From: Bilabrum cf. latius
Taxonomy: Eukaryota
Assembly: GCA_965178125.1 (NCBI GenBank)
Contig: OZ237759.1
Coordinates: forward strand, 806,001 to 870,000
Length of the DNA: 64,000 nt
Direction: 5' to 3'
Shown here: positions 1 through 64,000 of the stretch, one piece after another
How the letters are laid out: each line of letters begins with the position of its first letter
Numbering within the stretch: position 1 is the stretch's first letter
Program-made: the position numbers and the translations under genes
Notes under the pieces: model-generated
The model's database searches: none
What the model was told of the DNA's origin: nothing
The model's input: the letters and a program-made list of their open reading frames with translations, nothing else

Positions 1-840
1 TCCTTTCCTCGCGTGGCCCTGCGCCAGCTTGCCAAGCCTCAGTCGCTTGGCCAGCTCCAGAGGCCGTCCAGTGGAGGCAGCTTGGAAGACACAGGCAGCG
101 TCTCTGTGCGCCTCGTGTGCTCTTCTCCATCGAAGCAATTGCTGCCACCTTGGCGGCTTGAAGCTGGCTATCAACGCTGCAATCTGTTCGTTGCTCTCGC
201 GCACCGCCTCCGCGAAACATGTTCGGCCTTGCTGTGAGTAGAAACAGCTGCCTGAAAACACCATGGTATTATTTGCACTTGAACAATAGGTACCAAAATT
301 CAACTAGCCTCGGCGCTGGCAAACTCACAGTGTCCCGTATGAACCGGTTGGCTCCCGCTCGCAGCAGATACTCTACAATTTCCTTGCTAGTAGCTTTCTA
401 CCGGAATGCAGCACGATGCAGCGGGGTATCTCCATTCTACTATCATGGACCAGCTCAATAAGTGAGTGACATGCTTGAAGAGGACGCCTGTACTAGTCGG
501 TCTAAATGTACCCAGATCAGATTCAAGTCCAGATGCTCACCTTATCTTGTTTGTTGAGATCCACCCCACACCGTACCAGAGCTTTAGCAGCCTCCAGTTT
601 GCCTGACTCAGACGCCGCATGTAGAGGAGTTTTCCCGAACTGCAGGCATACCGGCAATAAGATCAGCCAAAACTATCGTTTTTAGTGCCAGTGCCGGTGG
701 CTGATGAGACGAGCGCAATTCAGAGGCTGAAGCCGCTCACGTCCGGCCTTCCCAAAGGTGCATTTAGATCACATCCTTGCAAAAATAGTGATTCGATGGA
801 CGCACCATCGTCAGCATCGATTGCCATCTTGACTTGCCCC
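1..840 (-). CDS. Host ankyrin-repeat protein (spliced; both ends approximate, runs off the window)
   Basis: Minus-strand exons read FGKTPLHAASESGKLEAAKALVRCGVDLNKQDK and NGDTPLHRAAFR[TAG]KATSKEIVEYLLRAGAN, separated by GTGAG-donor introns. Confidence 0.65.
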
Positions 841-1122
841 GACCTGCTCGCGATAACATGGGCGGGTGTGGCTCAACTGTGATAGAAGTGGAAGTCTGTT
901 TCATGCCATCGTAGCTACTGCTAACATCGTATTTGAAAAGAATATGAGCGGATCGATAGCCAAATCTGCAGCTTTGGGGAATAGCTGGGGAATAGTCTAG
1001 GGCCTAACCGAAAATATTGATGAGGAGACCAAAAAATTGGCCAACCGATGTTACCAGGCATAGCCAAAGCAAACACATAAACTGGATGCTATATCCGGGG
1101 AATCATATTGGTCAATCCCTGA

Positions 1123-2277
1123 TTAACAGCATCCTCCCTCAGCCTCCTCGGCCAGCCCCCCCCTGGCCGCCACCGCGACCCTCTCGTGGTCCTCCCTCTT
1201 GGCCCTCTTGGCGTCCTCGTGGGCCTTGAAGGCGCCAGGGTGCGCCCCGATGCTCTTCACCAGCGTCTAGATCGCCTGCTCCACGTTGTCTCCCGTCTTG
1301 GCGCTCGTCTCGACGAGGCCGACGAAACCGTTCCTGGTGGCGTACTCCTTGGCCTCGTCCATCGAGACGTCCCTCCTGTCGGCGAGGTCGCTCTTGTTGG
1401 CCACCAGCAGGACAGGCAGGGGAGACCCGTCGGGGAGAGTTACCTTGGATCGGATCTCATTCTTCCACTGCGCGCGGGAGCGACAAGAGGGAAAGGAGGA
1501 GGGGAGTGCCGACAGCAAGGCAAACGACTGCCACCTGGGAGGCGGGTCATTCAAGACCAAGACCGATTTACGGGCCCGCGCATGAACACATTATTTGATC
1601 AGCTGTACTCACCACTTCGATAGACTCGAACGATTTCTTCGAGGTCTAGTCAAACACCAGCAGAGCTCCAAACGCGTCCCTATAGAATACTCGAAAGATG
1701 GCGCCAAAGCGATCCTAGCCTGCAACACAAATATATAGCGGTGTAACGACGTGGACATATAAGCTGTACGACTGAATTGGTCGGGCAACGGATGAGAGCA
1801 GAGCCTGCCTGCTTACCAGCAACGTCCCAACTGCGAGGTGAGATTGCTTGGTCATGACATTGGACGAGTTTCGGCACGAATCGCGTTGCCATCAACGTGT
1901 AGACAACACAGTGATGTCACTCACAGCTAGAGGGAGCCACGTATTGTCCCAACGTCAAACTATTTAAGGTGAAAGTCCACGCCCACGGTGGGCTTCTAGT
2001 CGTCGGCAAAGTCATTCATGATCGACCTGCAAGGAGAAGAAGCCGATAACACGGTAATGTTGCATGCCGTGTGATATTGGTTGCTGCAGTGCGTTGTCCG
2101 CGCCTGCAAGAGGCGCCAGACACAGCAACGAGAATCTCAGCTTTTGCTGAACGGCAGTCGAGCTGCACCTTACCGCTTAATTATACTAGTTTTCCCAACA
2201 TCATGGTCACCAATGACCAAAATCTTCAACACTACGTCTCTTTCACCGTCGTCATCCACTCCGCCAGCAGAGGCCAT
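1123..2277 (-). CDS. RAB32: Host Rab GTPase, Rab32/38/29-like (multi-exon)
   Basis: KILVIGDHDVGKTS, KPTVGVDF, WDVAG/QDRFG, WKNEIRSKVTLPDGSPLPVLLVANKSDL, ETSAK. Reading through TAG at 1267-1269 gives the C-terminal prenylation motif GGCC followed by TAA at 1123. Confidence 0.85.
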
Positions 2278-2367
2278 TGCAAAGTGAGAACAATGTCCTT
2301 CGCTACAAATTCGAAGATGAGGATATCGCCTTTTACATCGCAGAGAGATGCGTTCACATAGCAAATC

Positions 2368-4044
2368 ATGGCAAGAAAGGGACGAAATAATAATAATCGT
2401 CGCTCAAATAGTAGACGTGGAGGCAGGGGTAGAGGTGGAGGTGGTCGTCGGCAAGGTGGGCGGGGTGGACCAGCCTAGGCTCAAGGCGGAGGTGACAGTT
2501 GGTAGTCGAATGGGGGTGGTGGCGGCCATGGTGGCAGAGGTTCATCTAGAAGCCGAAGAAGAGGGGGCAAGGGGCAAAATAAGGGCCATGGCGGAGGTGG
2601 TAATGGTGGTGGAGATGGCAACGGTTGGAATTATCAAGGCGGAAGCGGGTGGGATACATCCTCCGGCGGCGGCAGCGGTGGCTGGGAGCAAAACCATGGA
2701 GGCGGACCAGATTATGGCAACGATCATAGCAGTGGCCCATCATGGGCCGATTCCGGTGGAGACTGGGATGGAGGAGAAGGATGGCAAGGACGCGGTAGAG
2801 GCAGGGGCAGAGGCAGGGGCAGAGGCAGAGACAGGGGCAGAGGTAGGGGCAGGGGCAGAGGCAGAGGCAGGGGAGGATACCACGACTACGGCGGGGGTTG
2901 GCAGCACAATGACTCGTACGGCGGAGGAATGGATGGGGACGGCGGCGGGGGCTGGCCGGCAGGGGCTGGTGAAGGAGACAGCGGCTCGGGCCGGGCAGAC
3001 ACTGGCACTGGGGCAGGAGGAGGCTGGCCCGGCGGGGGCGACGGGGGCTATGCTCCTAGCGGCCCCCGCCTTGCGCATGCGCCTGTGGAAGTGAAGCTCG
3101 AGCCGGGCTCGAACCTGGGAACGGTGCCTCCAGAACAGGCCGCGGATGCCGCTGGTCGAATCCCGTGGGAGCTGCAGGCCAGCTCTGCCGTTGCCTCCGA
3201 CTCGATGTGCAAGCCGCCCGCATGGCGCCTGACCTGCTACACTCCCCATGGGCGCTGGCTCAGCACCCAAGGGGACAGGCTCTTGATGCAGCACGGTGGC
3301 AACCTCCTGGCGGGCGACGTGTCCATGGAAGAAGCCAGGCTCATGGCTTACCAGAGGGGGGCTCCCCTGGAGGACATGAGGGTGTTCCCCATGACGGCAG
3401 ACACGGACCTGGGTCCGATGCGAGCCGCTGCTGACAGGTACGAGGGCACTCTGGAGAGGCAGCGGGCGCGGGTCGTGGAGGAGCTGGTGCGGCTCGGAAG
3501 TGACGTGGCTGGCGCTACCTCGGCGGGGCCTGGGCCGGTGGTGGTCGCGATGGCCAGAGGGGGGGAGCCCACGGGGACAACGGGTGCATTGCATGGTGGT
3601 GCTGTGGGTGCCGGTCGACCGACGAGCCTCGCAGCCGCCGATGCGACAGCCGCTATCGCTGCCATTCGGAGCAAAGGAGGATTCGAGGAAGATGAGGAGG
3701 ACGACGAGGAAGGTTTAGGCGATGAAGGCGCAGGGGCGTCGGAATCCAAGTCAGATGGGGGTGACGGGACCGCGAGCCCAACAAACGCTGCGGCTGGGGT
3801 TCCAGGGGGCAGCACAGCTGGCTCGTCAGCCGAGCAGGAGCACTCCACGGAGGGCATCGATCCCGCTGACGGAAGACTCTACGGCCGCACGCATGCCGCT
3901 GCCAGAAAGTGGCTCGAGCTCGTCGTGCAGAAGGACCGATCGATCCAGGTGCGGACCATCCCCGAGGTGGCTCCTGAGGCGCCGATGCTGGACCCCAGGT
4001 TTGGGCAGAGTCTGGTGCAGGCGCTGCAGCGGGCCAGGTCGTGA
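2368..4044 (+). CDS. Host Gly/Arg (RGG)-rich protein, NUP42/NUPL2-like C-terminal part
   Basis: One frame from ATG 2368 to TGA 4044 when TAG is sense; RG repeats; WRLTCY...GDVSMEEARLMAY and IPEVAP resemble NUP42/NUPL2 motifs from memory. Confidence 0.5.
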
Positions 4045-4824
4045 GCGAGGTGACGGATCACGTATCGGTTCCTACGGATTGTTCGGTTCAACGGTGCCGG
4101 ATTTAGATAGAGGATATTTGTTGAACCGCAGGTGGCACCAGACGCGACATCAGCTTCTTCCTGTCACAACGATTGAGCCAGCTTTACGGTAAAGAATATA
4201 CATCGTTCGGGTGGTACTCTCCAAATCAGTATATTTCATAATGCTCCACCTCGCTCTCTTGTCGCCTGCGGCTGTAGCGCCGCGTCCGACTTATCTGTGA
4301 CGGCGTCTGGATGGGGGGATTCTAGCCTCTCCTGCCCACCCCCCCTCCCAACTAAACCATACTTACTCGTTACGTATCGGATCAACGTGCAGACCTGTCC
4401 ACGGCGGCACCCCCGGACACTGTCAGCCCCCGGCCACTGGCACCCCCGGACGCGAAATCCTGGCCATGGCATGAAATCGAGCAATACTAGCCGAAATTTC
4501 TCGGTGTCGAAGTCATAGATAGTCTCAAATGGAATTAATAGTAATTAGCCTTCTTTTGGAGAAGAGAAGTAGAGCAATGCAGCATGGCATAGGATCTTAT
4601 GGCTGATGGCAGAATTACTGTCCCCATCTCGCGCTAAAATCGGCCCGAAAACGCGCTAAGTTCAGCATACCATATCTCAGCATCAAATGACCGTATGAGC
4701 AAACCGAAACCGGAAAAAAACGAGCGTTTGTGGTCAAGAATCCATTGAGATAGGGAGTAGTTCGCTGCGGGGATCCCAGGGGTTGCTTGAAGGTTCGTTG
4801 TGAAGTCCGGGGGGCGTCAGAATT

Positions 4825-4903
4825 CCTCTCGAAAGCTGTATCAGCTGGATAAGCCGCACATGTGCACACTCCAGACCATCCAGCTGATACAGCTTTCGAG
4901 AGG
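4825..4903. repeat. Perfect 26-bp inverted repeat with 27-bp spacer
   Basis: CCTCTCGAAAGCTGTATCAGCTGGAT (4825-4850) and its exact reverse complement (4878-4903). Confidence 0.9.
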
Positions 4904-5427
4904 TCTCACCCCCAGCCTCGTACGTGAGATTATGTATATATTACTTTTACTCAACGCACCACACGACGATCTGATGCCGTTGGCAATCGTATCGTTGATC
5001 CATGGTCCATCCTGTCCATGCCACCTGGACTCATCGAGTGCGCCTGCCCCACTTCCGACAAGACTTGTCAGTAAAGTGTCACCAAACCAGCACGAAACAC
5101 CAACTGTCCCATTGCAGTCGCATACTGCCAGCCCCAAGCATAGTATCCTGCGAGTACCGCCAGGCTTGTTCCTTCACTGCTCCGCCATCGATGCCCTTCG
5201 AAAAACCGCAGCTAGTACAACCGCACATCAACAAAAATGCCTCTGAATTTTGGCGTGAAGGCATGCCTGTGAGGACTTTGGTTGGACTAGATCATTGCCA
5301 CTCCAAATCGCGTGCAGCGGCACGCGGAATACACCCTCTTTTTTTTTTAATCTTTGACAGCAATTCGAGGCATAGCAATTCATCAAAACCGAATGTTTTT
5401 GAATCCGTTCTGTTTGATTATCGCAGC

Positions 5428-5510
5428 ATCCTTGCGGCGGCCATGGCGGCTGCCCCAACTGCATAGGCTGCGAGCGGGTACAACGCGGCTCAGGCCCGAA
5501 GGCAGGACCT
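5428..5510 (+). pseudogene. 5' fragment of the host FG-GAP gene interrupted by the virophage
   Basis: ILAAAMAAAPTA[TAG]AASGYNAAQARRQD joins in frame across the GACCT duplication to LVMAVTAERS...TVKSHQKISDTQGG at 34357 onward; resembles the end of a signal peptide. True start not located. Confidence 0.7.
5506..5510 (+). repeat. Left target-site duplication GACCT
   Basis: Identical 5-mer immediately outside the right terminus (34357-34361). Confidence 0.95.
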
Positions 5511-5611
5511 TGTTATCCGCCAAAATGTGTGTAGTTTTTATATAAGTAAACTCTATTTCTACTATATAGTAGAAATAGAGTTATCATAACTCCACATTTT
5601 GGCGGATAACA
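5511..5611. repeat. Left terminal imperfect hairpin (101 bp)
   Basis: 19-bp outer arms TGTTATCCGCCAAAATGTG / CACATTTTGGCGGATAACA, 34-bp perfect central palindrome (5549-5582), unequal 19-nt and 10-nt mismatched segments. Confidence 0.95.
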
Positions 5612-7000
5612 TAAGAGGTCAATATTAACCACTTCACAACATCTTAAGCCGTAGTCCTTCATAATGTCCTTCACTTGAACATAATAATTTAATAGCTATT
5701 TATTCATATATCTACCTAATTTAATACCTTCGCGCCGTTAATGTCTATCTGTTAGACCTTTACTTTACTTAATCTGTTGAGTGAATCCCTAGCCTAAGTC
5801 TTAGGATATGCCCGCCCGAAATTGCGGAAATATATAGTCATTTAAGAATATATGTTCGCAATTCTGGGCGCGTAGGTGTATTGAGTTTTATATTATGATT
5901 TGGTTTTAAGTATCAATTGACATTTACCACTTTAGAAAATAACTAAATAAATACTTAAAGAGATTGACAGAAGTATTAAAGTCTTTTTAATACTTCCAAT
6001 GAAAAATTTAAATTAATAAATAAAACTAAACTAATATATCAACTTAATTTATCTCTTTTTTTATTACTTGTCAATCTATACTTAAATAATTGAATATTTA
6101 AATATAACTAGAAGGAGATATTAATCACTTTATAAAGTCTTTTATATGTCATCTCTTCAAAACTTCAAATATAAGGGTATCCCCTTAAAAATACATTCTT
6201 TTATCTATCGCCCGAAATTGCGGTAATATTATAGCTATTCAAGATATATTTCTGCAATTCTGGGCGCGTAGGTGTATTGATTTTTATTTTTCATAATTCT
6301 TTAAATATGTTAAAGTCCTTTGTTTGAGTATATGATATAAAGGAATACAAAGCGGGATAACTTAAAAATGATAAATGTTTTGACGATGACTTTAAAATGA
6401 CTCAATGAACTGGTTTATGTCAAGTGTATTACTTTGAAATGATTAATCACTAGATTAAATGGAAAATATAGGATAATAAAATATGGTATAGTATAATACT
6501 AGCGCCCGAAATTGCGGTAATATATTAGGATATTAAGATATATTGTCGCAATTCTGGGCGCGTAGGTGTATTGAGTTTTATATTTTGTTAATTTTGACAT
6601 AGTTATCTTATAGAGGTGTAATTTTGTAATAAAGATATTTCTAGTATGTGCTATATTAAATGTCCAGAAATGACGGCCCGAAATTGCGGAAATATATAAG
6701 TATTCTAGAAATTATGTCCGCAATTCTGGGCGCTTAGGTGTCTTCAATAATTAATAATCAACTGCTTCTTTATTTTGATTAATTTTTTTGACTTACCGTT
6801 CATTTTATTGACCACTTAACGGGATATCACAAAAAGACTTAACCACTTGACGAGATATTTTAAAATAACTAATAATAAATATGACCGCCCCAAATTGCGG
6901 AAATATATAAGTATCAAGAAAATTATGTTTGCAATTCTGGGCGCGTAGGTGTCTTCAATAATTAATAATCAACTACTTCTTTATTTTGATTAATTTTTTT

Positions 7001-7279
7001 GACTTACCGTTCATTTTATTGACCACTTAACGGGATATCACAAAAAGACTTAACCACTTGACGAGATATTTTAAAATAACTAATAATAAATATGACTTAC
7101 CGTTCATTTTATTGACCACTTAACGGGATATCACAAAAAGACTTAACCACTTGACGAGATATTTTAAAATAACTAATAATAAATATGACTTACCGTTCAT
7201 TTTATTGACCACTTAACGGGATATCACAAAAAGACTTAACCACTTGACGAGATATTTTAAAATAACTAATAATAAATAT
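7001..7279 (+). repeat. Three tandem 93-bp repeats in the left TIR
   Basis: GACTTACCGTTCATTTT...AATAAATAT starts at 7001, 7094, 7187; a further copy at 6790; one copy in the right TIR. Confidence 0.9.
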
Positions 7280-7393
7280 GACCGCCCCAAATTGTATCTC
7301 CAGATATGACCGCCCCAAATTGCGGAAATATATAAGTATCAAGAAAATTATGTTTGCAATTCTGGGCGCTCACCCGTATTCAATTTTACATAT

Positions 7394-7603
7394 TCACTAA
7401 CTCATACCACTTGAAGTGGTCCATTTGATCTTGTGTTCATATTTAGAATGTCCTTTAACTTGTATCAATGTATTGAGTACTTCTTCTAACTAGTCCTTAA
7501 CAAATGATTTTGTCTTATGATATGTCTTGGTAGTCTTCACCTATTTAATAACTAATTTACAAGTCTTACCGACAATATACTAAGTTAATAAATCTTGTAT
7601 CAT
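7394..7603 (-). CDS. Virophage small hypothetical protein (69 aa)
   Basis: ATG 7603 to TGA 7394 with four in-frame TAG; back to back with the 7612 gene. Confidence 0.45.
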
Positions 7604-7611
7604 AATATATT

Positions 7612-8019
7612 ATGTATGAGATAATTATTGATGGATTCAAATATAAACCCTCTACTCGTAGAAATAAGAAATATGATGTATTCAAAAATGGTAAGTATAT
7701 CACTAGCTTTGGTGATGCACGATATGCTCAATACTTTGATTTGATTGGTAAGTATGGAGATAATAACCATATTGACCCTAAAAGACGACGCCTATACTAC
7801 CGAAGACACGGGAAGACTACCGATACTAATAGCTCAAAATATCACAGTCATAAAATCTTATGGGGAAGTGATAATGCTATTAAGGACTACTTAACAAAAC
7901 TAGCCAATGGAGTATTAGATGTAAAAAGGTATGTTAAAGGGGATACTTTGGAAAAATGGTTAGATGACTATAGGTCTAAAGTGGACGCAAGACTGAAACA
8001 ATTAAAAATATTAAATTAA
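7612..8019 (+). CDS. Virophage basic protein, possibly DUF5754-like
   Basis: KKYDV...SFGDARYAQY...HIDPKRRRLYYRRH...SHKILW pattern recalled from giant-virus and virophage proteins; family name unverified. Confidence 0.7.
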   Translation: MYEIIIDGFKYKPSTRRNKKYDVFKNGKYITSFGDARYAQYFDLIGKYGDNNHIDPKRRRLYYRRHGKTTDTNSSKYHSHKILWGSDNAIKDYLTKLANGVLDVKRYVKGDTLEKWLDDYRSKVDARLKQLKILN

Positions 8020-8176
8020 AAAGTCAATACGCCTACGCGCCCAGAATTGCGAAAATATATCTTGAATAGCTATAATATTACCGCAATTTCGGGCGCCCAA
8101 ATTTGAATCGAGCTTAAGACATCTCGTTTAATTAGACTTAAAAATAATATATTATTATAGTATATACTATATTATA

Positions 8177-8710
8177 ATGTGCTATAAATGTCGTAACTTC
8201 ATAATCAATAAGCTAAAGATTAATGACTGGAATAAGATAGCCCCTCTATTAATACCAGCTGGAGAGACTAGAGAAGAAGACGGAAAGTGTATCTGTGACC
8301 ATCCAATAAAAAAAATCAACTTCGTTAAGTATCCCCCAACTGGTGATATATTTAAATTAGGTTCTGAATGTATTAATAATACTTTCGACTCTGATCATAA
8401 AGTGTATATGGCTTGTATGTATAAGACTTGTGATGTATGCTCTTGTGTTGTTAAAAAGTCAAGTTATAGCAGTCATATTAAGTCCATCAAACACGAAATG
8501 AATGAAGACATATTAAAAGAGAAAAAGAGATGCACTGATTGCGAAGACTGGATTGAAAAGACCTCTTGGAAAAAGACTTGTCTTAGTTGCTATTACAAAA
8601 AGAAAGGATACAAATAGTGTAAAAGGTGCGAGAGGTATCTATTAAAACCTGATACCACTTATTGGTATTGCTTTACATGCTACTCTAAAAAGAAGAAATA
8701 TAAGAAGTAA
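8177..8710 (+). CDS. Virophage multi-zinc-finger protein (177 aa)
   Basis: Several CxxC pairs and a C2H2-like HIKSIKH; TAG at 8615-8617 read through gives another CKRC...CFTC unit parallel to the preceding CTDC...CLSC; TAA at 8710. Confidence 0.8.
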
Positions 8711-8767
8711 TACTCGTTTAATTAACGCCAATATATACTATTAAATTACATATATTTAATAATATAA

Positions 8768-9433
8768 TTAAGTGGATGTCTTAACCTTAGACTTCTATTC
8801 TTTTAATTGCTTTCTTTTAAGTCTTCGTCTTTCGTTTATCTTGTCTTTATTCTTGTGATAGTAGTCAAGAGAATATTTTTTTAGTTTTTCTTTATTATTT
8901 TCTTCGTACTTTTTATGATTTTCTTTTATTTTGTCTCTATTTTTGTCTCTATACTACTGCATCATTTCTTTATTATTCGAATACTTTAGATTTTGACGTT
9001 CATTTATAATATGTCTATTCTTTTCGGCGTATAGTCTTTGCTTAGCGACTATATTGCCTCTATTATCATCATAGTATTTTCTCCATCTTTTCTATCTCTA
9101 TTCTTTTGTCTCATTGTAATACTCTTTTCTAGTTCGTCCTGCAATACACTTATTGACACATTTATATTTCCTGATATACCCTCCTTCAATCTTGCCTAAC
9201 TCTTCTCTATCTTTGCACGGACATTTTTCTACTAATTCAATTTTTACATCACCTAAGTCATAAATAATGAATGAAGTAATAAAAGGATATTCTCCTTTCT
9301 TATAATTCTTATAGTCTTTTGTGTGTCCTCCCTTTCTCTAGCTCAATGTCTAACAAGTAGAGCCATAATATACTTTTGAAGGATCATTAAGTGAGTAAAG
9401 TCTGTATATCTTTGCATTTGAGAAATTTACCAT
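8768..9433 (-). CDS. GIY-YIG endonuclease (221 aa; absent from ORF track)
   Basis: MVNFSNAKIYRLYS...VYIGSTC[TAG]TLS[TAG]RKGGH...IELVEKCPC...IEGGYIR...CVNK, followed by a charged helical tail; TAA stop. Confidence 0.9.
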
Positions 9434-9531
9434 TGTTTAAGGTTGGTTTATATTGTTATTAGTTGTTTTATCTTTAAGTCAATGTGTGTTTTATTCTATT
9501 AAGTTATTTTCGCCACTATATATATATAGAT

Positions 9532-11187
9532 ATGTCAAACAAAGGCAAGACATACACTAGAGGTAAAATATCATACACGTACGGTGATAAGCCAACAAAA
9601 AATCAAAAAGATAGTGATGATTTAGACGCCACTATTAAGGGACTACTTGATAAAGGGTTTGAAGAGGTGCCAACCACCAAAGCTAGTATTAAAAAGCTAC
9701 CTTTATACTCTTATATATCGTACATCTCAAATATCAAGGGAAAGCCACTATTTAGAAGAGGTGGGGTAATTAACTCAATATAGAAGGATGGAGACTATTT
9801 TACCTTGTATAACCTAATAAATAAAGTTCATTTTAGTGTTCAATAGTCTAACCTTGTTCGCCTTTTTTATAAGATGACTAAAGCTTAGACAAAAAAACTT
9901 AATAAACCAACCGGTAAATTAATAGAAATAGAAGACAAACCAAAGAAAGACGAATTTAAATATAAGCCAATATTAAAGAAACTATATTATGAAGAAGGTA
10001 ATGTAGTCAGTCGTGATGCGTTATATGACCTAGCTAGACAAAAAGATAGGAGAATAAAACGAAGACAAGTTGAAAAGTGGTTAAATGGCCAAATGCTACA
10101 CTAGCTCACGAAAAAACGACCTAAACAGTCAGCAGTAAGTTCTTTTGTACCTACTAAGCCTTTCTCAATTTACGCATTGGACTTAATAGACATGCAAAAG
10201 TATTCAGACACTAATGACGGCTATAATTGGATATTAAATATAATGGATATATTCACAAAATACCTATGGAGTATTTCATTAAAAGATAAGACATTAGTTA
10301 ATATAATTCGTGAGATGAAGAAACTATTTAAGAAACCTAATTGGAGAAAACCGACTGTTATGTTAAGTGATAATGAGTTTAATAAAGAGGCATATATTAA
10401 ATTTATGAATGACAATGACATAAAACCACTATTCACCATCGCAGGAAATCCATAGTCTAATGGTGCAGTTGAAAGACTTAATAGGACTATAAAAGAATAG
10501 ATTAGAAAAGACTTTGCTATTAAGAATGACAGTGATGGTGTTTGGCATACGTCATTATAGAGACTAGTAAGAGCTTATAATAAGAGAAAACACAACACTA
10601 TAGGAATGTCTCCAATAGAAGCAATGAAACCTGAAAATTTAGAAGTAGTTAGATCTAGAATTGAAAATAAGAAATTATCAAATAATTTTGACGGGAATGA
10701 TAAAGATCTTAATGTAGGGGATAGAGTTAGAGTATTACTTGAGAAGAACAAGTTTAAAGGGAATTTATTCAATTGGTCTAGAGAAGTCTTCACTGTTAGA
10801 TAGAAGACCAAACCAAGAAATCCTAAGTAGAGGATTAAATATAAAGTAATGGACAAAGAGGGAGAACCTCTTACTGGATTCTTTAATGCTTCACAGTTAT
10901 AGAAAATAGACAATGTAGAACACGAAGATAAGGTAAATGATGACATAGACAAGGAAAGTGAAGAGCCTGAAATTGATAATGTTGAAGGTTTAGAAGTAGA
11001 ACCAGACACAATAGAGAAGTTTTTAGATAAAAGACAAAATAAAGATAGACTTATTGAATACTTAGTCAAATATAAGGGATATTCTAATAAGTTTAATGAA
11101 TGGATTACCCGTAAGAAATTAGAATAGGATTATGGGAAAGACCAAATACGACCACTTGCGAAAGACTATTCTGATAGATAGAGATAA
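9532..11187 (+). CDS. Retroviral-type (rve) integrase with C-terminal chromodomain (551 aa)
   Basis: DLIDM...DIFTKY...SDNEF...P[TAG]SNGAVERLNRTIK DDE core, YNKRKHNTIGMSP, VGDRVRV, chromodomain IEKFLDKR...EYLVKYKGY...NEW; a single frame once TAG is sense. Confidence 0.95.
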
Positions 11188-11417
11188 TTAATCTAGTAAT
11201 ATACTTTATGGCATAATACCAGCGCCCCAAATTGCGATAATATATTAGGATATTAAGATATATTTCCGCAATTCTGGGCGCGTAGGTGTATTGATTTTTA
11301 TAATTTTATCATTTTATGTTAGCCAGTGTATAGATACGACTTTTGAAATATTAATTTTTTCTAGTATTTACCATATTAATATAAAACAAAGTCAAAGAAA
11401 TTATTTATAATAAGTAT

Positions 11418-12098
11418 ATGGAATTGTTAAATATAACAAGATACAAAAATAAAGACCTTCTAAAAAGAGTAGTCAAGTTAAGTGAAAAGTACAAGTGGTC
11501 TCGTGATGACTTAAAAATGTTATGGATTAACAAGCATTATTCAAGTTTATAGGGTGAAATAGATGATGAAGGGGACGAGATAGCAACTATAAATTTAGTG
11601 AGACAACCGTCTAAAATAGAACCTATCTAGTTAAAACCTCCACAATTAGAACGACAATAGGCTATATTGGAAGATGTTGAATTAGATAGCGAAGACATAG
11701 AGGATAATAAAGAGGAAGACTATTTGAATGATACATATAGTGATACAAGTAGTGAAGTAGTGAGTGAAGTCATTGAAGAGAAACCAATTAAAGAGAAACC
11801 AAAACCAAAAATCAATATTAGTGATCTTACAGTGAGTGATAAACCTGAATATGTTTATTGTGTAGAGATTAATGATACAAAGGTATATTTTAACAAAAAG
11901 AATACTTAGACTTATCCTGATGCTTTAAGAAGAGGTAAATCACACGCTGATAAAATGAGAAAGCGAGTATTAGGACATCTTCATTTTGATGAGACCGATA
12001 TGTATGACAGCAACTTATGGTATGCTAAAGTGTGCTGGGGTGATAGTGATAAAATTCATGATAACTTTACAAAGTTTAAAAATATCTTATTAAAATGA
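11418..12098 (+). CDS. Virophage hypothetical protein (226 aa), acidic linker, C-terminus loosely similar to the 7612 gene
   Basis: ATG 11418 to TGA 12098 with four TAG; KVYFNK...HADKMRKR...YAKVCWGDSD resembles ...HIDPKRRR...HSHKILWGSD. Confidence 0.7.
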
Positions 12099-12117
12099 CC
12101 ACTATATATATAGGTAA

Positions 12118-12624
12118 ATGAAAAACACAATTTGGAAGTTTTTAAATGAATACTTTGATGTCTTTAGTTTAATACTTAAAATACGAGACGAAAACCCTAG
12201 TGATGTCATAAGTACTATAATAGCAATGTATGAAGAGAGTGAAATAGAAGATCCAAAAGAGATCCATAAACATATGAGTGAAATTCGTCATAACTTGGAA
12301 CTTAGATTTAAAACAAAGTATGTTGAAGTATTAAGCACAGATCACGATGACAAAGCAGAAAGTTATCTCCATCTTAATAATATATTATGTAATATTGAAG
12401 GAGAGCAATATGTGGAGGATAGCAAAATCAAGATGTCCGAGAAAAAACAAGTATTTATAAAGACTTACGGTGATATGGATAAAATCAACGAGACTGTCCA
12501 AGAGATGGAACAAGAAGACGAAAAGACTAAAACAGGAGTAGAAAAAGAAATAGATCAAAAGTTAAGTCTATTATGTAATACTTCTAAACAACCAGACAAT
12601 ATTTGTCTAGATTATAAATTGTAA
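12118..12624 (+). CDS. Virophage hypothetical protein (168 aa)
   Basis: Clean ORF, TAA stop, preceded by the CCACTATATATATAGG leader motif. Confidence 0.7.
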   Translation: MKNTIWKFLNEYFDVFSLILKIRDENPSDVISTIIAMYEESEIEDPKEIHKHMSEIRHNLELRFKTKYVEVLSTDHDDKAESYLHLNNILCNIEGEQYVEDSKIKMSEKKQVFIKTYGDMDKINETVQEMEQEDEKTKTGVEKEIDQKLSLLCNTSKQPDNICLDYKL

Positions 12625-12751
12625 TATCAGTATGTATTTTAATTATAAAAATACAAATTGACAGGTTAGATACGACCGCCCCAAATTGCGGAAATATTAT
12701 AGCTATTCAAGATATATTTGTGCAATTCTGGGCGCGTAGGCGTATTGACTT

Positions 12752-13388
12752 TTATATGGAATAGCCAAGGTCTAGAGTCGAACGAAGCTTATCGTGAAGC
12801 TATTCGTAAGTATTATAAATGTAATAGCTAGAAGGGTTCAACTCTTTGATATAAGAGTTACGGTCTTCTAACATAGACTTCTATTTATCTACTTTCTAAT
12901 TCTTTAAAGTCTTCTAGAATAGTGAATTAGATGGAAGACATACAACTATACTTTCTTTTTTAAATAACTCATTAGCTAGACTTAACTCTTTAGTAAAGAA
13001 TATTACTCTCTTCTCGCTACCTTCATTCAACCAGTTATCTTTTACCCATTGAAGGGCTTCTTTACTGGCTTTTCTATTAAGTATATTATAATTACCCCAA
13101 TCACTTTTTAACTTACATTCGTCTAGTTTCATAAGTAATTCGGGCTCCTAGACATATACTCCTAGAGTACTATCTAAATCAACAAGTAAACAGTCTTTAG
13201 AACTAGACCGTAATATTTGACAAGCGGTAGACTTACCACTACCTTCAGGCACACAGATACATATTTTTTTACGTTTATGTAAAGGTTTATCCCATAACCA
13301 CTACCAACAAGACATACCACCAGAGTATGCTAGAGGTAGTAAGACACTTAAACCTCCTACAACGACACTGCTTGAACTGATTCCATCC
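12752..13388 (-). pseudogene. Virophage P-loop NTPase/kinase-like gene (212 aa) with start codon split by the Ngaro insertion
   Basis: ICICVPEGSGKST and LLVDLD; joining 17877 to 13388 rebuilds AAAATG GAT GGA (MDG...) in frame to TAA at 12752. Confidence 0.75.
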
Positions 13389-16300
13389 TAATGCTAACGC
13401 CGAATGGGGTTCGGGGTTGATGTGGCGATGCGTTCGAGACTCGAACACAGGCTCCGGTCTACCAACGCGAGGTTGCAACCGCCAGTGCGACCAGCAGCTT
13501 GCGAGGCATTCCCTCGTCTCCTTCCTTAGGGAAGGGGGCGGGGCAGCGCGGCAGTGGCCGTTCCGGCTCATGCCGTTGTTTTGTTTAGTATTTATGTTCG
13601 GTTTGGTGCTCACACGGGTAGTGCTTAACGCCGTGTCAACTATCGCGCGTGTCCATGTGGGTCCGTTCGGCCTACATCGTGCATCCATCCTCGGCCTACT
13701 TGGCGCTCCAGTGGATCCGAACCAATATTTACTTCGATGTGATCCATCTTTCTCGGCACATCGATGGGACTTCGGTCCGTTGGGCTCGGCTGCTGCTTGC
13801 GCCACGGTCTCCCGGGTGTGTGCTCGCCGATGGCATTTTCGCGCGATCTCTGCGTCCCTCCCTTTCGTACTTGTTCCTACGCACGGCCATGCATGTAGAA
13901 ACATATTCAAATGGTTCGATCTTACGGTTTTCCGACGACCCAGCCTTTCCGTTGGCGAGGCGCGCTCCGCTTTTCCGGTCGCACCTCGAAAGCAACCACT
14001 TTCGGCCAGATCAGCCATCGTACCAGGATACAGCACGATTTGCACCTATCGAGTGACTGATCATTTGAATTGTGCAGGGTGGGCACGTAGTCAGCTTGGA
14101 CTCCATCGTCCTCTGGCTGCCGACGACAGCAGGCTCGGTGAGCCTTCGTCATCGTCCAGACAACCCTGCAGCTCGCACCAGGCGTGCGTGCAGGAGGTCG
14201 AAGCGAGCAGCGCGGTGTGGCGCAGCTCGTAGACGGAGGCCGGCCTGGAGCCTGGTCGGTTGACGCAGCATCAGTGGTGGGCTGGTGCTGTGTCTTGCGC
14301 GGGTGCCGGAGCTTGGCCACGGTGGCCTGCTGCTCCCTGCGCCCCACGCGCAGTTCCTCCCGCTCCGGCGGATGAGTCAGCAGTGGCACGTTGCCACCGG
14401 CTGACGACGACAGCAGGCTCGGTGAGCCTTCGTCATCGTCCAGAAAACCCTGCAGCTCGCACCAGGCGTGCGTGCAGGAGGTCGAAGCGAGCAGCGCGGT
14501 GTGGCGCAGCTCGTAGACGGAGGCCGGCCTGGAGCCTGGTCGGTTGACGCAGCATCAGTGGTGGGCTGGTGCTGTGTCTTTGCGCGGGTGCCGGAGCTTG
14601 GCCACGATGGCCTGCTGCTCCCTGCGCCCCACGCGCAGTTCCTCCCGCTCCGGCGGATGAGTCAGCAGTGGCACGTTGCCACCGGCTGACGACGACAGCA
14701 GGCTCGGTGAGCCTTCGTCATCGTCCAGAAAACCCTGCAGCTCGCACCAGGCGTGCGTGCAGGAGGTCGAAGCGAGCAGCGCGGTGTGGCGCAGCTCGTA
14801 GTCGGAGGCCGGCCTGGAGCCTGGTCGGTTGCCGCAGCATCAGTGGTGGGCTGGTGCTGTGTCTTGCGCGGGTGCCGGAGCCTGGCCACGATGGCCTGCT
14901 GCTCCCTGCGCCCACGCGCAGTTCCTCCCGCTCCGGCGGATGAGTCAGCAGTGGCACGTTGCCACCGGCTGACGACGACAGCAGGCTCGGTGAGCCTTCG
15001 TCATCGTCCAGAAAACCCTGCAGCTCGCACCAGGCGTGCGTGCAGGAGGTCGAAGCGAGCAGCGCGGTGTGGCGCAGCTCGTAGACGGAGGCCGGCCTGG
15101 AGCCTGGTCGGTTGACGCAGCATCAGTGGTGGGCTGGTGCTGTGTCTTGCGCGGGTGCCGGAGCTTGGCCACGATGGCCTGCTGCTCCCTGTGCCCCACG
15201 CGCAGTTCCTCCCGCTCCGGCGGATGAGTCAGCAGTGGCGCGTTGCCACCGGCTGACGACGACAGCAGGCTCGGTGAGCCTTCGTCATCGTCCAGAAAAC
15301 CCTGCAGCTCGCACCAGGCGTGCGTGCAGGAGGTCGAAGCGAGCAGCGCGGTGTGGCGCAGCTCGTAGACGGAGGCCGGCCTGGAGCCTGGTCGGTTGCC
15401 GCAGCATCAGTGGTGGGCTGGTGCTGTGTCTTGCGCGGGTGCCGGAGCTGGGCCACGATGGCCTGCTGCTCCCTGCGCCCCACGCGCAGTTCCTCCCGCT
15501 CCGGCGGATGAGTCAGCAGTGGCACGTTGCCACCGGCTGACGACGACAGCAGGCTCGATGAGCCTTCGTCATCGTCCAGAAAACCCTGCAGCTCGCACCA
15601 GGCGTGCGTGCAGGAGGTCGAAGCGAGCAGCGCGGTGTGGCGCAGCTCGTAGACGGAGGCCGGCCTGGAGCCTGGTCGGTTGCCGCAGCATCAGTGGTGG
15701 GCTGGTGCTGTGTCTTGCGCGGGTGCCGGAGCCTGGCCACGATGGCCTGCTGCTCCCTGCGCCCCACGCGCAGTTCTCCCGCTCCGGCGGATGAGTCAGC
15801 AGGGGCACGTTGCCACCGACTGACGACGACAGCAGGCTCGGTGAGCCTTCGTCATCGTCCAGAAAACCCTGCAGCTCGCACCAGGCGTGCGTGCAGGAGG
15901 TCGAAGCGAGCAGCGCGGTGTGGCGCAGCTCGTAGACGGAGGCCGGCCTGGAGCCTGGTCGGTTGACGCAGCATCAGTGGTGGGCTGGTGCTGTGTCTTT
16001 GCGCGGGTGCCGGAGCTTGGCCACGATGGCCTGCTGCTCCCTGCGCCCCACGCGCAGTTCCTCCCGCTCCGGCGGATGAGTCAGCAGTGGCACGTTGCCA
16101 CCGGCTGACGACGACAGCAGGCTCGGTGAGCCTTCGTCATCGTCCAGAAAACCCTGCAGCTCGCACCAGGCGTGCGTGCAGGAGGTTGAAGCGAGCAGCG
16201 CGGTGTGGCGCAGCTCGTAGACGGAGGCCGGCCTGGAGCCTGGTCGGTTGACGCAGCATCAGTGGTGGGCTGGTGCTGTGTCTTTGCGCGGGTGCCGGAG

Positions 16301-17876
16301 CTTGGCCACGATGGCCTGCTGCTCCCTGCGCCCCACGCGCAGTTCCTCCCGCTCCGGCGGATGAGTCAGCAGTGGCACGTTGCCACCGGCTGACGACGAC
16401 AGCAGGCTCGGTGAGCCTTCGTCATCGTCCAGAAAACCCTGCAGCTCGCACCAGGCGTGCGTGCAGGAGGTCGAAGCGAGCAGCGCGGTGTGGCGCAGCT
16501 CGTAGACGGAGGCCGGCCTGGAGCCTGGTCGGTTGCCGCAGCATCAGTGGTGGGCTGGTGCTGTGTCTTGCGCGGGTGCCGGAGCTTGGCCACGGTGGCC
16601 TGCTGCTCCCTGCGCCCCACGCGCAGTTCCTCCCGCTCCGGCGGATGAGTCAGCAGTGGCACGTTGCCACCGGCTGACGACGACAGCAGGCTCGGTGAGC
16701 CTTCGTCATCGTCCAGAAAACCCTGCAGCTCGCACCAGGCGTGCATGCAGGAGGTCGAAGCGAGCAGCGCGGTGTGGCGCAGCTCGTAGACGGAGGCCGG
16801 CCTGGAGCCTGGTCGGTTGACGCAGCATCAGTGGTGGGCTGGTGCTGTGTCTTTGCGCGGGTGCCGGAGCCTGGCCACGATGGCCTGCTGCTCCCTGCGC
16901 CCACGCGCAGTTCTCCCGCTCCGGCGGATGAGTCAGCAGTGGCACGTTGCCATTGACTGACGCCCCCTCGTCAGGCTTGCTCCCTACATCCAGTAGTTTG
17001 GAGCACCCTGATTTCCCGCTTTGCGGATGAGTCACTGCGGGTATATTCTCCGGCAGCTGACGATCTCTTGGGCCACATGGTTCCTCGCCCAGGAACAGGC
17101 ATGTAGACACAGTGGTAGCCACTCCACTGGCCTACTTGCAGGTTCCCAATCGACTGGTTCTTCCACGGATGTCGCCGTACGTACCTCCTTTGGCACAACC
17201 CGACTGCATAGTCGATGAGTTGTGTCAACGGACTCAACGCCGGCGCGGTTTCGTCCCTGACCTACGGTCGTCGACTCGACTACCGCTATCATCGACTGTT
17301 TCCACACGTCCTACAGATGGTCCCGACAACCAGTCAACTTCAATGATCAAGGCATGGCGATGTAAGACTTGGCTGATAGTGGAGCGGACGCGCAACCGAC
17401 GGTTCTGGTGCTTTCCAACCGACGTCGGCGCGCGGTCTGCTCAGATTGGCCATGCTTTGCCCATGTCTTGATTGAACTGGAGACGAAGTGTGTCGAGTAA
17501 GCATCGTTGCATCATAATGCTAACGCCGAATGGGGTTCGGGGTTGATGTGGCGATGCGTTCGAGACTCGAACACAGGCTCCGGTCTACCAACGCGAGGTT
17601 GCAACCGCCAGTGCGACCAGCAGCTTGCGAGGCATTCCCTCGTCTCCTTCCTTAGGGAAGGGGGCGGGGCAGCGCGGCAGTGGCCGTTCCGGCTCATGCC
17701 GTTGTTTTGTCCCACCCTCCTCTCCCTGGTTTGGCTGATAGTGGAGCGGACGCGCAACCGACGGTTCTGGTGCTTTCCAACCGACGTCGGCGCGCGGTCT
17801 GCTCAGATTGGCCATGCTTTGCCCATGTCTTGATTGAACTGGAGACGAAGTGTGTCGAGTAAGCATCGTTGCATCA
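13389..17876 (+). mobile_element. Non-autonomous Ngaro-type (tyrosine-recombinase retrotransposon) element nested in the virophage
   Basis: GC-rich island with split direct repeats A1 (13389-13584) ... B1 (17369-17514) A2 (17515-17710), 20-bp spacer, B2 (17731-17876); no TSD; no recognisable RT, RNase H or recombinase ORF. Confidence 0.88.
14121..16952 (+). repeat. Ten near-identical tandem repeats of about 284 bp
   Basis: GACGACAGCAGGCTCGGTGAGCC recurs every 283-285 bp. Confidence 0.95.
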
Positions 17877-17921
17877 ATTTTATTATATTAATAAAAAAGA
17901 TATTTCTATAATTAAACTCAA

Positions 17922-18644
17922 TTATCCTGTTAAGAAAATACAAGGTACGACTTTATACTCTACTCCATTAGCATCAGTAGAAGTACCACTTGAAAAGTCT
18001 TCATCTACTAGAGCTTTTGCTACAATAGTCTAATCAACAGAGACTGGTTGAGGATTAGGCGCATAGACATATCCACTATCAGAGCTATTAATTAAGTAAT
18101 CACCCGCACTTACATCTCCTCCATTTTTATTTACTTTCACAGCTCCATCACCTAAAGATGCCACAAGTACTTTACCATCATCATGGTGTTCTCCTACATA
18201 TACTCCAAAAGGTGGTGAATGTTGAGATGCTTGACTTACGACATATTCATTAGTTGTTGGTCCTTTATTAACTACACTATCAAGAGTAACCACTGACCCA
18301 ATACCAGCTGGTAAACTAGAAGCAACATCACTACAAGATGCAACATGTGTACCGGTAAATGATAAGAAGTTGGTTGCTGTCATAGTACTGGTTTGAGTGC
18401 CATCACCTGCGACATTGATTGAGATAGATGCACCTGCTGATGCTGAGTTTTTACCTATTCTCCATGTGAAAGACTTAGCATCTTCATTAGTACCACTCAT
18501 AATATATGGTAGTGATTGACCATTGAAGTTAAGTCCAAAGTTAGCGGCTCCATCAAAGCCTTCTGCTTTAATTGATTCTACTTCAATAGACTTACTCTTT
18601 AATTCATATTCATTTTTGTTTAAGAGATTGTATATTCCTGCCAT
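17922..18644 (-). CDS. Virophage fibre/spike-like protein with putative intramolecular-chaperone (peptidase G2-like) C-terminus (240 aa)
   Basis: SFTGTH...VASLGDGAVKV...NGGDVSAGDYLINS...GY...[TAG]TIVAKAL...VPCIF, a pattern recalled from viral fibre C-termini; TAA at 17922. Confidence 0.6.
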
Positions 18645-18887
18645 TACTTATAATATATTAGCTAGACTAGATATTTTTTTTTTAAATTACGAGATTTTAA
18701 AAAGTTAGTAGTATAAGATATAGTATAATACTAGCGCCCCAAATTGCGATAATATATTAGGATATTAAGATATATTTCCGCAATTCTGGGCGCGTAGGCG
18801 TATTGATTTTTATAATTTAGTCATTTTTAATATAGCCACCTCTTACAATGTAATATTTTTAAATTAAAATATTATAGTATATACCAT

Positions 18888-20330
18888 TTAAAGACTTCTT
18901 AATCTTGAATCTAACCAAGATATTAGAGTATCAAGTCTCTTATTAAGACCTGAACCTTCACCAGTCTTACTTTCACTTGCTCCACTAGATGATTGACCTT
19001 GTGCTTCTTGTTCTTGTTCTTCCCGTTCTTGTGCTGCTCGTGCTGCTCTTGTTCTTGCTTCTTGACCTTTACCAAGATCTTCACCTGCATCGCTTGCTAC
19101 AAATTCTCCATCTGGTTGTCTTTCTAATAGTGTCCCTTCTGTCTCATCATCTAAAGGTTCATTACCTCTTGCTATCTATTCAGCAGCTTCATTCATTACA
19201 TCACTTAATGCGGCTTCTCTTCGTAAGTCTGGATCTTTTTCCTTAGCTCGTCTAAGTCTTTCTTTAAGTGGAGTTCCTGACGGTTCTGCACGACTAAATG
19301 GGTTTGGTTGTCTTTTTCTTAGTGATAATTGTCTTTCAATATCTTTCTTTGCGTCATCAAACTTGATTCTATTTAAATTTACAAATCTAGTTTTACTGTC
19401 AAGTCCCGATTGTCTTCCAGTCTTAATATCTTGAAATAAGCTCTATAAATCATAATACTACATATCATCTATTGGCACACCATCATATTCATCACCTAAT
19501 AGTGCTTTAAGTCTATCTTTTAGTACTGGTGCTTTAGATGTGGCTTTTGTTTTATAAATATCATTTATTGCTTCCATTCTTTTATTAAGTACATCTCTTT
19601 TTAGTTTAACTCGATCAGTTTGGCTTCGTAATCGTTCCAAAGCATAGCCTTTTGACTTTTTATCTCCTAATCTTTCTAATAGAGGTACTATTTGTGTTCC
19701 TTTTGCTCTTTGTCTAACTTTTACAAGTCTTGATGCCATTGAATTAAGTTGAGCCTTAGAGAGACCATTTAAAGTTGAATCACTTACACCTCTCTCTTTA
19801 AGAAACTTCTTCAACTAGTCTACTGTTAAGTCATTCTCTAAGTCTTTGACATCTTTAGGTAAATTGTCTATCTCTTCTGCTTCAATAAATAAGTTATTTA
19901 ATGCGTCGTTAAGTTTTGACTCAGCTTTACCTTTTTGAAATAGAGTATTAGATGAGTTCATATATGGAATATTCTATATCATCTTAGCAATAGCTTCAGC
20001 ATCTTCATCAAGTAGTTCATTATCTTTAGCTAGTCTTACAACTTGATCTATATCTGCTACTTTATACTTTTTACCTTTCTTACTGTTATCTTTAACTCTT
20101 TTTAAAGTCCTTTTCATAAGATTTGCTATTCTTTTTAATTTTCTCTTTTCTTCTAATGGCATAAAGTCCTCTTCTAATTGAATCTTTTGTTTTCGTTTAG
20201 CTTCTCCTATAGCTGCTCTTATGGCTCTCTCTTCGTTTCTTACCTTTCGTCTTGCTTGACTTGTAGGGGCTCTACTTTCCACAAGTCCATCGAGTAAGTC
20301 TTCCAATACTGCTGTTCTTTTTTTAGACAT
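18888..20330 (-). CDS. Virophage charged protein with SAP/HeH-like motif (480 aa)
   Basis: Track fragments share one frame joined by TAG; LTVD[TAG]LKKFLKERGV resembles the SAP helix LTVxQLKxxLKxRG. Confidence 0.7.
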
Positions 20331-20369
20331 CGTATAATTATATTATGATAATAGATAATATTATTAAAT

Positions 20370-20813
20370 TTACATACCATTTTCTTTTAATATTTTACTT
20401 GCTTCTCCTAGACTTACGCCATACTTCTTCATTACCGCACTCACTAATTTACCTCTTGCTTTAGCTTTTGGATTAGGTTTCCTCTTACGCTTAGCCTTTC
20501 CAAGTCCTACAGTCTTAAGTGCAGCATCAAGAGGGACACCAACTTCAGGGGCTACAAACTTAAGACCTGTTCGTATTGCCTTTCCTACATTACTTTTAAT
20601 ACCTTTTTTAATTGTTCGCCCTACTTTCTTGAATTTACGACCTACTTTTTTAAAAAAGCGTCCAACTTTTGAACCACCTTGAACACCATTCATTTGATAG
20701 TCTTCAAATAATTCAAGTAGTTTTTGCTTAAATTCGTCTTTTAAATTGTTGACTTTGGCATTAGAGGGTGATTTACCTAGTTGCTATAGTCTTTGTCTTA
20801 TGAAATCGTCCAT
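20370..20813 (-). CDS. Very basic core-like protein with di-glycine motif (147 aa)
   Basis: ATG 20813; VQGG followed by SKVGRFFKKVGRKFKKVGRTIKKG; K/R-rich tail. Confidence 0.75.
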
Positions 20814-20847
20814 TATAATAAAGAACTATAATATTTCTTATTAATAT

Positions 20848-21666
20848 ATGGTTAAATTAACAAAGTAGTAGCTAAAGTATTATTCACGATTTGATAATAA
20901 GATATTCAAGTCTTTTAAAATAAATAGAAGTGATATTTATTTAAATGGTTCATATTCATTTACTCATAATATGCTTTCACTTTGGGCTGGAGACATAGAC
21001 CTATACTCTCCCGTTAAATTGTCTGATGTCAATAGTGTTATAAATGAATTAAAGACCTTAAGAGGTAGTAGATTAATACATATTTATAACGTTGAATATG
21101 ATGATAATGGCGTCTCTTTAGATACATTTCTTGATACTAATAGACCTAAAATATTAAAATCTTTAAAATAGTAGAATAATCCTATGATATTCGTTGAAAG
21201 TTGGGTCTATACTGGATATATTGAAGAGGTTAGTATATTATATGATATTGGAGGTAAGATATTGAAAATGAAGCCTCAACAAGTAGCTGATAGGATGATA
21301 GATGACATAAAAGACTTACAAAAAGAACGAAAATATTTCAAGATATTAAAAAGACTAGATGTAATTTACGACGAATTAGGGCAAAAGAAGAAACAGGAAG
21401 AGATTGAACAACTTATAAAGAATCCCGATGTAGGCTTTCTTTACTTGACTATTACAAGATTAAAAAGTTTATTACTTCCAACAGTTCCATTTAAATTAAA
21501 AAATAGAGTTATTGATAGACTTAAGAATGATGTACGTAAATTAGGACTTATTAAACCAGTTTATCAATACTTTAATACGTTCAATAGTAAAGATGTAAGT
21601 ATTATAATTAAATATTTAGAAGACTAGCTCAATAAAAGGGTCGTTAAATTAGTTTCACATAATTGA
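20848..21666 (+). CDS. Pol-beta-superfamily nucleotidyltransferase-like protein (272 aa)
   Basis: IYLNGSY...WAGDIDLY fits the hG[GS]-x(n)-DhD motif; frame continuous through two TAG-TAG pairs to TGA 21666. Confidence 0.6.
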
Positions 21667-21860
21667 ATACACCTAAACGCCCAGAATTGCAGACATAATT
21701 CTCTTGATACTTATATATTTCCGCAATTTGGGGCGCCCTATATTGTGAGATTTTCATTAGATTGACCCGAAAATGTAAAACCTCTAACAGCCTACGCGCC
21801 CAGAATTGCACAAATATATCTTAAATAGCTATAATATTACCGCAATTTGGGGCGGTCGTC

Positions 21861-22382
21861 TCACCAGTCACTATAAAATAGCTCGTCAATGTCTTCTTCG
21901 TTAAGTTTATTAACTTTTTCTGTCGGATGGAGGGGATTATCTGGTCGTATGTCATGTAAATAGCACTTAAGTCTGAAAAATTTTAGATATTCATAAATTA
22001 ACTACATTTGAAAAAAGTCTTTTTTAAATAACCTTTCCCACTCAACGGATTGTTTAAATTGTTCTATACATTCATTTATTTTCATTGAATTAGCATAGTC
22101 AAAGTTGAATGTTTTTAAGTGATCAAAAGAAGACGATACATATCCGTTATCATTTAACGTAAAGTCCATATCATAATAGTACTTTTTACTGCAATTGATA
22201 ATACATTCTCTATACTTACGAGCAATTAGAAGACAAGTTATATAATTAGTATAGCAATCTACTCTATCAGTTGTCATCATATTACGCTACTCTTCTGCTT
22301 TCTTATAGTACTAATTAACTTTACATGAGTACTTATAAAATGATTTAATATATCTTTTTGAAATTAGAAGTTTGTGATCCAT
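21861..22382 (-). CDS. Virophage hypothetical protein (173 aa)
   Basis: ATG 22382 to TGA 21861 with three in-frame TAG. Confidence 0.65.
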
Positions 22383-22527
22383 AATTCTATATATTTATAT
22401 GATATTTTAATCATATTCTTAAGACTGTGCACTCTAAAATGAATATTTGAAATGGCTACTTCTCACAATATACCTTTTAAACCCACTTATTATTAGAAAA
22501 ATAATAAATATTAACATATAGTATATA

Positions 22528-23595
22528 ATGTCATTATCATACGATGAAATACCAAATAGTCATTTAGTTGCTTTAAGAGAATACAAGCACAAGAAGAGGA
22601 ACAAAAGCGTCTTTTTTAGTGAAGATGTAGGGGAAAAAGTCATAACTCCAGAAGATATAAGTGATGATTTACTTGAAGAGTACTATGGAAAGAGAGCAAT
22701 TAAATATGAGAAGAATAAAAAAGCATTACGTGAAGAGATGTGTAAGTTAGTGAATGGAAATAAAAAACTAGTTAGAAAGACTAACGAGTTAAGAATAGAT
22801 GATAAGAGTTAGTTTGAAATAGTCCCATTCTTTGATGATGAGACCAAAAGACAAATACACTATTTAAGTGGTTAGGCTGGTGCTGGTAAGTCTTATATTG
22901 CTAAGTCTTTACTCAAGTATTATCATATGTTCATTCCAAAGAAGAGGGTTTTAGTCATTACACCAGTACAGGAAACAAATCCAACTTATTTAAAATATGG
23001 TAATTTTATTGATATTGATAAATTAGTAGCAGTAGATAGAAACGATAGTTATGATGACTTAATGAGGAAATATAAAGAAGAAAAGATATTCTTTAGGTAG
23101 GAAAAGAAGTCATTAGAACCTCATGAATTAATTAAAAGAGAGTAAGAGATAGAAAGAATGAAACCAACAAGTAAAGACAAGACTAAGGCATCATTTACCA
23201 CTACTCCATTGTATGAAGAATGGGCAAAATAGGGTCCTTCTGTGGTGGTATTTGATGATTATGAAGCCTTAAACGGGGATAAAAAGTAGAGGGCGTTATT
23301 CTTAATTAAGCGTATAGGTGAAGTTGGAAGACATAGCTCAACAAATATGATAGTTATAAGTCATTTAACGAATGATTATGCGAATACTAGGTCAATAGTC
23401 ATGGAAAGTCATAATATTATTTTATTTAAGAGAAATCTATGGAAATTTAGCAAATATTTAATGAAAGCATATTTAGGATTTGATGCAAGTCTTATAAATC
23501 GTGTTTATAAATTGTTTGGAGAAGGTAATAGATGGCTATGTATTAATAAGACGTATAATTTTATCACTTGTCCTAAATAGATGTTCGTATATTAA
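22528..23595 (+). CDS. FtsK-HerA/A32-type packaging ATPase; one internal TAA at 23143-23145
   Basis: Walker A YLSG[TAG]AGAGKS, Walker B VVVFDDYE, arginine finger GRH, ISH motif; first gene of the morphogenesis block. Confidence 0.88.
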
Positions 23596-23614
23596 TTTTC
23601 TTAGTATTAAGTAT

Positions 23615-24163
23615 ATGGATATAACCACTGCATTAAGTCCTGAAGAGGTACAAAGACTATACTTTACATTTACAAAGTAGCATATACCAGTTATAATGTA
23701 TGAAGAAATAAGTGATACTAATAACATCAGACAATTTCTAGATGAAAATCCTTTATTTGTCCTTTATTATCCTAACTTAGTAGAAGGAGCAACAATGAGC
23801 GGTCATTATACTGCGGTCATATTTAATAAATCAAAGAATACTCTTTATTTTTGGGATAGTTATGGTCAATTACCTGATACTCATATTCCAGTCGTAGGAG
23901 GAGTCATAGACCCATAGAAGCTATATGATAGAAGTAGTCTTCTAATAGATCACGTATTAGATGCTGGTATTAATGTTGACTATTCAAATCAAAAGAATCA
24001 ATTAATATCAAATAACTCTGCCACATGCGGTCGGTGGAGTGTGCTCAGACTTCTCTTTCATAATTTAACGAATGATTAGTTTAATAGTCAATTAAAGAAG
24101 GCTTTTAAAAAGTATGGAGGAGGACTAGATAATGATGAACTTATTACTTTGATAATTAGTTAA
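23615..24163 (+). CDS. Adenain-like cysteine maturation protease (182 aa)
   Basis: SGHYTAV, YFWDSYG, Q...SATCGRW catalytic His/Asp/Gln/Cys order. Confidence 0.93.
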
Positions 24164-24523
24164 TATGACATATACCATAAATTTTTAGATATTGAAAATT
24201 GATATCTATAAGGTGGCCATATTAAAAAGACTAAAATATAAAAATGAATACGGGTACGCGCCCAGAATTGCGGAAATATATCTTAATATCCTAATATATT
24301 ATCGCAATTTGGGGCGCTGGTATTATACTATATCTTAAGATACTAAATTTTTAAAATTTCGGAATATTGGATTTTTTCAATGAGTCAAATAATTAATAAA
24401 AACTTTTTTAAAAAGTCATTACGGGTAAGCGCCCAGAATTGCGGAAATATATCTTAAATAGCTATAATATTACCGCAATTTGGGGCATTAGACAAGACTT
24501 ATTTTCTTGATAAATGTTATAGA

Positions 24524-25450
24524 ATGGTAGAGATTCAAGAACCAGATATCTTTTATATTAACTCATAGGATACTATAACATCTATTAATACTAATAGACC
24601 AGTATCAATACATGAACAGCGTCAAGGTAATATCTTGACAAATTCACAAAACTACTTATTATCACTTGACCGATGGACTCTTAAATGTCGTATTCCTTTA
24701 TTTGTAGCAAGTAAAGAAGTAAAGAATAGCGATAATTAGTCAATTTATAAGATGTCGTTTGTGAAGAAGAGTGATGGAACTACTTACACTCGTAATATTG
24801 TCTTAACTAAGCCGTTATATTATAGTCTTAAGACCCTATCTAATGAATTTAATAATACTCTTAGTGATTTATGTGGAGATGCTAGTATTCCAACTGATAG
24901 TATAGTATTTGAATATCACGGTAAGACTAAAACATTTAGTTTCACCCGTTTAGCCGCTTTTACAAGTGCGTGGACTTTAAGTTTTAACTTTCCTTTATTC
25001 TCTATCTTTGAGACATTTGAATATGACGATGAAGGTAAAGACATCAAGAGTGATACTTATATAAATCTATTAGATGGATATAATGAATAGAGTGCTTCTA
25101 CCTTAGATTAGTTTCCTACTATGGAGTATATTCAAATTATTAGTCCATCACTTCCAATACTTCCAGAATTTACGCCATCATATAAAAGTACATCTAGTAC
25201 AGAGATACAAAGTGAAAATATCTTAAGTGATTTCAAGATAGACAATACAACAGGAACGAGTTTTATTAAAATAAACTTTAGTAGTGGAGGAAATCATAGA
25301 TGGCAATAGTTCTATAGATCAGCATTTAATAGTTATAGTATAGTACCGTATTTTAGAGATACTTTTGGAAACTTATACGAAATACCCTTTACTTTTGGAC
25401 AAGGACTTAATATAAAAGCTCTATTTAAAAGTAAAAAGTTAATAACTTAA
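24524..25450 (+). CDS. Minor capsid (penton) protein (308 aa)
   Basis: EQRQGNILTNSQNYLLSLDRWTL...IPLF, SLPILPEF, NILSDF, IKALF; lies between protease and major capsid gene. Confidence 0.85.
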
Positions 25451-25492
25451 AGTAAAAAATAAATAAATATCTTTAGTCTTAATATATTTATA

Positions 25493-27379
25493 ATGTCTGA
25501 TATGGATAATGTACCTGTAGCAGCACAAAGCAAAGTCGTAGATGACGTCTCAGAACTACCAGTAACTCAAATAGCTGACGAAAAACTCAACTTTGTGGGT
25601 GATAGTCAAGCTATTACTCTAGGAACTACCCTTGGATACTCTTCCAAGTTTCAAAATCACTACGAACCAGATGGTGGTAACTCTAGCGCAACTAATGCAT
25701 TTAGAAGTAATTATACTTTCGTAGTGCCATCAAATCAAGGAATGACTGACAGTAATCCCCGTCTAAGAGTTTCATTTGACGTATACATCTATGATAGTTA
25801 GAACAATGGAGCAGTAGCTCAAACTGATATCGTCAATAAGGTAGCCCCTTCTACATTTATGGTAAATTCAATGATCACAAGTTCCACAGTTAAAATGGGA
25901 GACTTATCTCGTAGTTCATCACCTTATCAATTAGTCAATTTAATAGCTAGAAGTCTTGACCGTGCCACTCTAGCACAAATAAGTCCTGTCTTTTAGGCTG
26001 ATAACACTTGGGAATTTAATACTGCCGCAAATGGTCTTGCTAAGTCTGTCCTTCAATGGGGTGTAAATGATGATAGTATTATGGAAGCTCGCGGTCCTGG
26101 TAAGAATTACCGCGCAACACTTGAAAAAGTGGATGCTAATACTCCAATACCTAATAATAATGTAACACCAACTCAAGACTATGTCAAATTACATATTGAA
26201 ATCTCTGAAGCACTTCTTGCACGTCCTTTCCAATATATGATGGGTGGTAATGCTAGACCTTTTGTTGATCATCCACAATTAAATGTTAATTTACAAATGA
26301 GAAATAACTTAATTGATAAGATGTTTAATACTTCAAGTGATTGGAATGGAGACTATGCTTTTGCTTTATCCGATTGCTAGATCCATTTTGATGTCTTTAC
26401 TTATAATACTCATCTTAACTTCTTGAAGAAAGTACCTAAACAAATATTCTACAACTCTGTTGACTTTGAACTACATGAAGAGCCTAAACTTGATAATCCT
26501 ATCACTACTAAAGGTGTCCATACTTTTAATAATTATCAACTTTAGACTTGCCCTTCTTGGTTTGCTGTGTGCTTAGTTGATTCTCAATATGGAGAAGCTA
26601 GTGGTACACCTCATAGAACACTTGCCATTAACAATATTAAAGTACAACTTAGGTCTTAGGGTTCTATTTTAGGAGAACTTACACAAGACGATATCTTTAG
26701 ACTTAGTGAAAGAAATGGATCAAATAGTGAGTATGCTTCTTTTACTAACTTAGATGTAACTGTAGGAGGTGCTTCTAAAGTATACGGATCTAATGGCTGG
26801 CTCTTATTTAGACTTAGTGATTTAAATACTCCTGAAACTATTCAAAGCAACAGTGCTGACCCTATTAGTATTCGTGTTCAAGTAGCCTATGACGAACCCC
26901 CAACCGCTGCTATGTCTCAAGGATATAAAGCTCAATTATTCTGTGCCTATGACAAGATTATCGTGAATACTAGAGGTGCCGCTATTGAATGGCGTGAAGA
27001 TAGTGCTTCTGTTGACCCTGAGAAAGTGGCTAAACCTTCTAATTATACATTTTCTAATATGAACTACTCTAAGAACGTATTAGGTGGAAGACGTCGTAAA
27101 GTGATGCAATTCTTTAAGAGAGCCTTTAACAAAGCTAAAGACTTAGGACGTAAAGTGGTAGACTTTGGAAAGAAAGCTAAAGCTAAATTTGATAAAGTGA
27201 AACCAGCTCTTCGTAAAGCAAGGCAAGCAGTAAGTGAATACTTACCCGATGAAGTGAATGACTTAGCTGAACGTGTTGGAGCAGGTCTTTTAACTAGTGG
27301 TGGAAGTCTTTTGACCAGTGGAGGTAAGAAATTAACTAAGGCTCAACTTATGAAACTTAGAAAGTAGCTCAATATGTGA
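25493..27379 (+). CDS. Virophage major capsid protein (628 aa)
   Basis: Single frame with TAG sense; ISEALLARPF, NNYQL[TAG]TCP, LAINNIKVQL...SILGELTQDDIFRLSERNG resemble virophage MCP motifs; basic C-terminal extension after VLGG. Confidence 0.92.
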
Positions 27380-27566
27380 GTCGTAAATTATTAATTAATA
27401 TTTAAAAGTTATAAATATTGACTAAATTTAAAAACTCAATACGGGTACGAGCCCAGAATTGCGAAAATATATCTTGAATAGCTATAATATTACCGCAATT
27501 TGGGGCGGTCATACCTTAAGACTAGTTTAAATATTACGCCAAAAAATATCCACTATATATATAGTT

Positions 27567-27989
27567 ATGGCAGCAGTATCACCGTGTGAAGACTTACTTT
27601 ATATGGAGTATTCATTCTTATTCTTACCACATAGAGAAGACCCAACACTTAAATCTCAAAAGGTTTACTTAGATGATGAACTTGAAGGAGATCCTGAAGA
27701 CATTGTAATAGATAAAGATTAGATATAGGTAAATAATAGAGGTCATATAAAGACATATGTAAGTGAAGGAGGCTTTACAAAGTTAAAGGTAGGATAGATA
27801 ATTGAAGAGATGGAGCAAGAGGTGCGTAATTAGAATGGTATTGATTATGATTGTATTTTTTATCATAAAGTTGAACACGACACCAGCACAGATATTTATA
27901 AAGTAGTATGGGGGTGGTATCCAGCAGACTTTCCAACAAATGGATGCGACCCTGCTATCTTGTATAAGAAACCCCCTAATATGGATTAA
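27567..27989 (+). CDS. Virophage cassette ORF 1, hypothetical (140 aa)
   Basis: ATG directly after the shared leader CGCCAAAAAATATCCACTATATATATAGT; four TAG; TAA stop. Confidence 0.7.
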
Positions 27990-27994
27990 TTATT

Positions 27995-28304
27995 AAAAAA
28001 ATTCTTTGAGCTAGTAATTATACCGATGGTTTGACTACTTGGCGAAGTCATTCGTAAGTCATTGTTGTAGCGGAGCCAGAACGTGAACTGATGCACCTGA
28101 AACCCTATTAAGTCTTACGACTAAGTCTGCTACAACCACTTACGACTACTTCTACAGTATCCAAACTCCCTTCAAAGACTTGCAAGACGTGTGCTTTGTC
28201 ATAAGTATGACTTACAGAACGACTCACGGCGATGTCAGTGGTGGGAATCGAACCCACGACCTTGACTTTGTGAAACAATCACGATATCACTAGACCAAGA
28301 CCAC
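27995..28304 (-). ncRNA. Candidate Pol III-transcribed, tRNA-headed structured RNA (about 310 nt)
   Basis: A box TGGTCTAGTG (28297-28288), T-arm GTGGG-TTCGATT-CCCAC with B box (28254-28244), downstream stems, no T4 run before a T7 terminator at 28001-27995. Confidence 0.65.
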
Positions 28305-28476
28305 AACGCACCAAGAGGTTAAAAAAAAAATATTCAAATAAATTTTAAAATTCAATACGCCTAAACGCCCAGAATTGCAGAAATATATCTTAAATAGCTA
28401 TAATATTACCGCAATTTCGGGCGGTCATATCCTAAGTTTGATTATTCCGCCAAAAATATCTACTATATATATAGTA

Positions 28477-28929
28477 ATGTCAGATAATTTAGACTTCCAT
28501 TTAATTAAACAAGTTGATGATATATGTTTCACTGGTGTTGAATTCTATTAGGGATATCGAATAACTCAAGGTGAACAGCTTAAACAACTTAATTACTTAT
28601 TCGTAGATAACAAAAAGGATATTGATAAGTTTGTATCTATTTCATTTGTAAAAGAAGCAGATAAGGATGAGTTTGAGCTATTACTGGTTAATGAAAATGG
28701 AAAATTAGAAGACGACACAGATATATTTAAAACAGAGAGAGACCTTATTAAGTACTTGAAAGAAATAGATTTAAACAAAAAAGACTATTCAAATGATGAT
28801 GTTATGTTGTCAACATTTCCAATTATAATGATGAGCATACGAGATCTAGTAATCAATAGCAATATTGGTTCAATTGAGAGTATCAAAAAAGGTGATACAG
28901 ATCAATTTGACCACTTGAAAGATAACTAA
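28477..28929 (+). CDS. Virophage cassette ORF 2, hypothetical (150 aa)
   Basis: Same palindrome and leader as cassettes 1 and 3; one TAG; TAA stop. Confidence 0.7.
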
Positions 28930-29066
28930 ATAAATTCAATACACGTACGCGCCCAGAATTGCGGAAATATATCTTAAATAGCTATAATATTACCGCAATT
29001 TCGGGCGGTCATATCTTAAGACTAGTTTATTACTTTCGCCAAAAAATATCCACTATATATATAGTA

Positions 29067-29417
29067 ATGTCAGATAAAGAAGATATCAAAATTGAACTAT
29101 CTCAAAATTTTATAGATGAATGTCTTGTTAAAGGTGTAGGTGTCGATGATGTAGTCAGTAGTATAGGTAAAAGTATTGAGAATCACTTTGATAAATATGT
29201 ATGGATGAAACCAAAAGACAAAGGTGATGGTTATCGTTAGAATGTCTTTAGTTTTAAATTCGACAATATTATCAAGAAACTCGAAAGTACATTGGAACAG
29301 TTAGAATATGAAGAGCAAGTGAAACACGTCTAGGAGCTGATGTATCGTGTTGAAAGAAGTGAATGTGAAAGGAAGAAGAGAGAAGAAAAAATTAAAAAGA
29401 CAAAAAGAGACCACTAA
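29067..29417 (+). CDS. Virophage cassette ORF 3, hypothetical (116 aa)
   Basis: Same palindrome and leader; two TAG; TAA stop. Confidence 0.7.
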
Positions 29418-29479
29418 GTCATTTTATATAAGGTATGTATTATTAAGTCTTATTAAGTTTTTTATTAATAAGTCATAAT

Positions 29480-32278
29480 TTAATTTTGTTGTTCTAGTGG
29501 ATCATTATCCTCATCAACAAATAAAGCGGGGTCTAAGTCAACCTCTATCTCTTCATCGGGTAATTGAACCTCTTCATCATCAACAAATATATCTACTTCA
29601 CGAGTCTTTTTCTTGTTAGACCAGATATATTCCATCTCATCAATAATATCCTAATTAAATTCTACATCATAGTTAATTTTCTTTTTCTTACAAGTCATAA
29701 ATATGTCTTTCCCAAACATTGATTTATATACTTTAAGTATTTCGTAATAAAGACCTTTATCAGTGGATAAGTCAACTTTACTTCTTCTTTGGCAGTCATA
29801 CACTGTCCTATATTCATCTGTTAAGTCTTGATCTAATACTTTCTTTTTGATATTATAATCAAGATTAGTTCTTTTAAGACCTAAAGTATCAATCATCTTA
29901 TTAAGTAAGACTAATTTTCTAGAACTAGACTTAGCATTGATAATATCAAACTCGCCTTTATTAATTGCTTTCACAAGTAAGTGCTTATCATCTTGTCTAA
30001 AGAATTTATTGAAATTAAATAAATTAGATAACTTACCTTTATTAATAAAGTACTCTTTGTATTTGTCAATATCACCTTCATCTAAGTCTAAATATTTATT
30101 AATCTTCTTGACATTAAGACAATTAATATCAAAATTTTCAAGTTGTTTTTCTTTAATGGTATCTTTGATTTCTTTATCCTTACATCTGGTGATCTTAACA
30201 GATAAATCATAAGACACGTCATAACCGGTATCAATTAACTACTTGATCATATGTAATTTAGGGTTTGTCTTATAACAATCTACCTTGTAAAGATAATTAC
30301 GATATAGTTTCTTGAATATGATTTTAACTTTGCTCATTTCTTCTTCTACTTTGTCTTCTACTTCTACCTCGTTGAAGTCGGGATATGTATCACTGACAAA
30401 TTTAACTAATTCTTCGTAGTCTTTTAAAGAGGTAGCCATAAAAGATTTAACTTGTGAAAGACTTTCATATGTGCTAGATCGTCCTTTCTAGTAATCAAAA
30501 AATATAGTGATATGTGATGGGTTTCTACATCTGTTAAGCTATTGAACCATTTGGGGAGGTGTGATAGTATGACCTTTGAAATAACCAAAGACTGGTCTAG
30601 TCATAGTGCTATCTATCCCGTAAATGACTTTAGGTGAGAAGATAATGATATCAAACAAATCCATATCATAGTCTTTGTCTTCGCTTTCTGCTGTAAGTAT
30701 TAAGATTTTATTTAATTTCTTATCTTTCTCGTTATCTATAATTTTAAGACTAATTAACTCATTGATTATATCAGCTTTTGTCTTACTATCACTAGCAAGC
30801 ATAAACTTCTTGTGTTTCATTAACTCATCTCTAAAAGTCTGTTCGTCATTAACAAATACAGTTTTGGTGCCCTTGAACCTGTTTCTGTCATTCCTAATAT
30901 ATTGATAATCTAATTTTAATAATTCTAAGAAATATAGAGCATCTTGAGATAAGTCAGCATCTGCTACTATGAACTACTTACAAGTGGTAAGAGCACGAAT
31001 AAGAGTAATGAAACTCATTGGTCGCCTACCATATAAAGTCGTAGAACTTAAACAGTGTTCTAAGATACTATTAAACTCATCTAAAAAGACAATATAATCC
31101 TTAAAGTTATAATTGCTAAGACTAACAATACTTTCAGGAGTAATAACAATACTATCACCCTATTTGTATTTATGGTCTTGATAGAATTTAGTTGATTTTG
31201 GAAGACTACGCATCTATTGCTTACCTAATAAAATACGACTAACAACTGATAAAAAGCTGTCATCTACTCTATTAAATAAATCATTAGCAGCAGTTGTCTT
31301 TCCAGAACCAGCCCCCGACTTAACGGCATAGTTGATACCTTTCTTAAAGAATTTAATATAACGACCTTTGTCGTCAGCAGTCAAATATCTACGGTCAATC
31401 TTCTAATTGACTTTCTTGACTACTTTATTCTTGAATATCTTGTATCGATAATATAGGCTAAGTCGTTTCTTTTCACTATCTAACTAGTTAAAGAACCATT
31501 CAACACATTGAAAAGTGGAATTTTGTAATAATCGAGTAAAAATTATCTTGTTCTTAGTCGACTAATAGCTTTCTACGTCTTGTTTGCTCCATTCATCAAA
31601 TATATCATATACCTTATTACCATCTACTGGATTTAAGTATTTAGCGATATAACTTGTAGCTCTACAAACTAGATGCCAGTTATATGAATTAGAATAATAC
31701 TCTTTACCTAATTGATATAAGTATTGTTTGTATTCTTCGGGTTTAATCATATAACGGTAGTCTTCAGCTGTAAGTTGTGGTGAATAGATATTTTGTAGTA
31801 TGAACATCTTGACGTCAGTTGGTATTCTTTTCACGGATGTCTTTTGTATTAGTTCGTATTTCTTACCGTTGATAGAGCTAGGAGGACACATGATAAAGCT
31901 ATCATTTGTGATCACATCTATATGTTCTTTTCTATTTACTGACCTCTTACTAAACTCTTCTTCATACTTAAAATACAAATGATATCCATTGGGAGACTTG
32001 ACAGTGTAAGTATTCATCTCTTGAATAAACTTATCAACACTACCATATTCCGCAATAAACTTACCATTTTGAAATTCAGTTTTATTTTTCTCTTTTTCAC
32101 AATCTAAGTCAAGGACAAAGAAACCTGCACGTCTTCCAGTAAGTAATCCAACATTAAGATTTGACTTTCTGGTGATAAGTTTAGTAGATTCCAAATTCTA
32201 CCAAGACTTAATAAGTGGTTGTTTAGAGTTGTGAGCTATTGAGAAATAAACAGGGTTAGATATGTGTTCGGTCGTCAT
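29480..32278 (-). CDS. Primase-polymerase + PriCT-like + UL9/origin-binding-type SF2 helicase fusion (932 aa)
   Basis: KQPLIKSW, NVGLLTG, FVLDLD, TVKSPNGYHLYF (prim-pol); FDEWSK; KSGAGSGKTT, VSRILL, VFLDEFNS, ADADL, FSPKVIYGID, Q[TAG]LNRCR; four track ORFs share one frame. Confidence 0.88.
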
Positions 32279-32308
32279 TCTAGTATATACTATACTAAAG
32301 ATAATTTT

Positions 32309-32521
32309 TTAAGTCATTTTCTAGACGCACTATTTTGGCTTAAAGGATTGAGATGGATTTTCGCGCACAACTAGAGTATTTTTAAATTTTTCAATTTCTG
32401 CTGGGGATTTCCCGATTAGTAAATAACTTATAGTCTCTTGAAACTCTATTGGTAAGTCTTGTAATTGATGTATTGGTTTATTGATAACTTGATTATTTGA
32501 TTTGGTATCTATTAAATCCAT
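32309..32521 (-). CDS. Virophage small hypothetical protein (70 aa)
   Basis: Track ORF extended through two TAG to TAA 32309. Confidence 0.5.
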
Positions 32522-32553
32522 TATTAATAATACTATAATAATAGAATATATTT

Positions 32554-32763
32554 TTAAGTCTTATTTAATCCTTCTGTATCTGGTTCATCCTTAACCTGTT
32601 TTCTCTTCTAATAGTACCCCTTCCATTTCTCTTGATTCTTTTGGTAATATTTCTATTTAGCTTTTTTAATAGCTTCTTTCTTTTTGGTCTCCTATTCCTT
32701 GAGTCTTTGATAATCTTCCATAATGTCTTGAACCTATTTTAATACATCTTTAATATCTGGCAT
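32554..32763 (-). CDS. Virophage small basic coiled-coil protein (69 aa)
   Basis: MPDIKDVLK[TAG]VQD...KKAK[TAG]KYYQKNQEKWKGYY; TAA stop. Confidence 0.55.
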
Positions 32764-32823
32764 TACTATAGTAATATACTAGATAAATCTTTAAGTTTTT
32801 AAAACTAGAAAATGACTTAAAAT

Positions 32824-34356
32824 AAGTGGTATGAGTTAGTGAATATGTAAAATTGAATACGGGTGAGCGCCCAGAATTGCAAACATAATTTTCTTGATAC
32901 TTATATATTTCCGCAATTTGGGGCGGTCATATCTGGAGATACAATTTGGGGCGGTCATATCTGGAGATACAATTTGGGGCGGTCATATTTATTATTAGTT
33001 ATTTTAAAATATCTCGTCAAGTGGTTAAGTCTTTTTGTGATATCCCGTTAAGTGGTCAATAAAATGAACGGTAAGTCAAAAAAATTAATCAAAATAAAGA
33101 AGTAGTTGATTATTAATTATTGAAGACACCTAAGCGCCCAGAATTGCGGACATAATTTCTAGAATACTTATATATTTCCGCAATTTCGGGCCGTCATTTC
33201 TGGACATTTAATATAGCACATACTAGAAATATCTTTATTACAAAATTACACCTCTATAAGATAACTATGTCAAAATTAACAAAATATAAAACTCAATACA
33301 CCTACGCGCCCAGAATTGCGACAATATATCTTAATATCCTAATATATTACCGCAATTTCGGGCGCTAGTATTATACTATACCATATTTAATTATCCTATA
33401 TTTTCCATTTAATCTAGTGATTAATCATTTCAAAGTAATACACTTGACATAAACCAGTTCATTGAGTCATTTTAAAGTCATCGTCAAAACATTTATCATT
33501 TTTAAGTTATCCCGCTTTGTATTCCTTTATATCATATACTCAAACAAAGGACTTTAACATATTTAAAGAATTATGAAAAATAAAAATCAATACACCTACG
33601 CGCCCAGAATTGCAGAAATATATCTTGAATAGCTATAATATTACCGCAATTTCGGGCGATAGATAAAAGAATGTATTTTTAAGGGGATACCCTTATATTT
33701 GAAGTTTTGAAGAGATGACATATAAAAGACTTTATAAAGTGATTAATATCTCCTTCTAGTTATATTTAAATATTCAATTATTTAAGTATAGATTGACAAG
33801 TAATAAAAAAAGAGATAAATTAAGTTGATATATTAGTTTAGTTTTATTTATTAATTTAAATTTTTCATTGGAAGTATTAAAAAGACTTTAATACTTCTGT
33901 CAATCTCTTTAAGTATTTATTTAGTTATTTTCTAAAGTGGTAAATGTCAATTGATACTTAAAACCAAATCATAATATAAAACTCAATACACCTACGCGCC
34001 CAGAATTGCGAACATATATTCTTAAATGACTATATATTTCCGCAATTTCGGGCGGGCATATCCTAAGACTTAGGCTAGGGATTCACTCAACAGATTAAGT
34101 AAAGTAAAGGTCTAACAGATAGACATTAACGGCGCGAAGGTATTAAATTAGGTAGATATATGAATAAATAGCTATTAAATTATTATGTTCAAGTGAAGGA
34201 CATTATGAAGGACTACGGCTTAAGATGTTGTGAAGTGGTTAATATTGACCTCTTATGTTATCCGCCAAAATGTGTGTAGTTTTTATATAAGTAAACTCTA
34301 TTTCTACTATATAGTAGAAATAGAGTTATCATAACTCCACATTTTGGCGGATAACA
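32824..34356 (-). repeat. Right terminal inverted repeat (about 1.53 kb)
   Basis: Reverse complement of the left TIR, with fewer 93-bp units and an extra short GGTCATATCTGGAGATACAATTTGGGGC unit. Confidence 0.92.
34256..34356. repeat. Right terminal hairpin (101 bp), identical in direct orientation to 5511-5611
   Basis: Base-for-base identity with 5511-5611 on the plus strand, including the asymmetric segments. Confidence 0.95.
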
Positions 34357-36663
34357 GACCTCGTCATGGCTGTGACAGCAGAGCGCTCTTTGATGCGAGT
34401 ACTGAGTACGATGGAAACCAACTTCACTGTCAAATCCCACCAGAAGATCTCCGATACGCAAGGCGGCTTCAACGGCACGCTGGATGATTAGGTATAGTTC
34501 GGATACTCCGTGGCATCCCTGGGCGATCTGGACGGTGATGGTACCACCGACATCGCAGTGGGGGCAGCCATTGATGGTGGTAGATTTATTAGTCGCGGGG
34601 CTACGTGGATCCTCTTCTTGAACACCGACGGCACCGTCAAGTCCCACCAGAAGATCTCCGATACGCAAGGCGGCTTCAACGGCACGCTTGACAATTCTGA
34701 CCGGTTTGGTTCTTCCGTGGCATCCCTGGGCGATCTGGACGGTGATGGCACCACCGACCTCGCAGTGGGGGCAGTATACGATGATGATGGAGGGGGCGAC
34801 CGCGGGGCTACGTGGATCCTCTTCTTGAACACCGACGGCACCGTCAAGTCCCACCAGAAGATCTCCGATACGCAAGGCGGCTTCAACGGCACGCTGGACA
34901 ATGCGGACTTCTTCGGATACTCTTTGGCATCCCTGGGCGATCTGGACGGTGATGGTACCACCGACCTCGCAGTGGGGGCCCGCCAAGATGGTGATGGAGG
35001 GAACAGCCGCGGGGCTACGTGGATCCTCTTCTTGAACACCGATGGCACCGTCAAGTCCCACCAGAAGATCTCCAGTACGGAAGGCGGCTTCAACGGCGCG
35101 CTGGACGATTATGACTGGTTTGGTTCTTCCGTAGCATCCCTGGGCGATCTGGACGGTGATGGTACCACCGACCTCGCAGTGGGGGCCCGCCAAGATGGTG
35201 ATGGAGGGTACCGCCGCGGGGCTATGTGGATCCTCTTCTTGAACACCAATGGCACCGTCAAGTCCCACCAGAAGATTTCCAGTACGCAAGGCGGCTTCAA
35301 CGGCGCGCTGGACACTTCTGACCGGTTTGGTTTATCCGTGGCATCCCTGGGCGATCTGGACGGTGATGGCACCACCGACCTCGCAGTGGGTGCAGTATAC
35401 GATGATGATGGAGGGCGCGACCGCGGGGCTACGTGGATCCTCTTCTTGAACACCGACGGCACCGTCAAGTCCCACAAAAAGATCTCCAGTACGGAAGGCG
35501 GCTTCAACGGCGCGCTGGGCAATGGGGACTGGTTTGGTTCTTCCGTGGCATCCCTGGGCGATCTGGACGGTGATGGCACCACCGACATCGCAGTGGGGGC
35601 CCGCCAAGATGGTGATGGAGGGGACGACCGCGGGGCTATGTGGATCCTCTTTAATGAAGTGGTATTGCCATCGCCGTCGCCGTCGCCCACCCCGAGCACG
35701 AGCCCGAGCAACAGCCCAACCCCGAGCAACAGCCCAACCCCGAGCAACAGCCCTTCCAGGTCGCCCATACCTTCAACCAGTAGCGCCCCGGCAGCCCCTG
35801 CGGACGCAGAGCCTTCCTGCACCGACAACGAGAAGAATGGCCAGGAGAGCGACATCGACTGCGGGGACGCGTCCGCCGACGGGTGTCCCCTGTGCTCGCA
35901 GGGGAGGGCTTGCGTGACCTCTGACAACTGCGCCAATGGCCTCGTATGCGCCAGCGAAAGCATGCGGTGCTCCGAGGATGTCCTCTAGGGCGGCAAGCTG
36001 ATCAACGTGAAGGGTATTCAGATATCCAGCGTGTCGACTCCCATATTCCAGGAGAGCCTCGGGGATCCGATGGGCGCAGGGGTGCTTGACGTCGCACGCG
36101 CGAAGCAGGTCACAATCGACCAGGTCGCTGATTATGAGACAGACGGTGACGGCACAACCGGATTGGGTGTCAAGGTTGACCTGACCACGACCATCCCGCT
36201 AGACCGAGATGACGAGGACCAGACGGCGCAGGCTATTATGGGCTACCTCAACGGCACCGAGCCAGATTCAACAGGGAGCACGCTGATCAACACGCTGCGG
36301 GCGGCAGCTCCAATCGCCATCGCCAGCGAGATGGGCGTGTCTGTCGCGACCGCACAGGTGGAGATCGACACGAGGCCCGTGGACGTGCAAGTAGAGGAAG
36401 CACGTGTCCCCAGCGAGCCACCGAGCGATGATGAGGACGACGGGCTGAGCACCACCGTCATCGTGGGGATCGTCGTTGGGTCTCTCGTAGTCTCGGGTGC
36501 GTGTACCTTTGTCTTCTGCTGTCTGTGGTGCGGGAAGCGCAGGAAGAAAGAAGAAGACGAGGAGGAGGAGAAAAAGCGTAAGTCGAGGGCAGAGGCTGGT
36601 ACCAAGAGCGACATGCGGGCGGCATCGTCTTCTATGCGTCCCTCCGCTGGACAGCTGGTGTGA
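34357..36663 (+). CDS. Host FG-GAP/integrin-alpha-like type I membrane protein, 3' part (interrupted at its 5' end)
   Basis: About 60-aa repeats [26 protein letters not shown] stalk, Cys-rich [16 protein letters not shown] module, TM helix, TGA 36663; TAG at 35986-35988 read through. Confidence 0.88.
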
Positions 36664-37069
36664 GAGCGGTGATCAGCAGCTGTGGATCATGCGGCTGGAC
36701 CTGGCTATTAGCAGATCCGGGATGGGACACCCCTGTTCCATTGAGTCAAAGGGGCCTAGATAACCCTCTTTGAGGTTTAAACCATGTGTCTGCCTTCCTG
36801 GATGAATGAGAGCAATTTGGGCCTCGTATCGAGCAGGCCTTAGCTTCGACCAGGTGCGATAAGTATGACGGGGTTGGATGGGTTAGATCGGACTTGATGC
36901 GATGTGGTGCACGTGCATCAGGCCTTGCTTGGCTTGTTCGGCTTATAAAAATATAACTTATAACCTTCTGTCCGCATCTGATCTGATCTGATCCATGATA
37001 CCACCTCTCAGTGCTTATGCCCGCGCTCCAGCCTTTTCTAGACGTAAGAGGCAGCTACAGTTAGTATGA

Positions 37070-38899
37070 TGAATTCGAATGGTCTCTAGCGGCCCTGGGG
37101 GATCTTGCAGGAGACGGAGTTGCTGCCCTCGCTGCCGGTACCCCGTACCACGATTACGGTGGGACTAACAGCGGAGCCGTGTGGATCCTGTTCATGAATG
37201 CAGATGGCACGGTTAAGGAGTTCCAGAAGATCCCGGACACGCAGGGCGGCTTCACCGGCGTACTGGTGGATGAGGTCTTCTTCGGGTATTCTGTTGCATC
37301 GATAGAGGACCTGGATGAAGACGGCACCAACGATCTCGCTGTCGGTGCGAGCAGGGACGATGACGGAGGTAGTAGAGCTCTAGACGCGGGGCAATATGGA
37401 TCTTGTTCCTAAACGCGGACGGCACTGTCAAATCCCACTAGAAGATCCCGGACACGCAGGGCGGCTTCACCGGCGAGCTGGACGATGTGGATGAACTCGG
37501 GTGGTCGTTAGCATCCCTGGGCGATTTCGACGGGGACGGACGTGTAGCCCTTGCTGCTGGCGTCCCGTACGATGATGACGGAAGAAATTCCTTTGATCGA
37601 GCTGACCGCGGCGCTACATGGATCCTGTATCTGGGCACCGACGGCAAAGTTGATCCTCACAGAGAGGTCTCGGACATCCAGGGCAACTTCACTGGCTAGC
37701 TGCACAACGTTGATTAGTTCGGCTGGTCCGTGGCATCCCTTGGTGACCTCAACGGTGACGGAAGGACAGACATCGCTGTTGGCGCGCCTGGGGATGACGA
37801 CGGAGCCCAATATAATCAAAACAAGCTTCACGGTGCTGTGTGGATCTTGTTCGCTGCACCACTGCCATCGCCATCGCCAACACCATCGATAACCCCAAGC
37901 ATCAGCCCCACGCCCAGCAGCAGCCCCACGCCCAGCAACAGCCCCACGCCCAGCATTACGGCTAGCCCGAGCACCAGCCCCACCCCTAGCAACAGCCCGA
38001 CCCCGACCCCGACCCCGAGTAGCAGCCCCAGCAGCTCGCCCACGCCGAGCACTTCCAGCACCGACAGTGTCACGGGATTGACATGCAGTGATGGCGAGAC
38101 AAATGGCCAGGAGAGCGACATTGACTGTGGGGACACGTCTGCTGAGGACTGCTCGTTGTGCTCCTAGGGCATGACCTGCATTGTCACAGCCAACTGCGCA
38201 AGTGGACTGGTGTGCTCGGCCAACAGCACCACGTGCATGGCTCCCGTGAAGCGCAGGGGCATGCGCATCACGGTGTCCGGGACCAAGGTGTCGAGCGTGA
38301 CCACGCCCGTCTTCCAGTCGAACCTGCTGACTCCCTTCATCGCGGCCATCGAGGACGTGGCCAGAAGTGATGATGTGGCCATCGACCGGCTGACCCCGTC
38401 CTCGGATAGGAGTGGCCGCCCCCTTCAGGCCTCGGGCTCAGAGGAAAATGGTGTTCCCGCCACCGAGCTAGACTTCACTGTGACAATTCCGCAGGAGCGC
38501 ACCGACGTGGAGAAGACGAGGCAGGACATCCTGGCCTTGCTGCGGGGCACCGATACCACGTCAATGAACGAGACGCTAGTGGACGTGCTCAGGATGGCTG
38601 CACCAGCCGAGATGGCCCAGCTACTGGTGGTTGATACGACCAGCATTACCGCGGAGGTCACTGTACAAGAAGAGGACCTGCAAGTGGACGAGGCTGTGGC
38701 TCCTTCTACGGACGAGGATGACGACGAGGGAGGGGCCAGTATGGTCATCATCGTGGTGGTAGTAGTCGTCGTCATTGCTGTCATGGTGGGGGCAGCCACC
38801 TACTTCTTCAAATGCAGGGACACCAAGTCAGGGATTGCCAAGAAGGACGACAAGGCGGTCGATGCGAAGGAAGAGCATCAGGTGGCCGAGGCCGTGTGA
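37070..38899 (+). CDS. Second FG-GAP membrane protein paralogue; 1-bp frameshift near 37386, start unresolved (possible pseudogene)
   Basis: Same domain order as the upstream copy; [10 protein letters not shown] continues in a shifted frame. Confidence 0.75.
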
Positions 38900-39726
38900 A
38901 GGGGTGGATGAAGCCTTCACGTGTGCTGGTGCTGAGGCTATAGCGTAGGAAATGGCAAGATTTGTGCGATGCCTGCGCTGAATGTATGCAGAGCATACAG
39001 CGCATTACACTCCAAATTCGGCCACTGCACCTTGGGCTTGCCGCGGACCCACTGGGCTTCACCCTGACCGACTGAGTCTTCACTGGTCGGTCTTGAATGC
39101 GGTACACCGCTGATACTACGAATGTACACATCACTTTCCCAATGCGCGTCGACTGGCCCAGACCCCCGCAAGGGTAGGCCGTCCACCCCGGGGTTGGACG
39201 GTTCCAAAAGTGTGGAGGATGCCCAATTTCCACCCCTCCCCCCCCTGATCTCACCCAATATGCATCCGTTAAAATTCTACTTCCAGTTGCTGAACCGGCG
39301 CGATGACCGCTGAGTTGAACGCACTGACCCTCATCATCAAATCCTGCGCCCCAACCATATCGGCCAACACGGCCGTCAAGTACTCCTGGTCGGAGCCTTG
39401 CGCGCAGAGCTCGTTTAGAGGCACCTAGATCTCAACCGTGGCCGGGGATTCAGCTGCGCTTGACAATGATATGGTTGATTTGCTGAGATCGACGATGATC
39501 CATTCTAGGATGCCGAAGGAGGTAAGTTACGTAAGTCGACGTGGATTGGTTCATGGCAGGGGTGTAGCAGACTGCCCCGACAGTAAGTTACGTAAGGTTA
39601 CGTAAGTATACCTGGGTGTGATACATCCGGAATCCGGATTTACTTGGACATCAGGATTGAAGCGATGGGGAGCAGAGATGAGCCGGAAGTCGAGGTGGTC
39701 AATCCAGGTCTGGACCTGCATCTCCA

Positions 39727-42432
39727 TCAAATCTGATAAAAAAAAAATCCGGTCACCCTGAATGTTACAGTCACTTCCCCGTCCTGCCCAACTCGCGCCG
39801 CTTTCACGACGATGACGCCATCACACGCCGCTGACAGTCTGACCGTCTCACCAGGAGCCCCAGTCACGACTACCTCCAATTCATCTCGGCTGCCCGCCGT
39901 AGCAAGTGCCGCCGATACACCCGTGATCCGGTCCTTGGACAGCTGCACCACCTTGCCCTCCTCGCCCAGGAGCGTCCAGCCAGTCTGGGGTCCGCCCTCC
40001 GAGTCGCCTGCTTGCTGCACAAGCGTCCACATTGCGTGCCCGTGGGCCCCTGACACCGGATCCACCACGCCGGGCTCAGTGTACACGCGCAGCGGGCTGT
40101 CTGCATCCACGACACGAGGCGCACAGCTGCCTTCTTCGCCCACCTTGGCACCGCTCACGCAAGGAACCCCATGCCACAGTGCAATATACCTAGCAGCCTC
40201 GGAGGGAGGCTGAGGCTGGGCGTTTCCTCTGACCGGGTCGAAGGTCACGTTGAGTGCCTTGGGTACATCGATGGCCAGCAGGGTGTACGACCGGCACACC
40301 ACCGCCCGCACCGGGTCAGAGCCGAGCGACTGGGCCTGACTGCCACGTGATTTTGTGTTCGCGCGGCTGATACCCGGCACCTGACTGTACCCTACGTTAA
40401 CTCTGGTGGTGTTGGGCTGCAGCCCGGGCCCACTTCCAGCTTGAGGCGCCCCATCCATAAACATCATCTCGGCTGGCGCAGCGTGCCGGTCCGGCCGCAG
40501 CAGCCTCCCATCCGCCCTGATCGTCTGCATGATGAGACCTGCGTCAGTGAGGCCTGGGCCGTCCCCGATGCCCACCGGCCCTCCAGAGAGCGCCGACACG
40601 AGGACATCCAGCTCGGGGTTAGGCTGGCGGTAGGGGTCTTCGGGGCAGTGCTTGTACTGGGATGGCATCAGGGTGGTGTTGGTGTAGGGGTTGCCCGGCT
40701 GCGTGCTGCGGGTCCACAGGTTGTCATGGAACGGCTTCACCCCGAACGCATCGAGCAGCATGCCGCTCAGCGCGATGTCATACCCGGTGCACCCGGCGTA
40801 GTCGCCCGAGGCCCTGGCGTTCGTGACGTGAGGCAGGGCGCGGGCTGCAAGCAACACGTCGCCTGTCGACGCCAGGCACAGTTGGGCGGGCATGTCCACC
40901 TCTGGATCCGAATAGGCGGCGTGCTGGGCGAGGAGCCATTCCTCTGCGCAATAGAGGCAGGTCTCGAAGCCGTACATGTCCCCTTGCTGACCCACAAAGT
41001 CCTGCTCGAAAATGCCAACTACCTTGCCCTTGGCTTCAATTAGGATCTGCCGGTACAGCCTCTCTGTATCATCCAGGGCAGGTACGGCCCGCGACGCCGA
41101 GCAGTTCTCGTTCGGGTCCCTGGGCCAAGGGCACGGCTGGGACAGGCCGCCCCCGTCACCCGGTATGCCCATGGGCTGGGCTGGGGGGGGGCCGGCGGGG
41201 ATGTGTCTGTAGCCCTGCTTGGTGAAGTACACTGCAGTGCTGCAGAGCCATGGGATGAATGCCCAGCGTCCTATGCGGCCCAGACAGCCCGTTGATCGGG
41301 CTCTGGAACCAGTCGGGGCGCGCGGCCCAATCATCCACCCAGCTCACGGCGCCCTCTGCCACCTTCCCGTGGTAATACCAGTCATCTAATTGCACATAAC
41401 TAATGGGGATACCCATGGCCTGCAACTGCTGCACGAATGAGACCACGAGAACGCCTGCGGACGTGTTACGCTGCATGGGATTGTATCCCATGTTTGTGTT
41501 GCCTACCCACTTGTTCATGTTGAGATAGGCGCCGTTGTCCGTCCACGCTCCGATCTTGCGGGTCATGGGATCGCGAGTGAGCATTTTCTGGTGGGCACTG
41601 GTCGCATCTGCGAACCGAGCCCTGAATCGGTCGCCCAGCGCTCGCACGGCTCCCCCCCCACAGAGTACCCCGAAGCGACGGCGGTCGCGTGCCAGGTGCC
41701 GTTTTCTATGGAGTCCACGCTCCCCTGGATGCCCATGCCCCAGCTGTAGCTATTGTCCGGCGACCGTATGGCCGCTGATGCAGCGCGGAGTGTATTTGAG
41801 AGCGGAGCGATTGCGAGGGCGACGGTGGAGCGGGGAGGAGGTCGCTTCTGGGACCAGGTAGGTGCTCGTTCCTGCCAAGTTGGATTGTACACCACGGCTA
41901 AAGGAAGCTTCAATCCTGATCCGTACGGTCCTACATCTGTAGACTTGTTGCTGAACCGCCCTGTAGAGCCGGAGAGAGGCTCAATGCGAGCATACGCCAT
42001 GCCGCCCGCGAGCAGCCCGGAACCGAGCAGGAACGGCGCGGTCGCAGATATCGGCACCGCCCCCTTCTCAGATGGTATTGAAGTGCCGTTCAAGCTAGTC
42101 TCGTACGTCGTGTTTAGAATAATCAGGCTGCATTCGGTGTACTGCATGATGTCGGTCCTGACCCGCAACTTCTCGGTGTGCTCGCGCACCACTACGCGCT
42201 CCACGGACGTTGCATTGAACGGCCCGTTCATATCAGACCCCGAAAACTGCGACACAGATACGATCGGGAATCTGTCGCCCGCAGAAGCGAAGAATCTGGT
42301 ACCGCCGGCAACTATCGATGGATCTCCGGAAGCCAAGCGCATCTCGTCGTCCACAAAGATAGAAAAGTGGCCGGTTGGGGAGACCTGTCGCACGGTGCCG
42401 ATAAATACTAGCCATAGCAACATGGCAGGCAT
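39727..42432 (-). CDS. Host secreted glycoside-hydrolase-like protein (alpha-galactosidase/clan-D-like), two apparent frameshifts
   Basis: Signal-like N-terminus; WTDNGAY, YVQLDDWYY, FEQDF, ARASGDY, LSGGPVGIGD motifs spread over three overlapping ORFs. Confidence 0.5.
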
Positions 42433-42803
42433 GCAACAAGAGTTGCCACCAGCATGATGATACTAGATCTATCTACAGTTGTTGCAAGCAAGCAAGCAAG
42501 ATAATCGTGATTTCGAGTGGCAGTCGCCACTGCCAGTGGCAAGCCGGAATCTCCGGCTCGGGGCGAAAGTCGGTTTGACTTGAAAGAAAGTGAGGGTAGA
42601 GCTCAGCTGGAAATAAGCACAGATACCGTATCAATTGCCAGCAGTACATTGCGCACACTCGCAATTGTCTACTGGGCAGGTCTCCGCTGATACAAGCGCC
42701 CCCGCAGCTCGAGCTTCGAATCCAAAATAGTCTGGCATTGTGAAAGTTCTACCCCACTGCTATCGGCCCGTCTGAGTATCACTTGGCACACGATCGTGCG
42801 AGC

Positions 42804-44757
42804 ATGGCAACGACGGCTCTTGGGTACGCCATTATTGCAGCATCTGCTGCTTACACCCACTGGGGCACGACCAAGAATGGGTTCGTGTGGGACGACCGCG
42901 CCGCTGTTCTGAACAATCCGGTGATCAACCCGACTGCGTCACCAATTATTGCATTTATGGCGGACTTTTGGGGATCTCAACTAGACTCAGAGGAGAGCCA
43001 CAAGTCCTACCGCCCGCTGACCACCGTATCCTACAATCTTGATGTGCATATCGCTGGTGGCAAGGACCCTTCACAGCTCCATGGAACCAATGTTGGGATC
43101 CATGCGTTCGTTTCTGTGCTTGTTGCTGTTTTTGCGACCCACATCAACATGGGTCCCAACGCATCGTTCTGGGCTGGTCTTATATACTCGGTGCACCCGA
43201 TTCATGTTGATGCCGTCGCATCGGTAGTCGGCCGCGCAGAGCTCTTGAGTGCTCTATTCGTGTTGCTTGCAGCGATTGTGCTGCTGAGAGCCCAGCAAAT
43301 CCAAGCTTGGAGAGGTGCAACTTGCAACAAGGTTCATCATTGCTTTTCGATCTTTCTTGCTATTGTTTTGGTCTGTGTGGCCGGCCTATGCAAGGAGACT
43401 GGGTTGATCGGTGGTTTTGCGATTGGCTGCCTTGTAGCATGGAGCAATTCGAATACGCACGGCTCGTGGGATACTCTCTGTCCAGGTCTTCTAGTTGCTG
43501 TTGTTAGTACGATCCTGGTCATCGCTCGGCTTAGTATGAATGCTGAATCACTCGGGTACAAGTGGACAGCTCTAGAGACTAGTCTTTACTAGATTGAATA
43601 GCCTATGCAATTCTTAGTTGCATTAGGCATGCAAGCATGGTACGCTCGTCTTCTTCTATTTCCAATTGGTCTTTCGTTTGATCACGGCCTCGGAAGCTAC
43701 AATGAACAAATTATCGGGGCTGTCGGCTTCTTTTCAGCGTTGGTAGTATTATCATGTCTTGGCATTTTACTTATTCGTTACAATGGAGCACTCGGCAATG
43801 GATATAGCAAGCTTCTATTGTGCTACATAATAACCGTCATACCAATTTCACATTTGGTAATCGACATCGGTACGGATGTTGCTGAAAGACTCTTATATTT
43901 TCCTTCAATCTTCGGTATTTTGGTAGTTGTAAAATTCTTTGTAGATTGGTGGGACACATGGAAGAGTCCAAATGTATATTCAATGAACATCTTTGCAACT
44001 ATTTGTTTAGTAGCTATTTTCATCTGTTTTGGCAAGCTTACACTGGACTAGTGTGCAGTATGGAACTCGGAAATGACTCTTTTTGAAAGTGGATTGTTGA
44101 GCCATCCAACCAACATCAAAGCACTTATAAATGTTGGTCTCTTGTCGTAGGATCACAACTAGACTCGTTCTATACAACTATTGCAAACCGCCGTCAACCA
44201 AAGCAATGCACATCCTATGGCAGTCCTGAATCTTGGAGCAGTATCAAAAGATCCATTAGAAAAATGGAAATTATTTGACCGGTAAGATATATCTTTCAAT
44301 AACGCACTTGCATGAAATCAGACCTTTAATCTGTTGTTTTCATCTGATAATGTATGATTGTTTATTTCCCGGTGTACGTAGAGCATTAAGGAGTCCCACA
44401 GAGTCACCCATGATTCCAGCACTTGGTCGTCTTGGCGAAGAATCGCTTCAATCGAGAATCCCATCCCGATTTGATGTTTCATTCAACTCATCGCTAGTTG
44501 AACCACCCGGACACAGAATGATATCTATGCAGGATTTCGTAGGTACGTGCTCGGTTAAACAAAGAAACTCAGTTCTACAGGCTTCTTCAGCGCGAACGCT
44601 GTCAACTGTGTAGCTGCTGCTCTCTATTGTGTCAGGAGGCAAAGAATACTCTAGTGTATGCTCCGGCATTCGGCTTTTGTCGGAGCATAGCACAGGTTCA
44701 ACAAGGACTTCAGATGCAGCTGAAATGATTATCTAGTTGGAGCAGGATTGCCATTAA
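42804..44757 (+). CDS. TMTC: Host TMTC-family protein O-mannosyltransferase (3' intron; end approximate)
   Basis: FVWDD, DFWG, SHKSYRPLT, HPIHVDAVASVVGRAELL, KETG, AERLLYFPS; several TAG read through. Confidence 0.88.
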
Positions 44758-44870
44758 ACGGGTTGGGCTAAGCTTGCAAATACTTGTTATTTTGTGAAAT
44801 CCTTTTGTATCACTGTCAACTCCATATGTATGCGCTCCGCAAAGATATAGCAACGGATTGTTCGAGAGAT

Positions 44871-46004
44871 TCACACCTTTTCAGTAAGATCTGGGACAGC
44901 CTTGAACAAATCTTCGACTAGACCGTAGTCCGCGACTTGGAAGATGGGCGCCTCAGGATCCTTGTTGATCGCAACAATGGTCTTGCTATCTTTCATGCCA
45001 GCAAGGTGCTGAATCGCGCCACTGATTCCAACTGCAACGTACAGCTCAGGTGCTACGACTTTCCCGGTCTGCCCAACCTGCATGTCATTTGGCACATACC
45101 CGGCATCAACCGCTGCCCTCGAAGCACCCACTCCAGCTCCAAGCTTATCGGCAAGCTTGTAGAGCATTTCAAAGTTGTCGCCGCTCTTAAGGCCTCGCCC
45201 ACCGCTTACGACTGTTGGAGCACTGTCCAGAGCTGGACGATCACTCTTTGTCTTCTCCTCGGAGATGAATCGTGCGGCGCTGGCTCCCCCCTCTGAAGCC
45301 TCAAACGCCTCTACAGACGCAGAGCCACCAGAGGCAGCTGCCTTCTCGAACGACGTTGGTCGAACCGTGATAACCTTCACGGAGTCGTTCGACTTGACCT
45401 TGGACATTGCGTTGCCGGCGTACGTCGGGCGTTCAAAGGTGTTCTCGTCGACAACACCGGTGATATCGCTGATCTACTGCACGTCCAATTTGGCGGCAAC
45501 GCGTGGAGCAAAGTTCTTGCCGTTGTTGCTGGCGGCCACCAGGACGTGGCTGGATGACTTGGCCGCCTGTGCTGCGAGGACAATCTCCGCGATCCGCTCA
45601 CTGATACCCCCTTCCACAGCAGTCGAGCTGTTCAGTACATTATCAACTCCATCAATGGCTGCTGCCTGCTTAGCGGCTTCGTCTGAGCCGACGACCAGGA
45701 CGTTCACATCGCCTCCAATTTTCCTCGCAGCAGATACTACCGCTAGAGTCGATGGTAGGATGTTTCCAGAGTCGTGCTCCGCTACAACCTGCGACACTCA
45801 AACGTACAAATATCATAACACCTCATAACCAAACAAACATTGGTATGGCATGGGCACGCGGGGCACGAAAGAAGCTAGTAATGACGTAAGTGTGCAGCAC
45901 CTCACCAAAGAGCTGGCAAACCTCGTGGAGGAACCCATCTGCCTGGACCGGGCAAGCAAAGCGCTAGTATTGGAACGCAGGAAAGCACTTGAAGCCCTGA
46001 TCAT
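44871..46004 (-). CDS. ETFA: Host electron transfer flavoprotein subunit alpha (one intron)
   Basis: Transit peptide [20 protein letters not shown][TAG][44 protein letters not shown]. Confidence 0.96.
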
Positions 46005-46176
46005 GCTGATTTTCGTGGCACAAGTAATTTCGGAGTATCTCTTGGCCGGATCCATGTTGCGCCGCGGCGCATGCGTGCGGAACCTCAGGCTGCACTGCAT
46101 GCAAAGCGATATACTGCCCGCATTTCTTGGGTTTACCCGGGCCTGCACAAGTTATTTCGTGACCCACGGTCCGTGC

Positions 46177-48623
46177 ATGGTGCGACATGCGATGTTTGTC
46201 GCTTTAGCTGCGTTCGCGTGCTCGTGGTTTCGCGGTGGCCGTGCCTTCGATGACGGGATAGGAAGTAACTTGTGGGAATCGCTAAGCGTTCCACCTTGCA
46301 CCCGCCTAATGGGCATTTCATTGGAAGATGATGTAGGATGCAGCACTGATAGTTCTGGAAGCAGTGGCGCACTCTTGAATATCGAGTCTTCGGCGCAGCT
46401 AGAGTGAGACAGTTCGGTTCTGGCATCGTTGGCACCGTTGCCGCACGGTGTATTCCGCGCTCTATGCTTGCACGCTTCAAGCAGCTGGACTTGACGGTTT
46501 CAACTTCATTTTGCAGGAGCTTCTTGCGTGGCGATGACGGTAGAGGAGGTCGGGTGCTCGTGATGGACCCCAGCCTTCTGACAGACACCGTCGTGGGGCG
46601 CCTCCGCTCGACCGGCCAAATCCGCGGGCTGGTGCTCGTGCAGCCTGAGCTGCTGGGCAGTGGACGCGCATCCTCCGAAAATCCTGACGGGTCCCGTTTC
46701 TCACCAGCCACTCGCATGCCCTTCCCTATCTCGACAGGTGGCTCGGCCGAGTGGAACCCCGCAGGCACCTCTCTGGCCCGCCGCCGCCTGCCCTTCCCCG
46801 CCGTGGCAGCCACCGGGCAGGACGGCGCCAAGATATTGAGCGCGGCACGGCAGGACCGGGCCGAGGGACTCAAGTGGCCCCGGCGCGCTCTGGACTTGTA
46901 CTTCGACCAGGGCCCCGCGGGTCTCAGGTCGGAGCAGTGCCTCAGCGACAGCTCCTGTCTGCCTCTGGGCGGGCTCAGCGCGTGGGCTACGCTTGGTGCT
47001 CCTGGAGATGGCCCCGCGGTGCCGTCGTCCAATGGATCCAGCAATAGCTCCAGGCGTTTGTCAGCAGCGACAGGTGCCAGGATAGGGACAGGTACAGAGG
47101 CGGCAACAGCGGCAGCCCCCGTCCCAGGGTATTGGCCCAAGGTAGACGGGGCAGTGCTGCTGGCGGCTCCTCTGGACGCCGACGGCATGTTCCGGTCCGC
47201 AGCTGCGGGAGGAGACGCAGGAGTGGGGCCGATGGTGGCGCTGCTGGCGGCGGTCAAGGCGCTGGGGGCGGCCGGTGCATGGCGCCTGCAGCGACCCATC
47301 GTGCCTATGCTGCTTCAAGGAGAGCAGTGGGGCCGCATGGGCTCGCGCACGCTGGGCCTGGATCTCGCCGAGTTCAGCTGCAGCGCGGGCCAGACTGTGT
47401 CCGCCGCCGACTCGCCGACTGGCCGTGCCTACTGCAAGTCCCCGCTGCGGTGGGACCTTGCCTTTCAGAACCTGTCTTTGCCCACGGCTCACGCGGCGGT
47501 GGCACTTGCTGGCATCGGCAGCAACGCATCTTTGCCTGCAGGGGCGGGGCCCAGTGCCTCCCGCACCTTGTTCGCGCACTCCCCCGACCCGTCCGCCCCC
47601 GGTGCTGCATCCCTCCTGGCATCGCTGCAGAGGGCCGCTGGTGACGCGGCGGACCCCTTGTCCCGCGAGGGCCTGCCGCCCGTGCAGGTGCAGGCCTCGT
47701 CCTCGCAGGGCGGGGTGCCCCCCACGGGCCTGGACTCGCTCGTGCTGGCTGGGAACGGGAGGGGAGGGCAGGGCGCCATCGAGCCCCCGGCCATGCCTGC
47801 CCTCGCCCCTCGCACGGCCGTTCTCTCCACGGGCGACGCAGCCACGACGAGCGGCTTCCTGGGCTCGACCTTCGACGACGAGGGCAACACAGATCCCAGG
47901 CAGGTCGCGGCTGCGGCACAGCTGCTGGCCAGCGCCGCCTGGGAGCTGGCCAGGAACAGCTCGGACCCGGGGCAGGCCCCACCCGCCGACGGTGGCCTGC
48001 AGGTCGACGCGCAGTGGGTGGCCGAGATGCTCCGGTGCGTGCTGGTGGACCCGCTGTGCGACCTGCTCAGAGCAGAGCTCGGGTGGTCCTCGGAGACCAT
48101 GGACCGCCAGATGGCGGTGGCAGCCCCACACGGCCGGCTCAGCCTGTTTGTGAGCGTATGGTCGCAGCCGTACACCCCTGGCAACACCTTCGTTTTGCAG
48201 CCCTCCGTCGTTGAGCTGCTGGCGTGGAGGGTGCTGGCGAATGCCACGGCGTCGCCCAGCCAGCGGACGGGGGTCCAATGCAGGGAGTACTCGTCCGATT
48301 GTGACGAGTCCGTGGGTCGTGGCTACGACTGCTTTTATGGCAAATGCATACGGAACAGCGCCCATCTGCACCCCGCTACCTCGCCCGCACTGCGGGTACT
48401 TGGCATAGGGAGGTTCTCGGTGAACCACAGCATGCTGACGGATGATGATAGGCTATGGACGGAGCCGTACTGGTCCCCAAACATAGGAGTGAAGCTGTTT
48501 CGAACATCCCACCCCGGTACTGCCGCCGGGTTGTTCGTCGGGGGCCTGGTGGCGGTAGGTCTTGTTGCTGCGGGCGTCTACTGGGGCGGACAGTTCCTCG
48601 TTGAAGAATTTGGTATCCGTTAA
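46177..48623 (+). CDS. NCSTN: Host nicastrin-like protein (spliced near 5' end)
   Basis: PCTRLM...VGCS, WNPAG, CLPLGG, GEQWGRMGSR, WTEPYW and a C-terminal TM helix. Confidence 0.8.
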
Positions 48624-48804
48624 TACCAACCTCAAGACATTCTATCCGGATACGCCGTATAAGTTAGCAGTGCTAACTTAGCACAACGACTGACATTTTT
48701 TAGTGAAAAAACAGACCAGTTGTCGAATGCCTTTTTCTAAAGCAATCACAGTATTCATAGACCATGATTGCGTGTAGCAATCGACACGCCTCGCGATGCG
48801 ATGC

Positions 48805-49213
48805 TCAGTACCTGTAGGTGGCGGGCTTGAAGGGACCCTCCTTGGGCATGTCCAAGTACTTGGACTGGTCGTCCGAAAGCTCGGACAGCTGCACGCCGAG
48901 CTTCTCAAGATGCAGGCGGGCGACCATCTCGTCGAGGCGCTTGGGCAGCACGTACACCTTGCCGCGCTTGTACACGGGCTCGCCGTCCTCGCCCTTGGCG
49001 TCCTTCTTGGTCCACAGCTCGATCTGGGCCAGGGTCTGGTTGGTGAACGAGTTGCTCATCACGAACGAGGGGTGGCCAGTGGCGCATCCCAGGTTGAGCA
49101 GGCGGCCCTCGGCCAGCACGATGATGCCGTGGCCGTCAGCGAACTGGAAGCGGTGCACCTGGGGCTTGATCTCCACCTTCTCGCAGCCGGGCTCCTTGTA
49201 CAGGTGCTCCATG

Positions 49214-49244
<31 letters not shown>

Positions 49245-50913
49245 CGATGATGGCGTTGTTCTTCATCTTGCGCATGTGGTCGATGGTGATGATGTCCTTG
49301 TTGCCGGTGGCGGTGATGAAGATGTCGGCGTCAGACACCACAGTCTCCATCCTGAGCACGGCGAACCCCTCCATGGCGGCCTGCAGGGCGCAGATGGGGT
49401 CGATCTCGGTCACAGTCACGATGCAGCCGGCGGCCTTGAGGGCCAGGGCGCAGCCCTTGCCCACGTCACCGTAGCCGGCCACCACGGCCCGCTTGCCGGC
49501 GAGCATCACGTCGGTGGCGCGCATGAGGCCGTCGGGCAGCGAGTGCTTGCAGCCGTACAGGTTGTCGAACTTGGACTTGGTCACCGAGTCGTTCACGTTG
49601 ATGCAGGCCAGCAGCAGCTCGTTCTTGTCCTCCATCTGGTAAAGGCGCTTGACGCCGGTGGTGGTCTCCTCGGACACACCCACGCACTTCTCGGCCATGC
49701 GGGTCCACTTGGTGGCGTCCTCGTCGAGGCCGGCCGCGACGATCTTGAGCACGTTGCGGAACTCCTCGTTGGTGGTGCTCGAGGGGTCGGGGCGCTTGCC
49801 GCTGGCGGCGAACTCCTTCTCGGCCTTGACACCCTCGTGGATGAGCATGGTCATGTCACCGCCATCGTCGACGATGATGTCGGGGCCATGGGTCTTGCCA
49901 TCGGCGCCCTTCCACTGCACGGCGTCCAGGGTGCACTGCCAGTACTCCTCGATGGTCTCGCCCTTCCACGCGAACACGCTTGAGGTCTTGGCGGCCACAA
50001 TGGCGGCGGCGGCGTGGTCCTGGGTAGAGTAGATGTTGCACGAGCACCACCTGATCTCGGCGCCGAGGGCGGCCAGGGTCTCGATCAGCACGGCGGTCTG
50101 CACGGTCATGTGCAGGGAGCCGCTGATGCGGGCGCCGGCGAGGGGCTTGTCGGCGTACTTGCTGCGGCACGCCATCAGGCCGGGCATCTCAACCTCAGCA
50201 AGCTCAATCTCCTTGCGTCCGAAATCGGCAAGGGCGGGGTCCGCGATGCGGCTCTCGATCTCTCCTGCACCAAAAGGTAGGAGGCAAGGGCAATATCAAC
50301 GCTTCGATGCTTCGAATGTACCTATGCAGGTCAAAACAATTCCTTGCGAGCGTTCAACAATCAAAAGCTCTTGGAGATTACAGTAGTCTTCAAGTAGTAG
50401 TGTCATGAAAGCGAATAGGGACGTTGATCCGCGCGACACGAATGTGAACAGTGGTTCCAAGAAGGAACACAACTAGTCAAGATGAAGCCGTAAGGACTTG
50501 ATGCCGAGGGCCGCGTCGGCCAAACATCTCAACATTAAAGTAATTTGACGTAGAAAGTAATCACCACAATGGGCTCCACCGGGCGGACATCACGATTCTC
50601 GCGGGTATAATCACAATGTCAGATCGCCAAAAGGATCTTGTTAGCTGCGAATCGCTAATCCACCGCATAGCGCAGATACATGCCAACAACATTATATAAG
50701 TGCTTCCAAATTATGACTAGGCTGTTCACCAGGCCACAACAAACGTCGCCAGCAACCACAAACACGAGGACAAAATAGGGAAGACATCGACGTCAGATCC
50801 TGGCAGACCCCATACCTCGCCATATCGCCAGTCTCGCAAGCACTCAGCTGCTATAGCATTCAACCGTATACACCAAGTATGCAGTATACCTCACCAGCTC
50901 CAGCGGCAGCCAT
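48805..50913 (-). CDS. AHCY: Host adenosylhomocysteinase (short first exon inferred, intron of about 625 bp)
   Basis: [55 protein letters not shown]; no TAG in the 460-codon track ORF. Confidence 0.97.
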
Positions 50914-51292
50914 GATATCGATAAAGTACAAAAGGTGAGGCCCATGGCGCGACGACATCCTAATCTGGTTTACGACCCCAATATAACGTAAACTTAAGTG
51001 CTCAACGAAAAGCCCAACACTTGAAGCTAGTACCGTTTGTCCTGAACGTACCTGCAGTCTATCGCCCGTGACGTAGATACTATTGTAAGATTCAACCCCT
51101 AGACTCTGCTAAGAATTGTCCTAAAGGTTCGAAAAGACTAGTCAGGCGGTAGCGTTTGCCCTGACTCGAGTTTGGTGGTCTCCTGTATCAACATGACGTG
51201 ATATGGGCCCATCCGCTTCGCATGTAAGCATACAGAACATATGTTATGACCCAAGTTTACGCTGATCTCGCAGGAACTCGTGCGTCTCTACG

Positions 51293-53095
51293 ATGGCAGC
51301 GGTTCGATTTTCAGGGCCCTCCGGTTCAGAGAGCCTTCCCGGCCCCGCCAGGAAGTTCTACCGATCCATGGTGAATGGAGAAGTGTTTGAGATCGATGAG
51401 CGATACACTGGTCTGAAGTACATAGGCGGGGGCGCTTACGGATTCGTGTGTGCTGCATAGGATGCTGTGACGAAGAAGCGCGTGGCCATTAAGAAGATCA
51501 AGGATGTTTTCAGAGATCTGACAGATGCCAAGAGGATTCTGCGAGAAATCAAGTTGCTGCGTCATCTTGGTGGACACCAGAACATCATCTGGATTCTTGA
51601 CATCATGGTGTCGCCTCAGAAGCGGACCTTCCGCGACGTGTACATCGTCACAGACCTGATGGATACTGATTTGGCCCATATTATTGCCAGCCAGCAGACG
51701 CTCTCCGACTAGCACATCAAGTACTTCACGTACCAGATATTGCGTGGCCTGAAGTACGTGCATAGCGCGGGCGTGCTGCACCGCGACCTAAAGCCCCAGA
51801 ACATCCTGTGCAACGCCAACTGCGAGCTGGTCATTTGCGATTTTGGGCTGGCGAGGGCCCTGGGCAGGAGGGGTGGGGGTGACGGGCGGGGAAAAGGGAA
51901 AGACGGCGAGGGCGAGGAGGGCGACATGTACGCGGTGGGCGACCTGACGGCGTACGTGGTGACCCGATGGTACAGGGCACCAGAGCTGCTGGCGCAGGCG
52001 AGCTCGTACGGAGGAGCCGTAGACATCTGGAGCGTGGGGTGCATACTGGCTGAAATCCTGGGGCGGCGTCCGCTGTTCCCCGGCCGCCAGTTCAAGCAGC
52101 AGCTGCAGATGATCGTGGACATGATCGGTACCCCCTCCGACGAGGAGATGTGGTTCATCCGCAACTCGGCCGCCAAGCGGGTCATCCTCAGCATGGGCAA
52201 CCGCACGCAGGCGGACTACAGCAAGATGTTCCCCCACGCAAACCCAGAGGCCGTGGACCTGCTAGACAAGATGCTCCGTTTCGACCCCAGCCGCCGCATC
52301 ACCGTCGAGGAGGCCCTGGCGCACCCCTACCTGGCCGACTACCACTACCCAGACGACGAGCCTTCTGCGCCCGCAGCCGTGCAGTTCGACTTCGATCGCA
52401 TGGGCAGGCTGAGCAAGCCCTTTTTGCAGGCGCGCATGGTGGAGGAGATGCGCGCACACATCGAGGCACACGGAAAGGCGGCCGCCACGCCAGCTGGGGA
52501 CGGGGACGCGCGGGTGGCAGCGAAGGAGGAGGAAGAGTCTGCGCGGCGGGAGGAGGAGGCTAAGGAGGCGGAGGCAGGCCGCATCAGAGCGGAGGAGGAG
52601 GCGCGCCGGGCTGCAGAGGCAGCCAGGCAGCAGGCCGCCTCGTCCGCGCTGGGGGTGCTGGGAGGCGGGATGCCCCAACCGGCCACTGCCGCTGCACCCG
52701 CGCCAGCACCATCACCAGTCCCCGTTCCGGCCCTCACGCCGGCTGGTGGTGCAGGTCCCGATGTGGTGTCCCGCCTCGAGTCAGCTCTGGACCGCAAGGT
52801 GGCCCAGCTGGAGCAAGCCATGCGCTCCACTGTGCACGAGGAGGTGGAGCGCGCCGTGACTCCTTCAAATGCTCGCTTAGATCGCTTGGAGAGAATGGTG
52901 GAGGCCCTTGCCGCAGGAATGGCGGCTGGATCGACTTCAGCCGCATCATCGGGTGCGGCGATCGGAGGAGCCGCCGCGCCCGGGCGGGGGGTGAGGTTTG
53001 TGGATACTTCGGCGGAGGCCTCCGATGGAGATGGCGTCGGCAAGCGCAAGTTCCCTGCGACGCCCCTACCGCCCAAAGGAGAGCGCGAAGTTTGA
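51293..53095 (+). CDS. Host mitogen-activated protein kinase
   Basis: [43 protein letters not shown]; two TAG read through; start approximate. Confidence 0.93.
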
Positions 53096-53220
53096 TTTGA
53101 ACCGTGTTGCATCACCAAGTTCCCATTTATGTTGAGTACGTCGGGCGAGTTGAAGACGCAATCCACCAAAACAGAACGAGACGAGATAGTACGTACTACA
53201 CTGTGTACTACAGTGTGTAG

Positions 53221-56200
53221 TCAAGCAATGCCAAATGCAGCGCGTGCCGCGGAAAACAGCTCTGCTACGAGCGGATGGCCAAAAGCGGAAGTTAGTGCGC
53301 GTTTGCCGCTGCTCTCGGCACTGAGCATCGACACGAGGTGGCTGGGGTGCATGCGATCCATAAGAGCTTGCACGCACTCCAGGTTGCCCCCTTGAGCCGC
53401 GGCGTGCAGAGCAGTTGGTGGCGCGTCGCCCTCCCGACCCTCCAGGTCTTCACCGGGCAGCATCGGGTCGGCCCCCATCGCCAGCAGCGCCTGCACTGTG
53501 CTCAAATGTCCTGCGCGGGCTGCGCAACAAAGAAGGGTGCGTCCCTTCGCATCTTGTGCGTCGAAAAGACTGCTATACTGCATATACGGCAGCCTAGCCG
53601 GGGCCCGCACGACTCCTCCCTCCCTGGGGACGCGCCGCCGAGCCGCTGCTGTGCTGCCGTGGCACCCGGCAAGCACAGCCGGCAGCACCGCAGCAGACCC
53701 CAGGACCAGATGCGTCTACAAACGACCAGCTGCTGCAGCCCCAGCCCCGGCTGTCACAGCCACCAGCTCTCTGACACCAGGCTGTGCCAGCTGCAATGCA
53801 CTGCGATGTTCCCCCGGCGGCAGAGCGCACACAGCCAGAAGCGCATCTTCTTTCCCACCCTCCTCATCTTCTGGCTTAGTAGTGCCTCCACCTAGGTCTA
53901 TGGCAGGCAGCAGCACCAGGTCTAGCAGGGTGCTCGTGGCCCCTGCCCCGGCCAGCTCGTGCAGCGTGGGCCACTCGCCCCTCAAAGCCCGGTGAGTCAG
54001 GGGCATGAGCATGCCCTCCAAGCAGGGCGTGCCACAGGTCAGCGTGTCTGTCGGACGCCAGCCCATGGCACCGCCGCATGAGGGGCATGCACCGTGCACT
54101 GCACCGACAGCCACCTGCATGGTGCGTGCCAGCTCCCCCGACAGCCCACTGACGGGCGTCCACCTCGACTGCCTGGTTCCGGTGGATCGGGGACTCAGCA
54201 AAGTGCCGTCCTCTCGAGCGGGAGTGGACGGCACGGCCGAAGCACTCTCCACAGGTGCGGGGTCCAATTCCACCTAAGTAGAGGACTTGCCTACTGCTCC
54301 TTCATCTAGCTCTGAAGGTGCCACGCAACGGCTCATCACATCGGCTCCGTGCTCGACGTCCTGGTCATTCCACACGGCAGAGGCCACCATATGCAAGCGG
54401 CAGTGCTATCCAGGATCACAGCACAGCACCACTCTTCCCCTGGCGTGTTCCCTGTCCCGGAGGCTCCCGTGAAGGTCTAATAAGGCACCCTCCGGGGTGG
54501 CGTGCGGCCCTGTCAAGCTGCAGTCACTGGCCGGGATACCCATTGCCACTAGGCTCGACAGCATGCGGGCATCGAGTGTGTCAGCCTCTGAGCCACCCCC
54601 ATCGCGCGCCTCGCCCGAATTCCTGGAGATGCACGCCACCAAGCAGCAATCGAGCCTTCCCTAGGCCGCTCTCTACGCAGTCCCAGCAACGGCAGTTGCC
54701 CGTTGTGCAGGCCGGGCATCTCCCCACCTGCAGTCGGCCAGTACGACGAGGTGCACGGGGGCAGCGGGTTTTCGGCTAGTTGCCTTCGGACTGTCAGCCG
54801 CAGTCTCATGATTGGTTGATCCTACTGCCCTAGGCCTCGGGCTGGGGCATTTCTCGTCAGGTCCACCTCTTGGGGTCGAGGCCCGGGTGGAAGCTGGCGT
54901 GGTCGTGTGCACGCTGCCGGTATCTTGCGATATCGAAGACTTACCTGCCTCGCGCACCTGCAGGGCACTAGCCCCAACCCTCTCTGCTGCCGGCACAAGC
55001 CGATGCAGGGCCCTGCCACCTCTCTGGGTCGCGGCCCGCAGCATGGCAGCTTCTGTTGAGAGCCCCATTAGCGGCGTCAGGTGCTGCCTGGCCTTTTGAG
55101 GGATAGCCAGAGATGTGGTGCCTAGGGAGTGCCCGGGCCTCGGCCATGGCGACCCGTGGGCCAAGCCCCGGTGGGGTGAGGCTGTGTCCACAGTGACGCG
55201 GGCCTCACCGTGGAGAGGGTCATCTTCTCGCTTGCTGCCAGCCCGCCCCCCTCCAGAATCCCTCTCGCTTCCTGGGCTCCTCGACCCCTTGCCTGGTACA
55301 CCCCGCTTGCTGCCCCTCGGCGCGCGCGGGACAGAGGGTCCCTTCCAGCGCACTGGATCCACCCTTATGATTCCACTCCCGCTGGCTGTGGCGAGTGCGA
55401 TGGAGCCATGCCCAAATCTGATGCCCTTGCCTCCCAGCGCGCCGTCCACCAGGGCCTGCAACACTGCGGGGTGCGACACTACGGCAAACACTGGACCCCT
55501 GCTCGACACGGCACGTGGCTTCCAGTCAGTAGATCTACTTTCCGGTGATTTGTTGCCCCCGTGCAACCCTTTCAACCAGCGGCTGGGACTTCCAGGAGGT
55601 GCCCCTGCCCCTATCCTGGTCCCCACTCCTGCCCCCGCCACTGGCGATGCTACCGCGCCCCTGTTTGCACTCGTAACGTGCTGCGAGGACAACCAGGATT
55701 GAAGGAACACCCGGGCTCCACGCAGCCGATCGCCGTATTCATACTTGGACCTGGGCTGCTGCACCCTCCACCAAGGGTCCTGTACTGCAGTAGGGTTCAC
55801 CACGCGCTCCCGCAGCACAGGGGCTGCCACGGGGCACGCCTCGAGCTCGTCCCGGGTGCGCCCCACGTCCTACAGCCGCCTTGCCTCACTGATGTCTCTA
55901 ATATAGCGTTTTCGAGGCATAATGTCCTAGCGCATGGACCGCAGTCGTTGTTGCAAGACCTCGTCTGCCTCCTACCAGTGCCCGCCAGCCCCGGCTGCAA
56001 CTGCAGCTGTGGGCGACCTGCTGGCCGCAGCCTTCGAGTAGCCGCGGCTGTCCAAGTTGCTGAGCCGAGGAGCAAGAACAAAGCGAGTTGATTGTGGAAG
56101 GACTGCGTCTGCAGTCTGCAAAGACCGTGTCAGCGGTGAAACGACTGCAACGAGCGGGTCTTCCCATTCGCAGCTAGCAAGAACCTGACGGACAGCCTCG

Positions 56201-56415
56201 CCAGCCTAAATAGCCCGGGTTGCGCCTGATTGCGATAATGGTGGGTCAATGTTAGACCCGCGGTACTCAGCACGGCCTGAAAGGAGTTCGTCGACCGTCG
56301 CACCGCTGCCACAAGACAGCAGCAGAACCTTACGGTGCAATCTCGTAGGTTGGCTTAGGCGGTGACGCCCCTTTCCACCACTGCCCAGGCCTATGAATGA
56401 TTGTTTGAGACTCAT
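53221..56415 (-). CDS. Host multidomain protein: degenerate histidine-phosphatase-like region, UBA-like segment, ankyrin repeats (about 1064 aa)
   Basis: Five track ORFs fall in one frame separated only by TAG; DPPLS, VSPLTRSLQTA, VVSHP; LSSLVAMGIP; GRTLLCCAARAGH, TALHAAAQGGN. Confidence 0.65.
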
Positions 56416-57536
56416 TTGACGGGCCGAATTCGCCCGAATTCGGACGGATGTATTGCAATACCACGATATGTGTGTTCGAGTCGGGCACCCCGGGGGCCCC
56501 AGGAGACCGGAAGTAATTTTCGTGGTTGCGCAGAGCGTCGCTCTCTTGGACAGGAGTGGCAGTGGGAAGATAGGCTCAAGCGGGATATGATTGTGGTTGC
56601 TCAAATTTCCTGGAGGCAGTGAGAATCAAATGTGAATACCTGTGTCTGGTGTGAATCAAGCCATGCAGGAGTGCATGACCCCGAGACCTTGCAAGACTCC
56701 CGCATAGGTCACAGTCAGCTGGTTTCTGTGCTGCACTACAGCCACAAAGACAGCTGAGGTGCTGCTCTAGTTCTGCGCTATCGTGCCACCGTCCCCGAGG
56801 CGGCGTGCACTCCTTGGCCATTGGCCTCGCGGCACGGCTTAGTTTGTATGCCTCAACTAGTGATGCATGCAGAGGTGAACTGTTCGCATTTTCGACTATT
56901 ATTGCTAAACCATATGAGGCAAGGATCTGTGATCTCGCACAACGGACACTTGTATGTCGTTCAACACCTATTTTACAATTGCCAAGCAGGCCTTTGCCAC
57001 ACGCCAACCGAATGGCCTACCCACCCCACCCCCCAAAGAAGGACTCCTCAGTTGATTTCTCGCACAGATTTGCTAAATTCATTGCCAAATACCGTCTGCG
57101 GGAACGCAATCTAAAGCGCCGGATTGAATGCGAGCGTAGCGATACCCTATCGTTGCTTATGCCTCGGGTTCATCTTGCAGCTAACGTAGACCTTTTTCCC
57201 TCGCTTGATCATCTTGCAGTGCTTGCAAATCTTCTTAATGCTAGTCTTTACTTTCATGATGGGAGCTAGCAAGCAAGTTTCCTGGTGGCTAGTACTGACG
57301 TCGTTGCTCGCCCAAATCAGTGCGCCCTTGGTCTATATGCTGATTAGGCGCAACAACTAAGTAGATATCGGTTCTAGGCTACCTAAGCGAGCCACCAGAC
57401 GCCGGCAACAGCAATCTGTCCTGGCTTGTCGACTGTATACCGGATCCCGAAGTAACGAGTATTTCACTGCGCCCTGGCTCGCCGCGTGTCTAAACTCCCA
57501 AGAATCCGGTCAACTCATCGCATCTGTGCGTAATTC

Positions 57537-59971
57537 ATGGCAAGTCTAGTTAGTGAACAAGTTTCAGAGGCTCGAACTTCCCTCGTGGCGGCATGCAATT
57601 CTATCTTGACGTTATACCCGAAGAATGTTGCTGTGGGCGCGTACAAGTACGGCACGGCAGGGTTTCGCATGGAACAGTCGCTGCTTGATAGACCCGTTGC
57701 GATGTCCGGTGTTGTGGCGGCATTACGAGCCATTACGACGGGGAAAGCCACCGGGGGTGAGTCTGTTAGCCTACCGAGCTTATTGCTTTCGCGCGAGTTC
57801 GCAGAAACTGCATGGAAACCTTTTCTTCGTTAGCACCCGCAGTCATGATCACAGCGTCGCACAACCCACCAAAAGACAATGGCGTCAAGCTGGTAGATAT
57901 CGATGGGGGGATGCTCAGCCCTGAGTGGGAGAATGTTGCCGTAGCTGCTGCGAATGCATCTTCAGATGCAGAGATGCGATCTATTGTTGTAGCAGCTGCG
58001 TCGGGGCGCGGTATGGACTCAGTCGAGAAATCAACAGATACTGCACTCTTGCTGGCACTGGATGCAGCCGCCCGTGCAATCGACTCTGGCCTTGCTGCGC
58101 TGCCAGCCGGCGCGCCCGTACCGTCTGCTGGAGCCAAGCTCGGCCCGGCAGGGTGGAGACCCGCACTGCCAATCGTCGTGGTGGCCAGAGATACGAGAAA
58201 CAGCGGGCCCAGGCTACAAGCAGCGTGCGAGGCTGGTGCAAGTGCCGTGCTGGGCCCCGTGTGGGCCATGTCGACTGGGGCAGCCAAAGCCGCAGCAACC
58301 GGCGGGGCGGGCAGTGCAGGAGACGCCCCGGCCGCCGGGCCTCTGCTGTGGGACCTTGGTGTCGCGCCCACGCCGGCACTGCACCACGCAGTGCGAGCAG
58401 CCAATGCACCCCCGAACTCTGCCCTGCGCGTGCACGCGGACTCGGCCGGGTACTGCCGCATGCTGGCGGGGGCTATGCGGGACCTGGTGCAGGGGACTCG
58501 GTCGCGATTCGACACTTGGGTTCCTGGATCAGGAGCAGAGGAGAGAGAGGAAGAGGAAGAGGAAGAGGAAGAGGGAGAGGGGGAGTCTAAGACGAGCGGG
58601 ATGCAGGCCGCTGCAGGTGCTGCGTCAGGGGACGGGTCGCTCTCGAGCACGGACAGGCAGACCGTCGTGGTCGTGGACTGCGCGGGGGGGGTGGGCGGCG
58701 TGATCGCGCCCACGCTCCAGGCTGCCCTAGATGATGAGGGCACTGGCCTGCGACTGGATTGCCGTAACGTGCCCTCGGAGCAGGAGGAGGCGGAGGGCGG
58801 CTTCGACACGGAGGCCTTGAACGTGGACTGCGGGGCTGAGCACTGCCAGAAGCAGCGCATGCCGCCTGCCGGCTTCCATCCTGCCGAGGCCGCTGGTGCA
58901 TCGGGAGACAAGGTCGCTGGGGTGGATGTGGGCGATCGATGCGCCTCGCTGGACGGAGACGCCGACCGCATCGTGTACCACTACTGGAGGGAGGCGGGGG
59001 CGGGGATGGGATCCGCAGCCGGGGCTGCCGCTAGCAGTGGTGCAGGTGCCGCCCCCGAGTGGCGGCTGCTAGACGGCGACAAAATCGCGGTGCTGCTAGC
59101 GGCTGCACTGCGGGGCTGGCTGGCTGACGCAGGCGTGCAGGTGGTGCCAGACCCGGTGCCCCGGGAGTGCTACGGGGGCCGCACCTCCCCCTCCAACCCG
59201 ATGGAGGACCCAGAGGGGTTCGGGCTGGCAGGGGCCGTGGAGAGCCACCTCAGGGCGTGCGGGGAGAAGAAAGAGCGACCCCAAGTGTCCATGGGCGTAG
59301 TGCAAACTGCCTACGCCAACGGAGCTTCAACCAGATACCTGGAGAACGACGTGGGTGCCCCCTTGCGCACCGCCAAGACCGGGGTCAAGCACCTGCACCA
59401 CGAGGCCGTGCGGTTCGACATCGGCGTGTATTTCGAGGCAAATGGGCACGGCACTGTGCTGCTGTCCCCTTGGGCTAGGCAGCTCTTTGCCGCGCTTGGG
59501 GGCGCCTCTGTTGGGGGGGATGGGGACGGAGAGGGCAGAGCGGCAGTGGCGAGGAGGCGGCTGTCCAGCGTGCGGTGGCTTGTGAACCAGGCCATTGGGG
59601 ACGCGTGGTCTGACCTGCTGGCGGTGGAAGGTGTGCTGCAGGTGCTGGGGAAGAGCACGGAGGGCTGGGACGGGAGCTACGAGGACCTGCCCTCGAGGCA
59701 GTGCAAGCAGCCAGTCAAGGACAGGACCAAGCTCGTGCCTCGGGCGGACGAGCGCAGGCTTGTGGAGCCCCCCCCGCTGCAGGAGAAGCTGGATGCACTG
59801 TGCACGGAGACGGGAGGGGGCGCCCGTGCATTTGTGAGGCCCTCTGGAACTGAGGACGTGGTGCGAGTGTACGCCGAGGCGAGCTCCCAGGAGCAGGCCG
59901 ATGCACTTGCGCTGGCAGTGCAGCAGGCCGTGTTCGATTTGGCGGACGGAACCGGGGATAGGCCGGCGTGA
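57537..59971 (+). CDS. PGM3: Host phosphoacetylglucosamine mutase (one intron)
   Basis: YGTAGFR, MITASHNP, SLDGDADR, VQTAYANG, YFEANGHGT, FVRPSGTEDVVRVYAEA. Confidence 0.95.
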
Positions 59972-60742
59972 CGGTGCGCACAATCTTTCATCGAGCTGAT
60001 GTGCTGGATTCTTACTTCCAGTAATCACGTGTTGGCCAATAGCATTTTCATTTCCCGCTAGACCAAATAGCATCAAGTGATGGTGTCTTACCGAGGCGGT
60101 CCCGCATCTGGCTCGACTCTACACGTTGAGTCGTCATAACATTCAGGCTCCTCTCGCCTTGGTCAGGGACAGGCCCAGAGTGCGGGCAGCAGGCTCCGGA
60201 AGAGGGTCAGAGGTCAAGACTGCCGGGGCAGCGCTCAAGAAGCATGGCATGCTGGGCTTTTGACGGGCTCATGAGCCACACAGGGACGCTGGGAGGGTGT
60301 TCCGGGTACCATGTGTCGGCAGACCGATGGAGCTAGAAGAGGCTACGATTTGGTAAGCTGGCTGGCGGCTGGAGCTAAAGAGCACGGTGAACGGGTGAGC
60401 TGAAGGTGGCACTGCTCCGGGGCCGCTACAGATGCGCTGCTATCCTCGAGGGTACGTCGGAGGGAGATGGGCTGCAGGAGGCCAACCGTGACGGGGGGTA
60501 GATTGTCTAAGTTGTAGCTGGTGAGGTGGGGATTGCAGCGGAGGGATGGAGGAGACGGGGGGACCTGAGCCAAGGGTGCACGGGGAGGGGGGGGGAGGCG
60601 GGGAGGCGGGGGGGTGGAGGTTCACCACCCAATAAGGCGTTACTGTACAACTATCTAGTCATGTTGGGTTGCACTGCACTGCAAGCGACTAGGAAATCCA
60701 GATTGTGCCTCGCCACTGCAAGTACGCAAAGAATACTCCAGC

Positions 60743-62296
60743 ATGTCTGCAGATATTGCAGTTGGACTGCTGGCAGGTATAACTGCCACCTTCGCTGCTC
60801 TGAAACGATCGGGAATTCCGAGATTATCCGCAGCACCACGTACTTCTGAACAGCCAACATCTGTGCCAGCTTTGGAGCCTCGAACAATAACTGGCAGAAA
60901 TCACGGCACCATTCGCCGAACTGTAATGCAAGAGTTAGATGGCATGAGCGTGGATCAGCTCAAGGAGCGGGTTGTCAAGGAGCACCTTGCGCGGGTTCGG
61001 GGGGCGCAGGATTCTCGTATTGACATGGTATCACTGTACAACGAAGCCGGTTGGCCAATGCGAACGATTGGAAAGGTAAAAAGTGGGTTTTCAACTCGCA
61101 GAGGAACGCCCCGGCAGGCGTTGCTGTGTCCTTCGGTGCGGGCGACGATTGAGTTTGAATCATGGGTGCAGCCAGGCTGTCTGGAGCAGCTGGGGCATTT
61201 CTCTCATGTATGGGTAGTATTCATTTTCCACGGGAATACAAATGCTCATAAGCAGACTAAGTTTCGGCAGAAGCAAAGCGGCAAGTCGCAGGCCCAGCGC
61301 ATGAACGTGTCTGCGAAAGTGTAGCCGCCAGGTGCGTACGGGCAGAAAGTTGGCGTCTTCGCCACGAGAAGCCCCCATCGCCCGAATCCTATTGGGCTCT
61401 CGCTAGTCCGCATAATGGGGGTGAGTCGTCGCAGCCGCCCAAAGGGCAAGAAGGGCGCCGCTGCCGAAGCGTCGGACGGCTGGAGCCTGGCCGGGAGCGG
61501 GCCCGTCCGGCTGCACCTGGCTGGGTGCGACCTGATCGAGGGCACGCCAATCATCGATATCAAGCCGTACCTCGGCCCCCCGCTGGACGCTCCTCTGGGC
61601 GCGGCTGGTGGGCCCGAAGGTGCCTCAACCGCGGGCCCCGATCACGGCGCCTCCACCCCGAATACCACTTTCGCTCCCACGCCTCCGTACCGAGTGGCTC
61701 CCTGGGTGAGATCTGGCCTGCAGGGAGATGCGAAGGCCAGGGGTAGGGTGGTGTGCGATGTGCACCTCCCTTGGGAAGGTGGCTTGGAGGCAGCAGCAGC
61801 GCCCTCGATCGAGCTGCGACAGGCGGTGGCAGTCCTGAGAGAGGCACCTGGATACTGGCGAGGCAGGCATCATGACGGGCTGGAGGACTGGCAGGAAGCC
61901 GTGCGGGAGCTGCTGCAGCTAGACATTAGGTCTGTGTGGCAGGGGCGCGGGGGAGCTAAGAGTGGGGAAGGCAAGGGCAAGGGCAAGGGCAAGGGCAAGG
62001 GCAAGGGCAAGGGCAAGGGCAAGGGCAAGGGCAAGGGCAAGGGCAAGGGCAAGGGCAAGGGCTAGGACGCTGAGATGGAGCAAGGGGGGAGCCGCACAGG
62101 CAGCTCTGGGTCTGGCAGGTACCAGGAGTATGAGCTAGAGTACGATGGAGTAGGGCTGTTCATGGAGTTCACAGAGGCTGCCAAGAGGACAGGCGGGGAG
62201 AGCAGACCGCTGGTACGGGTGCAACAGGTGCTGCCGAGAGGACTCCCGCGCTCGGACGGAGCAGCCACTGGCGGTGCAGCGCGGGGGACCCTGTGA
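60743..62296 (+). CDS. TRMO: Host tRNA (adenine-37-N6)-methyltransferase TrmO/TsaA-like
   Basis: RRGTPRQ, FSHVWVVFIFH, AKV[TAG]PP, GVFATRSPHRPNPIGLS, DLIEGTPIIDIKPY. Confidence 0.9.
61970..62062 (+). repeat. Coding microsatellite (GGCAAG)n, about 15 units, poly-Gly-Lys
   Basis: Directly visible. Confidence 0.95.
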
Positions 62297-62824
62297 GATG
62301 AAGTGCCTTGCTGGCCGAGAGTGAGAGCGCAACACCACCTTCTCTCAGATCATCTGCACCGCATAAGCATCGCAACAAAGGCGATTATGTAAGAGCACCC
62401 AAACGGTGTAGCTTCGAGCTTCGGCCGCATGATCTGGCCGAGCACCGCCACGGCAGCTCCGAGAATTGTCGCAGAATGTCGCCGACAGATGCGAATTACT
62501 TTTTTTAGTTTTGCAAGTAGCTTGAGAGTTCAGGTTCTGAAACGGCAGGATCAGCATGCATACCTCTACACGTGAGTGCTTGTATTAAAAAACGCGGCGT
62601 GATCAATAGGGTTAATGGTCTATCGAAGGTGCATACGGTTGCCGGAATGAACTGGACCGCCTGAGTCAGTGGCTTGATTGATGCTCGTGAGAAGACACTT
62701 TTCGATCGATCATGCAGCACCACCTTGTCTTGCAGCAACAGTAAATTAGCGAAGGGCGCAGTAGGACCGAGTTCGACTTGCACAGGCAGGACCGCCAACA
62801 GGACGTGGACACGGGCAAGCTGTC

Positions 62825-64000
62825 GTGTTTGCAAATGCTATTCACGGCCTGGACCGAGGCGACGCACCGGGGCCACACCATGGGGGGATTATTGAAGCAT
62901 TTGGACAGGCATCGAAGGTTCCTACAACAACGGCGAATGACAAGACGCGGGTACGGATGCTTGCCAGTGGGATTCAATGGTGGCTTGTTGCCGTTGGGGC
63001 TATCGTCACTGTTGCGGTGCTCGCCGGCGTTTTGGGATGGTACTTTTCGAAGGATGATCCAAATGATTCAATCAATAGCATCATAGGCGCACGCCAGCAG
63101 CCAGTGACGCTAGAGGGGAGTATTGTCGCGGCGGGACTGGCCTCTCGCCAGCAAGACATTTCCGCGAATAGCGATCTTGCTCTGGATGCGTGCAGTGGTA
63201 TGGAGGAGGGGCTCGTTGTACCTGCCGGGTCATGCAGTATCCTTCTGATTGAAAAGATAGCCAGTCGCGATGAAGGCTCTGCATCCACCCGCAGGCGGGC
63301 CTTGCAGGTTGGTGAGGCTCAGACCAACGGCAGCCGCCATCGATTCACCTTCTAGTTGCGACTGCTGCCGCTGCACAGACCCGAGCTGGACGATGTTGAG
63401 CTTCATGCACTGCTGTGGGAGGCCTTATAGCGGGCAGTTGTATCCGGAGAGCTACTGGAAACGTTTCGCACCGCGGGCTCCGGCTCCCTCCAGGCACTCG
63501 AGGGCATCGCGGCACCGGCGCTACTCCTCGCAGTGCGGCAGCCATCGCCGACACCGGGTGCTGCAACCGGTTCCTCATCGCCAACAGCGTCATAGGGGGT
63601 ATCACCAGCGGTAACGCCCTCCAACACGCCTGTTGCAACGTTTGTAGCGGCATCGCAGTCGCCGGAGACATCCGTGCAGCCTCCAGAGCCGACCGCAGTG
63701 CCCCTCCCATCGGGGGATACCCAGCCCATACAAGTGACGCAGCCGCAAGTGCAGCTGGCCCTGAGCACAGAAGATAGCATCACTAGGCTGATTCGCACAT
63801 CATCCGGCCGCACCCCGCGGCCCGCTGGAGTCGCAGTCCCTGTGCCGTGCGGTAGGTCATACGACGGCCACGACTGGGAGTCGCAGCACCCGTGTCTGGT
63901 GCGCTTCAACTGCACCGGGGCCGGTAATGACCGCCTGTGTGGCGCTGAGCTTCCCATGATGGCAAACTACTCCTATTGGCTCGAGACGAGCGAGCTGGGG
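62825..64000 (+). CDS. Host membrane-anchored hypothetical protein, partial
   Basis: TM segment WWLVAVGAIVTVAVLAGVLGWYF; frame continues through TAG codons into an S/P/T-rich stalk toward the window edge; start uncertain. Confidence 0.5.

Follow-up and report, generated by a model that had tools for sequence, protein, structure and literature searches.

The window, the whole 64-kb stretch of DNA analysed here, consists of GC-rich host DNA (about 58% GC), whose genes have introns of about 86-190 nt, and of an AT-rich integrated virophage (Table 1). The Rab-family label of the first host gene rests on Pfam Ras matches to exons 3 and 4 and on Rab structures that match exon 3. For the TMTC-like protein, Pfam scans matched no family, and the label comes from the names of its homologues and their DUF1736 domains. 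Searches for tRNA genes and for Rfam matches in the window returned none.

Table 1. Features of the window; [x] marks an in-frame TAG within a motif.
Feature	Position	Strand	Remarks
Rab-family GTPase, 3' part	1123..2026	-	6 TAG; stop TAA 1125-1123 after GGCC
Rab exons	2026-1925, 14-nt microexon 1830-1817, 1719-1613, 1467-1126	-	Splice sites read from sequence
Rab TAGs	1996-1998, 1960-1962, 1927-1929 (SL[x]LWD), 1715-1717 (WDVAG[x]DRF), 1646-1648 (VFD[x]T), 1267-1269	-	Read from sequence
Mavirus-like virophage, integrated, AT-rich	5593..34274		28.7 kb, about 30-34% GC, 16 ORFs
rve integrase with chromodomain	9532..11187	+	551 aa; 12 TAG including GNP[x]SNGAVER 10453-10455; stop TAA; Pfam rve, Chromo
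Major capsid protein	25493..27379	+	628 aa; 6 TAG; stop TGA; MCP_V20_C
Primase-helicase	29480..32278	-	932 aa; 11 TAG; stop TAA; Pfam Prim-Pol; TAG residues 355, 435, 580 in conserved Q columns
FG-GAP repeat membrane protein, copy 1	34366..36663	+	3 TAG; CAG at SHQKI, LCSQG; stop TGA
FG-GAP repeat protein, copy 2 (5' end undefined)	37364..38899	+	4 TAG; stop TGA
FG-GAP copy 2 TAGs	37439-37441 (SH[x]KI), 37697-37699, 37715-37717, 38165-38167 (LCS[x]G)	+	
TMTC-like membrane protein	42804..44757	+	Intron 44281-44380; 7 TAG; stop TAA 44755-44757; RNA joint, 0-difference contigs
Electron transfer flavoprotein alpha subunit (ETFA) with presequence	44871..46004	-	Intron 45787-45903; TAG 45474-45476 in Pfam ETF/ETF_alpha; stop TGA 44871-44873
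S-adenosylhomocysteine hydrolase (SAHH)	48805..50295	-	0 TAG; TGA stop; Pfam AdoHcyase; control for TGA termination
MAP kinase (MAPK)	51293..53095	+	TAG 51458-51460, 51710-51712 in Pkinase; stop TGA
TrmO-like tRNA methyltransferase	60743..62296	+	TAG 61322-61324 (TrmO_N), 62063-62065 (after GK repeat); stop TGA

The virophage is bounded by terminal inverted repeats of 1305 nt that are 100% complementary (5593-6897 and 32970-34274), and these repeats and the rve integrase mark it as an integrating element. Its capsid gene matches Pfam MCP_V20_C (E 3.2e-7, 30.4 bits against a cutoff of 27) and, over residues 68-540, the 'putative major capsid protein' of PDB 6g45/6g43 (E 1.5e-15), which we take to be the mavirus capsid; by these two matches the product is a double jelly-roll major capsid protein of the virophage type. 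For the primase-helicase, 938 homologues were found. A packaging ATPase candidate (AAA_22, E 2e-4) and a cysteine protease candidate (Peptidase_C57, E 5.7e-3) gave weak matches below the curated cutoffs and a penton candidate gave no Pfam match, and we presume these penton-, protease- and ATPase-like labels from gene order and motifs. The element thus resembles mavirus and the endogenous mavirus-like elements of Cafeteria, which are likewise low in GC in a GC-richer host and share with it the long terminal inverted repeats, the rve integrase, the primase-helicase, a capsid that matches mavirus structures and perhaps the penton-like, protease-like and ATPase-like genes. The virophage also carries a GC-rich repeat element nested within it, again a likeness to the Cafeteria elements. 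Retrotransposons inside those elements are the subject of PMC8547959.

In the 11 host gene models, 6106 in-frame codons include 25 TAG, and in the 16 viral ORFs, which are open solely when TAG is read through, 5185 in-frame codons include 74 TAG; neither set holds a single TAA or TGA in frame, which makes 0 in the 11,291 pooled codons of the window. Off-frame stop triplets are of ordinary frequency in both sets, with 39 TAA, 91 TAG and 228 TGA in the two other frames of the host models combined and 186 and 402 TAA in the other viral frames, against 0 in frame. Under random decay of the frames, the chance that all in-frame stops would be TAG is log10 P of about -15 for the 25 host codons and about -44 for the 74 viral ones. 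The TAG codons that the earlier note had placed inside the conserved housekeeping genes for ETFA, MAPK, TrmO, the TMTC-like protein and Rab are all present at the positions it gave. The host models of AGM1, nicastrin, SAHH and a GH36-like gene have no in-frame TAG, and the TAGs at 57767 (AGM1) and 46350 (nicastrin) in the raw ORF list were dropped as intronic or out of frame.

Our sequence comparisons indicate that TAG most likely means Gln, as the earlier note had proposed. A Codetta-like log-odds scoring of TAG columns, the kind of inference that the note had recommended, was run on 21 sites of the window and gave a combined +8.4 bits for Q, with R next at -20.7; K scored -23.3 and L -27.7. 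In the controls, the residue actually present in the query was recovered in 20/20, 18/18 and 17/20 classes. Taken singly, the helicase scored +9.3 bits for Q (next K, -11.0) and the integrase +10.0 (next K, -1.1). When the primase-helicase is aligned with 99 distant homologues (25-38% identity), Q stands at TAG columns in 98/99, 91/98 and 57/98 of them, a 10-fold enrichment of Q, and the TAG in the PQ(S/T)xG motif of the integrase, GNP[TAG]SNG, aligns with Q in four of five solved integrases in PDB alignments. In Rab, the TAG of WDVAG[TAG]DRF falls at position 58 of the Pfam Ras profile, presumably the switch-II Gln position. The same substitution is seen between paralogues within the window, since both FG-GAP pairs described earlier were found as claimed: copy 1 reads TCC CAC CAG AAG ATC or ATT in five of six repeats (the sixth has AAA) where copy 2 reads TCC CAC TAG AAG ATC (37439-37441), and TGC TCG CAG GGG of copy 1 corresponds to TGC TCC TAG GGC of copy 2 (38165-38167). 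Close relatives also carry Q at TAG positions (8/11, 12/12, 9/12 and 10/12), counts that are not independent evidence; the protein collection contains the capsid protein of the window itself, identical throughout to its translation with TAG as Q, and a gene caller may therefore have written Q for TAG in the relatives too. At four TAG positions of the capsid, mavirus has D, K, N and D, a polar spectrum.

A few sites fit Gln poorly, among them Rab VFD[TAG]T, about which the earlier note had rightly been cautious and which aligns to I, V and V in Rab structures. TAG columns hold R in 53/56 sequences at residue 416 of the TMTC-like protein, R, R and V in TrmO, K in 72/98 at helicase residue 597, and L or I in 93/98 at helicase residue 680, while the aligned residues are D, V, L, L and V at IKE[TAG]IR of the integrase (PDB alignments), P, P, V, G and G in ETFA, and T, M, M, Y, Y and D, E, E, D, D at the two MAPK sites. 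Among the host alignments, the only one rich in homologues is that of the TMTC-like protein (five sites). Q scores -10.9 bits there and no residue gains support, R being best at -0.6; the window's own CAA and CAG sites also score best as R in it, so that this alignment does not discriminate. Columns of R, K, or hydrophobic residues could be taken to mean that TAG encodes an amino acid other than Gln (Arg, Lys, Glu or Leu), or that several tRNAs read it and its meaning is ambiguous, and codes with UAG as Leu or as Glu are known in other eukaryotes (PMC11687900). However, these sites agree on no consistent alternative, and the combined scores, the conserved Q columns of the helicase, the CAG/TAG pairs and the polar residues of the mavirus capsid stand against such a reading, which we consider very unlikely.

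All 11 host models terminate at TGA (8) or TAA (3) and all 16 viral ORFs at TAA (12) or TGA (4), giving 15 TAA and 12 TGA among 27 ends, several of them at C termini defined by homology. The alignment of ETFA with human ETFA extends to residue 306 of 308, so that its end is the end of homology; SAHH reads YRY and then TGA, with Pfam AdoHcyase reaching residue 495 of 496; Rab closes with GGCC and then TAA; and the TAA of the integrase falls at the same final column as the ends of three relatives. The view of the earlier note that TAA and TGA remain stops is thus borne out within the window, even in the AT-rich viral genes, and TAG, which would speak against a sense reading if it commonly ended genes, is found at 0 of the 27 ends.

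Context-dependent codes, in which one codon is both stop and sense, occur in some ciliates, and TAG might similarly be sense within genes and a stop near their 3' ends. Three genes do have a late TAG, two codons before the true stop in the integrase, four in the capsid protein and seven in the TMTC-like protein, and a window of 27 genes is too small to speak against rare use of TAG as a stop. Against this, every homology-defined end in the window is TAA or TGA and no gene requires TAG as its terminator, two relatives of the integrase have sense residues (N, K) where its late TAG stands and share its last column, and simple arithmetic (22 viral ORFs, 1.4% TAG) predicts about 1.2 late TAGs by chance, which makes a dual meaning very improbable. 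A code in which TAA and TAG are both Gln, with TAA merely rare here, might be thought natural, as UAA and UAG usually change together (PMC5304391 and PMC11687900) and some ORFs in the AT-rich blocks become longer when both codons are read through. The viral genes, however, with a GC content of about 31%, use CAA 123 times and CAG 10 times, so that a sense TAA should be common in them, and none is found among their 5185 codons; together with the 12 viral ORFs that stop at TAA and the TAA ends of Rab and the integrase, this contradicts such a code within the window and leaves it scarcely plausible.

Contigs from three RNA runs of two studies (X5, X6, X7) contain GT..AG joints that are absent from the DNA run (X1), and all four runs, DNA and RNA alike, match the window sequence. 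Over the stretch compared, the spliced transcript contigs show no other letters than the window and keep its TAGs unchanged, and the introns defined by the RNA joints are free of the counted TAGs. This comparison covers 10 of the 25 host TAGs, the other 15 lying in Rab, FG-GAP and TrmO and the viral genes falling outside it, and contigs drop rare variants, so that partial or minority editing could stay hidden. Editing of transcripts to CAG, which the earlier note had named as an outcome that would overturn its claim, is contradicted at these 10 host sites, and both RNA editing and assembly error are excluded there. That the TAGs go untranslated, through pseudogenes, a dead virus, assembly errors, missed introns or RNA editing to CAG, is barely credible where frames are broken by TAG alone and TAG positions match conserved Q columns. 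TAG is therefore a sense codon in the genes of the window, lying inside conserved domains and unchanged in spliced mRNA contigs.

Our results lead us to conclude that the organism very probably translates UAG as Gln, with UAA and UGA as its sole terminators, a variant of the genetic code that is rare, and that the integrated virophage is written in the same code. This claim covers the window, and the decoding machinery and genome-wide use lie beyond it. The earlier note had ascribed the code to the host, and this holds insofar as host genes do use TAG as Gln; it is not a property of the host alone, as the virophage uses it more heavily, with TAG making up 36% of Gln codons in the AT-rich virus and 12% in the GC-rich host. 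UAG would be decoded by a tRNA-Gln(CUA), for which tRNA-Gln(CUG) is the simplest source, and eRF1 would have lost recognition of UAG. With TAG and CAG synonymous, C-to-T pressure may have converted much of the CAG in the AT-rich virus to TAG.

Reassignment of both UAA and UAG to Gln (NCBI table 6) is found in many ciliates, hexamitid diplomonads, some ulvophycean algae and others. The code of the window resembles it in that a former stop is read as Gln, but differs in that UAA is not sense: it is absent from the 11,291 in-frame codons and closes 15 of the 27 genes. Nor does the window look like a ciliate macronucleus, since its 64 kb are GC-rich and include introns of the lengths given above and a 28.7-kb virophage. 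The same codon table is used in the nucleus of Iotanema spirale, a fornicate, in which UAG is Gln and only UAA and UGA terminate; for 126 of its genes, the report (PMC5304391) counts 204 in-frame UAG and ends at UAA (104) or UGA (15), and proposes a tRNA-Gln(CUA) derived from tRNA-Gln(CUG) together with an altered eRF1. Unlike Iotanema, the host of the window is GC-rich and encodes an ETF alpha with an N-terminal presequence, and its commoner stop is TGA (8/11), whereas that of Iotanema is UAA. The same reassignment with UAA retained as a stop is described for Protocruzia tuzeti and two phyllopharyngean ciliate lineages (PMC11687900). Elsewhere UAG encodes Leu (a rhizarian, some ciliates) or Ser (Scotinosphaera), and in one ciliate UAA is Lys and UAG is Glu (PMC11687900 and PMC5304391). 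TAG-recoded bacteriophages ('code 15') likewise have genes full of in-frame TAG read as Gln (PMC9523058); unlike in those phages, the eukaryotic host genes that flank the virophage share its code, and virus and host match.

The type of code is thus already known from Iotanema, Protocruzia and some phyllopharyngeans, and the lineage is apparently a different one. We regard it as possible, though short of probable, that the window reflects a separate origin, not reported before, of a UAG-only change to Gln in an aerobic, GC-rich non-ciliate (perhaps a stramenopile), with the virophage and, by implication, a helper giant virus locked into the host code. If this is true, the code change would shape and isolate a three-level system of host, giant virus and virophage. 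Each new lineage of this kind is also a test of whether tRNA-Gln(CUA) and particular changes in eRF1 recur as the route.

The virophage is the more unusual part, as a eukaryotic DNA virus in the variant code of its host. Unlike mavirus and the Cafeteria elements, its genes need TAG as Gln, and the literature that we searched yielded no virophage described with a recoded stop codon. Its match to the host code and its high share of TAG among Gln codons suggest long residence in hosts of this code, and we predict that the giant virus on which it depends either tolerates this code or uses it as well. The system offers a natural setting for asking whether a code change is a barrier to viruses and gene transfer.

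Gene calling with the standard code breaks many host genes and nearly every virophage gene. In the AT-rich blocks it yields zero ORFs of at least 300 aa, whereas with TAG as sense there are five (942, 638, 569, 484 and 330 aa), and these long ORFs contain the Prim-Pol, MCP_V20_C and rve/Chromo domains.

In this window, TAG is virtually certain to be a sense codon. Read stop to stop under the standard code, the AT-rich blocks yield no open reading frame (ORF) of at least 300 aa, and reading through TAG yields five (942, 638, 569, 484, and 330 aa); reading through TAA instead gives a single ORF of 314 aa in the first block, and reading through TGA gives none of at least 300 aa. The 16 viral ORFs (5185 codons) contain 74 TAG and no TAA or TGA codons in the coding frame, and their other two frames hold 186 and 402 TAA, 184 and 146 TAG, and 69 and 313 TGA. 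Likewise, the 11 host gene models (6106 codons; introns RNA-supported where available) contain 25 TAG and neither TAA nor TGA in frame, with 39 TAA, 91 TAG, and 228 TGA off-frame. Under random decay, the probability that every interruption is TAG has a log10 P of approximately -15 for the host and approximately -44 for the virus. The earlier note had reported in-frame TAG inside host genes, an observation that is confirmed by these counts and by the presence of each of its sites at its position; its interpretation, that TAG encodes Gln and TAA and TGA remain stops, is supported by residue log-odds, paralogue pairs, and gene ends. We consider it highly probable that in this window TAG encodes Gln and that only TAA and TGA act as stops.

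The window consists of GC-rich sequence (approximately 58% GC) alternating with AT-rich blocks (approximately 30 to 34% GC), and within it the GC-rich parts carry eukaryotic genes. Four host genes (SAHH, AGM1, nicastrin-like, and GH36-like) have no in-frame TAG, and two TAGs from the raw ORF list (57767 and 46350) proved to be intronic or out of frame once introns and frames were set. The TMTC-like gene has the highest TAG density among host genes (7 TAGs); its coding sequence of 617 codons lacks a TPR region, which most named homologues have, and its first exon matches no Pfam family at E 0.1 or better. The ankyrin/histidine-phosphatase ORF is open only with 9 TAGs read through, which do not enter the host count of 25; a weak histidine-phosphatase match (under the Pfam cutoff) lies near the N terminus, ankyrin repeats lie at the C terminus, and RNA cover over 53.2 to 56.6 kb is absent or faint in runs X6 and X7 and low in run X5. 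No ATG precedes the conserved N-terminal region in the SAHH ORF. An upstream ATG could be joined to it through a possible 62-nt GT..AG intron, and the RNA contig at that spot is collinear.

Features of the window and their coordinates
Feature	Location	Strand	Remark
Rab GTPase	left end of the window	minus	
Rab microexon, 14 nt	1817-1830	minus	predicted to give LWDVAG of the switch-II motif; borders cag / gtaag
FG-GAP repeat proteins (two)	GC-rich part		
GH36/raffinose-synthase-like ORF, 538 aa	GC-rich part		family from Atlas look-up, which gave no informative taxa
TMTC-like protein	GC-rich part, 42804-44757		
ETF alpha (ETFA)	GC-rich part		
Nicastrin-like protein	GC-rich part		
S-adenosylhomocysteine hydrolase (SAHH)	GC-rich part; start region 50151-50520	minus	
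MAP kinase (MAPK)	GC-rich part		
Ankyrin/histidine-phosphatase ORF, 1134 codons	GC-rich part, 53221-56625	minus	
Phosphoacetylglucosamine mutase (AGM1)	GC-rich part		
TrmO	GC-rich part		
GT..AG joints in X5/X6/X7 contigs	44280>44381, 46403>46517, 51084>51274, 57755>57842		missing from X1
GT..AG joint in X5/X6/X7 contigs	45786>45904	minus	missing from X1
Virophage element, 28.7 kb	5593-34274		
Terminal inverted repeats, 1305 nt	5593-6897, 32970-34274		perfect
Direct repeat, 101 nt	5511-5611, 34256-34356		100% identical
Integrase	9532-11187		
Primase-helicase	29480-32278		
GC-richer insert	~12.7-18.8 kb		
284-nt unit of the insert	14011-16867		10 tandem copies
Split direct repeats of the insert	A1 13381-13584, B1 17369-17514, A2 17507-17710, B2 17731-17876		
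80-nt module, example copies	8015-8094, 21774-21853, 24407-24486, 27427-27506, 28343-28422, 28927-29006, 33578-33657		15 copies in all

Four of 24 listed sequencing runs (X1, X5, X6, and X7) were compared with the window over 42700-60100. X1 is collinear DNA, and the contigs of X5, X6, and X7, which come from two studies and bear organism labels different from that of X1, carry GT..AG joints missing from X1 and are therefore spliced transcripts; the kind of run is an automatic guess only, and X5 is marked "probably DNA" despite its joints. For none of the four runs are other letters or indels listed. RNA contig pieces with no differences cover 10 of the 25 host TAGs (TMTC-like, 7; ETFA, 1; MAPK, 2; ETFA and MAPK are both well expressed), and the remaining 15 (Rab, FG-GAP, and TrmO) lie outside the compared interval. 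The spliced contigs thus keep TAG at all ten covered sites, which excludes assembly error, unrecognised introns, and editing to CAG (a possibility raised in the earlier note) at these sites, with the caveat that minority variants are lost from contigs.

Which amino acid TAG specifies was judged mainly from distant homologues, with TAG translated as X in the alignments. The viral primase-helicase (11 TAGs), searched with TAG translated as Q, has 938 relatives among 1.84 billion representatives, and the tally rests on 99 homologues, the best 100 of 150 listed minus the 87%-identical P0001, a close relative. Q occupies residue 580 in 98 of 99 homologues, residue 355 in 91 of 98, and residue 435 in 57 of 98; the other TAG positions show K31 and S15 (residue 27), D49 and N39 (239), E20 and K18 (292), N20 and E19 (373), K72 (597), and L52 and I41 (680), and two further sites are mostly gaps. 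Across the helicase TAG columns the Q share is 29% versus a background of 2.8%. In a Codetta-like log-odds calculation (columns with at least 50% occupancy, pseudocount of 5), the 9 helicase sites favour Q at +9.3 bits (next, K at -11.0), with the own residue scoring best in 20/20 control classes, and the integrase, aligned with 12 distant homologues of 25 to 32% identity, favours Q at +10.0 over 7 sites (next, K at -1.1; control, 18/18). The 5 sites of the host TMTC-like protein (57 homologues; control, 17/20) support no residue (Q, -10.9; R, -0.6). At one TAG column there, 53 of 56 sequences have R, and the window's own CAA/CAG positions likewise score highest as R, which indicates that TAG acts like the canonical Gln codons in this alignment and that the alignment does not discriminate; with its Q control failing, this tally was rejected as evidence on the residue. 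Over all 21 sites combined, Q scores +8.4 bits and the next residue, R, -20.7.

Single sites add to this picture. FG-GAP copy 1 reads TCC CAC CAG AAG ATC/ATT in 5 of 6 repeats and TGC TCG CAG GGG, and copy 2 has TAG at the matching codons, just as had been noted earlier. The integrase motif GNP[TAG]SNGAVER has Q in four of five solved integrases and R in the fifth. With its microexon spliced in, the Rab gene reads SL[TAG]LWDVAG[TAG]DRFG, the first TAG position being Q in many Rabs and the second being what we take to be the switch-II catalytic Gln; the latter (WDVAG[TAG]DRF) falls on position 58 of the Pfam Ras profile, in a search output that does not display the residue itself. The last Rab exon had no match when searched against longer proteins, so the Rab Q sites draw on the sequence and on known motifs. 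Other columns fit Gln poorly, if at all, including Rab VFD[TAG]T, for which this had already been conceded (aligned residues I, V, V), the TAGs of ETFA (P, P, V, G, G), MAPK (first, T, M, M, Y, Y; second, D, E, E, D, D), and TrmO (R, R, V), integrase IKE[TAG]IR (D, V, L, L, V), and the viral capsid TAGs compared with the mavirus capsid (D, K, N, D). All of these are variable or lineage-specific positions, and they cannot be explained jointly by any one alternative residue.

Close relatives of the viral proteins also tend to have Q at TAG positions: P0001 at 8 of 11 (the rest D, E, and K), and three integrase relatives (94, 78, and 75% identity) at 12/12, 9/12, and 10/12 (the rest P, N, N, D, and K). 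An exact look-up returned an identical entry in the public protein collection for the capsid protein of the window (25493-27376) translated with TAG as Q; the entry lies on a 48.6-kb ENA contig that apparently bears the 94%-identical integrase as well. A second copy or strain thus exists, and the gene caller there read TAG as Q at least on that contig. Since the collection itself contains such a translation, the Q of close relatives may be TAG too and was dropped as independent proof, and the evidence counted was limited to the distant homologues and to the non-Q residues of the close relatives, which form a polar spectrum. A search for P0001 in IMG/VR and JGI metagenomes gave pattern matches only and no relative, and the viral capsid protein had no match in IMG/VR or, by tblastn, in a phage collection.

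All 27 gene ends within the window are TAA (15) or TGA (12) and none is TAG, a count that is partly by construction of the models. Several ends can be placed by alignment: ETFA aligns with human ETFA to residue 306 of 308 with TGA next, the Pfam AdoHcyase match of SAHH reaches residue 495 of 496 before the end YRY-TGA, three relatives end at the alignment column occupied by the integrase TAA, and the helicase ends two residues past the end of P0001; the Rab gene ends in GGCC-TAA. The integrase, capsid, and TMTC-like genes each have a late TAG, and at the integrase one two relatives have a sense residue. None of the 27 genes needs TAG as a terminator, a sample too small to settle rare or context-dependent use. 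That TAA might serve as a second Gln codon is most strongly contradicted by the viral genes, in which CAA outnumbers CAG by 123 to 10, so that a sense TAA would be expected to abound, and none is found in frame.

A code with UAG as Gln and UAA as a stop is of an already known kind; it has been reported four times, from Iotanema spirale, from Protocruzia tuzeti, and from two lineages of phyllopharyngean ciliates (PMC11687900, PMC5304391). By GC content and gene content the window resembles none of these, and a new lineage probably carries the code here. The best named relatives of the TMTC-like protein are from oomycetes (approximately 30% identity), a weak hint that the host is perhaps a stramenopile. 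Halocafeteria was set aside as a candidate, as the sections seen of its preprint give a host GC of 47%, compared with approximately 58% in the GC-rich parts here, and do not mention the code; the sections seen of a Phaeocystales paper concern only a plastid UGA=Trp code. Our literature search, with most subscription journals outside its scope, found neither a stramenopile reported to use UAG as Gln with UAA as a stop nor a virophage with a recoded stop, and as far as this search reaches, a virophage written in this code is new.

For Iotanema, PMC5304391 proposes a route in which tRNA-Gln(CUG) gave rise to tRNA-Gln(CUA) and eRF1 no longer binds UAG. The pattern in the window would fit a similar route, with a tRNA-Gln(CUA) derived from tRNA-Gln(CUG) and an eRF1 without UAG binding; a tRNA scan of the window found no tRNA gene, and an Rfam scan found no match. 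TAG makes up 25 of 216 presumed Gln codons (12%) in the GC-rich host genes and 74 of 207 (36%) in the AT-rich virus, and the higher viral share may reflect C-to-T pressure on a CAG that would now be synonymous. Viral CAG depletion was rejected as an argument for synonymy, as the CAG share (0.08) lies within the other NNG shares (0.03 to 0.38).

The AT-rich sequence forms a single element with terminal inverted repeats and encodes a virophage-type capsid protein, a Prim-Pol helicase, and an rve/chromodomain integrase, which by sequence identify it as a mavirus-like virophage. All of its ORFs are intact if TAG is Gln, and the identity of its inverted repeats suggests that this copy is recent or can still move. 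A weak helicase-like match was the only result of a PHROGs search with eight viral ORFs. The 101-nt direct repeat spans both outer ends of the virophage and shares 19 nt with each inverted repeat; it far exceeds the target duplications of a few bp made by rve integrases and may be a duplicated target or mark insertion into a repeat. The GC-richer insert presumably resembles Ngaro/DIRS-type retrotransposons, which nest in Cafeteria virophage elements, and no reverse transcriptase (RT) or recombinase ORF was seen in it. Finally, a conserved 80-nt intergenic module lies ahead of most viral genes and inside the inverted repeats; it forms a hairpin, GCCCAGAATTGCGG ... CCGCAATTTGGGGC, about an AT-rich core, and is likely a shared promoter or terminator signal.

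Follow-up and report, generated by a model that had tools for sequence, protein, structure and literature searches.

An endogenous mavirus-like virophage that appears to use the TAG-glutamine code of its eukaryotic host

The integrated element and its genes

The window analysed here is a stretch of 64,000 nucleotides from Bilabrum cf. latius (contig OZ237759.1 of assembly GCA_965178125.1, positions 806,001 to 870,000). Within it lies a block of AT-rich DNA, with a GC content of 0.28-0.35 (about 30%) against 0.49-0.68 in the flanks. A sequence-only reading had placed the ends of this block at 5511 and 34356, and they are exactly bounded by a 5-bp duplication, GACCT, on both outer sides. The structural features, in window coordinates, are:

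5511-34356: whole integrated virophage, 28,846 bp with a foreign insert of ~4.5 kb counted in
5506-5510: target-site duplication GACCT, left copy, abutting 5511
34357-34361: target-site duplication GACCT, right copy, abutting 34356
5593-6897: left arm of the terminal inverted repeat (TIR), 1305 nt, 100% complementary to 32970-34274
32970-34274: right TIR arm, pairing with 5593-6897
5511-5611: terminal 101-nt unit; second copy at 34256-34356, 100% identical and in direct, not inverted, orientation
13381-17876: non-coding insert, GC 0.61-0.67, carrying split direct repeats of the Ngaro type

The terminal unit has 19-nt inverted ends of its own and a 34-nt palindrome inside, and beyond the left TIR arm further degenerate repeat copies extend as far as ~7412. 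In the insert, the split repeats are A1 (13381-13584), B1 (17369-17514), A2 (17507-17710) and B2 (17731-17876), with ten tandem units of 284 nt at 14011-16867; its left edge is uncertain and may begin near 13316. RT, RNase H and YR genes are absent from the insert, and a Pfam search with four of its ORFs returned no family. This 4.5-kb segment is retroelement-like and arrived later than the endogenous, mavirus-like virophage, which is ~24 kb without it.

With TAG taken as a sense codon, 21 ATG-started ORFs of 116-932 aa are found across the AT-rich DNA:

7612-8019, plus: 135 aa, no TAG; DUF5754-like (PF19058, E 5.9e-6, slightly below cut-off), five IMG/VR homologues
8177-8710, plus: 177 aa, cysteine-rich, 1 TAG; no Pfam match
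8768-9433, minus: 221 aa, 6 TAG; two tblastn matches in IMG/VR locus L009
9532-11187, plus: integrase with rve domain and C-terminal chromodomain (Pfam), 551 aa, 12 TAG
11418-12098, plus: ORF call, 226 aa, 4 TAG
12118-12624, plus: ORF call, 168 aa, no TAG
12752-13315, minus: P-loop ORF, 187 aa, 6 TAG; AAA_18 at a sub-threshold E of 0.0035; start adjoins the GC-rich insert
17922-18644, minus: ORF call, 240 aa, 1 TAG
18888-20330, minus: ORF call, 480 aa, charged, 5 TAG
20370-20813, minus: 147 aa, lysine-rich, 1 TAG; syntenic homologue in IMG/VR locus L019
20848-21666, plus: ORF call, 272 aa, 5 TAG
21861-22382, minus: ORF call, 173 aa, 3 TAG
22528-23595, plus: putative A32/FtsK-type packaging ATPase, 355 aa, 6 TAG; L019 homologue E 1e-20, atlas lead to Pox_A32 clusters 0.98
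23615-24163, plus: putative cysteine protease, 182 aa, 3 TAG; Peptidase_C57 at a sub-threshold E of 0.0043
24524-25450, plus: penton (minor capsid protein), 308 aa, 5 TAG; mavirus 6g41 E 7.2e-13, Sputnik 3j26_N E 4.7e-5
25493-27379, plus: major capsid protein (MCP), 628 aa, 6 TAG; mavirus MCP 6g45 E 1.2e-15, MCP_V20_C 30.4 bits (cut-off 27)
27567-27989, plus: 140 aa, 4 TAG; codon 54 (27726-27728), TAG in the window, is CAA in sister copies
28477-28929, plus: ORF call, 150 aa, 1 TAG
29067-29417, plus: ORF call, 116 aa, 2 TAG
29480-32278, minus: Prim-Pol primase-helicase fusion, 932 aa, 11 TAG; Prim-Pol E 8.9e-14

The proposal that this element is a virophage is borne out by the MCP and penton, both of which match the solved mavirus capsid proteins. 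The integrase (32.7 bits for rve with a cut-off of 32.6, and 30.3 for Chromo with a cut-off of 25.1), the Prim-Pol domain, the perfect 1305-nt TIRs and the 5-bp target-site duplication also speak for this identity. From these matches we read the element as a mavirus-like virophage that has entered a eukaryotic chromosome of high GC content. Other labels fared less well. The 221-aa ORF had been called a GIY-YIG protein, for which we found no support in Pfam (no match at E<=1) or in the PDB (none at E<=10). For the putative ATPase and protease, synteny favours the earlier labels, homologues of the protease adjoining the ATPase in L019 and lying near the MCP in L016, but the profile matches are sub-threshold. 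The nearest database clusters of the MCP besides its own reach at most 32% identity, and scans of IMG/VR and of JGI metagenomes returned no close relative. That standard-code pipelines would miss such a lineage is plausible, but one large protein collection already contains these proteins at full length, translated with TAG as sense. As had been stated for the element, no suppressor tRNA is present: ARAGORN found no tRNA anywhere in the window, and no Rfam family was detected in it.

TAG as a glutamine codon

The expectation that about 20 ORFs would be intact with TAG as glutamine agrees with the 21 ORFs obtained. Of these, 19 carry in-frame TAG, among them the penton, MCP and helicase genes that had been singled out. 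The four individual sites quoted earlier are likewise TAG in frame: 10453-10455 in the integrase (AGNPxSNGAV, where x is TAG), 9350-9352 and 9338-9340 on the minus strand (YGSTCxTLSxRKGGH), and 22873-22875 in the ATPase (HYLSGxAGAGK), whose Walker A motif reads GQAGAGKS with the Q encoded by TAG. The 5783 codons of the 21 ORFs include 82 in-frame TAG, 135 CAA and 9 CAG, and 17 of the ORFs stop at TAA and 4 at TGA but none at TAG, an absence that is weak by itself (p = 0.10). TAA outnumbers each of TAG and TGA about two to one out of frame; if the in-frame stop-type codons, 83 in all, kept to a 2:1:1 ratio of TAA:TAG:TGA, 82 of them being TAG would have p = 3e-48. Reading TAG as sense gives longest stop-to-stop frames of 942, 638, 569 and 484 codons. 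Reading TAA as sense gives 381 and 314, and reading TGA as sense gives 235 and 211, the same as the standard code. The lengthening of frames is specific to TAG.

The claim that TAG stands where homologues have glutamine is supported at the integrase site, where GNPxSNG aligns with GNPQSQ of the solved integrase 4pa1 and places x opposite Q, and at two columns of the primase-helicase. In a tblastn comparison of the latter with 51 IMG/VR loci, translated in the standard code, Q is the residue in 43 (aa 355), 46 (aa 580) and 17 (aa 435) of 48 sequences, and over all TAG columns (463 cells) it is the commonest residue at 27%, followed by K at 15.6%. Among 24 distant database homologues the same positions have Q in 21, 22 and 11 sequences, respectively, and Q fills 26% of the cells in TAG columns versus 9.9% in the columns where the query has CAA- or CAG-encoded Q. 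At the six TAG columns of the MCP, which are variable and polar, K and N lead and Q makes up 5.4% of cells versus a background of 3.8%. In relatives that are 84-88% identical, Q is found in 25 of 34 cells at TAG sites (73.5%) and in 79 of 102 at CAA/CAG sites (77.5%). This comparison is not fully independent, as gene calling in that collection evidently took TAG for Q and the Q residues of these relatives may themselves be TAG-derived. Finally, the TAG at 27726-27728 is CAA in a near-identical sister copy. On these alignments, TAG is best interpreted as glutamine in the virophage genes. The IMG/VR relatives show no in-frame TAG across 60 primase-helicase HSPs, and in their loci TAG terminates 41 of 395 long ORFs; these counts speak for a derived recoding.

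Could TAG be read, but not purely as glutamine, either as some other residue or as a leaky, ambiguous stop-sense codon? Several TAG columns are rich in K, D/N or I/L among distant homologues, six of the eleven in the primase-helicase being led by such residues (aa 27, 239, 292, 597, 680 and 876), and the host's TAG sites discussed below lie opposite non-Q residues of solved homologues. We nevertheless consider this improbable, given the two near-invariant Q columns, the primacy of Q over all TAG columns, the alternation of TAG and CAA between sister copies, conservation of TAG sites close to that of ordinary Q sites, and the failure of TAG to terminate any of the 21 virophage ORFs or of 8 host ORFs.

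A different possibility is a dead provirus in which C-to-T deamination after insertion turned CAG codons into TAG, so that the long ORFs would be illusory. CAG is indeed scarce and TAG plentiful, and the copy in the window has a genuine in-frame TAA besides the 4.5-kb insert. Such damage should, however, also have converted CAA to TAA and CGA to TGA, whereas the ORFs retain 135 CAA with a single TAA and no TGA (TAG:CAG 82:9 versus TAA:CAA 1:135, Fisher p = 4e-50). The sequence-only reading had itself named a pattern of CAG in other copies or free relatives, with TAA and TGA gained at similar rates, as what would speak for damage; TAA and TGA were not gained at such rates (1 and 0 against 82 TAG), and at one site where the window has TAG the sister has CAA. 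Its view that the element is not decayed agrees with the sister copies. Among the 40 of 157 differences listed, these copies keep the TAGs, and of 29 changes to a single codon 25 are synonymous versus 20% expected (p = 3e-14). The TIRs, too, are identical along all 1305 nt, and intact host genes likewise have TAG. Hence the provirus explanation is very improbable, more so than a reading of TAG as other than glutamine. The window copy itself is slightly damaged. The TAA, at 23143-23145, interrupts its ATPase gene, and near-identical copies have that gene intact, the site being ATA (Ile) in contigs of all four public runs compared and Ile in the database protein P0096. With a broken ATPase and the insert, this copy may itself be inactive.

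The same code in the host's genes

Host genes on both flanks bear on whose code this is:

51266-53095, plus: MAP kinase gene (E 1e-106 to plant MPK6), two in-frame TAG within the kinase domain, TGA end
37364-38899, plus: FG-GAP repeat gene, six in-frame TAG, two of them opposite Q of the adjoining paralogue at 34366-36663
60569-62296, plus: TrmO-domain gene, TAG within the conserved domain

The kinase domain of the MAP kinase is intact but for its two TAGs, at residues 65 and 149, and the FG-GAP paralogues align as SHxKI/SHQKI and LCSxG/LCSQG. Opposite the TAG sites of the MAP kinase and TrmO genes, solved homologues have M/T, E/D and R/R/V, with no Q. Altogether, 8 host ORFs contain 30 TAG, 48 CAA and 123 CAG; six of them stop at TGA and two at TAA. 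In-frame TAG within conserved domains of host genes indicates that the code is the host's own, as had been supposed.

These genes weigh against the alternative that the recoding is a property of the virus system, with a helper-borne suppressor reading TAG during infection of a standard-code host. Code-15 phages do behave in this way in standard-code bacteria, as described in the available parts of PMC9523058 and bioRxiv 10.1101/2021.08.26.457843, and the virophage is without a tRNA of its own. Yet the MAP kinase, TrmO and FG-GAP genes of both flanks stay open only with TAG as sense, and in the virophage TAG is spread over every gene class, the integrase included, and is not restricted to late ones. 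We rate this alternative as low as the dead provirus. Lower still is U-to-C editing that would turn TAG into CAG in the mRNAs of host and virophage alike. It is equally consistent with the Q-for-TAG pattern, and the window itself gives it no support; it demands site-specific editing at no fewer than 82 virophage sites, including sites that differ between copies, as well as at host sites, and general knowledge gives it a low prior.

We therefore favour, with a probability of about 0.9, an endogenous mavirus-like virophage whose genes are in a TAG = Gln code common to the host, with only TAA and TGA as stops. On this reading, the rve integrase would have inserted the virophage into a GC-rich eukaryotic chromosome, generating the 5-bp duplication, and the virophage would be translated by the apparatus of the host, which presumably has a tRNA-Gln with the anticodon CUA and a release factor blind to UAG, so that the virophage would need no suppressor. 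As a C-to-T change from CAG to TAG is synonymous here, mutation pressure in this AT-rich element would have nearly replaced CAG by TAG.

Related systems and implications

Code-15 (TAG = Gln) phages carry suppressor tRNAs. These phages, such as the crAss-like and Lak phages, resemble the virophage in having genomes rich in in-frame TAG, but their code differs from that of the host and is tied to late genes in the available parts of PMC9523058 and the bioRxiv preprint, whereas here the code is the host's, there is no tRNA and all gene classes contain TAG. Mavirus and the endogenous mavirus-like elements (EMALEs) of Cafeteria burkhardae, as far as the available text of PMC8547959 goes, share with the present element a related MCP and penton, an rve integrase, TIRs, low GC within a high-GC host, in some cases a primase/helicase replication gene, and GC-rich Ngaro-type A1-...-B1A2B2 insertions in intergenic virophage DNA. 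The MCP described here is, however, distant from that of mavirus (E 1.2e-15); ordinary gene calling, with no code change, is described there for the Cafeteria elements, unlike the TAG found here in 19 of 21 genes; and the insert lacks RT, RNase H and YR genes.

Use of the host's code by an endogenous virus has a precedent. Endogenous viral elements of Streblomastix strix use the TAA/TAG = Gln code 6 of their host, which the accessible portion of Bellas et al. 2023 (PMC10120064) takes as a sign of long association. Like the present element, these are integrated viruses of the polinton/virophage supergroup in a protist host's non-standard nuclear code, but their MCPs fall in a 'Metamonada group' with Trichomonas rather than being of mavirus type, and both TAA and TAG are reassigned, whereas here only TAG is, with TAA as the main terminator (17 of 21). 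In the literature surveyed on viral elements in a host's alternative code, no virophage and no TAG-only case was found. The codon table inferred for host and virophage, with UAG as Gln and UAA/UGA as stops, equals that of the anaerobic fornicate Iotanema spirale (PMC5304391) and the ciliates Hartmannula sinica and Trochilia petrani (PMC11687900), going by the available text of both papers, which mentions no virus; the present host has DNA of 50-68% GC with long, intron-poor genes.

Nearly all virophage proteins would be cut off under the standard code, which would confine the lineage to hosts with the same code. No giant-virus sequence is present in the window. Some giant-virus genomes from metagenomes annotate better under alternative codes, and replication in stop-reassigned hosts, the type of helper that the virophage implies, is suggested in the available part of PMC13524828; those are metagenomic bins without hosts, and that paper gives standard-code hosts as the source of every confirmed giant-virus isolate. 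Since virophage and host share the TAG-Gln code, the giant virus that mobilises the virophage probably replicates under it too, and it is reasonable to expect that this helper must avoid TAG stops.

Gene content and integration of the virophage

The AT-rich element shows a GC content of 0.28-0.35, against 0.49-0.68 in the surrounding host DNA. Its 628-aa ORF matches the mavirus major capsid protein (MCP; 6g45) with an E-value of 1.2e-15 over residues 68-533, and scores 30.4 bits against the Pfam model MCP_V20_C (cut-off 27), identifying it as a virophage-type double jelly-roll MCP. A 308-aa ORF that recovers the mavirus penton (6g41, E 7.2e-13) and Sputnik 3j26_N (E 4.7e-5) ends 43 nt upstream of the MCP start, so that penton and MCP genes are neighbors. 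The element further codes for an integrase with rve and chromodomains and for a 932-aa protein in which a Prim-Pol primase is fused to a helicase. Two other assignments are putative. The first is a packaging ATPase of the A32/FtsK-HerA type, which has Walker A and B motifs and no PDB match; its best Pfam P-loop match, AAA_10, is sub-threshold (25.4 bits against 27.5), and its feature-based Atlas placement with Pox_A32 clusters (0.98, 21 of 30 hits) serves as a lead only. The second is a cysteine protease with a sub-threshold match to Peptidase_C57 (E 0.0043, 16.3 bits against a cut-off of 24.5) and likewise no PDB match; its homologs lie beside the ATPase in L019 and within the MCP-bearing L016, both of these being metagenomic loci from IMG/VR. 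The sequence-only reading had also named a GIY-YIG gene, a label that gains no support here, as ORF 8768-9433 retrieves no Pfam family at E<=1 and no PDB match at E<=10. What is left is its KIYRLYS...VYYGST...R...H pattern, a resemblance to GIY-YIG at the level of a motif only.

The main structural features are as follows:

5511-34356: the integrated element; GACCT precedes 5511 and follows 34356 as a 5-bp target-site duplication (TSD)
5593-6897 and 32970-34274: perfect terminal inverted repeats (TIRs) of 1305 nt, 100% identical
5511-5611 and 34256-34356: outermost 101-nt units, identical in direct orientation, the adjoining 1.3 kb being inverted
13381-17876 (approximate): GC-rich block that interrupts the element and abuts the start of the P-loop ORF 12752-13315
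5002-5589 and 34366-36663: the two sides of the insertion at a host FG-GAP repeat gene, the insertion point lying 5 bp upstream of the gene's first ATG

The ends proposed earlier are therefore exact to the nucleotide. Mavirus TSDs are 5-6 bp in size, and the rve integrase, TIRs and short TSD together place the element with the EMALE-like group. These observations show that an element of virophage type was integrated here and left a TSD. When the element and one TSD copy are removed, a single reading frame is open across the junction, and hence the insertion may interrupt the 5' coding part of the FG-GAP gene. Each 101-nt terminal unit is bounded by inverted ends of 19 nt and encloses a 34-nt palindrome, and because the two units share one orientation, one terminus is flipped relative to a simple TIR. 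The arrangement is flip/flop-like, with a terminus that can form a hairpin, and may point to hairpin ends or to an inversion of the terminus during replication.

Without the GC-rich block the element measures about 24 kb. The block displays split direct repeats in the order A1-...-B1A2B2, with A1 (13381-13584) 99% identical to A2 (17507-17710) and B1 (17369-17514) 100% identical to B2 (17731-17876), an arrangement given as the signature of Ngaro retroelements in the available text of PMC8547959. Its interior consists of ten 284-nt tandem units. Four of its ORFs match no Pfam family, and the insert carries no recognizable genes for reverse transcriptase, RNase H or tyrosine recombinase. The insert is at best a non-autonomous Ngaro derivative, and its position in intergenic virophage DNA parallels the nesting of Ngaro elements in EMALEs of Cafeteria, as described in the same source.

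A 54-nt hairpin motif (CCCRRAATTGC, a 32-nt AT-rich loop, and GCAATTYYGGG) occurs in 22 copies from 5815 to 34052, for example at 8040-8093, 24261-24314 and 27452-27505. All copies are intergenic or inside the TIRs, with none in host DNA, and the segment 27440-27520 folds as RNA at -23.9 kcal/mol (z = -3.2). The motif may mark transcript ends or be associated with promoters, as a signal that the element and the helper virus would have in common. Separately, CCACTATATATATAG directly precedes the ATGs at 9532, 12118, 27567, 28477 and 29067 (as CTACTATATATATAG at 28477), which suggests one promoter class for these five ORFs; the MCP and primase-helicase genes instead share ATCTTTAGT upstream.

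TAG as a sense codon in the element and its host

Under the standard code the longest ORF in the AT-rich block has 235 codons. Reading TAG as sense yields frames of 942, 638, 569 and 484 codons, as against at most 381 codons with TAA and at most 235 with TGA as sense. With TAG so read, we counted codons over 21 ATG-started ORFs (5783 codons), in agreement with the earlier estimate of about 20 intact ORFs. In-frame TAG occurs 82 times in 19 of the 21, which bears out the claim that nearly all genes of the element contain it; the four sites quoted from the integrase, the ATPase and, twice, the ORF labeled GIY-YIG are all in frame. The remaining glutamine codons are CAA (135) and CAG (9). The same ORFs terminate in TAA (17) or TGA (4) and never in TAG. 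Outside the reading frame, TAA outnumbers TAG and TGA each by about two to one, and against this 2:1:1 null the observation that 82 of 83 in-frame stop-type codons are TAG has p = 3e-48. The share of TAG among glutamine codons differs between genes at 7612-32278 (MCP 19%, a 480-aa ORF 20%, the ATPase and the P-loop ORF 75% each); a comparison of capsid genes (11/44) with the others (71/182) gives no significant difference (p = 0.115).

An alternative explanation for these codons is post-insertion C-to-T damage of CAG. Such damage predicts conversion of CAA to TAA alongside that of CAG to TAG, and this is not observed: the TAG:CAG ratio is 82:9 but the TAA:CAA ratio is 1:135 (Fisher p = 4e-50), so that the damage model is rejected. 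A second line of evidence comes from near-identical sister copies of the element in contigs of public sequencing runs (for instance, 4 differences in 3785 nt). The ORF differences considered here are drawn from 40 of the 157 single-letter differences, and affect 31 codons: 25 changes are synonymous, 4 are non-synonymous, one is TAG/CAA and one TAA/ATA. Among these same 40 of 157 differences, 25 of 29 single changes are synonymous where 20% would be expected (p = 3e-14). The coding sequence of the element is under purifying selection, and both the TAA:CAA ratio and the synonymous excess between copies uphold the earlier statement that it is not decaying.

The only other in-frame stop, a TAA within the ATPase gene (23143-23145), is ATA in all four runs; P0096, a full-length 355-aa ATPase from the database, has isoleucine at this position. 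This TA/AT swap may be private to the copy in the window or an assembly error.

The host genes flanking the element show the same usage. The MAP kinase gene (51266..53095; E 1e-106 to plant MPK6) carries TAG twice in its kinase domain (residues 65 and 149), and the TrmO-domain gene contains TAG inside the domain. In the tandem FG-GAP paralogs (34366-36663 and 37364..38899), one reads SHxKI and LCSxG, where x is TAG, and the other SHQKI (in five repeats) and LCSQG. Across eight host ORFs, taken as stop-to-stop frames that may include non-coding parts, TAG occurs 30, CAA 48 and CAG 123 times, and the ORFs end in TGA (6) or TAA (2), never in TAG. The code thus belongs to the host, which itself uses TAG as sense. 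As a separate observation, the TrmO-domain gene (60569-62296) carries a long in-frame (GK)n repeat at 61900-62050.

Glutamine as the meaning of TAG

The primase-helicase gene, with 11 TAG codons, allows a comparison of TAG columns with the residues of homologs. In 24 distant database homologs (23-33% identity), glutamine stands at TAG columns 355, 580 and 435 in 21/24, 22/24 and 11/24 sequences, and over the TAG columns as a whole it fills 26% of cells, compared with 9.9% at the columns where the query itself has CAA or CAG. An independent tblastn search against 51 IMG/VR loci, read in the standard code, gave glutamine in 43/48, 46/48 and 17/48 homologs at the same three columns; over all TAG columns no residue was more frequent than glutamine (27% of 463 cells), with lysine next (15.6%). 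In relatives of 84-88% identity, glutamine fills 25/34 cells at TAG sites against 79/102 at CAA/CAG sites, though these residues may themselves be derived from TAG, since gene calling in the source collection evidently reads TAG as glutamine. In the integrase, GNPxSNG (x being TAG) aligns with GNPQSQ of a solved integrase. The earlier proposal to compare TAG, CAA and CAG across copies proved informative at codon 27726-27728, where, among the 40 of 157 differences covered, TAG in the window alternates with CAA in sister contigs of four public runs.

Other columns are less telling: 6 of the 11 primase-helicase TAG columns are dominated by K, D/N or I/L in the distant homologs, and the six TAG columns of the MCP are variable polar positions in 31 distant homologs, with an uninformative 5.4% glutamine against a 3.8% background. 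This is what would be expected of non-conserved positions, and no other single residue is favored. TAG in the element is therefore a sense codon corresponding to glutamine, and in both respects the element follows the pattern of NCBI table 15, with TAA and TGA as stops.

Distribution of the lineage and implications of its code

This lineage stands apart. A search of 1.84 billion representative proteins yielded 60 representative relatives of the MCP at E<=1e-3, the nearest outside its own cluster being 32% identical, and the 84-88% relatives are confined to short contigs of a single assembly collection. No close relative turned up among 56 pattern matches to the MCP family in IMG/VR or among 171 in JGI metagenomes; the primase-helicase family retrieved only four distant JGI loci (21-24% identity), and a tblastn search of the phage GenBank collection with the MCP gave no match. 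Public runs containing the element (X1-X6) are filed under two organism labels in two studies, with copies roughly 99.5-99.9% identical over pieces of 0.8-3.8 kb. The element is hence either common to close relatives or recently spread; no RNA run containing it was found among the public runs. The nearest syntenic relative found, L019 (5461-15188), uses the standard code, bears an rve-chromo integrase, and has in common with the element the order integrase ... lysine-rich ORF ... ATPase, protease; L016 bears a Sputnik-type MCP. The IMG/VR relatives average 30% GC; their 60 primase-helicase HSPs are free of in-frame TAG, and TAG terminates 41 of the 395 long ORFs in these loci. On this comparison, the recoding of the virophage is a derived state.

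TAG in the virophage would be decoded by a putative host tRNA-Gln(CUA) together with an altered eRF1. The claim that the element lacks a suppressor tRNA agrees with our scan, in which no tRNA or Rfam family was detected in the 64-kb window. AT mutation pressure probably drove the synonymous change from CAG to TAG; TAG makes up 36% of glutamine codons in the element and about 15% of those in the host ORFs. Genes of the element would be inexpressible in a standard-code cell, and its helper giant virus would be expected to replicate under the same TAG code. Since virophages depend on a giant virus for their replication, the element would imply an undiscovered giant virus that lives under a reassigned stop codon, as no isolate is known to do. 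No giant-virus sequence is present in the window.

The principle is already known for the wider polinton/virophage supergroup, as endogenous viral elements of Streblomastix strix use the TAA/TAG = Gln table of their host (Bellas et al. 2023, in the accessible text of PMC10120064). Nuclear codes with UAG alone as glutamine are described for Iotanema spirale (PMC5304391) and for two phyllopharyngean ciliates (PMC11687900), at least in the available portions of these reports. Neither a virophage in which a codon is reassigned nor a GC-rich eukaryote that reads UAG alone as glutamine came to light in the literature searched, which lay mostly outside subscription journals and supplements.

The site-level observations are real, and the core interpretation of a virophage recoded to its host's TAG = Gln code is supported: the element is a mavirus-type virophage whose TAG-only recoding agrees with that of its host, a TAG = Gln organism apparently not described before. 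More tentatively, at a probability of roughly 0.4, we propose that no virophage lineage written in a UAG = Gln-only code had been found before this one, that it sits in a GC-rich eukaryote for whose lineage a nuclear code with UAG as glutamine and UAA/UGA as stops was hitherto undescribed, and that a giant virus with a reassigned stop codon awaits discovery.

The host adds a UAG-only reassignment, a rare kind of code change, in a GC-rich genome. The shift from CAG to TAG under AT pressure would illustrate the spread of a reassigned codon after it has become free to use, with the code thereafter acting as a host-range barrier; standard-code gene callers would fragment such elements. In the available text of PMC13524828, giant-virus bins annotate better under alternative codes and all confirmed isolates come from standard-code hosts, so that alternative codes in these viruses otherwise rest on metagenomic bins, whereas here a host genome and public runs make the question testable. 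A virophage that makes sense only with TAG as glutamine is an indirect but concrete sign of a giant virus infecting a host in which a stop codon has been reassigned, and the finding is of direct relevance to the question of whether giant viruses have such hosts.

Follow-up and report, generated by a model that had tools for sequence, protein, structure and literature searches.

Within an integrated virophage whose genes are tightly packed, a block of 316 nucleotides carries no open reading frame, and the question that this locus raises is what the block is and what, if anything, is made from it. The earlier note had read it as a tRNA-headed, Pol III-type RNA gene comparable to the adenovirus VA RNAs and the Epstein-Barr virus EBERs. 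We analyzed the block (here called the module) within the window, that is, the whole 64,000-nt stretch of DNA that was studied, and compared it with contigs from public sequencing runs.

The virophage, its genetic code and its gene cassettes

The window consists of GC-rich DNA (55 to 68% GC) that encloses an island of approximately 30% GC. Under the standard genetic code, the island has no open reading frame (ORF) longer than 235 codons and the virophage resembles gene debris, while a virophage gene set appears when TAG is read as a sense codon. The carrier of the module is an integrated virophage (5593..34274) with perfect terminal inverted repeats of 1305 nt each (5593-6897 and 32970-34274), broken at ~13.3-17.9 kb by a GC-rich insert. 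Its TAG-as-sense ORFs encode a major capsid protein (MCP) with a V20 C-terminal domain (25493-27376), an rve integrase with a chromodomain (9532-11184) and, on the minus strand, a Prim-Pol helicase (29480-32278); the protease and the packaging ATPase gave weaker matches in the same ORF set. The terminal inverted repeats, MCP, integrase and helicase surround the module, and its location inside a virophage, as the earlier note had proposed, is correct.

Several other features of the carrier were observed. The GC-rich insert (13381-17876) has split direct repeats in a Ngaro-like order (A1, 13381-13584; B1, 17369-17514; A2, 17507-17710; B2, 17731-17876), and its interior lacks ORFs and holds a tandem array of 10 units of ~284 bp each (14011-16867); a nonautonomous DIRS/Ngaro-type element is one possible identity. 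A perfect direct repeat of 101 nt (5511-5611 and 34256-34356) overlaps the outer ends of the 1305-nt inverted repeats. Duplications made by an rve integrase are expected to span a few base pairs; this repeat is far longer and may belong to the repeats of the host or result from an unusual integration. The packaging ATPase frame is broken by a TAA at 23143-23145 into ORFs 22528-23145 and 23158-23595; all four runs compared had two other letters at 23143-23144, giving a sense codon in the other copies, and the virophage copy in the window may be defective. Next to the right end of the virophage are two host paralogues that encode FG-GAP-repeat membrane proteins (34366-36663 and 37364-38896), and the open frame of the first begins within the boundary between AT-rich and GC-rich DNA.

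The reading of TAG as sense was examined in both virophage and host genes. Twenty virophage ORFs (5,687 codons) contained TAG 80 times in frame and were terminated solely by TAA (16 ORFs) and TGA (4 ORFs). The codon CAG was depleted in frame 0 only, with 8 observed versus 38.8 expected, compared with 87 versus 91.1 in frame 1. This frame-specific depletion reflects codon usage and not mutation, so decay of CAG to TAG by context-driven mutation was ruled out as the source of the in-frame TAGs. In the host, the Pkinase match of a MAP-kinase-like gene (51266-53092, plus strand) was unbroken over residues 48-356 and spanned two TAGs, and in the FG-GAP paralogues (e.g., 37364-38896, plus strand) TAG aligned with Q twice (KSHQKI and CSQG) and with E twice. 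At the TAG positions of the capsid protein, near relatives had Q in 8 of 12 alignment cells. TAG is a sense codon in the virophage and in the GC-rich host alike, and from these alignments it probably specifies Gln. Reassignment of UAG only is rare outside ciliates (PMC5304391), and our literature search found no report of a virophage that uses it.

The virophage genes are packed as cassettes, in which an intergenic hairpin repeat (~80-150 nt, 15 copies) is followed by an ORF, and in the other genes the stop codon lies ~0-50 nt from the next intergenic repeat. Copies of the repeat also lie at, for example, 27427-27506 and 28927-29006 and share a conserved hairpin, GCCCAGAATTGCG ... CGCAATTTGGGGC. 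At the ORFs starting at 12118, 27567, 28477 and 29067, the word (A/G)(T/A)C(C/T)ACTATATATATAG(T/G) stands between the repeat and the ATG, a few bases ahead of the latter. The hairpin and this promoter-like word are probably a terminator hairpin and a helper-virus promoter. All four occurrences of the promoter-like word in the window were on the plus strand ahead of ORFs, including the one at 27548-27565 ahead of ORF 27567-27989. Contig breakpoints in other virophage copies coincided with the intergenic repeats. The module is the sole ORF-free extra block in these tight cassettes. It fills the spacer 27995-28335, downstream of the stop codon of ORF 27567-27989 and ahead of the following intergenic repeat (~28339-28343), and is separated from ORF 28477-28929 by a plus-strand copy of the repeat at 28343..28422, one of the 15.

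A tRNA-derived head and a body of imperfect stems

The module (28005..28320, minus strand, 44% GC) consists of a tRNA-derived head and a structured body. All six reading frames contained stop codons, even with TAG as sense, and a 56-amino-acid ORF within the module had no homologue in a protein homology search. The head (28233..28304, minus strand, 72 nt) is arranged in canonical tRNA register with degenerate acceptor, D and anticodon stems. Its first letters, GTGGTCT (28304-28298), are followed by the A-box-like word TGGTCTAGTGA (28287..28297), the first ten letters of which are those of the D region in the real tRNAs aligned. A perfect T arm, GTGGGTTCGATTCCCAC (GTGGG-TTCGATT-CCCAC, 28241..28257), has a 5-bp stem and a 7-nt loop that carries the conserved GTTCGANTC, as in canonical tRNAs, and it contains the B-box word GGTTCGATTCC (28254-28244). 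The head ends in a 3' acceptor-like strand with discriminator, CACTGACA (28233..28240). The 17-nt T arm was the sole match in the 64-kb window at up to 3 mismatches (1 found versus 0.10 expected). The body (28002..28232, minus strand, 231 nt) has long but imperfect stems in which GTAAGT/ACTTAC-type words recur. In it, the arms TCGTAAGT (28145-28138) and GTTGTAGC (28136-28129) lie opposite GCTACAAC (28071-28064) and ACTTACGA (28059-28052), also on the minus strand, and a small hairpin, AGTC-GTAA-GACT, is located at 28111..28122. A run of seven T's on the minus strand (T7, 28001-27995; on the plus strand, A7 and then TTC at 27995..28004) follows as a candidate Pol III terminator.

The description in the earlier note agreed with these results. 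The A box on the minus strand, the exact T arm and the AGTC-GTAA-GACT hairpin were all found, and the body of about 230 nt with a long interrupted stem has its facing arms at 28145-28129 and 28071-28052. The module is also richer in GC than its surroundings, as described (0.443 for 28005-28320 versus 0.343 and 0.285 in the flanking ORF regions; the island as a whole is at 0.313), and it contains no T4 ahead of the T7 (no A4 on the plus strand at 28002-28320). However, the absence of T4 from the minus strand between 28320 and 28002 is weak evidence, because the base composition of the module itself predicts no more than ~2.6 T4 starts.

Comparison with real tRNAs addressed the ancestry of the head. 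A search for the pattern from A box to T arm matched only three IMG/VR contigs, each carrying ordinary tRNA-Gln or tRNA-Pro genes, and the likeness of the head to these genes was limited to the D and T regions. The head and the aligned tRNAs share the D-region word and also the sequence that runs from the variable region across the T arm, and the spacing of A-box word and T stem was 40 nt both in the head and in two tRNA-Pro genes (L002 and L003). These shared words and the equal spacing indicate that the head is tRNA-derived and still in tRNA register. In the same alignment, G19 was replaced in the head.

The feature is a decayed copy of a tRNA and not a tRNA gene, in agreement with the earlier note, which had seen that the acceptor stem does not pair and that a normal tRNA is excluded. 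ARAGORN found no tRNA in the 64-kb window and none in 27500-28800 when introns were allowed or when -ps or -ps90 was set, while ps80 gave three poor calls in the same interval. Rfam gave no match to the module at gathering thresholds, for tRNA or for VA and EBER models; in a permissive search, the best match of the tRNA clan was the tmRNA model, with 20 bits versus a gathering score of 47. Folded alone, the 72-nt head was no more stable than shuffled sequences (z = -0.10, with 84 of 200 shuffles as good), and its minimum free energy (MFE) structure showed the T arm only. SINE heads typically show such a loss of the cloverleaf. A canonical acceptor stem is absent. The only partner of the acceptor-like strand is GTC(T)AGTG (28295-28288), which pairs with CACTGAC if one base is bulged, and this pairing was used by ARAGORN in mitochondrial mode to call a 59-nt, D-armless form with the anticodon tca (28292-28234). 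A permuted or intron-bearing tRNA was rejected, as ARAGORN with introns found none and no 5' acceptor partner was seen on inspection of the body.

Genes transcribed from type-2 Pol III promoters, which include those for tRNAs, VA RNAs, EBERs, TMERs and SINEs, have internal A and B boxes ~30-60 nt apart. The A box (28297-28287) and the B box (28254-28244) of the module are separated by 31 nt, which, as a sequence match, fits this spacing. The first run of at least four T's downstream of the head on the minus strand is the T7, as expected for a type-2 Pol III terminator. None of the four matches to the virophage promoter word in the window faced the minus strand of the module.

Predicted folding of the body was compared with that of shuffled sequences. 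The minus strand of the body had a z-score of -2.32 (5 of 200 shuffles as good) versus -1.60 (11 of 200) for the plus strand; the stretch 28040-28160 had a z-score of -2.13 (8 of 200), and the whole 326-nt stretch had a z-score of -1.81. A 19-nt inverted repeat with 79% complementarity is formed by 28052-28070 and 28127-28145. The predicted folds exceeded those of the shuffles only modestly, and the support that they lend to a structured RNA is weak. The words AAGTC/GACTT occurred 7 times in the module versus 0.7 times in shuffled modules, and alternative pairings compete in the body because its stems are built from the repeated GTAAGT/ACTTAC-type words.

Copies in other sequencing runs and a probable origin by insertion

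The region was present in six runs, stored as contigs, from two organisms and two studies. The copies were compared in the contigs of four public runs (X1, X3, X5 and X6; two organisms, two studies) at a likeness of at least 85%, and copy number was judged at 28076-28100 only, from contig depth, which is a rough measure. At these positions, each of the four runs had one contig. Its depth was 342 or 310 in organism A versus 351-458 for core virophage contigs and 17.1 or 4.75 in organism B versus 18.6-21.9 or 4.3-6.5. Thus, at 28076-28100 the module is at virophage copy number, without extra host copies at 85% likeness or more, which argues against a high-copy host SINE. Many dispersed host copies, which the earlier note had named as the mark of an ordinary SINE, were not seen at 28076-28100, where there was a single contig per run at a depth no higher than that of the core contigs. 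The virophage itself is multicopy and mosaic in the two organisms (17600-35400; X1, X3, X5 and X6), with a contig depth ~5-15 times that of neighboring host-like contigs and with rearrangement joints such as 21858 to 27429 and 24347 to 33980.

The copies differ more in the module than in the neighboring and core genes. A contig of run X5 had 23 differences and 2 gaps in the 377 nt of 28002-28378, and overall the module differs by ~6% between copies versus 0.2-1% for neighboring genes and 0.1-1% for core genes (e.g., 5 of 2376 letters in a capsid contig). This divergence fits either weak constraint or a separate history. Among the differences listed, at least 10 substitutions and 2 indels fall within the 25 nt of 28076..28100, where they give three haplotypes, that of the window, that of organism A and that of organism B. 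Set against the predicted pairs of the body, the listed changes include two that are both-sided and four that break pairs. The both-sided changes are 28094/28085, from G-C to C-G in a hand-drawn 3-bp stem, and 28089/28078, from A-U to G-C in the MFE structure. To the left of the module, loose contig ends and a joint at 27995 gave at least three different neighbors among the copies; therefore, the module behaves as a separate cassette.

Beyond this lineage, no relative was recovered in the collections searched. The MCP peptides and a 29-mer of the T arm had no match in viral contigs, a 31-mer of the body and a 24-mer of the T arm plus acceptor strand had none in metagenome contigs, and tblastn of the MCP against a phage database gave no match. 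The nearest MCPs, with 88% and 86% identity, were on contigs of ~2 kb, the next relatives had at most 32% identity, and a distant MCP (P0004) yielded no confirmed related locus.

The flanks of the module were examined for traces of an insertion. The 24,083-nt island has six plus-strand runs of at least seven A's, and two of them bracket the module; for six runs in 24 kb, we estimate that ~0.4 pairs within 340 nt would be expected by chance, so such a pair would not be rare. On the left, AAAAAAATTC (27995-28004, plus strand; A7 and then TTC) lies where homology breaks in other copies. On the right is an A10 run followed by TATTC (28321..28335, plus strand), the last 10 nt of which, AAAAATATTC (28326-28335), form the right repeat copy. 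The two repeat copies match at 9 of 10 positions, are A-rich and of low complexity, and five extra A's precede the right one. Alignment with paralogous spacers assigned the right copy to the ancestral spacer. With moderate confidence, the 9/10 flanking repeat resembles a target-site duplication from a single insertion, either of a SINE or of a retrocopy, and the five extra A's are reminiscent of a short plus-strand poly(A) tail, in the opposite sense to the tRNA-like head. A 22-nt pattern of the joined flanks, representing the empty site, matched the right flank only, and no allele lacking the module was seen among the joints listed in the contigs of the four runs. There was no second copy in the 35 kb of host DNA within the window and none above virophage depth in the runs, so these data show no SINE family.

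Competing explanations and what they mean for virophages

We consider, with moderate confidence, that the module is a tRNA-derived, SINE-like type-2 Pol III unit that is likely transcribed. The preserved parts of a type-2 promoter, the T7 as the first T run downstream, the location in nuclear DNA and the absence of a virophage promoter for the minus strand point to such a unit. We infer that a tRNA-derived, SINE-like module of ~320 bp was inserted once into an intergenic spacer of the virophage and is now carried by the virophage lineage. Its head keeps both internal boxes in tRNA register, the remainder of the tRNA having decayed, and host Pol III would transcribe the minus strand from the integrated provirophage independently of giant-virus-type promoters. 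Transcription would end at the T7 and yield an RNA of ~300 nt with a T-arm hairpin at its 5' end and a 3' body of ~230 nt with imperfect long stems. By default, we regard the module as a selfish or neutral passenger of the virophage. However, the geometry of the repeat and the extra five A's fits better with retroposition on the plus strand, antisense to the head, than with a minus-strand SINE.

Four kinds of known element resemble the module in part. The TMERs of the murine herpesvirus MHV68 are tRNA-like elements with downstream hairpins, 200-250 nt long, transcribed by Pol III and processed by tRNase Z and Dicer (PMC4838037). They are, like the module, virus-borne; their tRNA-like head does not work as a tRNA, contains an internal Pol III promoter and precedes stem-loops and a T run, within an overall range of 200-320 nt. 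In contrast, TMERs form a cluster of eight and have two clean pre-miRNA hairpins, whereas the module is single copy, has lost the cloverleaf from its head and has a body with a single branched set of imperfect stems; it also has a virophage as carrier and a protist as host. Pol III also transcribes the viral VA RNAs and EBERs, which are ~160-170 nt long and have internal boxes and strong hairpins (PMC4838037). They lack a tRNA-like T arm in tRNA register, have no sequence or Rfam match to the module and bind PKR or La/L22; the likeness is limited to the Pol III type and the hairpins. The comparison made in the earlier note is supported in part: the module has the sequence signals of a Pol III-type unit, but the MHV68 TMERs, with a tRNA-like head and hairpins, are a closer analogue than the VA RNAs and EBERs.

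tRNA-derived SINEs share with the module a tRNA-related head with A and B boxes and a degenerate cloverleaf, a length of ~320 nt, flanking direct repeats and a terminator that possibly comes from the flank. Unlike them, the module showed no dispersed family: the window has one copy, and in four runs its depth was that of the virophage. Its tRNA-sense strand also lacks a clear tail, the run that resembles poly(A) being on the opposite strand. Ngaro retrotransposons nested in the EMALEs of Cafeteria provide a precedent for host retroelements inserted in the intergenic DNA of integrated virophages (PMC8547959), and the GC-rich insert of the present virophage has split direct repeats of the same A1-B1A2B2 type. 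Ngaro elements are ~6 kb long and encode a tyrosine recombinase, whereas the module is 0.3 kb long, noncoding and tRNA-derived. In the article listings searched and in two papers on endogenous virophages, we found no published description of a tRNA-like element in a virophage or polinton-like virus; the word "tRNA" occurs in neither paper, one of them being PMC8547959 (main text). On these sequence comparisons, we file the module as a tRNA-derived Pol III-type element in a new carrier, a virophage.

A possible but rather unlikely alternative is that the module is an adaptive noncoding RNA gene of the virophage, of the TMER or VA type, in which tRNase Z or RNase P would cut off the head of a Pol III transcript. 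It is equally tentative that the body would then be a small-RNA precursor, decoy or guide, with its 25-nt variable segment tracking a giant-virus or host target. The TMER-like order of a tRNA-like element and downstream hairpins (PMC4838037) agrees with such a gene, as do the bulged pairing of GTC(T)AGTG beside the T arm, the retention of the module in nearly all virophage copies of two organisms despite the compact genome, the clustering of the listed differences at 28076-28100, the two candidate both-sided changes and the better z-score of the body on the minus strand than on the plus strand. However, the four other listed changes break predicted pairs, the ~6% divergence fits relaxed constraint or recombination as well as diversifying selection, the head has no cloverleaf fold, and the viral and metagenome contig searches gave no relative outside the lineage. 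Somewhat more doubtful still is the specific proposal of a provirophage Pol III gene that is active without the giant virus, in which the head would serve as promoter and processing handle, as in TMERs, and the body, with its fast-changing 28076-28100, as a small-RNA precursor or guide in the conflict among virophage, giant virus and host. An inert relic that hitchhikes in the virophage and has ceased to be transcribed, whether a tRNA pseudogene or a piece captured from the host or a giant virus, would account for the degenerate acceptor, D and anticodon stems, the replaced G19, the high divergence between copies and the weak structure z-scores. We consider it improbable, as a dead relic would not be expected to keep a perfect B box and T arm and a nearly perfect A box while the rest decayed; it was also retained at virophage copy number in two organisms, and no T4 interrupts it.

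Two further alternatives were weighed. A role of B boxes and TFIIIC in insulation is known from yeast and human work, and the module might be a cis element of this kind at the DNA level, its B box binding TFIIIC and shielding the provirophage from silencing, or its stems might form a structure of the 3' untranslated region or terminator of ORF 27567-27989, transcribed on the plus strand from the promoter at 27548-27565. Read-through from the plus strand is likely, given the position of the module between the stop codon of that ORF and the intergenic hairpin at 28343-28422, and one contig of organism B joins 29092 to 27995, which places the module immediately after a promoter cassette. Yet the plus strand folds no better than shuffles, by the values given above, and the other virophage genes manage without such a block, which makes a cis element very unlikely. 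Least credible, to the point of being scarcely tenable, is a working aberrant tRNA, either a D-armless form with the anticodon UCA or a stop suppressor for the in-frame TAGs. The mitochondrial-mode call and the 80 TAG codons in virophage ORFs would agree with it, but the anticodon called reads TGA, which ends 4 of the 20 ORFs, and not TAG, and both standard ARAGORN and Rfam reject the head. A TAG suppressor in particular was rejected: no CUA anticodon loop can be drawn, and no viral suppressor is needed because the host itself reads TAG as sense.

In the current view, virophages depend on the transcription machinery of their giant virus, and integrated copies stay silent until that virus arrives. 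Even as a passenger, the module would extend nested insertion in virophages from Ngaro retrotransposons to a second type of element, and if the TMER-like alternative were true, no regulatory RNA gene of a virophage would have been known before it. If the SINE-like Pol III unit that we prefer is real, it would give the provirophage a route of expression in uninfected cells, and such a route would bear on how endogenous virophages persist, sense infection and avoid silencing.

Follow-up and report, generated by a model that had tools for sequence, protein, structure and literature searches.

The 64-kb window (64,000 nucleotides, the whole stretch of DNA analysed here) contains an AT-rich integrated virophage that carries an rve integrase. 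The provirus forms a block of 28,846 bp (positions 5511-34356) with a GC content of ~30%, surrounded by host DNA of 52-72% GC. Its first letters are TG and its last letters are CA, and the flanking sequence on both sides shows a 5-bp target-site duplication, GACCT, at 5506-5510 on the left and at 34357-34361 on the right (neither assigned to a strand). Several features of Polintons/Mavericks are present, namely an rve integrase (PF00665 plus a chromodomain), terminal inverted repeats (with a perfect repeat of 1305 nt), and a short target duplication (the 5-bp GACCT). The initial annotation had described the element as an integrase-mobilised virophage, and the integrase, the TG...CA ends, and the target duplication were all found. 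When we searched the neighbouring host repeats for an empty target site, the sole match was the flank itself; paralogous flank contigs from the Logan collection carry an indel at the insertion site and therefore provide no clean empty site.

A GC-rich insertion of ~4.5 kb is nested within the element at 13385-17876 (no strand assigned). It consists of split direct repeats (A1 at ~13389-13584, B1 at 17369-17514, A2 at 17515-17710, and B2 at 17731-17876) together with ten 284-bp tandem units. Judged by the Ngaro layout as it is generally known and as it appears in the available text of Hackl 2021, this insertion looks like an Ngaro/DIRS-like non-autonomous retrotransposon and lies outside the virophage proper, which measures about 24.4 kb without it.

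Under the standard genetic code, no long ORF of the element is open, whereas reading TAG as a sense codon yields ORFs that tile the element. Recoding of TGA or TAA was rejected, since the genes open only with TAG as sense. TAG stands for glutamine in the virophage: Three of the 11 TAG codons of its primase-polymerase gene fall in alignment columns with Q in 27/29, 24/29, and 29/29 homologs, and at each of the six TAG positions of the capsid gene, the database version of the protein reads Q. In the host DNA of the window, a MAP-kinase-like catalytic domain contains two in-frame TAG codons (51458-51460 and 51710-51712), and a TrmO gene contains one (61322-61324), which aligns to arginine in two solved homologs. 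Because these codons lie inside conserved host domains, the host appears to read TAG as sense as well, and the code of the virophage appears to match that of its host.

With TAG read as sense, we compared the 21 element ORFs of at least 100 aa with Pfam and PHROGs, which left little of the coding space without assignment. The major capsid protein (25493-27379, + strand; 628 aa, six in-frame TAG) matches PF22031 (MCP_V20_C; E = 3.2e-07) at 30.4 bits, above the cut-off of 27, and is thus a double-jelly-roll capsid protein of the virophage V20 type. Upstream of it lie, on the same strand, a packaging ATPase-like gene (22528-23595) with sub-threshold AAA matches, which is broken by an in-frame TAA at 23143-23145; a putative cysteine maturation protease (23615-24163), so named from its place in the morphogenesis block and from a Peptidase_C57 match below the cut-off (E = 0.0043); and a putative penton (minor capsid) protein (24524-25450), which lacks a family match and is assigned from its position directly upstream of the capsid gene. 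The resulting order of ATPase, protease, penton, and capsid is the usual one for the morphogenesis module of Maveriviricetes-type virophages, with the ATPase and protease identified at sub-threshold level and the penton by position.

The integrase gene (9532-11187, + strand; 551 aa, 12 in-frame TAG) encodes an rve domain (PF00665, E = 9.5e-08) and a C-terminal chromodomain (PF00385, E = 4e-07), and it also matches transposase PHROGs. Next to it lies a 221-aa relative of the GIY-YIG nuclease family (8768-9433, - strand; six in-frame TAG), which has no direct Pfam match and was recognised from PF01541 in 30 of the 120 homologs listed (122 in total). The sole replication protein found is a PrimPol (AEP) primase-polymerase fused to a helicase (29480-32278, - strand; 932 aa, 11 in-frame TAG; PF09250, E = 8.9e-14; phrog_4913 'replication', E = 7e-25), whose gene has its start ~2 kb inside the right end and points toward the interior of the element. 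[quoted passage not shown] The same search of these 21 ORFs yielded no Rep/HUH nickase and no Holliday-junction or telomere resolvase.

Opposite isomers of a terminal palindrome

At each of its outer edges, the provirus carries a 101-bp imperfect palindrome. The left unit (5511-5611, + strand), which we term 'flip', is built from an arm (5511-5529), a 19-nt segment (5530-5548), a perfect 34-bp palindrome (5549-5582), a 10-nt segment (5583-5592), and a second arm (5593-5611), which is exactly the 19-19-34-10-19 layout given by the initial annotation. A repeat search of the window showed that the right unit (34256-34356, + strand) has the same sequence and the same orientation, i.e., the two units form a direct repeat with 101 of 101 positions identical. 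The same search returned an inverted repeat of 1305 nt with 100% complementarity between 5593-6897 and 32970-34274, which overlaps the 101-bp unit in the inner 19-nt arm only. On the left, the inner inverted repeat (5612-7412, + strand) is perfect up to 6897 and picks up again at 7276-7412; it holds extra 211-bp tandem copies (6670-7277) and includes several copies of an ~80-nt intergenic motif. Its counterpart on the right (32824-34255, - strand) is perfect over 32970-34255.

Because the 19-nt and 10-nt asymmetric segments differ, the orientation of the unit is unambiguous. Relative to the inner repeat, these segments are read in opposite sense at the two ends: Going inward from either outer edge, one meets one isomer on the left and its inverted complement, here called 'flop', on the right. 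Both the exact direct repeat in the midst of inverted ends and the resulting pair of opposite isomers had been claimed before, and both are confirmed here. The outer 19 bp are common to the two isomers, so either one offers the same end to the integrase and, as had also been noted, either one starts with TG and ends with CA.

The 19-nt arm occurs four times in the 64-kb window, against 0.03 occurrences expected, and chance is excluded as the origin of the terminal 101-bp match. The predicted DNA fold of each strand of the unit has about -32 kcal/mol (z-scores of -13.3 and -13.6), and none of 200 shuffled sequences was as stable. This fold is closed by a 19-bp terminal stem, and the two terminal palindromes are thereby able to fold back and present a 3' end. 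A solo foldback or MITE copy of the unit was ruled out, as the only four arms in the 64 kb all come from the two units. Hairpins made by transposases of the hAT/RAG-like type were likewise discarded, as they would leave a few palindromic nucleotides and not a 101-bp unit.

Junctions in public reads and termini of relatives

Five public runs from two studies contain the element in the form of Logan contigs, and we compared four of them over positions 5100-6400. In each of the runs X1 and X2, a unitig matches the left junction, comprising host sequence, the arm, and the first 9 nt of the 19-nt segment, exactly. The unitig of the inner repeat starts at exactly 5593 in X1, X2, and X3. Such a break means that the k-mer at this position has more than one predecessor, i.e., that the de Bruijn graph branches there. 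In X1 and X2, a contig additionally has, directly before 5593, the 10 nt that end the 19-nt segment when it is reverse-complemented. Both types of junction between palindrome and inner repeat thus exist in the read data of two studies, while the outer border at the right end, where the unit meets the host, is known from the assembly.

The k-mer depth of the inner-repeat unitig relative to the host-flank unitig was 27x in X1, 27x in X2, and 5.5x in X5, values that are depths and not copy numbers. Moreover, the sequences that follow 5611 vary (two contigs in X1, three in X3), and in X1, X2, and X3 there is also a variant from which 5888-6201 is deleted. Taken together, the depth excess, the varied sequences, and the deletion variant indicate a multi-copy element with several insertion sites. 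The Logan contigs list no strand-switch or head-to-head joint, a class of data in which k-mers cannot separate such a joint from integrated flip and flop ends.

We also looked at the termini of relatives, using the PrimPol-helicase family as a guide. This family comprises 938 cluster representatives at E < 0.001, 202 of them at <1e-30, and its members in IMG/VR reside on viral contigs of 20-26 kb, often with the gene at the contig end. The loci examined numbered 80 from IMG/VR and 80 from metagenomes. In the IMG/VR set, 3 of 98 true contig ends (L002, L045, and L058) opened at base 1 with a palindrome of 98-102 nt, and these three lay within ~0.4-2.4 kb of the PrimPol-helicase gene. Palindromes of that size number four in all within the 1.16 Mb of IMG/VR loci, three of which are these terminal ones. 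Two of the three, each a perfect palindrome of 98 nt, could stem from an assembler reading round a hairpin or junction, or from chimeric reads. The third, at L058, is imperfect, with 31-nt arms around a 40-nt asymmetric interior in which two small hairpins are predicted; it is the closest analogue of the 101-bp unit, and its arm sequence is absent from the other end of that contig. None of the 134 true contig ends at the 80 metagenome loci carried a terminal palindrome. Terminal palindromes are thus rare among the PrimPol-helicase relatives, and the comparative support that they lend is thin. Terminal inverted repeats were found in 0 of 22 IMG/VR contigs covered end to end and in 0 of 9 larger metagenome contigs covered fully or nearly so, which makes flip and flop unscorable in any of these relatives. 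Internal palindromes of ~100 nt in L069, L140, and L134 were rejected as candidate junctions, being intergenic or of low complexity.

Searches for closer relatives gave little. The exact pattern of the 19-nt arm had no match in IMG/VR, and that of the 34-bp core had none in the JGI metagenomes; neither the single PrimPol-helicase sequence nor the capsid alignment retrieved a close relative from IMG/VR; and tblastn with the capsid protein against the phage collection was negative. A word search with the capsid protein returned the window's own protein and two Logan proteins of 86-87% identity on ~2-kb contigs, and nothing else.

End replication and its alternatives

From the anatomy of the ends, their opposite isomers, the absence of pPolB, the integrase hallmarks, and the two junction types, all of which are observed, we infer a hairpin together with its nicking, its resolution, and the enzymes for these steps. 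Hairpin-based replication of the virophage ends is in our judgment the best explanation, a plausible one that draws on one phased copy and to which we assign a probability of roughly 0.5. The integrating genome would be linear with blunt, fully duplex ends, each carrying an 'extended' copy of the ~100-nt imperfect terminal palindrome, and would be inserted by its own retroviral-type integrase. Before integration, the termini would be replicated via a fold-back intermediate, either by hairpin transfer after a nick, as in parvoviruses, or, on the poxvirus model, through a head-to-head junction that is extruded as a cruciform and then resolved. Both routes would turn the palindrome around with respect to the remaining genome, and would do so at one end without regard to the other. 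The bulk of synthesis would fall to the PrimPol-helicase, with a polymerase of the helper or of the host. As for nicking and resolution, the GIY-YIG protein, the integrase cutting after CA, or helper-virus enzymes are candidates by guess; the GIY-YIG relative is a speculative nickase, a role of a kind not known for it.

Several features of the locus fit this scheme. Opposite isomers are the expected product of hairpin transfer or cruciform resolution and not of ordinary inverted-repeat maintenance, and fold-back copying would keep the 1.3-kb repeat identical while leaving the 63-bp asymmetric interior as opposite isomers at the two ends. The whole duplex unit, the CA-3' termini, and the 5-bp duplication together fit a substrate of integration that would have been the open, 'extended' form and not a closed hairpin. 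Since pPolB is missing, another solution to end replication is needed: A PrimPol-helicase can prime internally and cannot complete the 5' ends. The hairpin would thus be the answer to the end-replication problem, for which the pPolB-encoding relatives use protein priming. The initial annotation had gone further in suggesting self-priming for want of another primer system. While the opposite isomers and the lack of pPolB speak for the hairpin part of this proposal, the remainder is too strong, given that a PrimPol-helicase is present and that PrimPol is able to start chains de novo, which makes a hairpin primer dispensable for initiation.

A single phased copy is compatible with ongoing isomerisation, with a direct arrangement that is fixed, and with one isolated inversion, and the direct orientation could in principle be the work of the assembler, with the right end being in truth the inverted complement of the left. 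Palindromes and multi-copy repeats are difficult for assemblers, the element is multi-copy by its depth, and the right host junction is taken from the assembly. The initial annotation had named such an artefact as the observation that would overturn it, and we find it very improbable in view of the reads: Independent k-mer assemblies break at 5593 in three runs, where a single junction type would have let the unitig continue into the palindrome; two of these runs contain the alternative predecessor; and the left junction is exact. Both junction types being present in reads, the two isomers are best taken as real, and one may ask whether a sporadic inversion produced them. The 63-bp interior between the 19-bp arms would then have flipped at one end, irrespective of the mode of replication, through intramolecular template switching or quasi-palindrome recombination, in the virophage lineage or, after integration, in the host chromosome. 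Short inverted arms around a short spacer, as seen here, are hotspots for template-switch inversions, and the one phased copy is not pristine, its nested insertion and the premature TAA in its ATPase gene implying time for other rearrangements. Such a course of events is nonetheless unlikely, as the 1305-nt flanking repeats are 100% identical, which speaks for a recent copying of the ends from each other, and the change is clean to the base, with no further difference in the 101 bp. The branch at 5593 also recurs in X3, a run from the second study with a different organism label, which is easier to understand if both junctions are regular in the family.

Regular junctions would equally result if members of the family always carried the unit as a direct repeat, with no isomerisation at all and with the asymmetric bubble read strand-specifically by a protein, for example by the integrase, by a factor for packaging, or by one that binds an origin. 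Fixed asymmetric ends would fit all of the contig data, as both junction types are then expected at ~1:1, and they could coexist with hairpin replication, as at the left end of minute virus of mice, which has a single orientation. The mismatches of poxvirus telomeres are bound by packaging proteins, as described in the available text of PMC8956199. Against this, fold-back passage is the only process known to keep 1.3 kb inverted and identical with the last 63 bp non-inverted, and the full-text literature searched held no precedent for a fixed arrangement of this type, so that we view it as distinctly improbable.

Returning to hairpin-based replication, we tentatively extend it to a fuller life cycle, whose odds we put below even. 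Hairpin ends like those of poxviruses and parvoviruses may here replace protein priming, and the virophage may alternate between two states, an episome that replicates through hairpins and a provirus like that of a retrovirus. The CA-ended 19-bp arm would then have two roles, as substrate of the integrase and as the limit at which the hairpin is nicked or resolved, with the nickase supplied by 3' processing through the integrase, by the GIY-YIG nuclease, or by the telomere machinery of the helper giant virus. If this is true, the frozen flip/flop pair would be the first direct footprint of a hairpin mechanism in the Polisuviricotina.

Comparison with known systems

Parvoviruses such as AAV use rolling-hairpin replication with hairpin transfer. 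Both termini of their extended duplex forms hold the complete palindrome, whose orientation at one end does not depend on that at the other. They rely on a helper to replicate, and their genomes can integrate. The virophage differs from them in being a dsDNA virus with a double-jelly-roll capsid and a PrimPol-helicase and without a detected HUH protein, whereas parvoviruses have ssDNA genomes of 4-6 kb and an HUH nickase (Rep/NS1). Among the dsDNA genomes with hairpin telomeres (poxviruses, ASFV, and chloroviruses), the likeness lies in an imperfect terminal palindrome that exists as two inverted-complement isomers, here distributed over the two ends of one copy.

The terminal hairpin of vaccinia virus is ~104 nt long. 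Going by the available text of PMC8956199, flip/flop isomers arise from hairpin formation on imperfect inverted repeats in poxviruses, and the resemblance to vaccinia virus is close: Both have an AT-rich, incompletely self-complementary terminus of ~100 nt outside a long perfect inverted repeat, in two inverted-complement isomers, and the duplex unit of the virophage has the layout of one half of a poxvirus concatemer junction (PMC8956199). By contrast, the virophage unit is known only as duplex DNA at provirus borders, with TG...CA and a target duplication, and the element is ~24 kb, integrase-mobilised, and without an identified A22-type resolvase or concatemer resolution site. A resolvase for head-to-head junctions could come from the helper virus.

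With mavirus, the endogenous EMALEs of Cafeteria, and Polintons, the element shares an integrated double-jelly-roll virus genome, long inverted repeats, an rve integrase, and a short target duplication, and with the EMALEs it further shares a low GC content in a high-GC host and retrotransposons nested inside (PMC8547959, available text). Low-GC EMALEs, mavirus, and Polintons carry pPolB, which the virophage described here lacks, and the words palindrome and hairpin have no occurrence in the available text of that Cafeteria paper (PMC8547959). [quoted passage not shown] Like those elements, ours has a palindrome at the outer edge of the inverted repeat, adjoining the target duplication, along with an rve integrase and replication genes other than pPolB; the palindrome described there measures 52 nt, as against the 101-bp unit here. 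The words flip, orientation, and isomer are absent from the text of the preprint, to which this comparison was confined; its figures and supplements might bear on the matter (10.64898/2026.07.28.741278).

These ends bear on how linear virophage and PLV genomes that lack a protein-primed polymerase replicate their termini, and the full-text literature searched contained no description of flip/flop termini for virophages, PLVs, or Polintons. An imperfect palindrome in opposite orientations on an otherwise symmetrical element is the sort of trace by which replication through a fold-back can be told from a passive repeat. If confirmed, the mechanism would connect the replication of virophages with the telomere biology of the giant viruses that they parasitise, and would mean that a retroviral-type integrase is able to use such ends as substrates. 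While the idea of hairpin priming for elements of this type was already put forward in the 2026 preprint, what is new here is a terminal isomerism like that of poxviruses and parvoviruses on an integrase-mobilised virophage.

Reassignment of TAG in the virophage and apparently in its host

In the integrated virophage, TAG is a sense codon: reading through it is the sole way in which the genes between window positions 7600 and 32300 stay open, and the ends of genes are still marked by TAA and TGA. The residue for which TAG stands is most likely glutamine, as judged from aligned homologs of the PrimPol-helicase, the 932-aa replication protein encoded at 29480-32278(-). This gene contains 11 TAG codons, three of which fall in glutamine-rich homolog columns (Q in 27/29, 24/29, and 29/29 sequences). 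No tRNA genes were found within the 64-kb window.

In-frame TAG codons were also observed within conserved domains of host nuclear genes, at 51266-53095(+) and 60569-62296(+). Two of them (51458-60 and 51710-12, + strand) lie in a MAP-kinase-like catalytic domain, and one (61322-4, + strand) lies in TrmO, where the aligned position in PDB 7btu and 1xqb holds a conserved Arg. From these sequences, the host seems to use a nuclear code in which TAG is sense. The virophage adjoins the 5′ edge of an FG-GAP repeat gene (34357-36663) that is built of 69-aa (207-bp) tandem repeats and is followed downstream by a second FG-GAP gene (37364-38899); paralogous flank contigs in the sequencing runs show that these genes belong to a family. 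The first FG-GAP repeat has two TAG codons at positions that are occupied by Y or W in paralogous repeats, and these two codons may therefore reflect decay rather than coding.

Terminal repeats and the intergenic motif

The terminal inverted repeat of the virophage runs without a mismatch over 1305 nt, breaks off, and continues at 7276-7412 / 32824-32960. This break arises from about two extra 211-bp tandem copies in the left repeat (6670-7277), which are absent from the right one (32982-33197). When assemblies of the public runs X1, X2, X3, and X5 were compared with window 5100-6400, a variant lacking 5888-6201 was found in X1, X2, and X3. Two samples with the same organism label differed in how deeply k-mers covered the terminal-repeat unitig relative to the host flank, at 27x for S1 and 5.5x for S3. 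Together, the depth differences and the variant point to variation in copy number or in strain, or to the presence of episomal DNA.

A repeat search of the window revealed a conserved intergenic motif of ~80 nt, with about 25 copies across 5790-34053 (for example, at 24407-24486, 27427-27506, and 33578-33657), in which two GC-rich inverted arms of ~13 nt enclose an AT-rich spacer of ~35 nt. Nearly all virophage intergenic regions contain it, and several copies reside in each terminal repeat. The motif may serve the transcription machinery of a helper virus as a promoter, as a hairpin terminator, or as both.

A disrupted gene, a nested element, and likeness to known systems

The putative packaging ATPase gene is split by an in-frame TAA at 23143-23145, which separates the Walker A portion from the Walker B portion, and packaging may be defective in this copy. 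The virophage also harbors a nested GC-rich element (~13385-17876; ~67% GC) with split direct repeats of 204 nt and 146 nt in the order A1 ... B1-A2-B2, whose interior consists of ten 284-bp tandem units and lacks a long ORF. This element resembles a non-autonomous Ngaro/DIRS-like retrotransposon, similar to the retrotransposons that have been reported within Cafeteria EMALEs (PMC8547959).

Palindromes of 98-102 nt terminate IMG/VR viral contigs that encode the same PrimPol-helicase family, namely at L058:1-102 and at the right ends of L002 and L045. In the L058 palindrome, arms of 31 nt enclose an asymmetric 40-nt interior that is predicted to fold into two small hairpins. The predicted terminus would be T- or Y-shaped, reminiscent of AAV.
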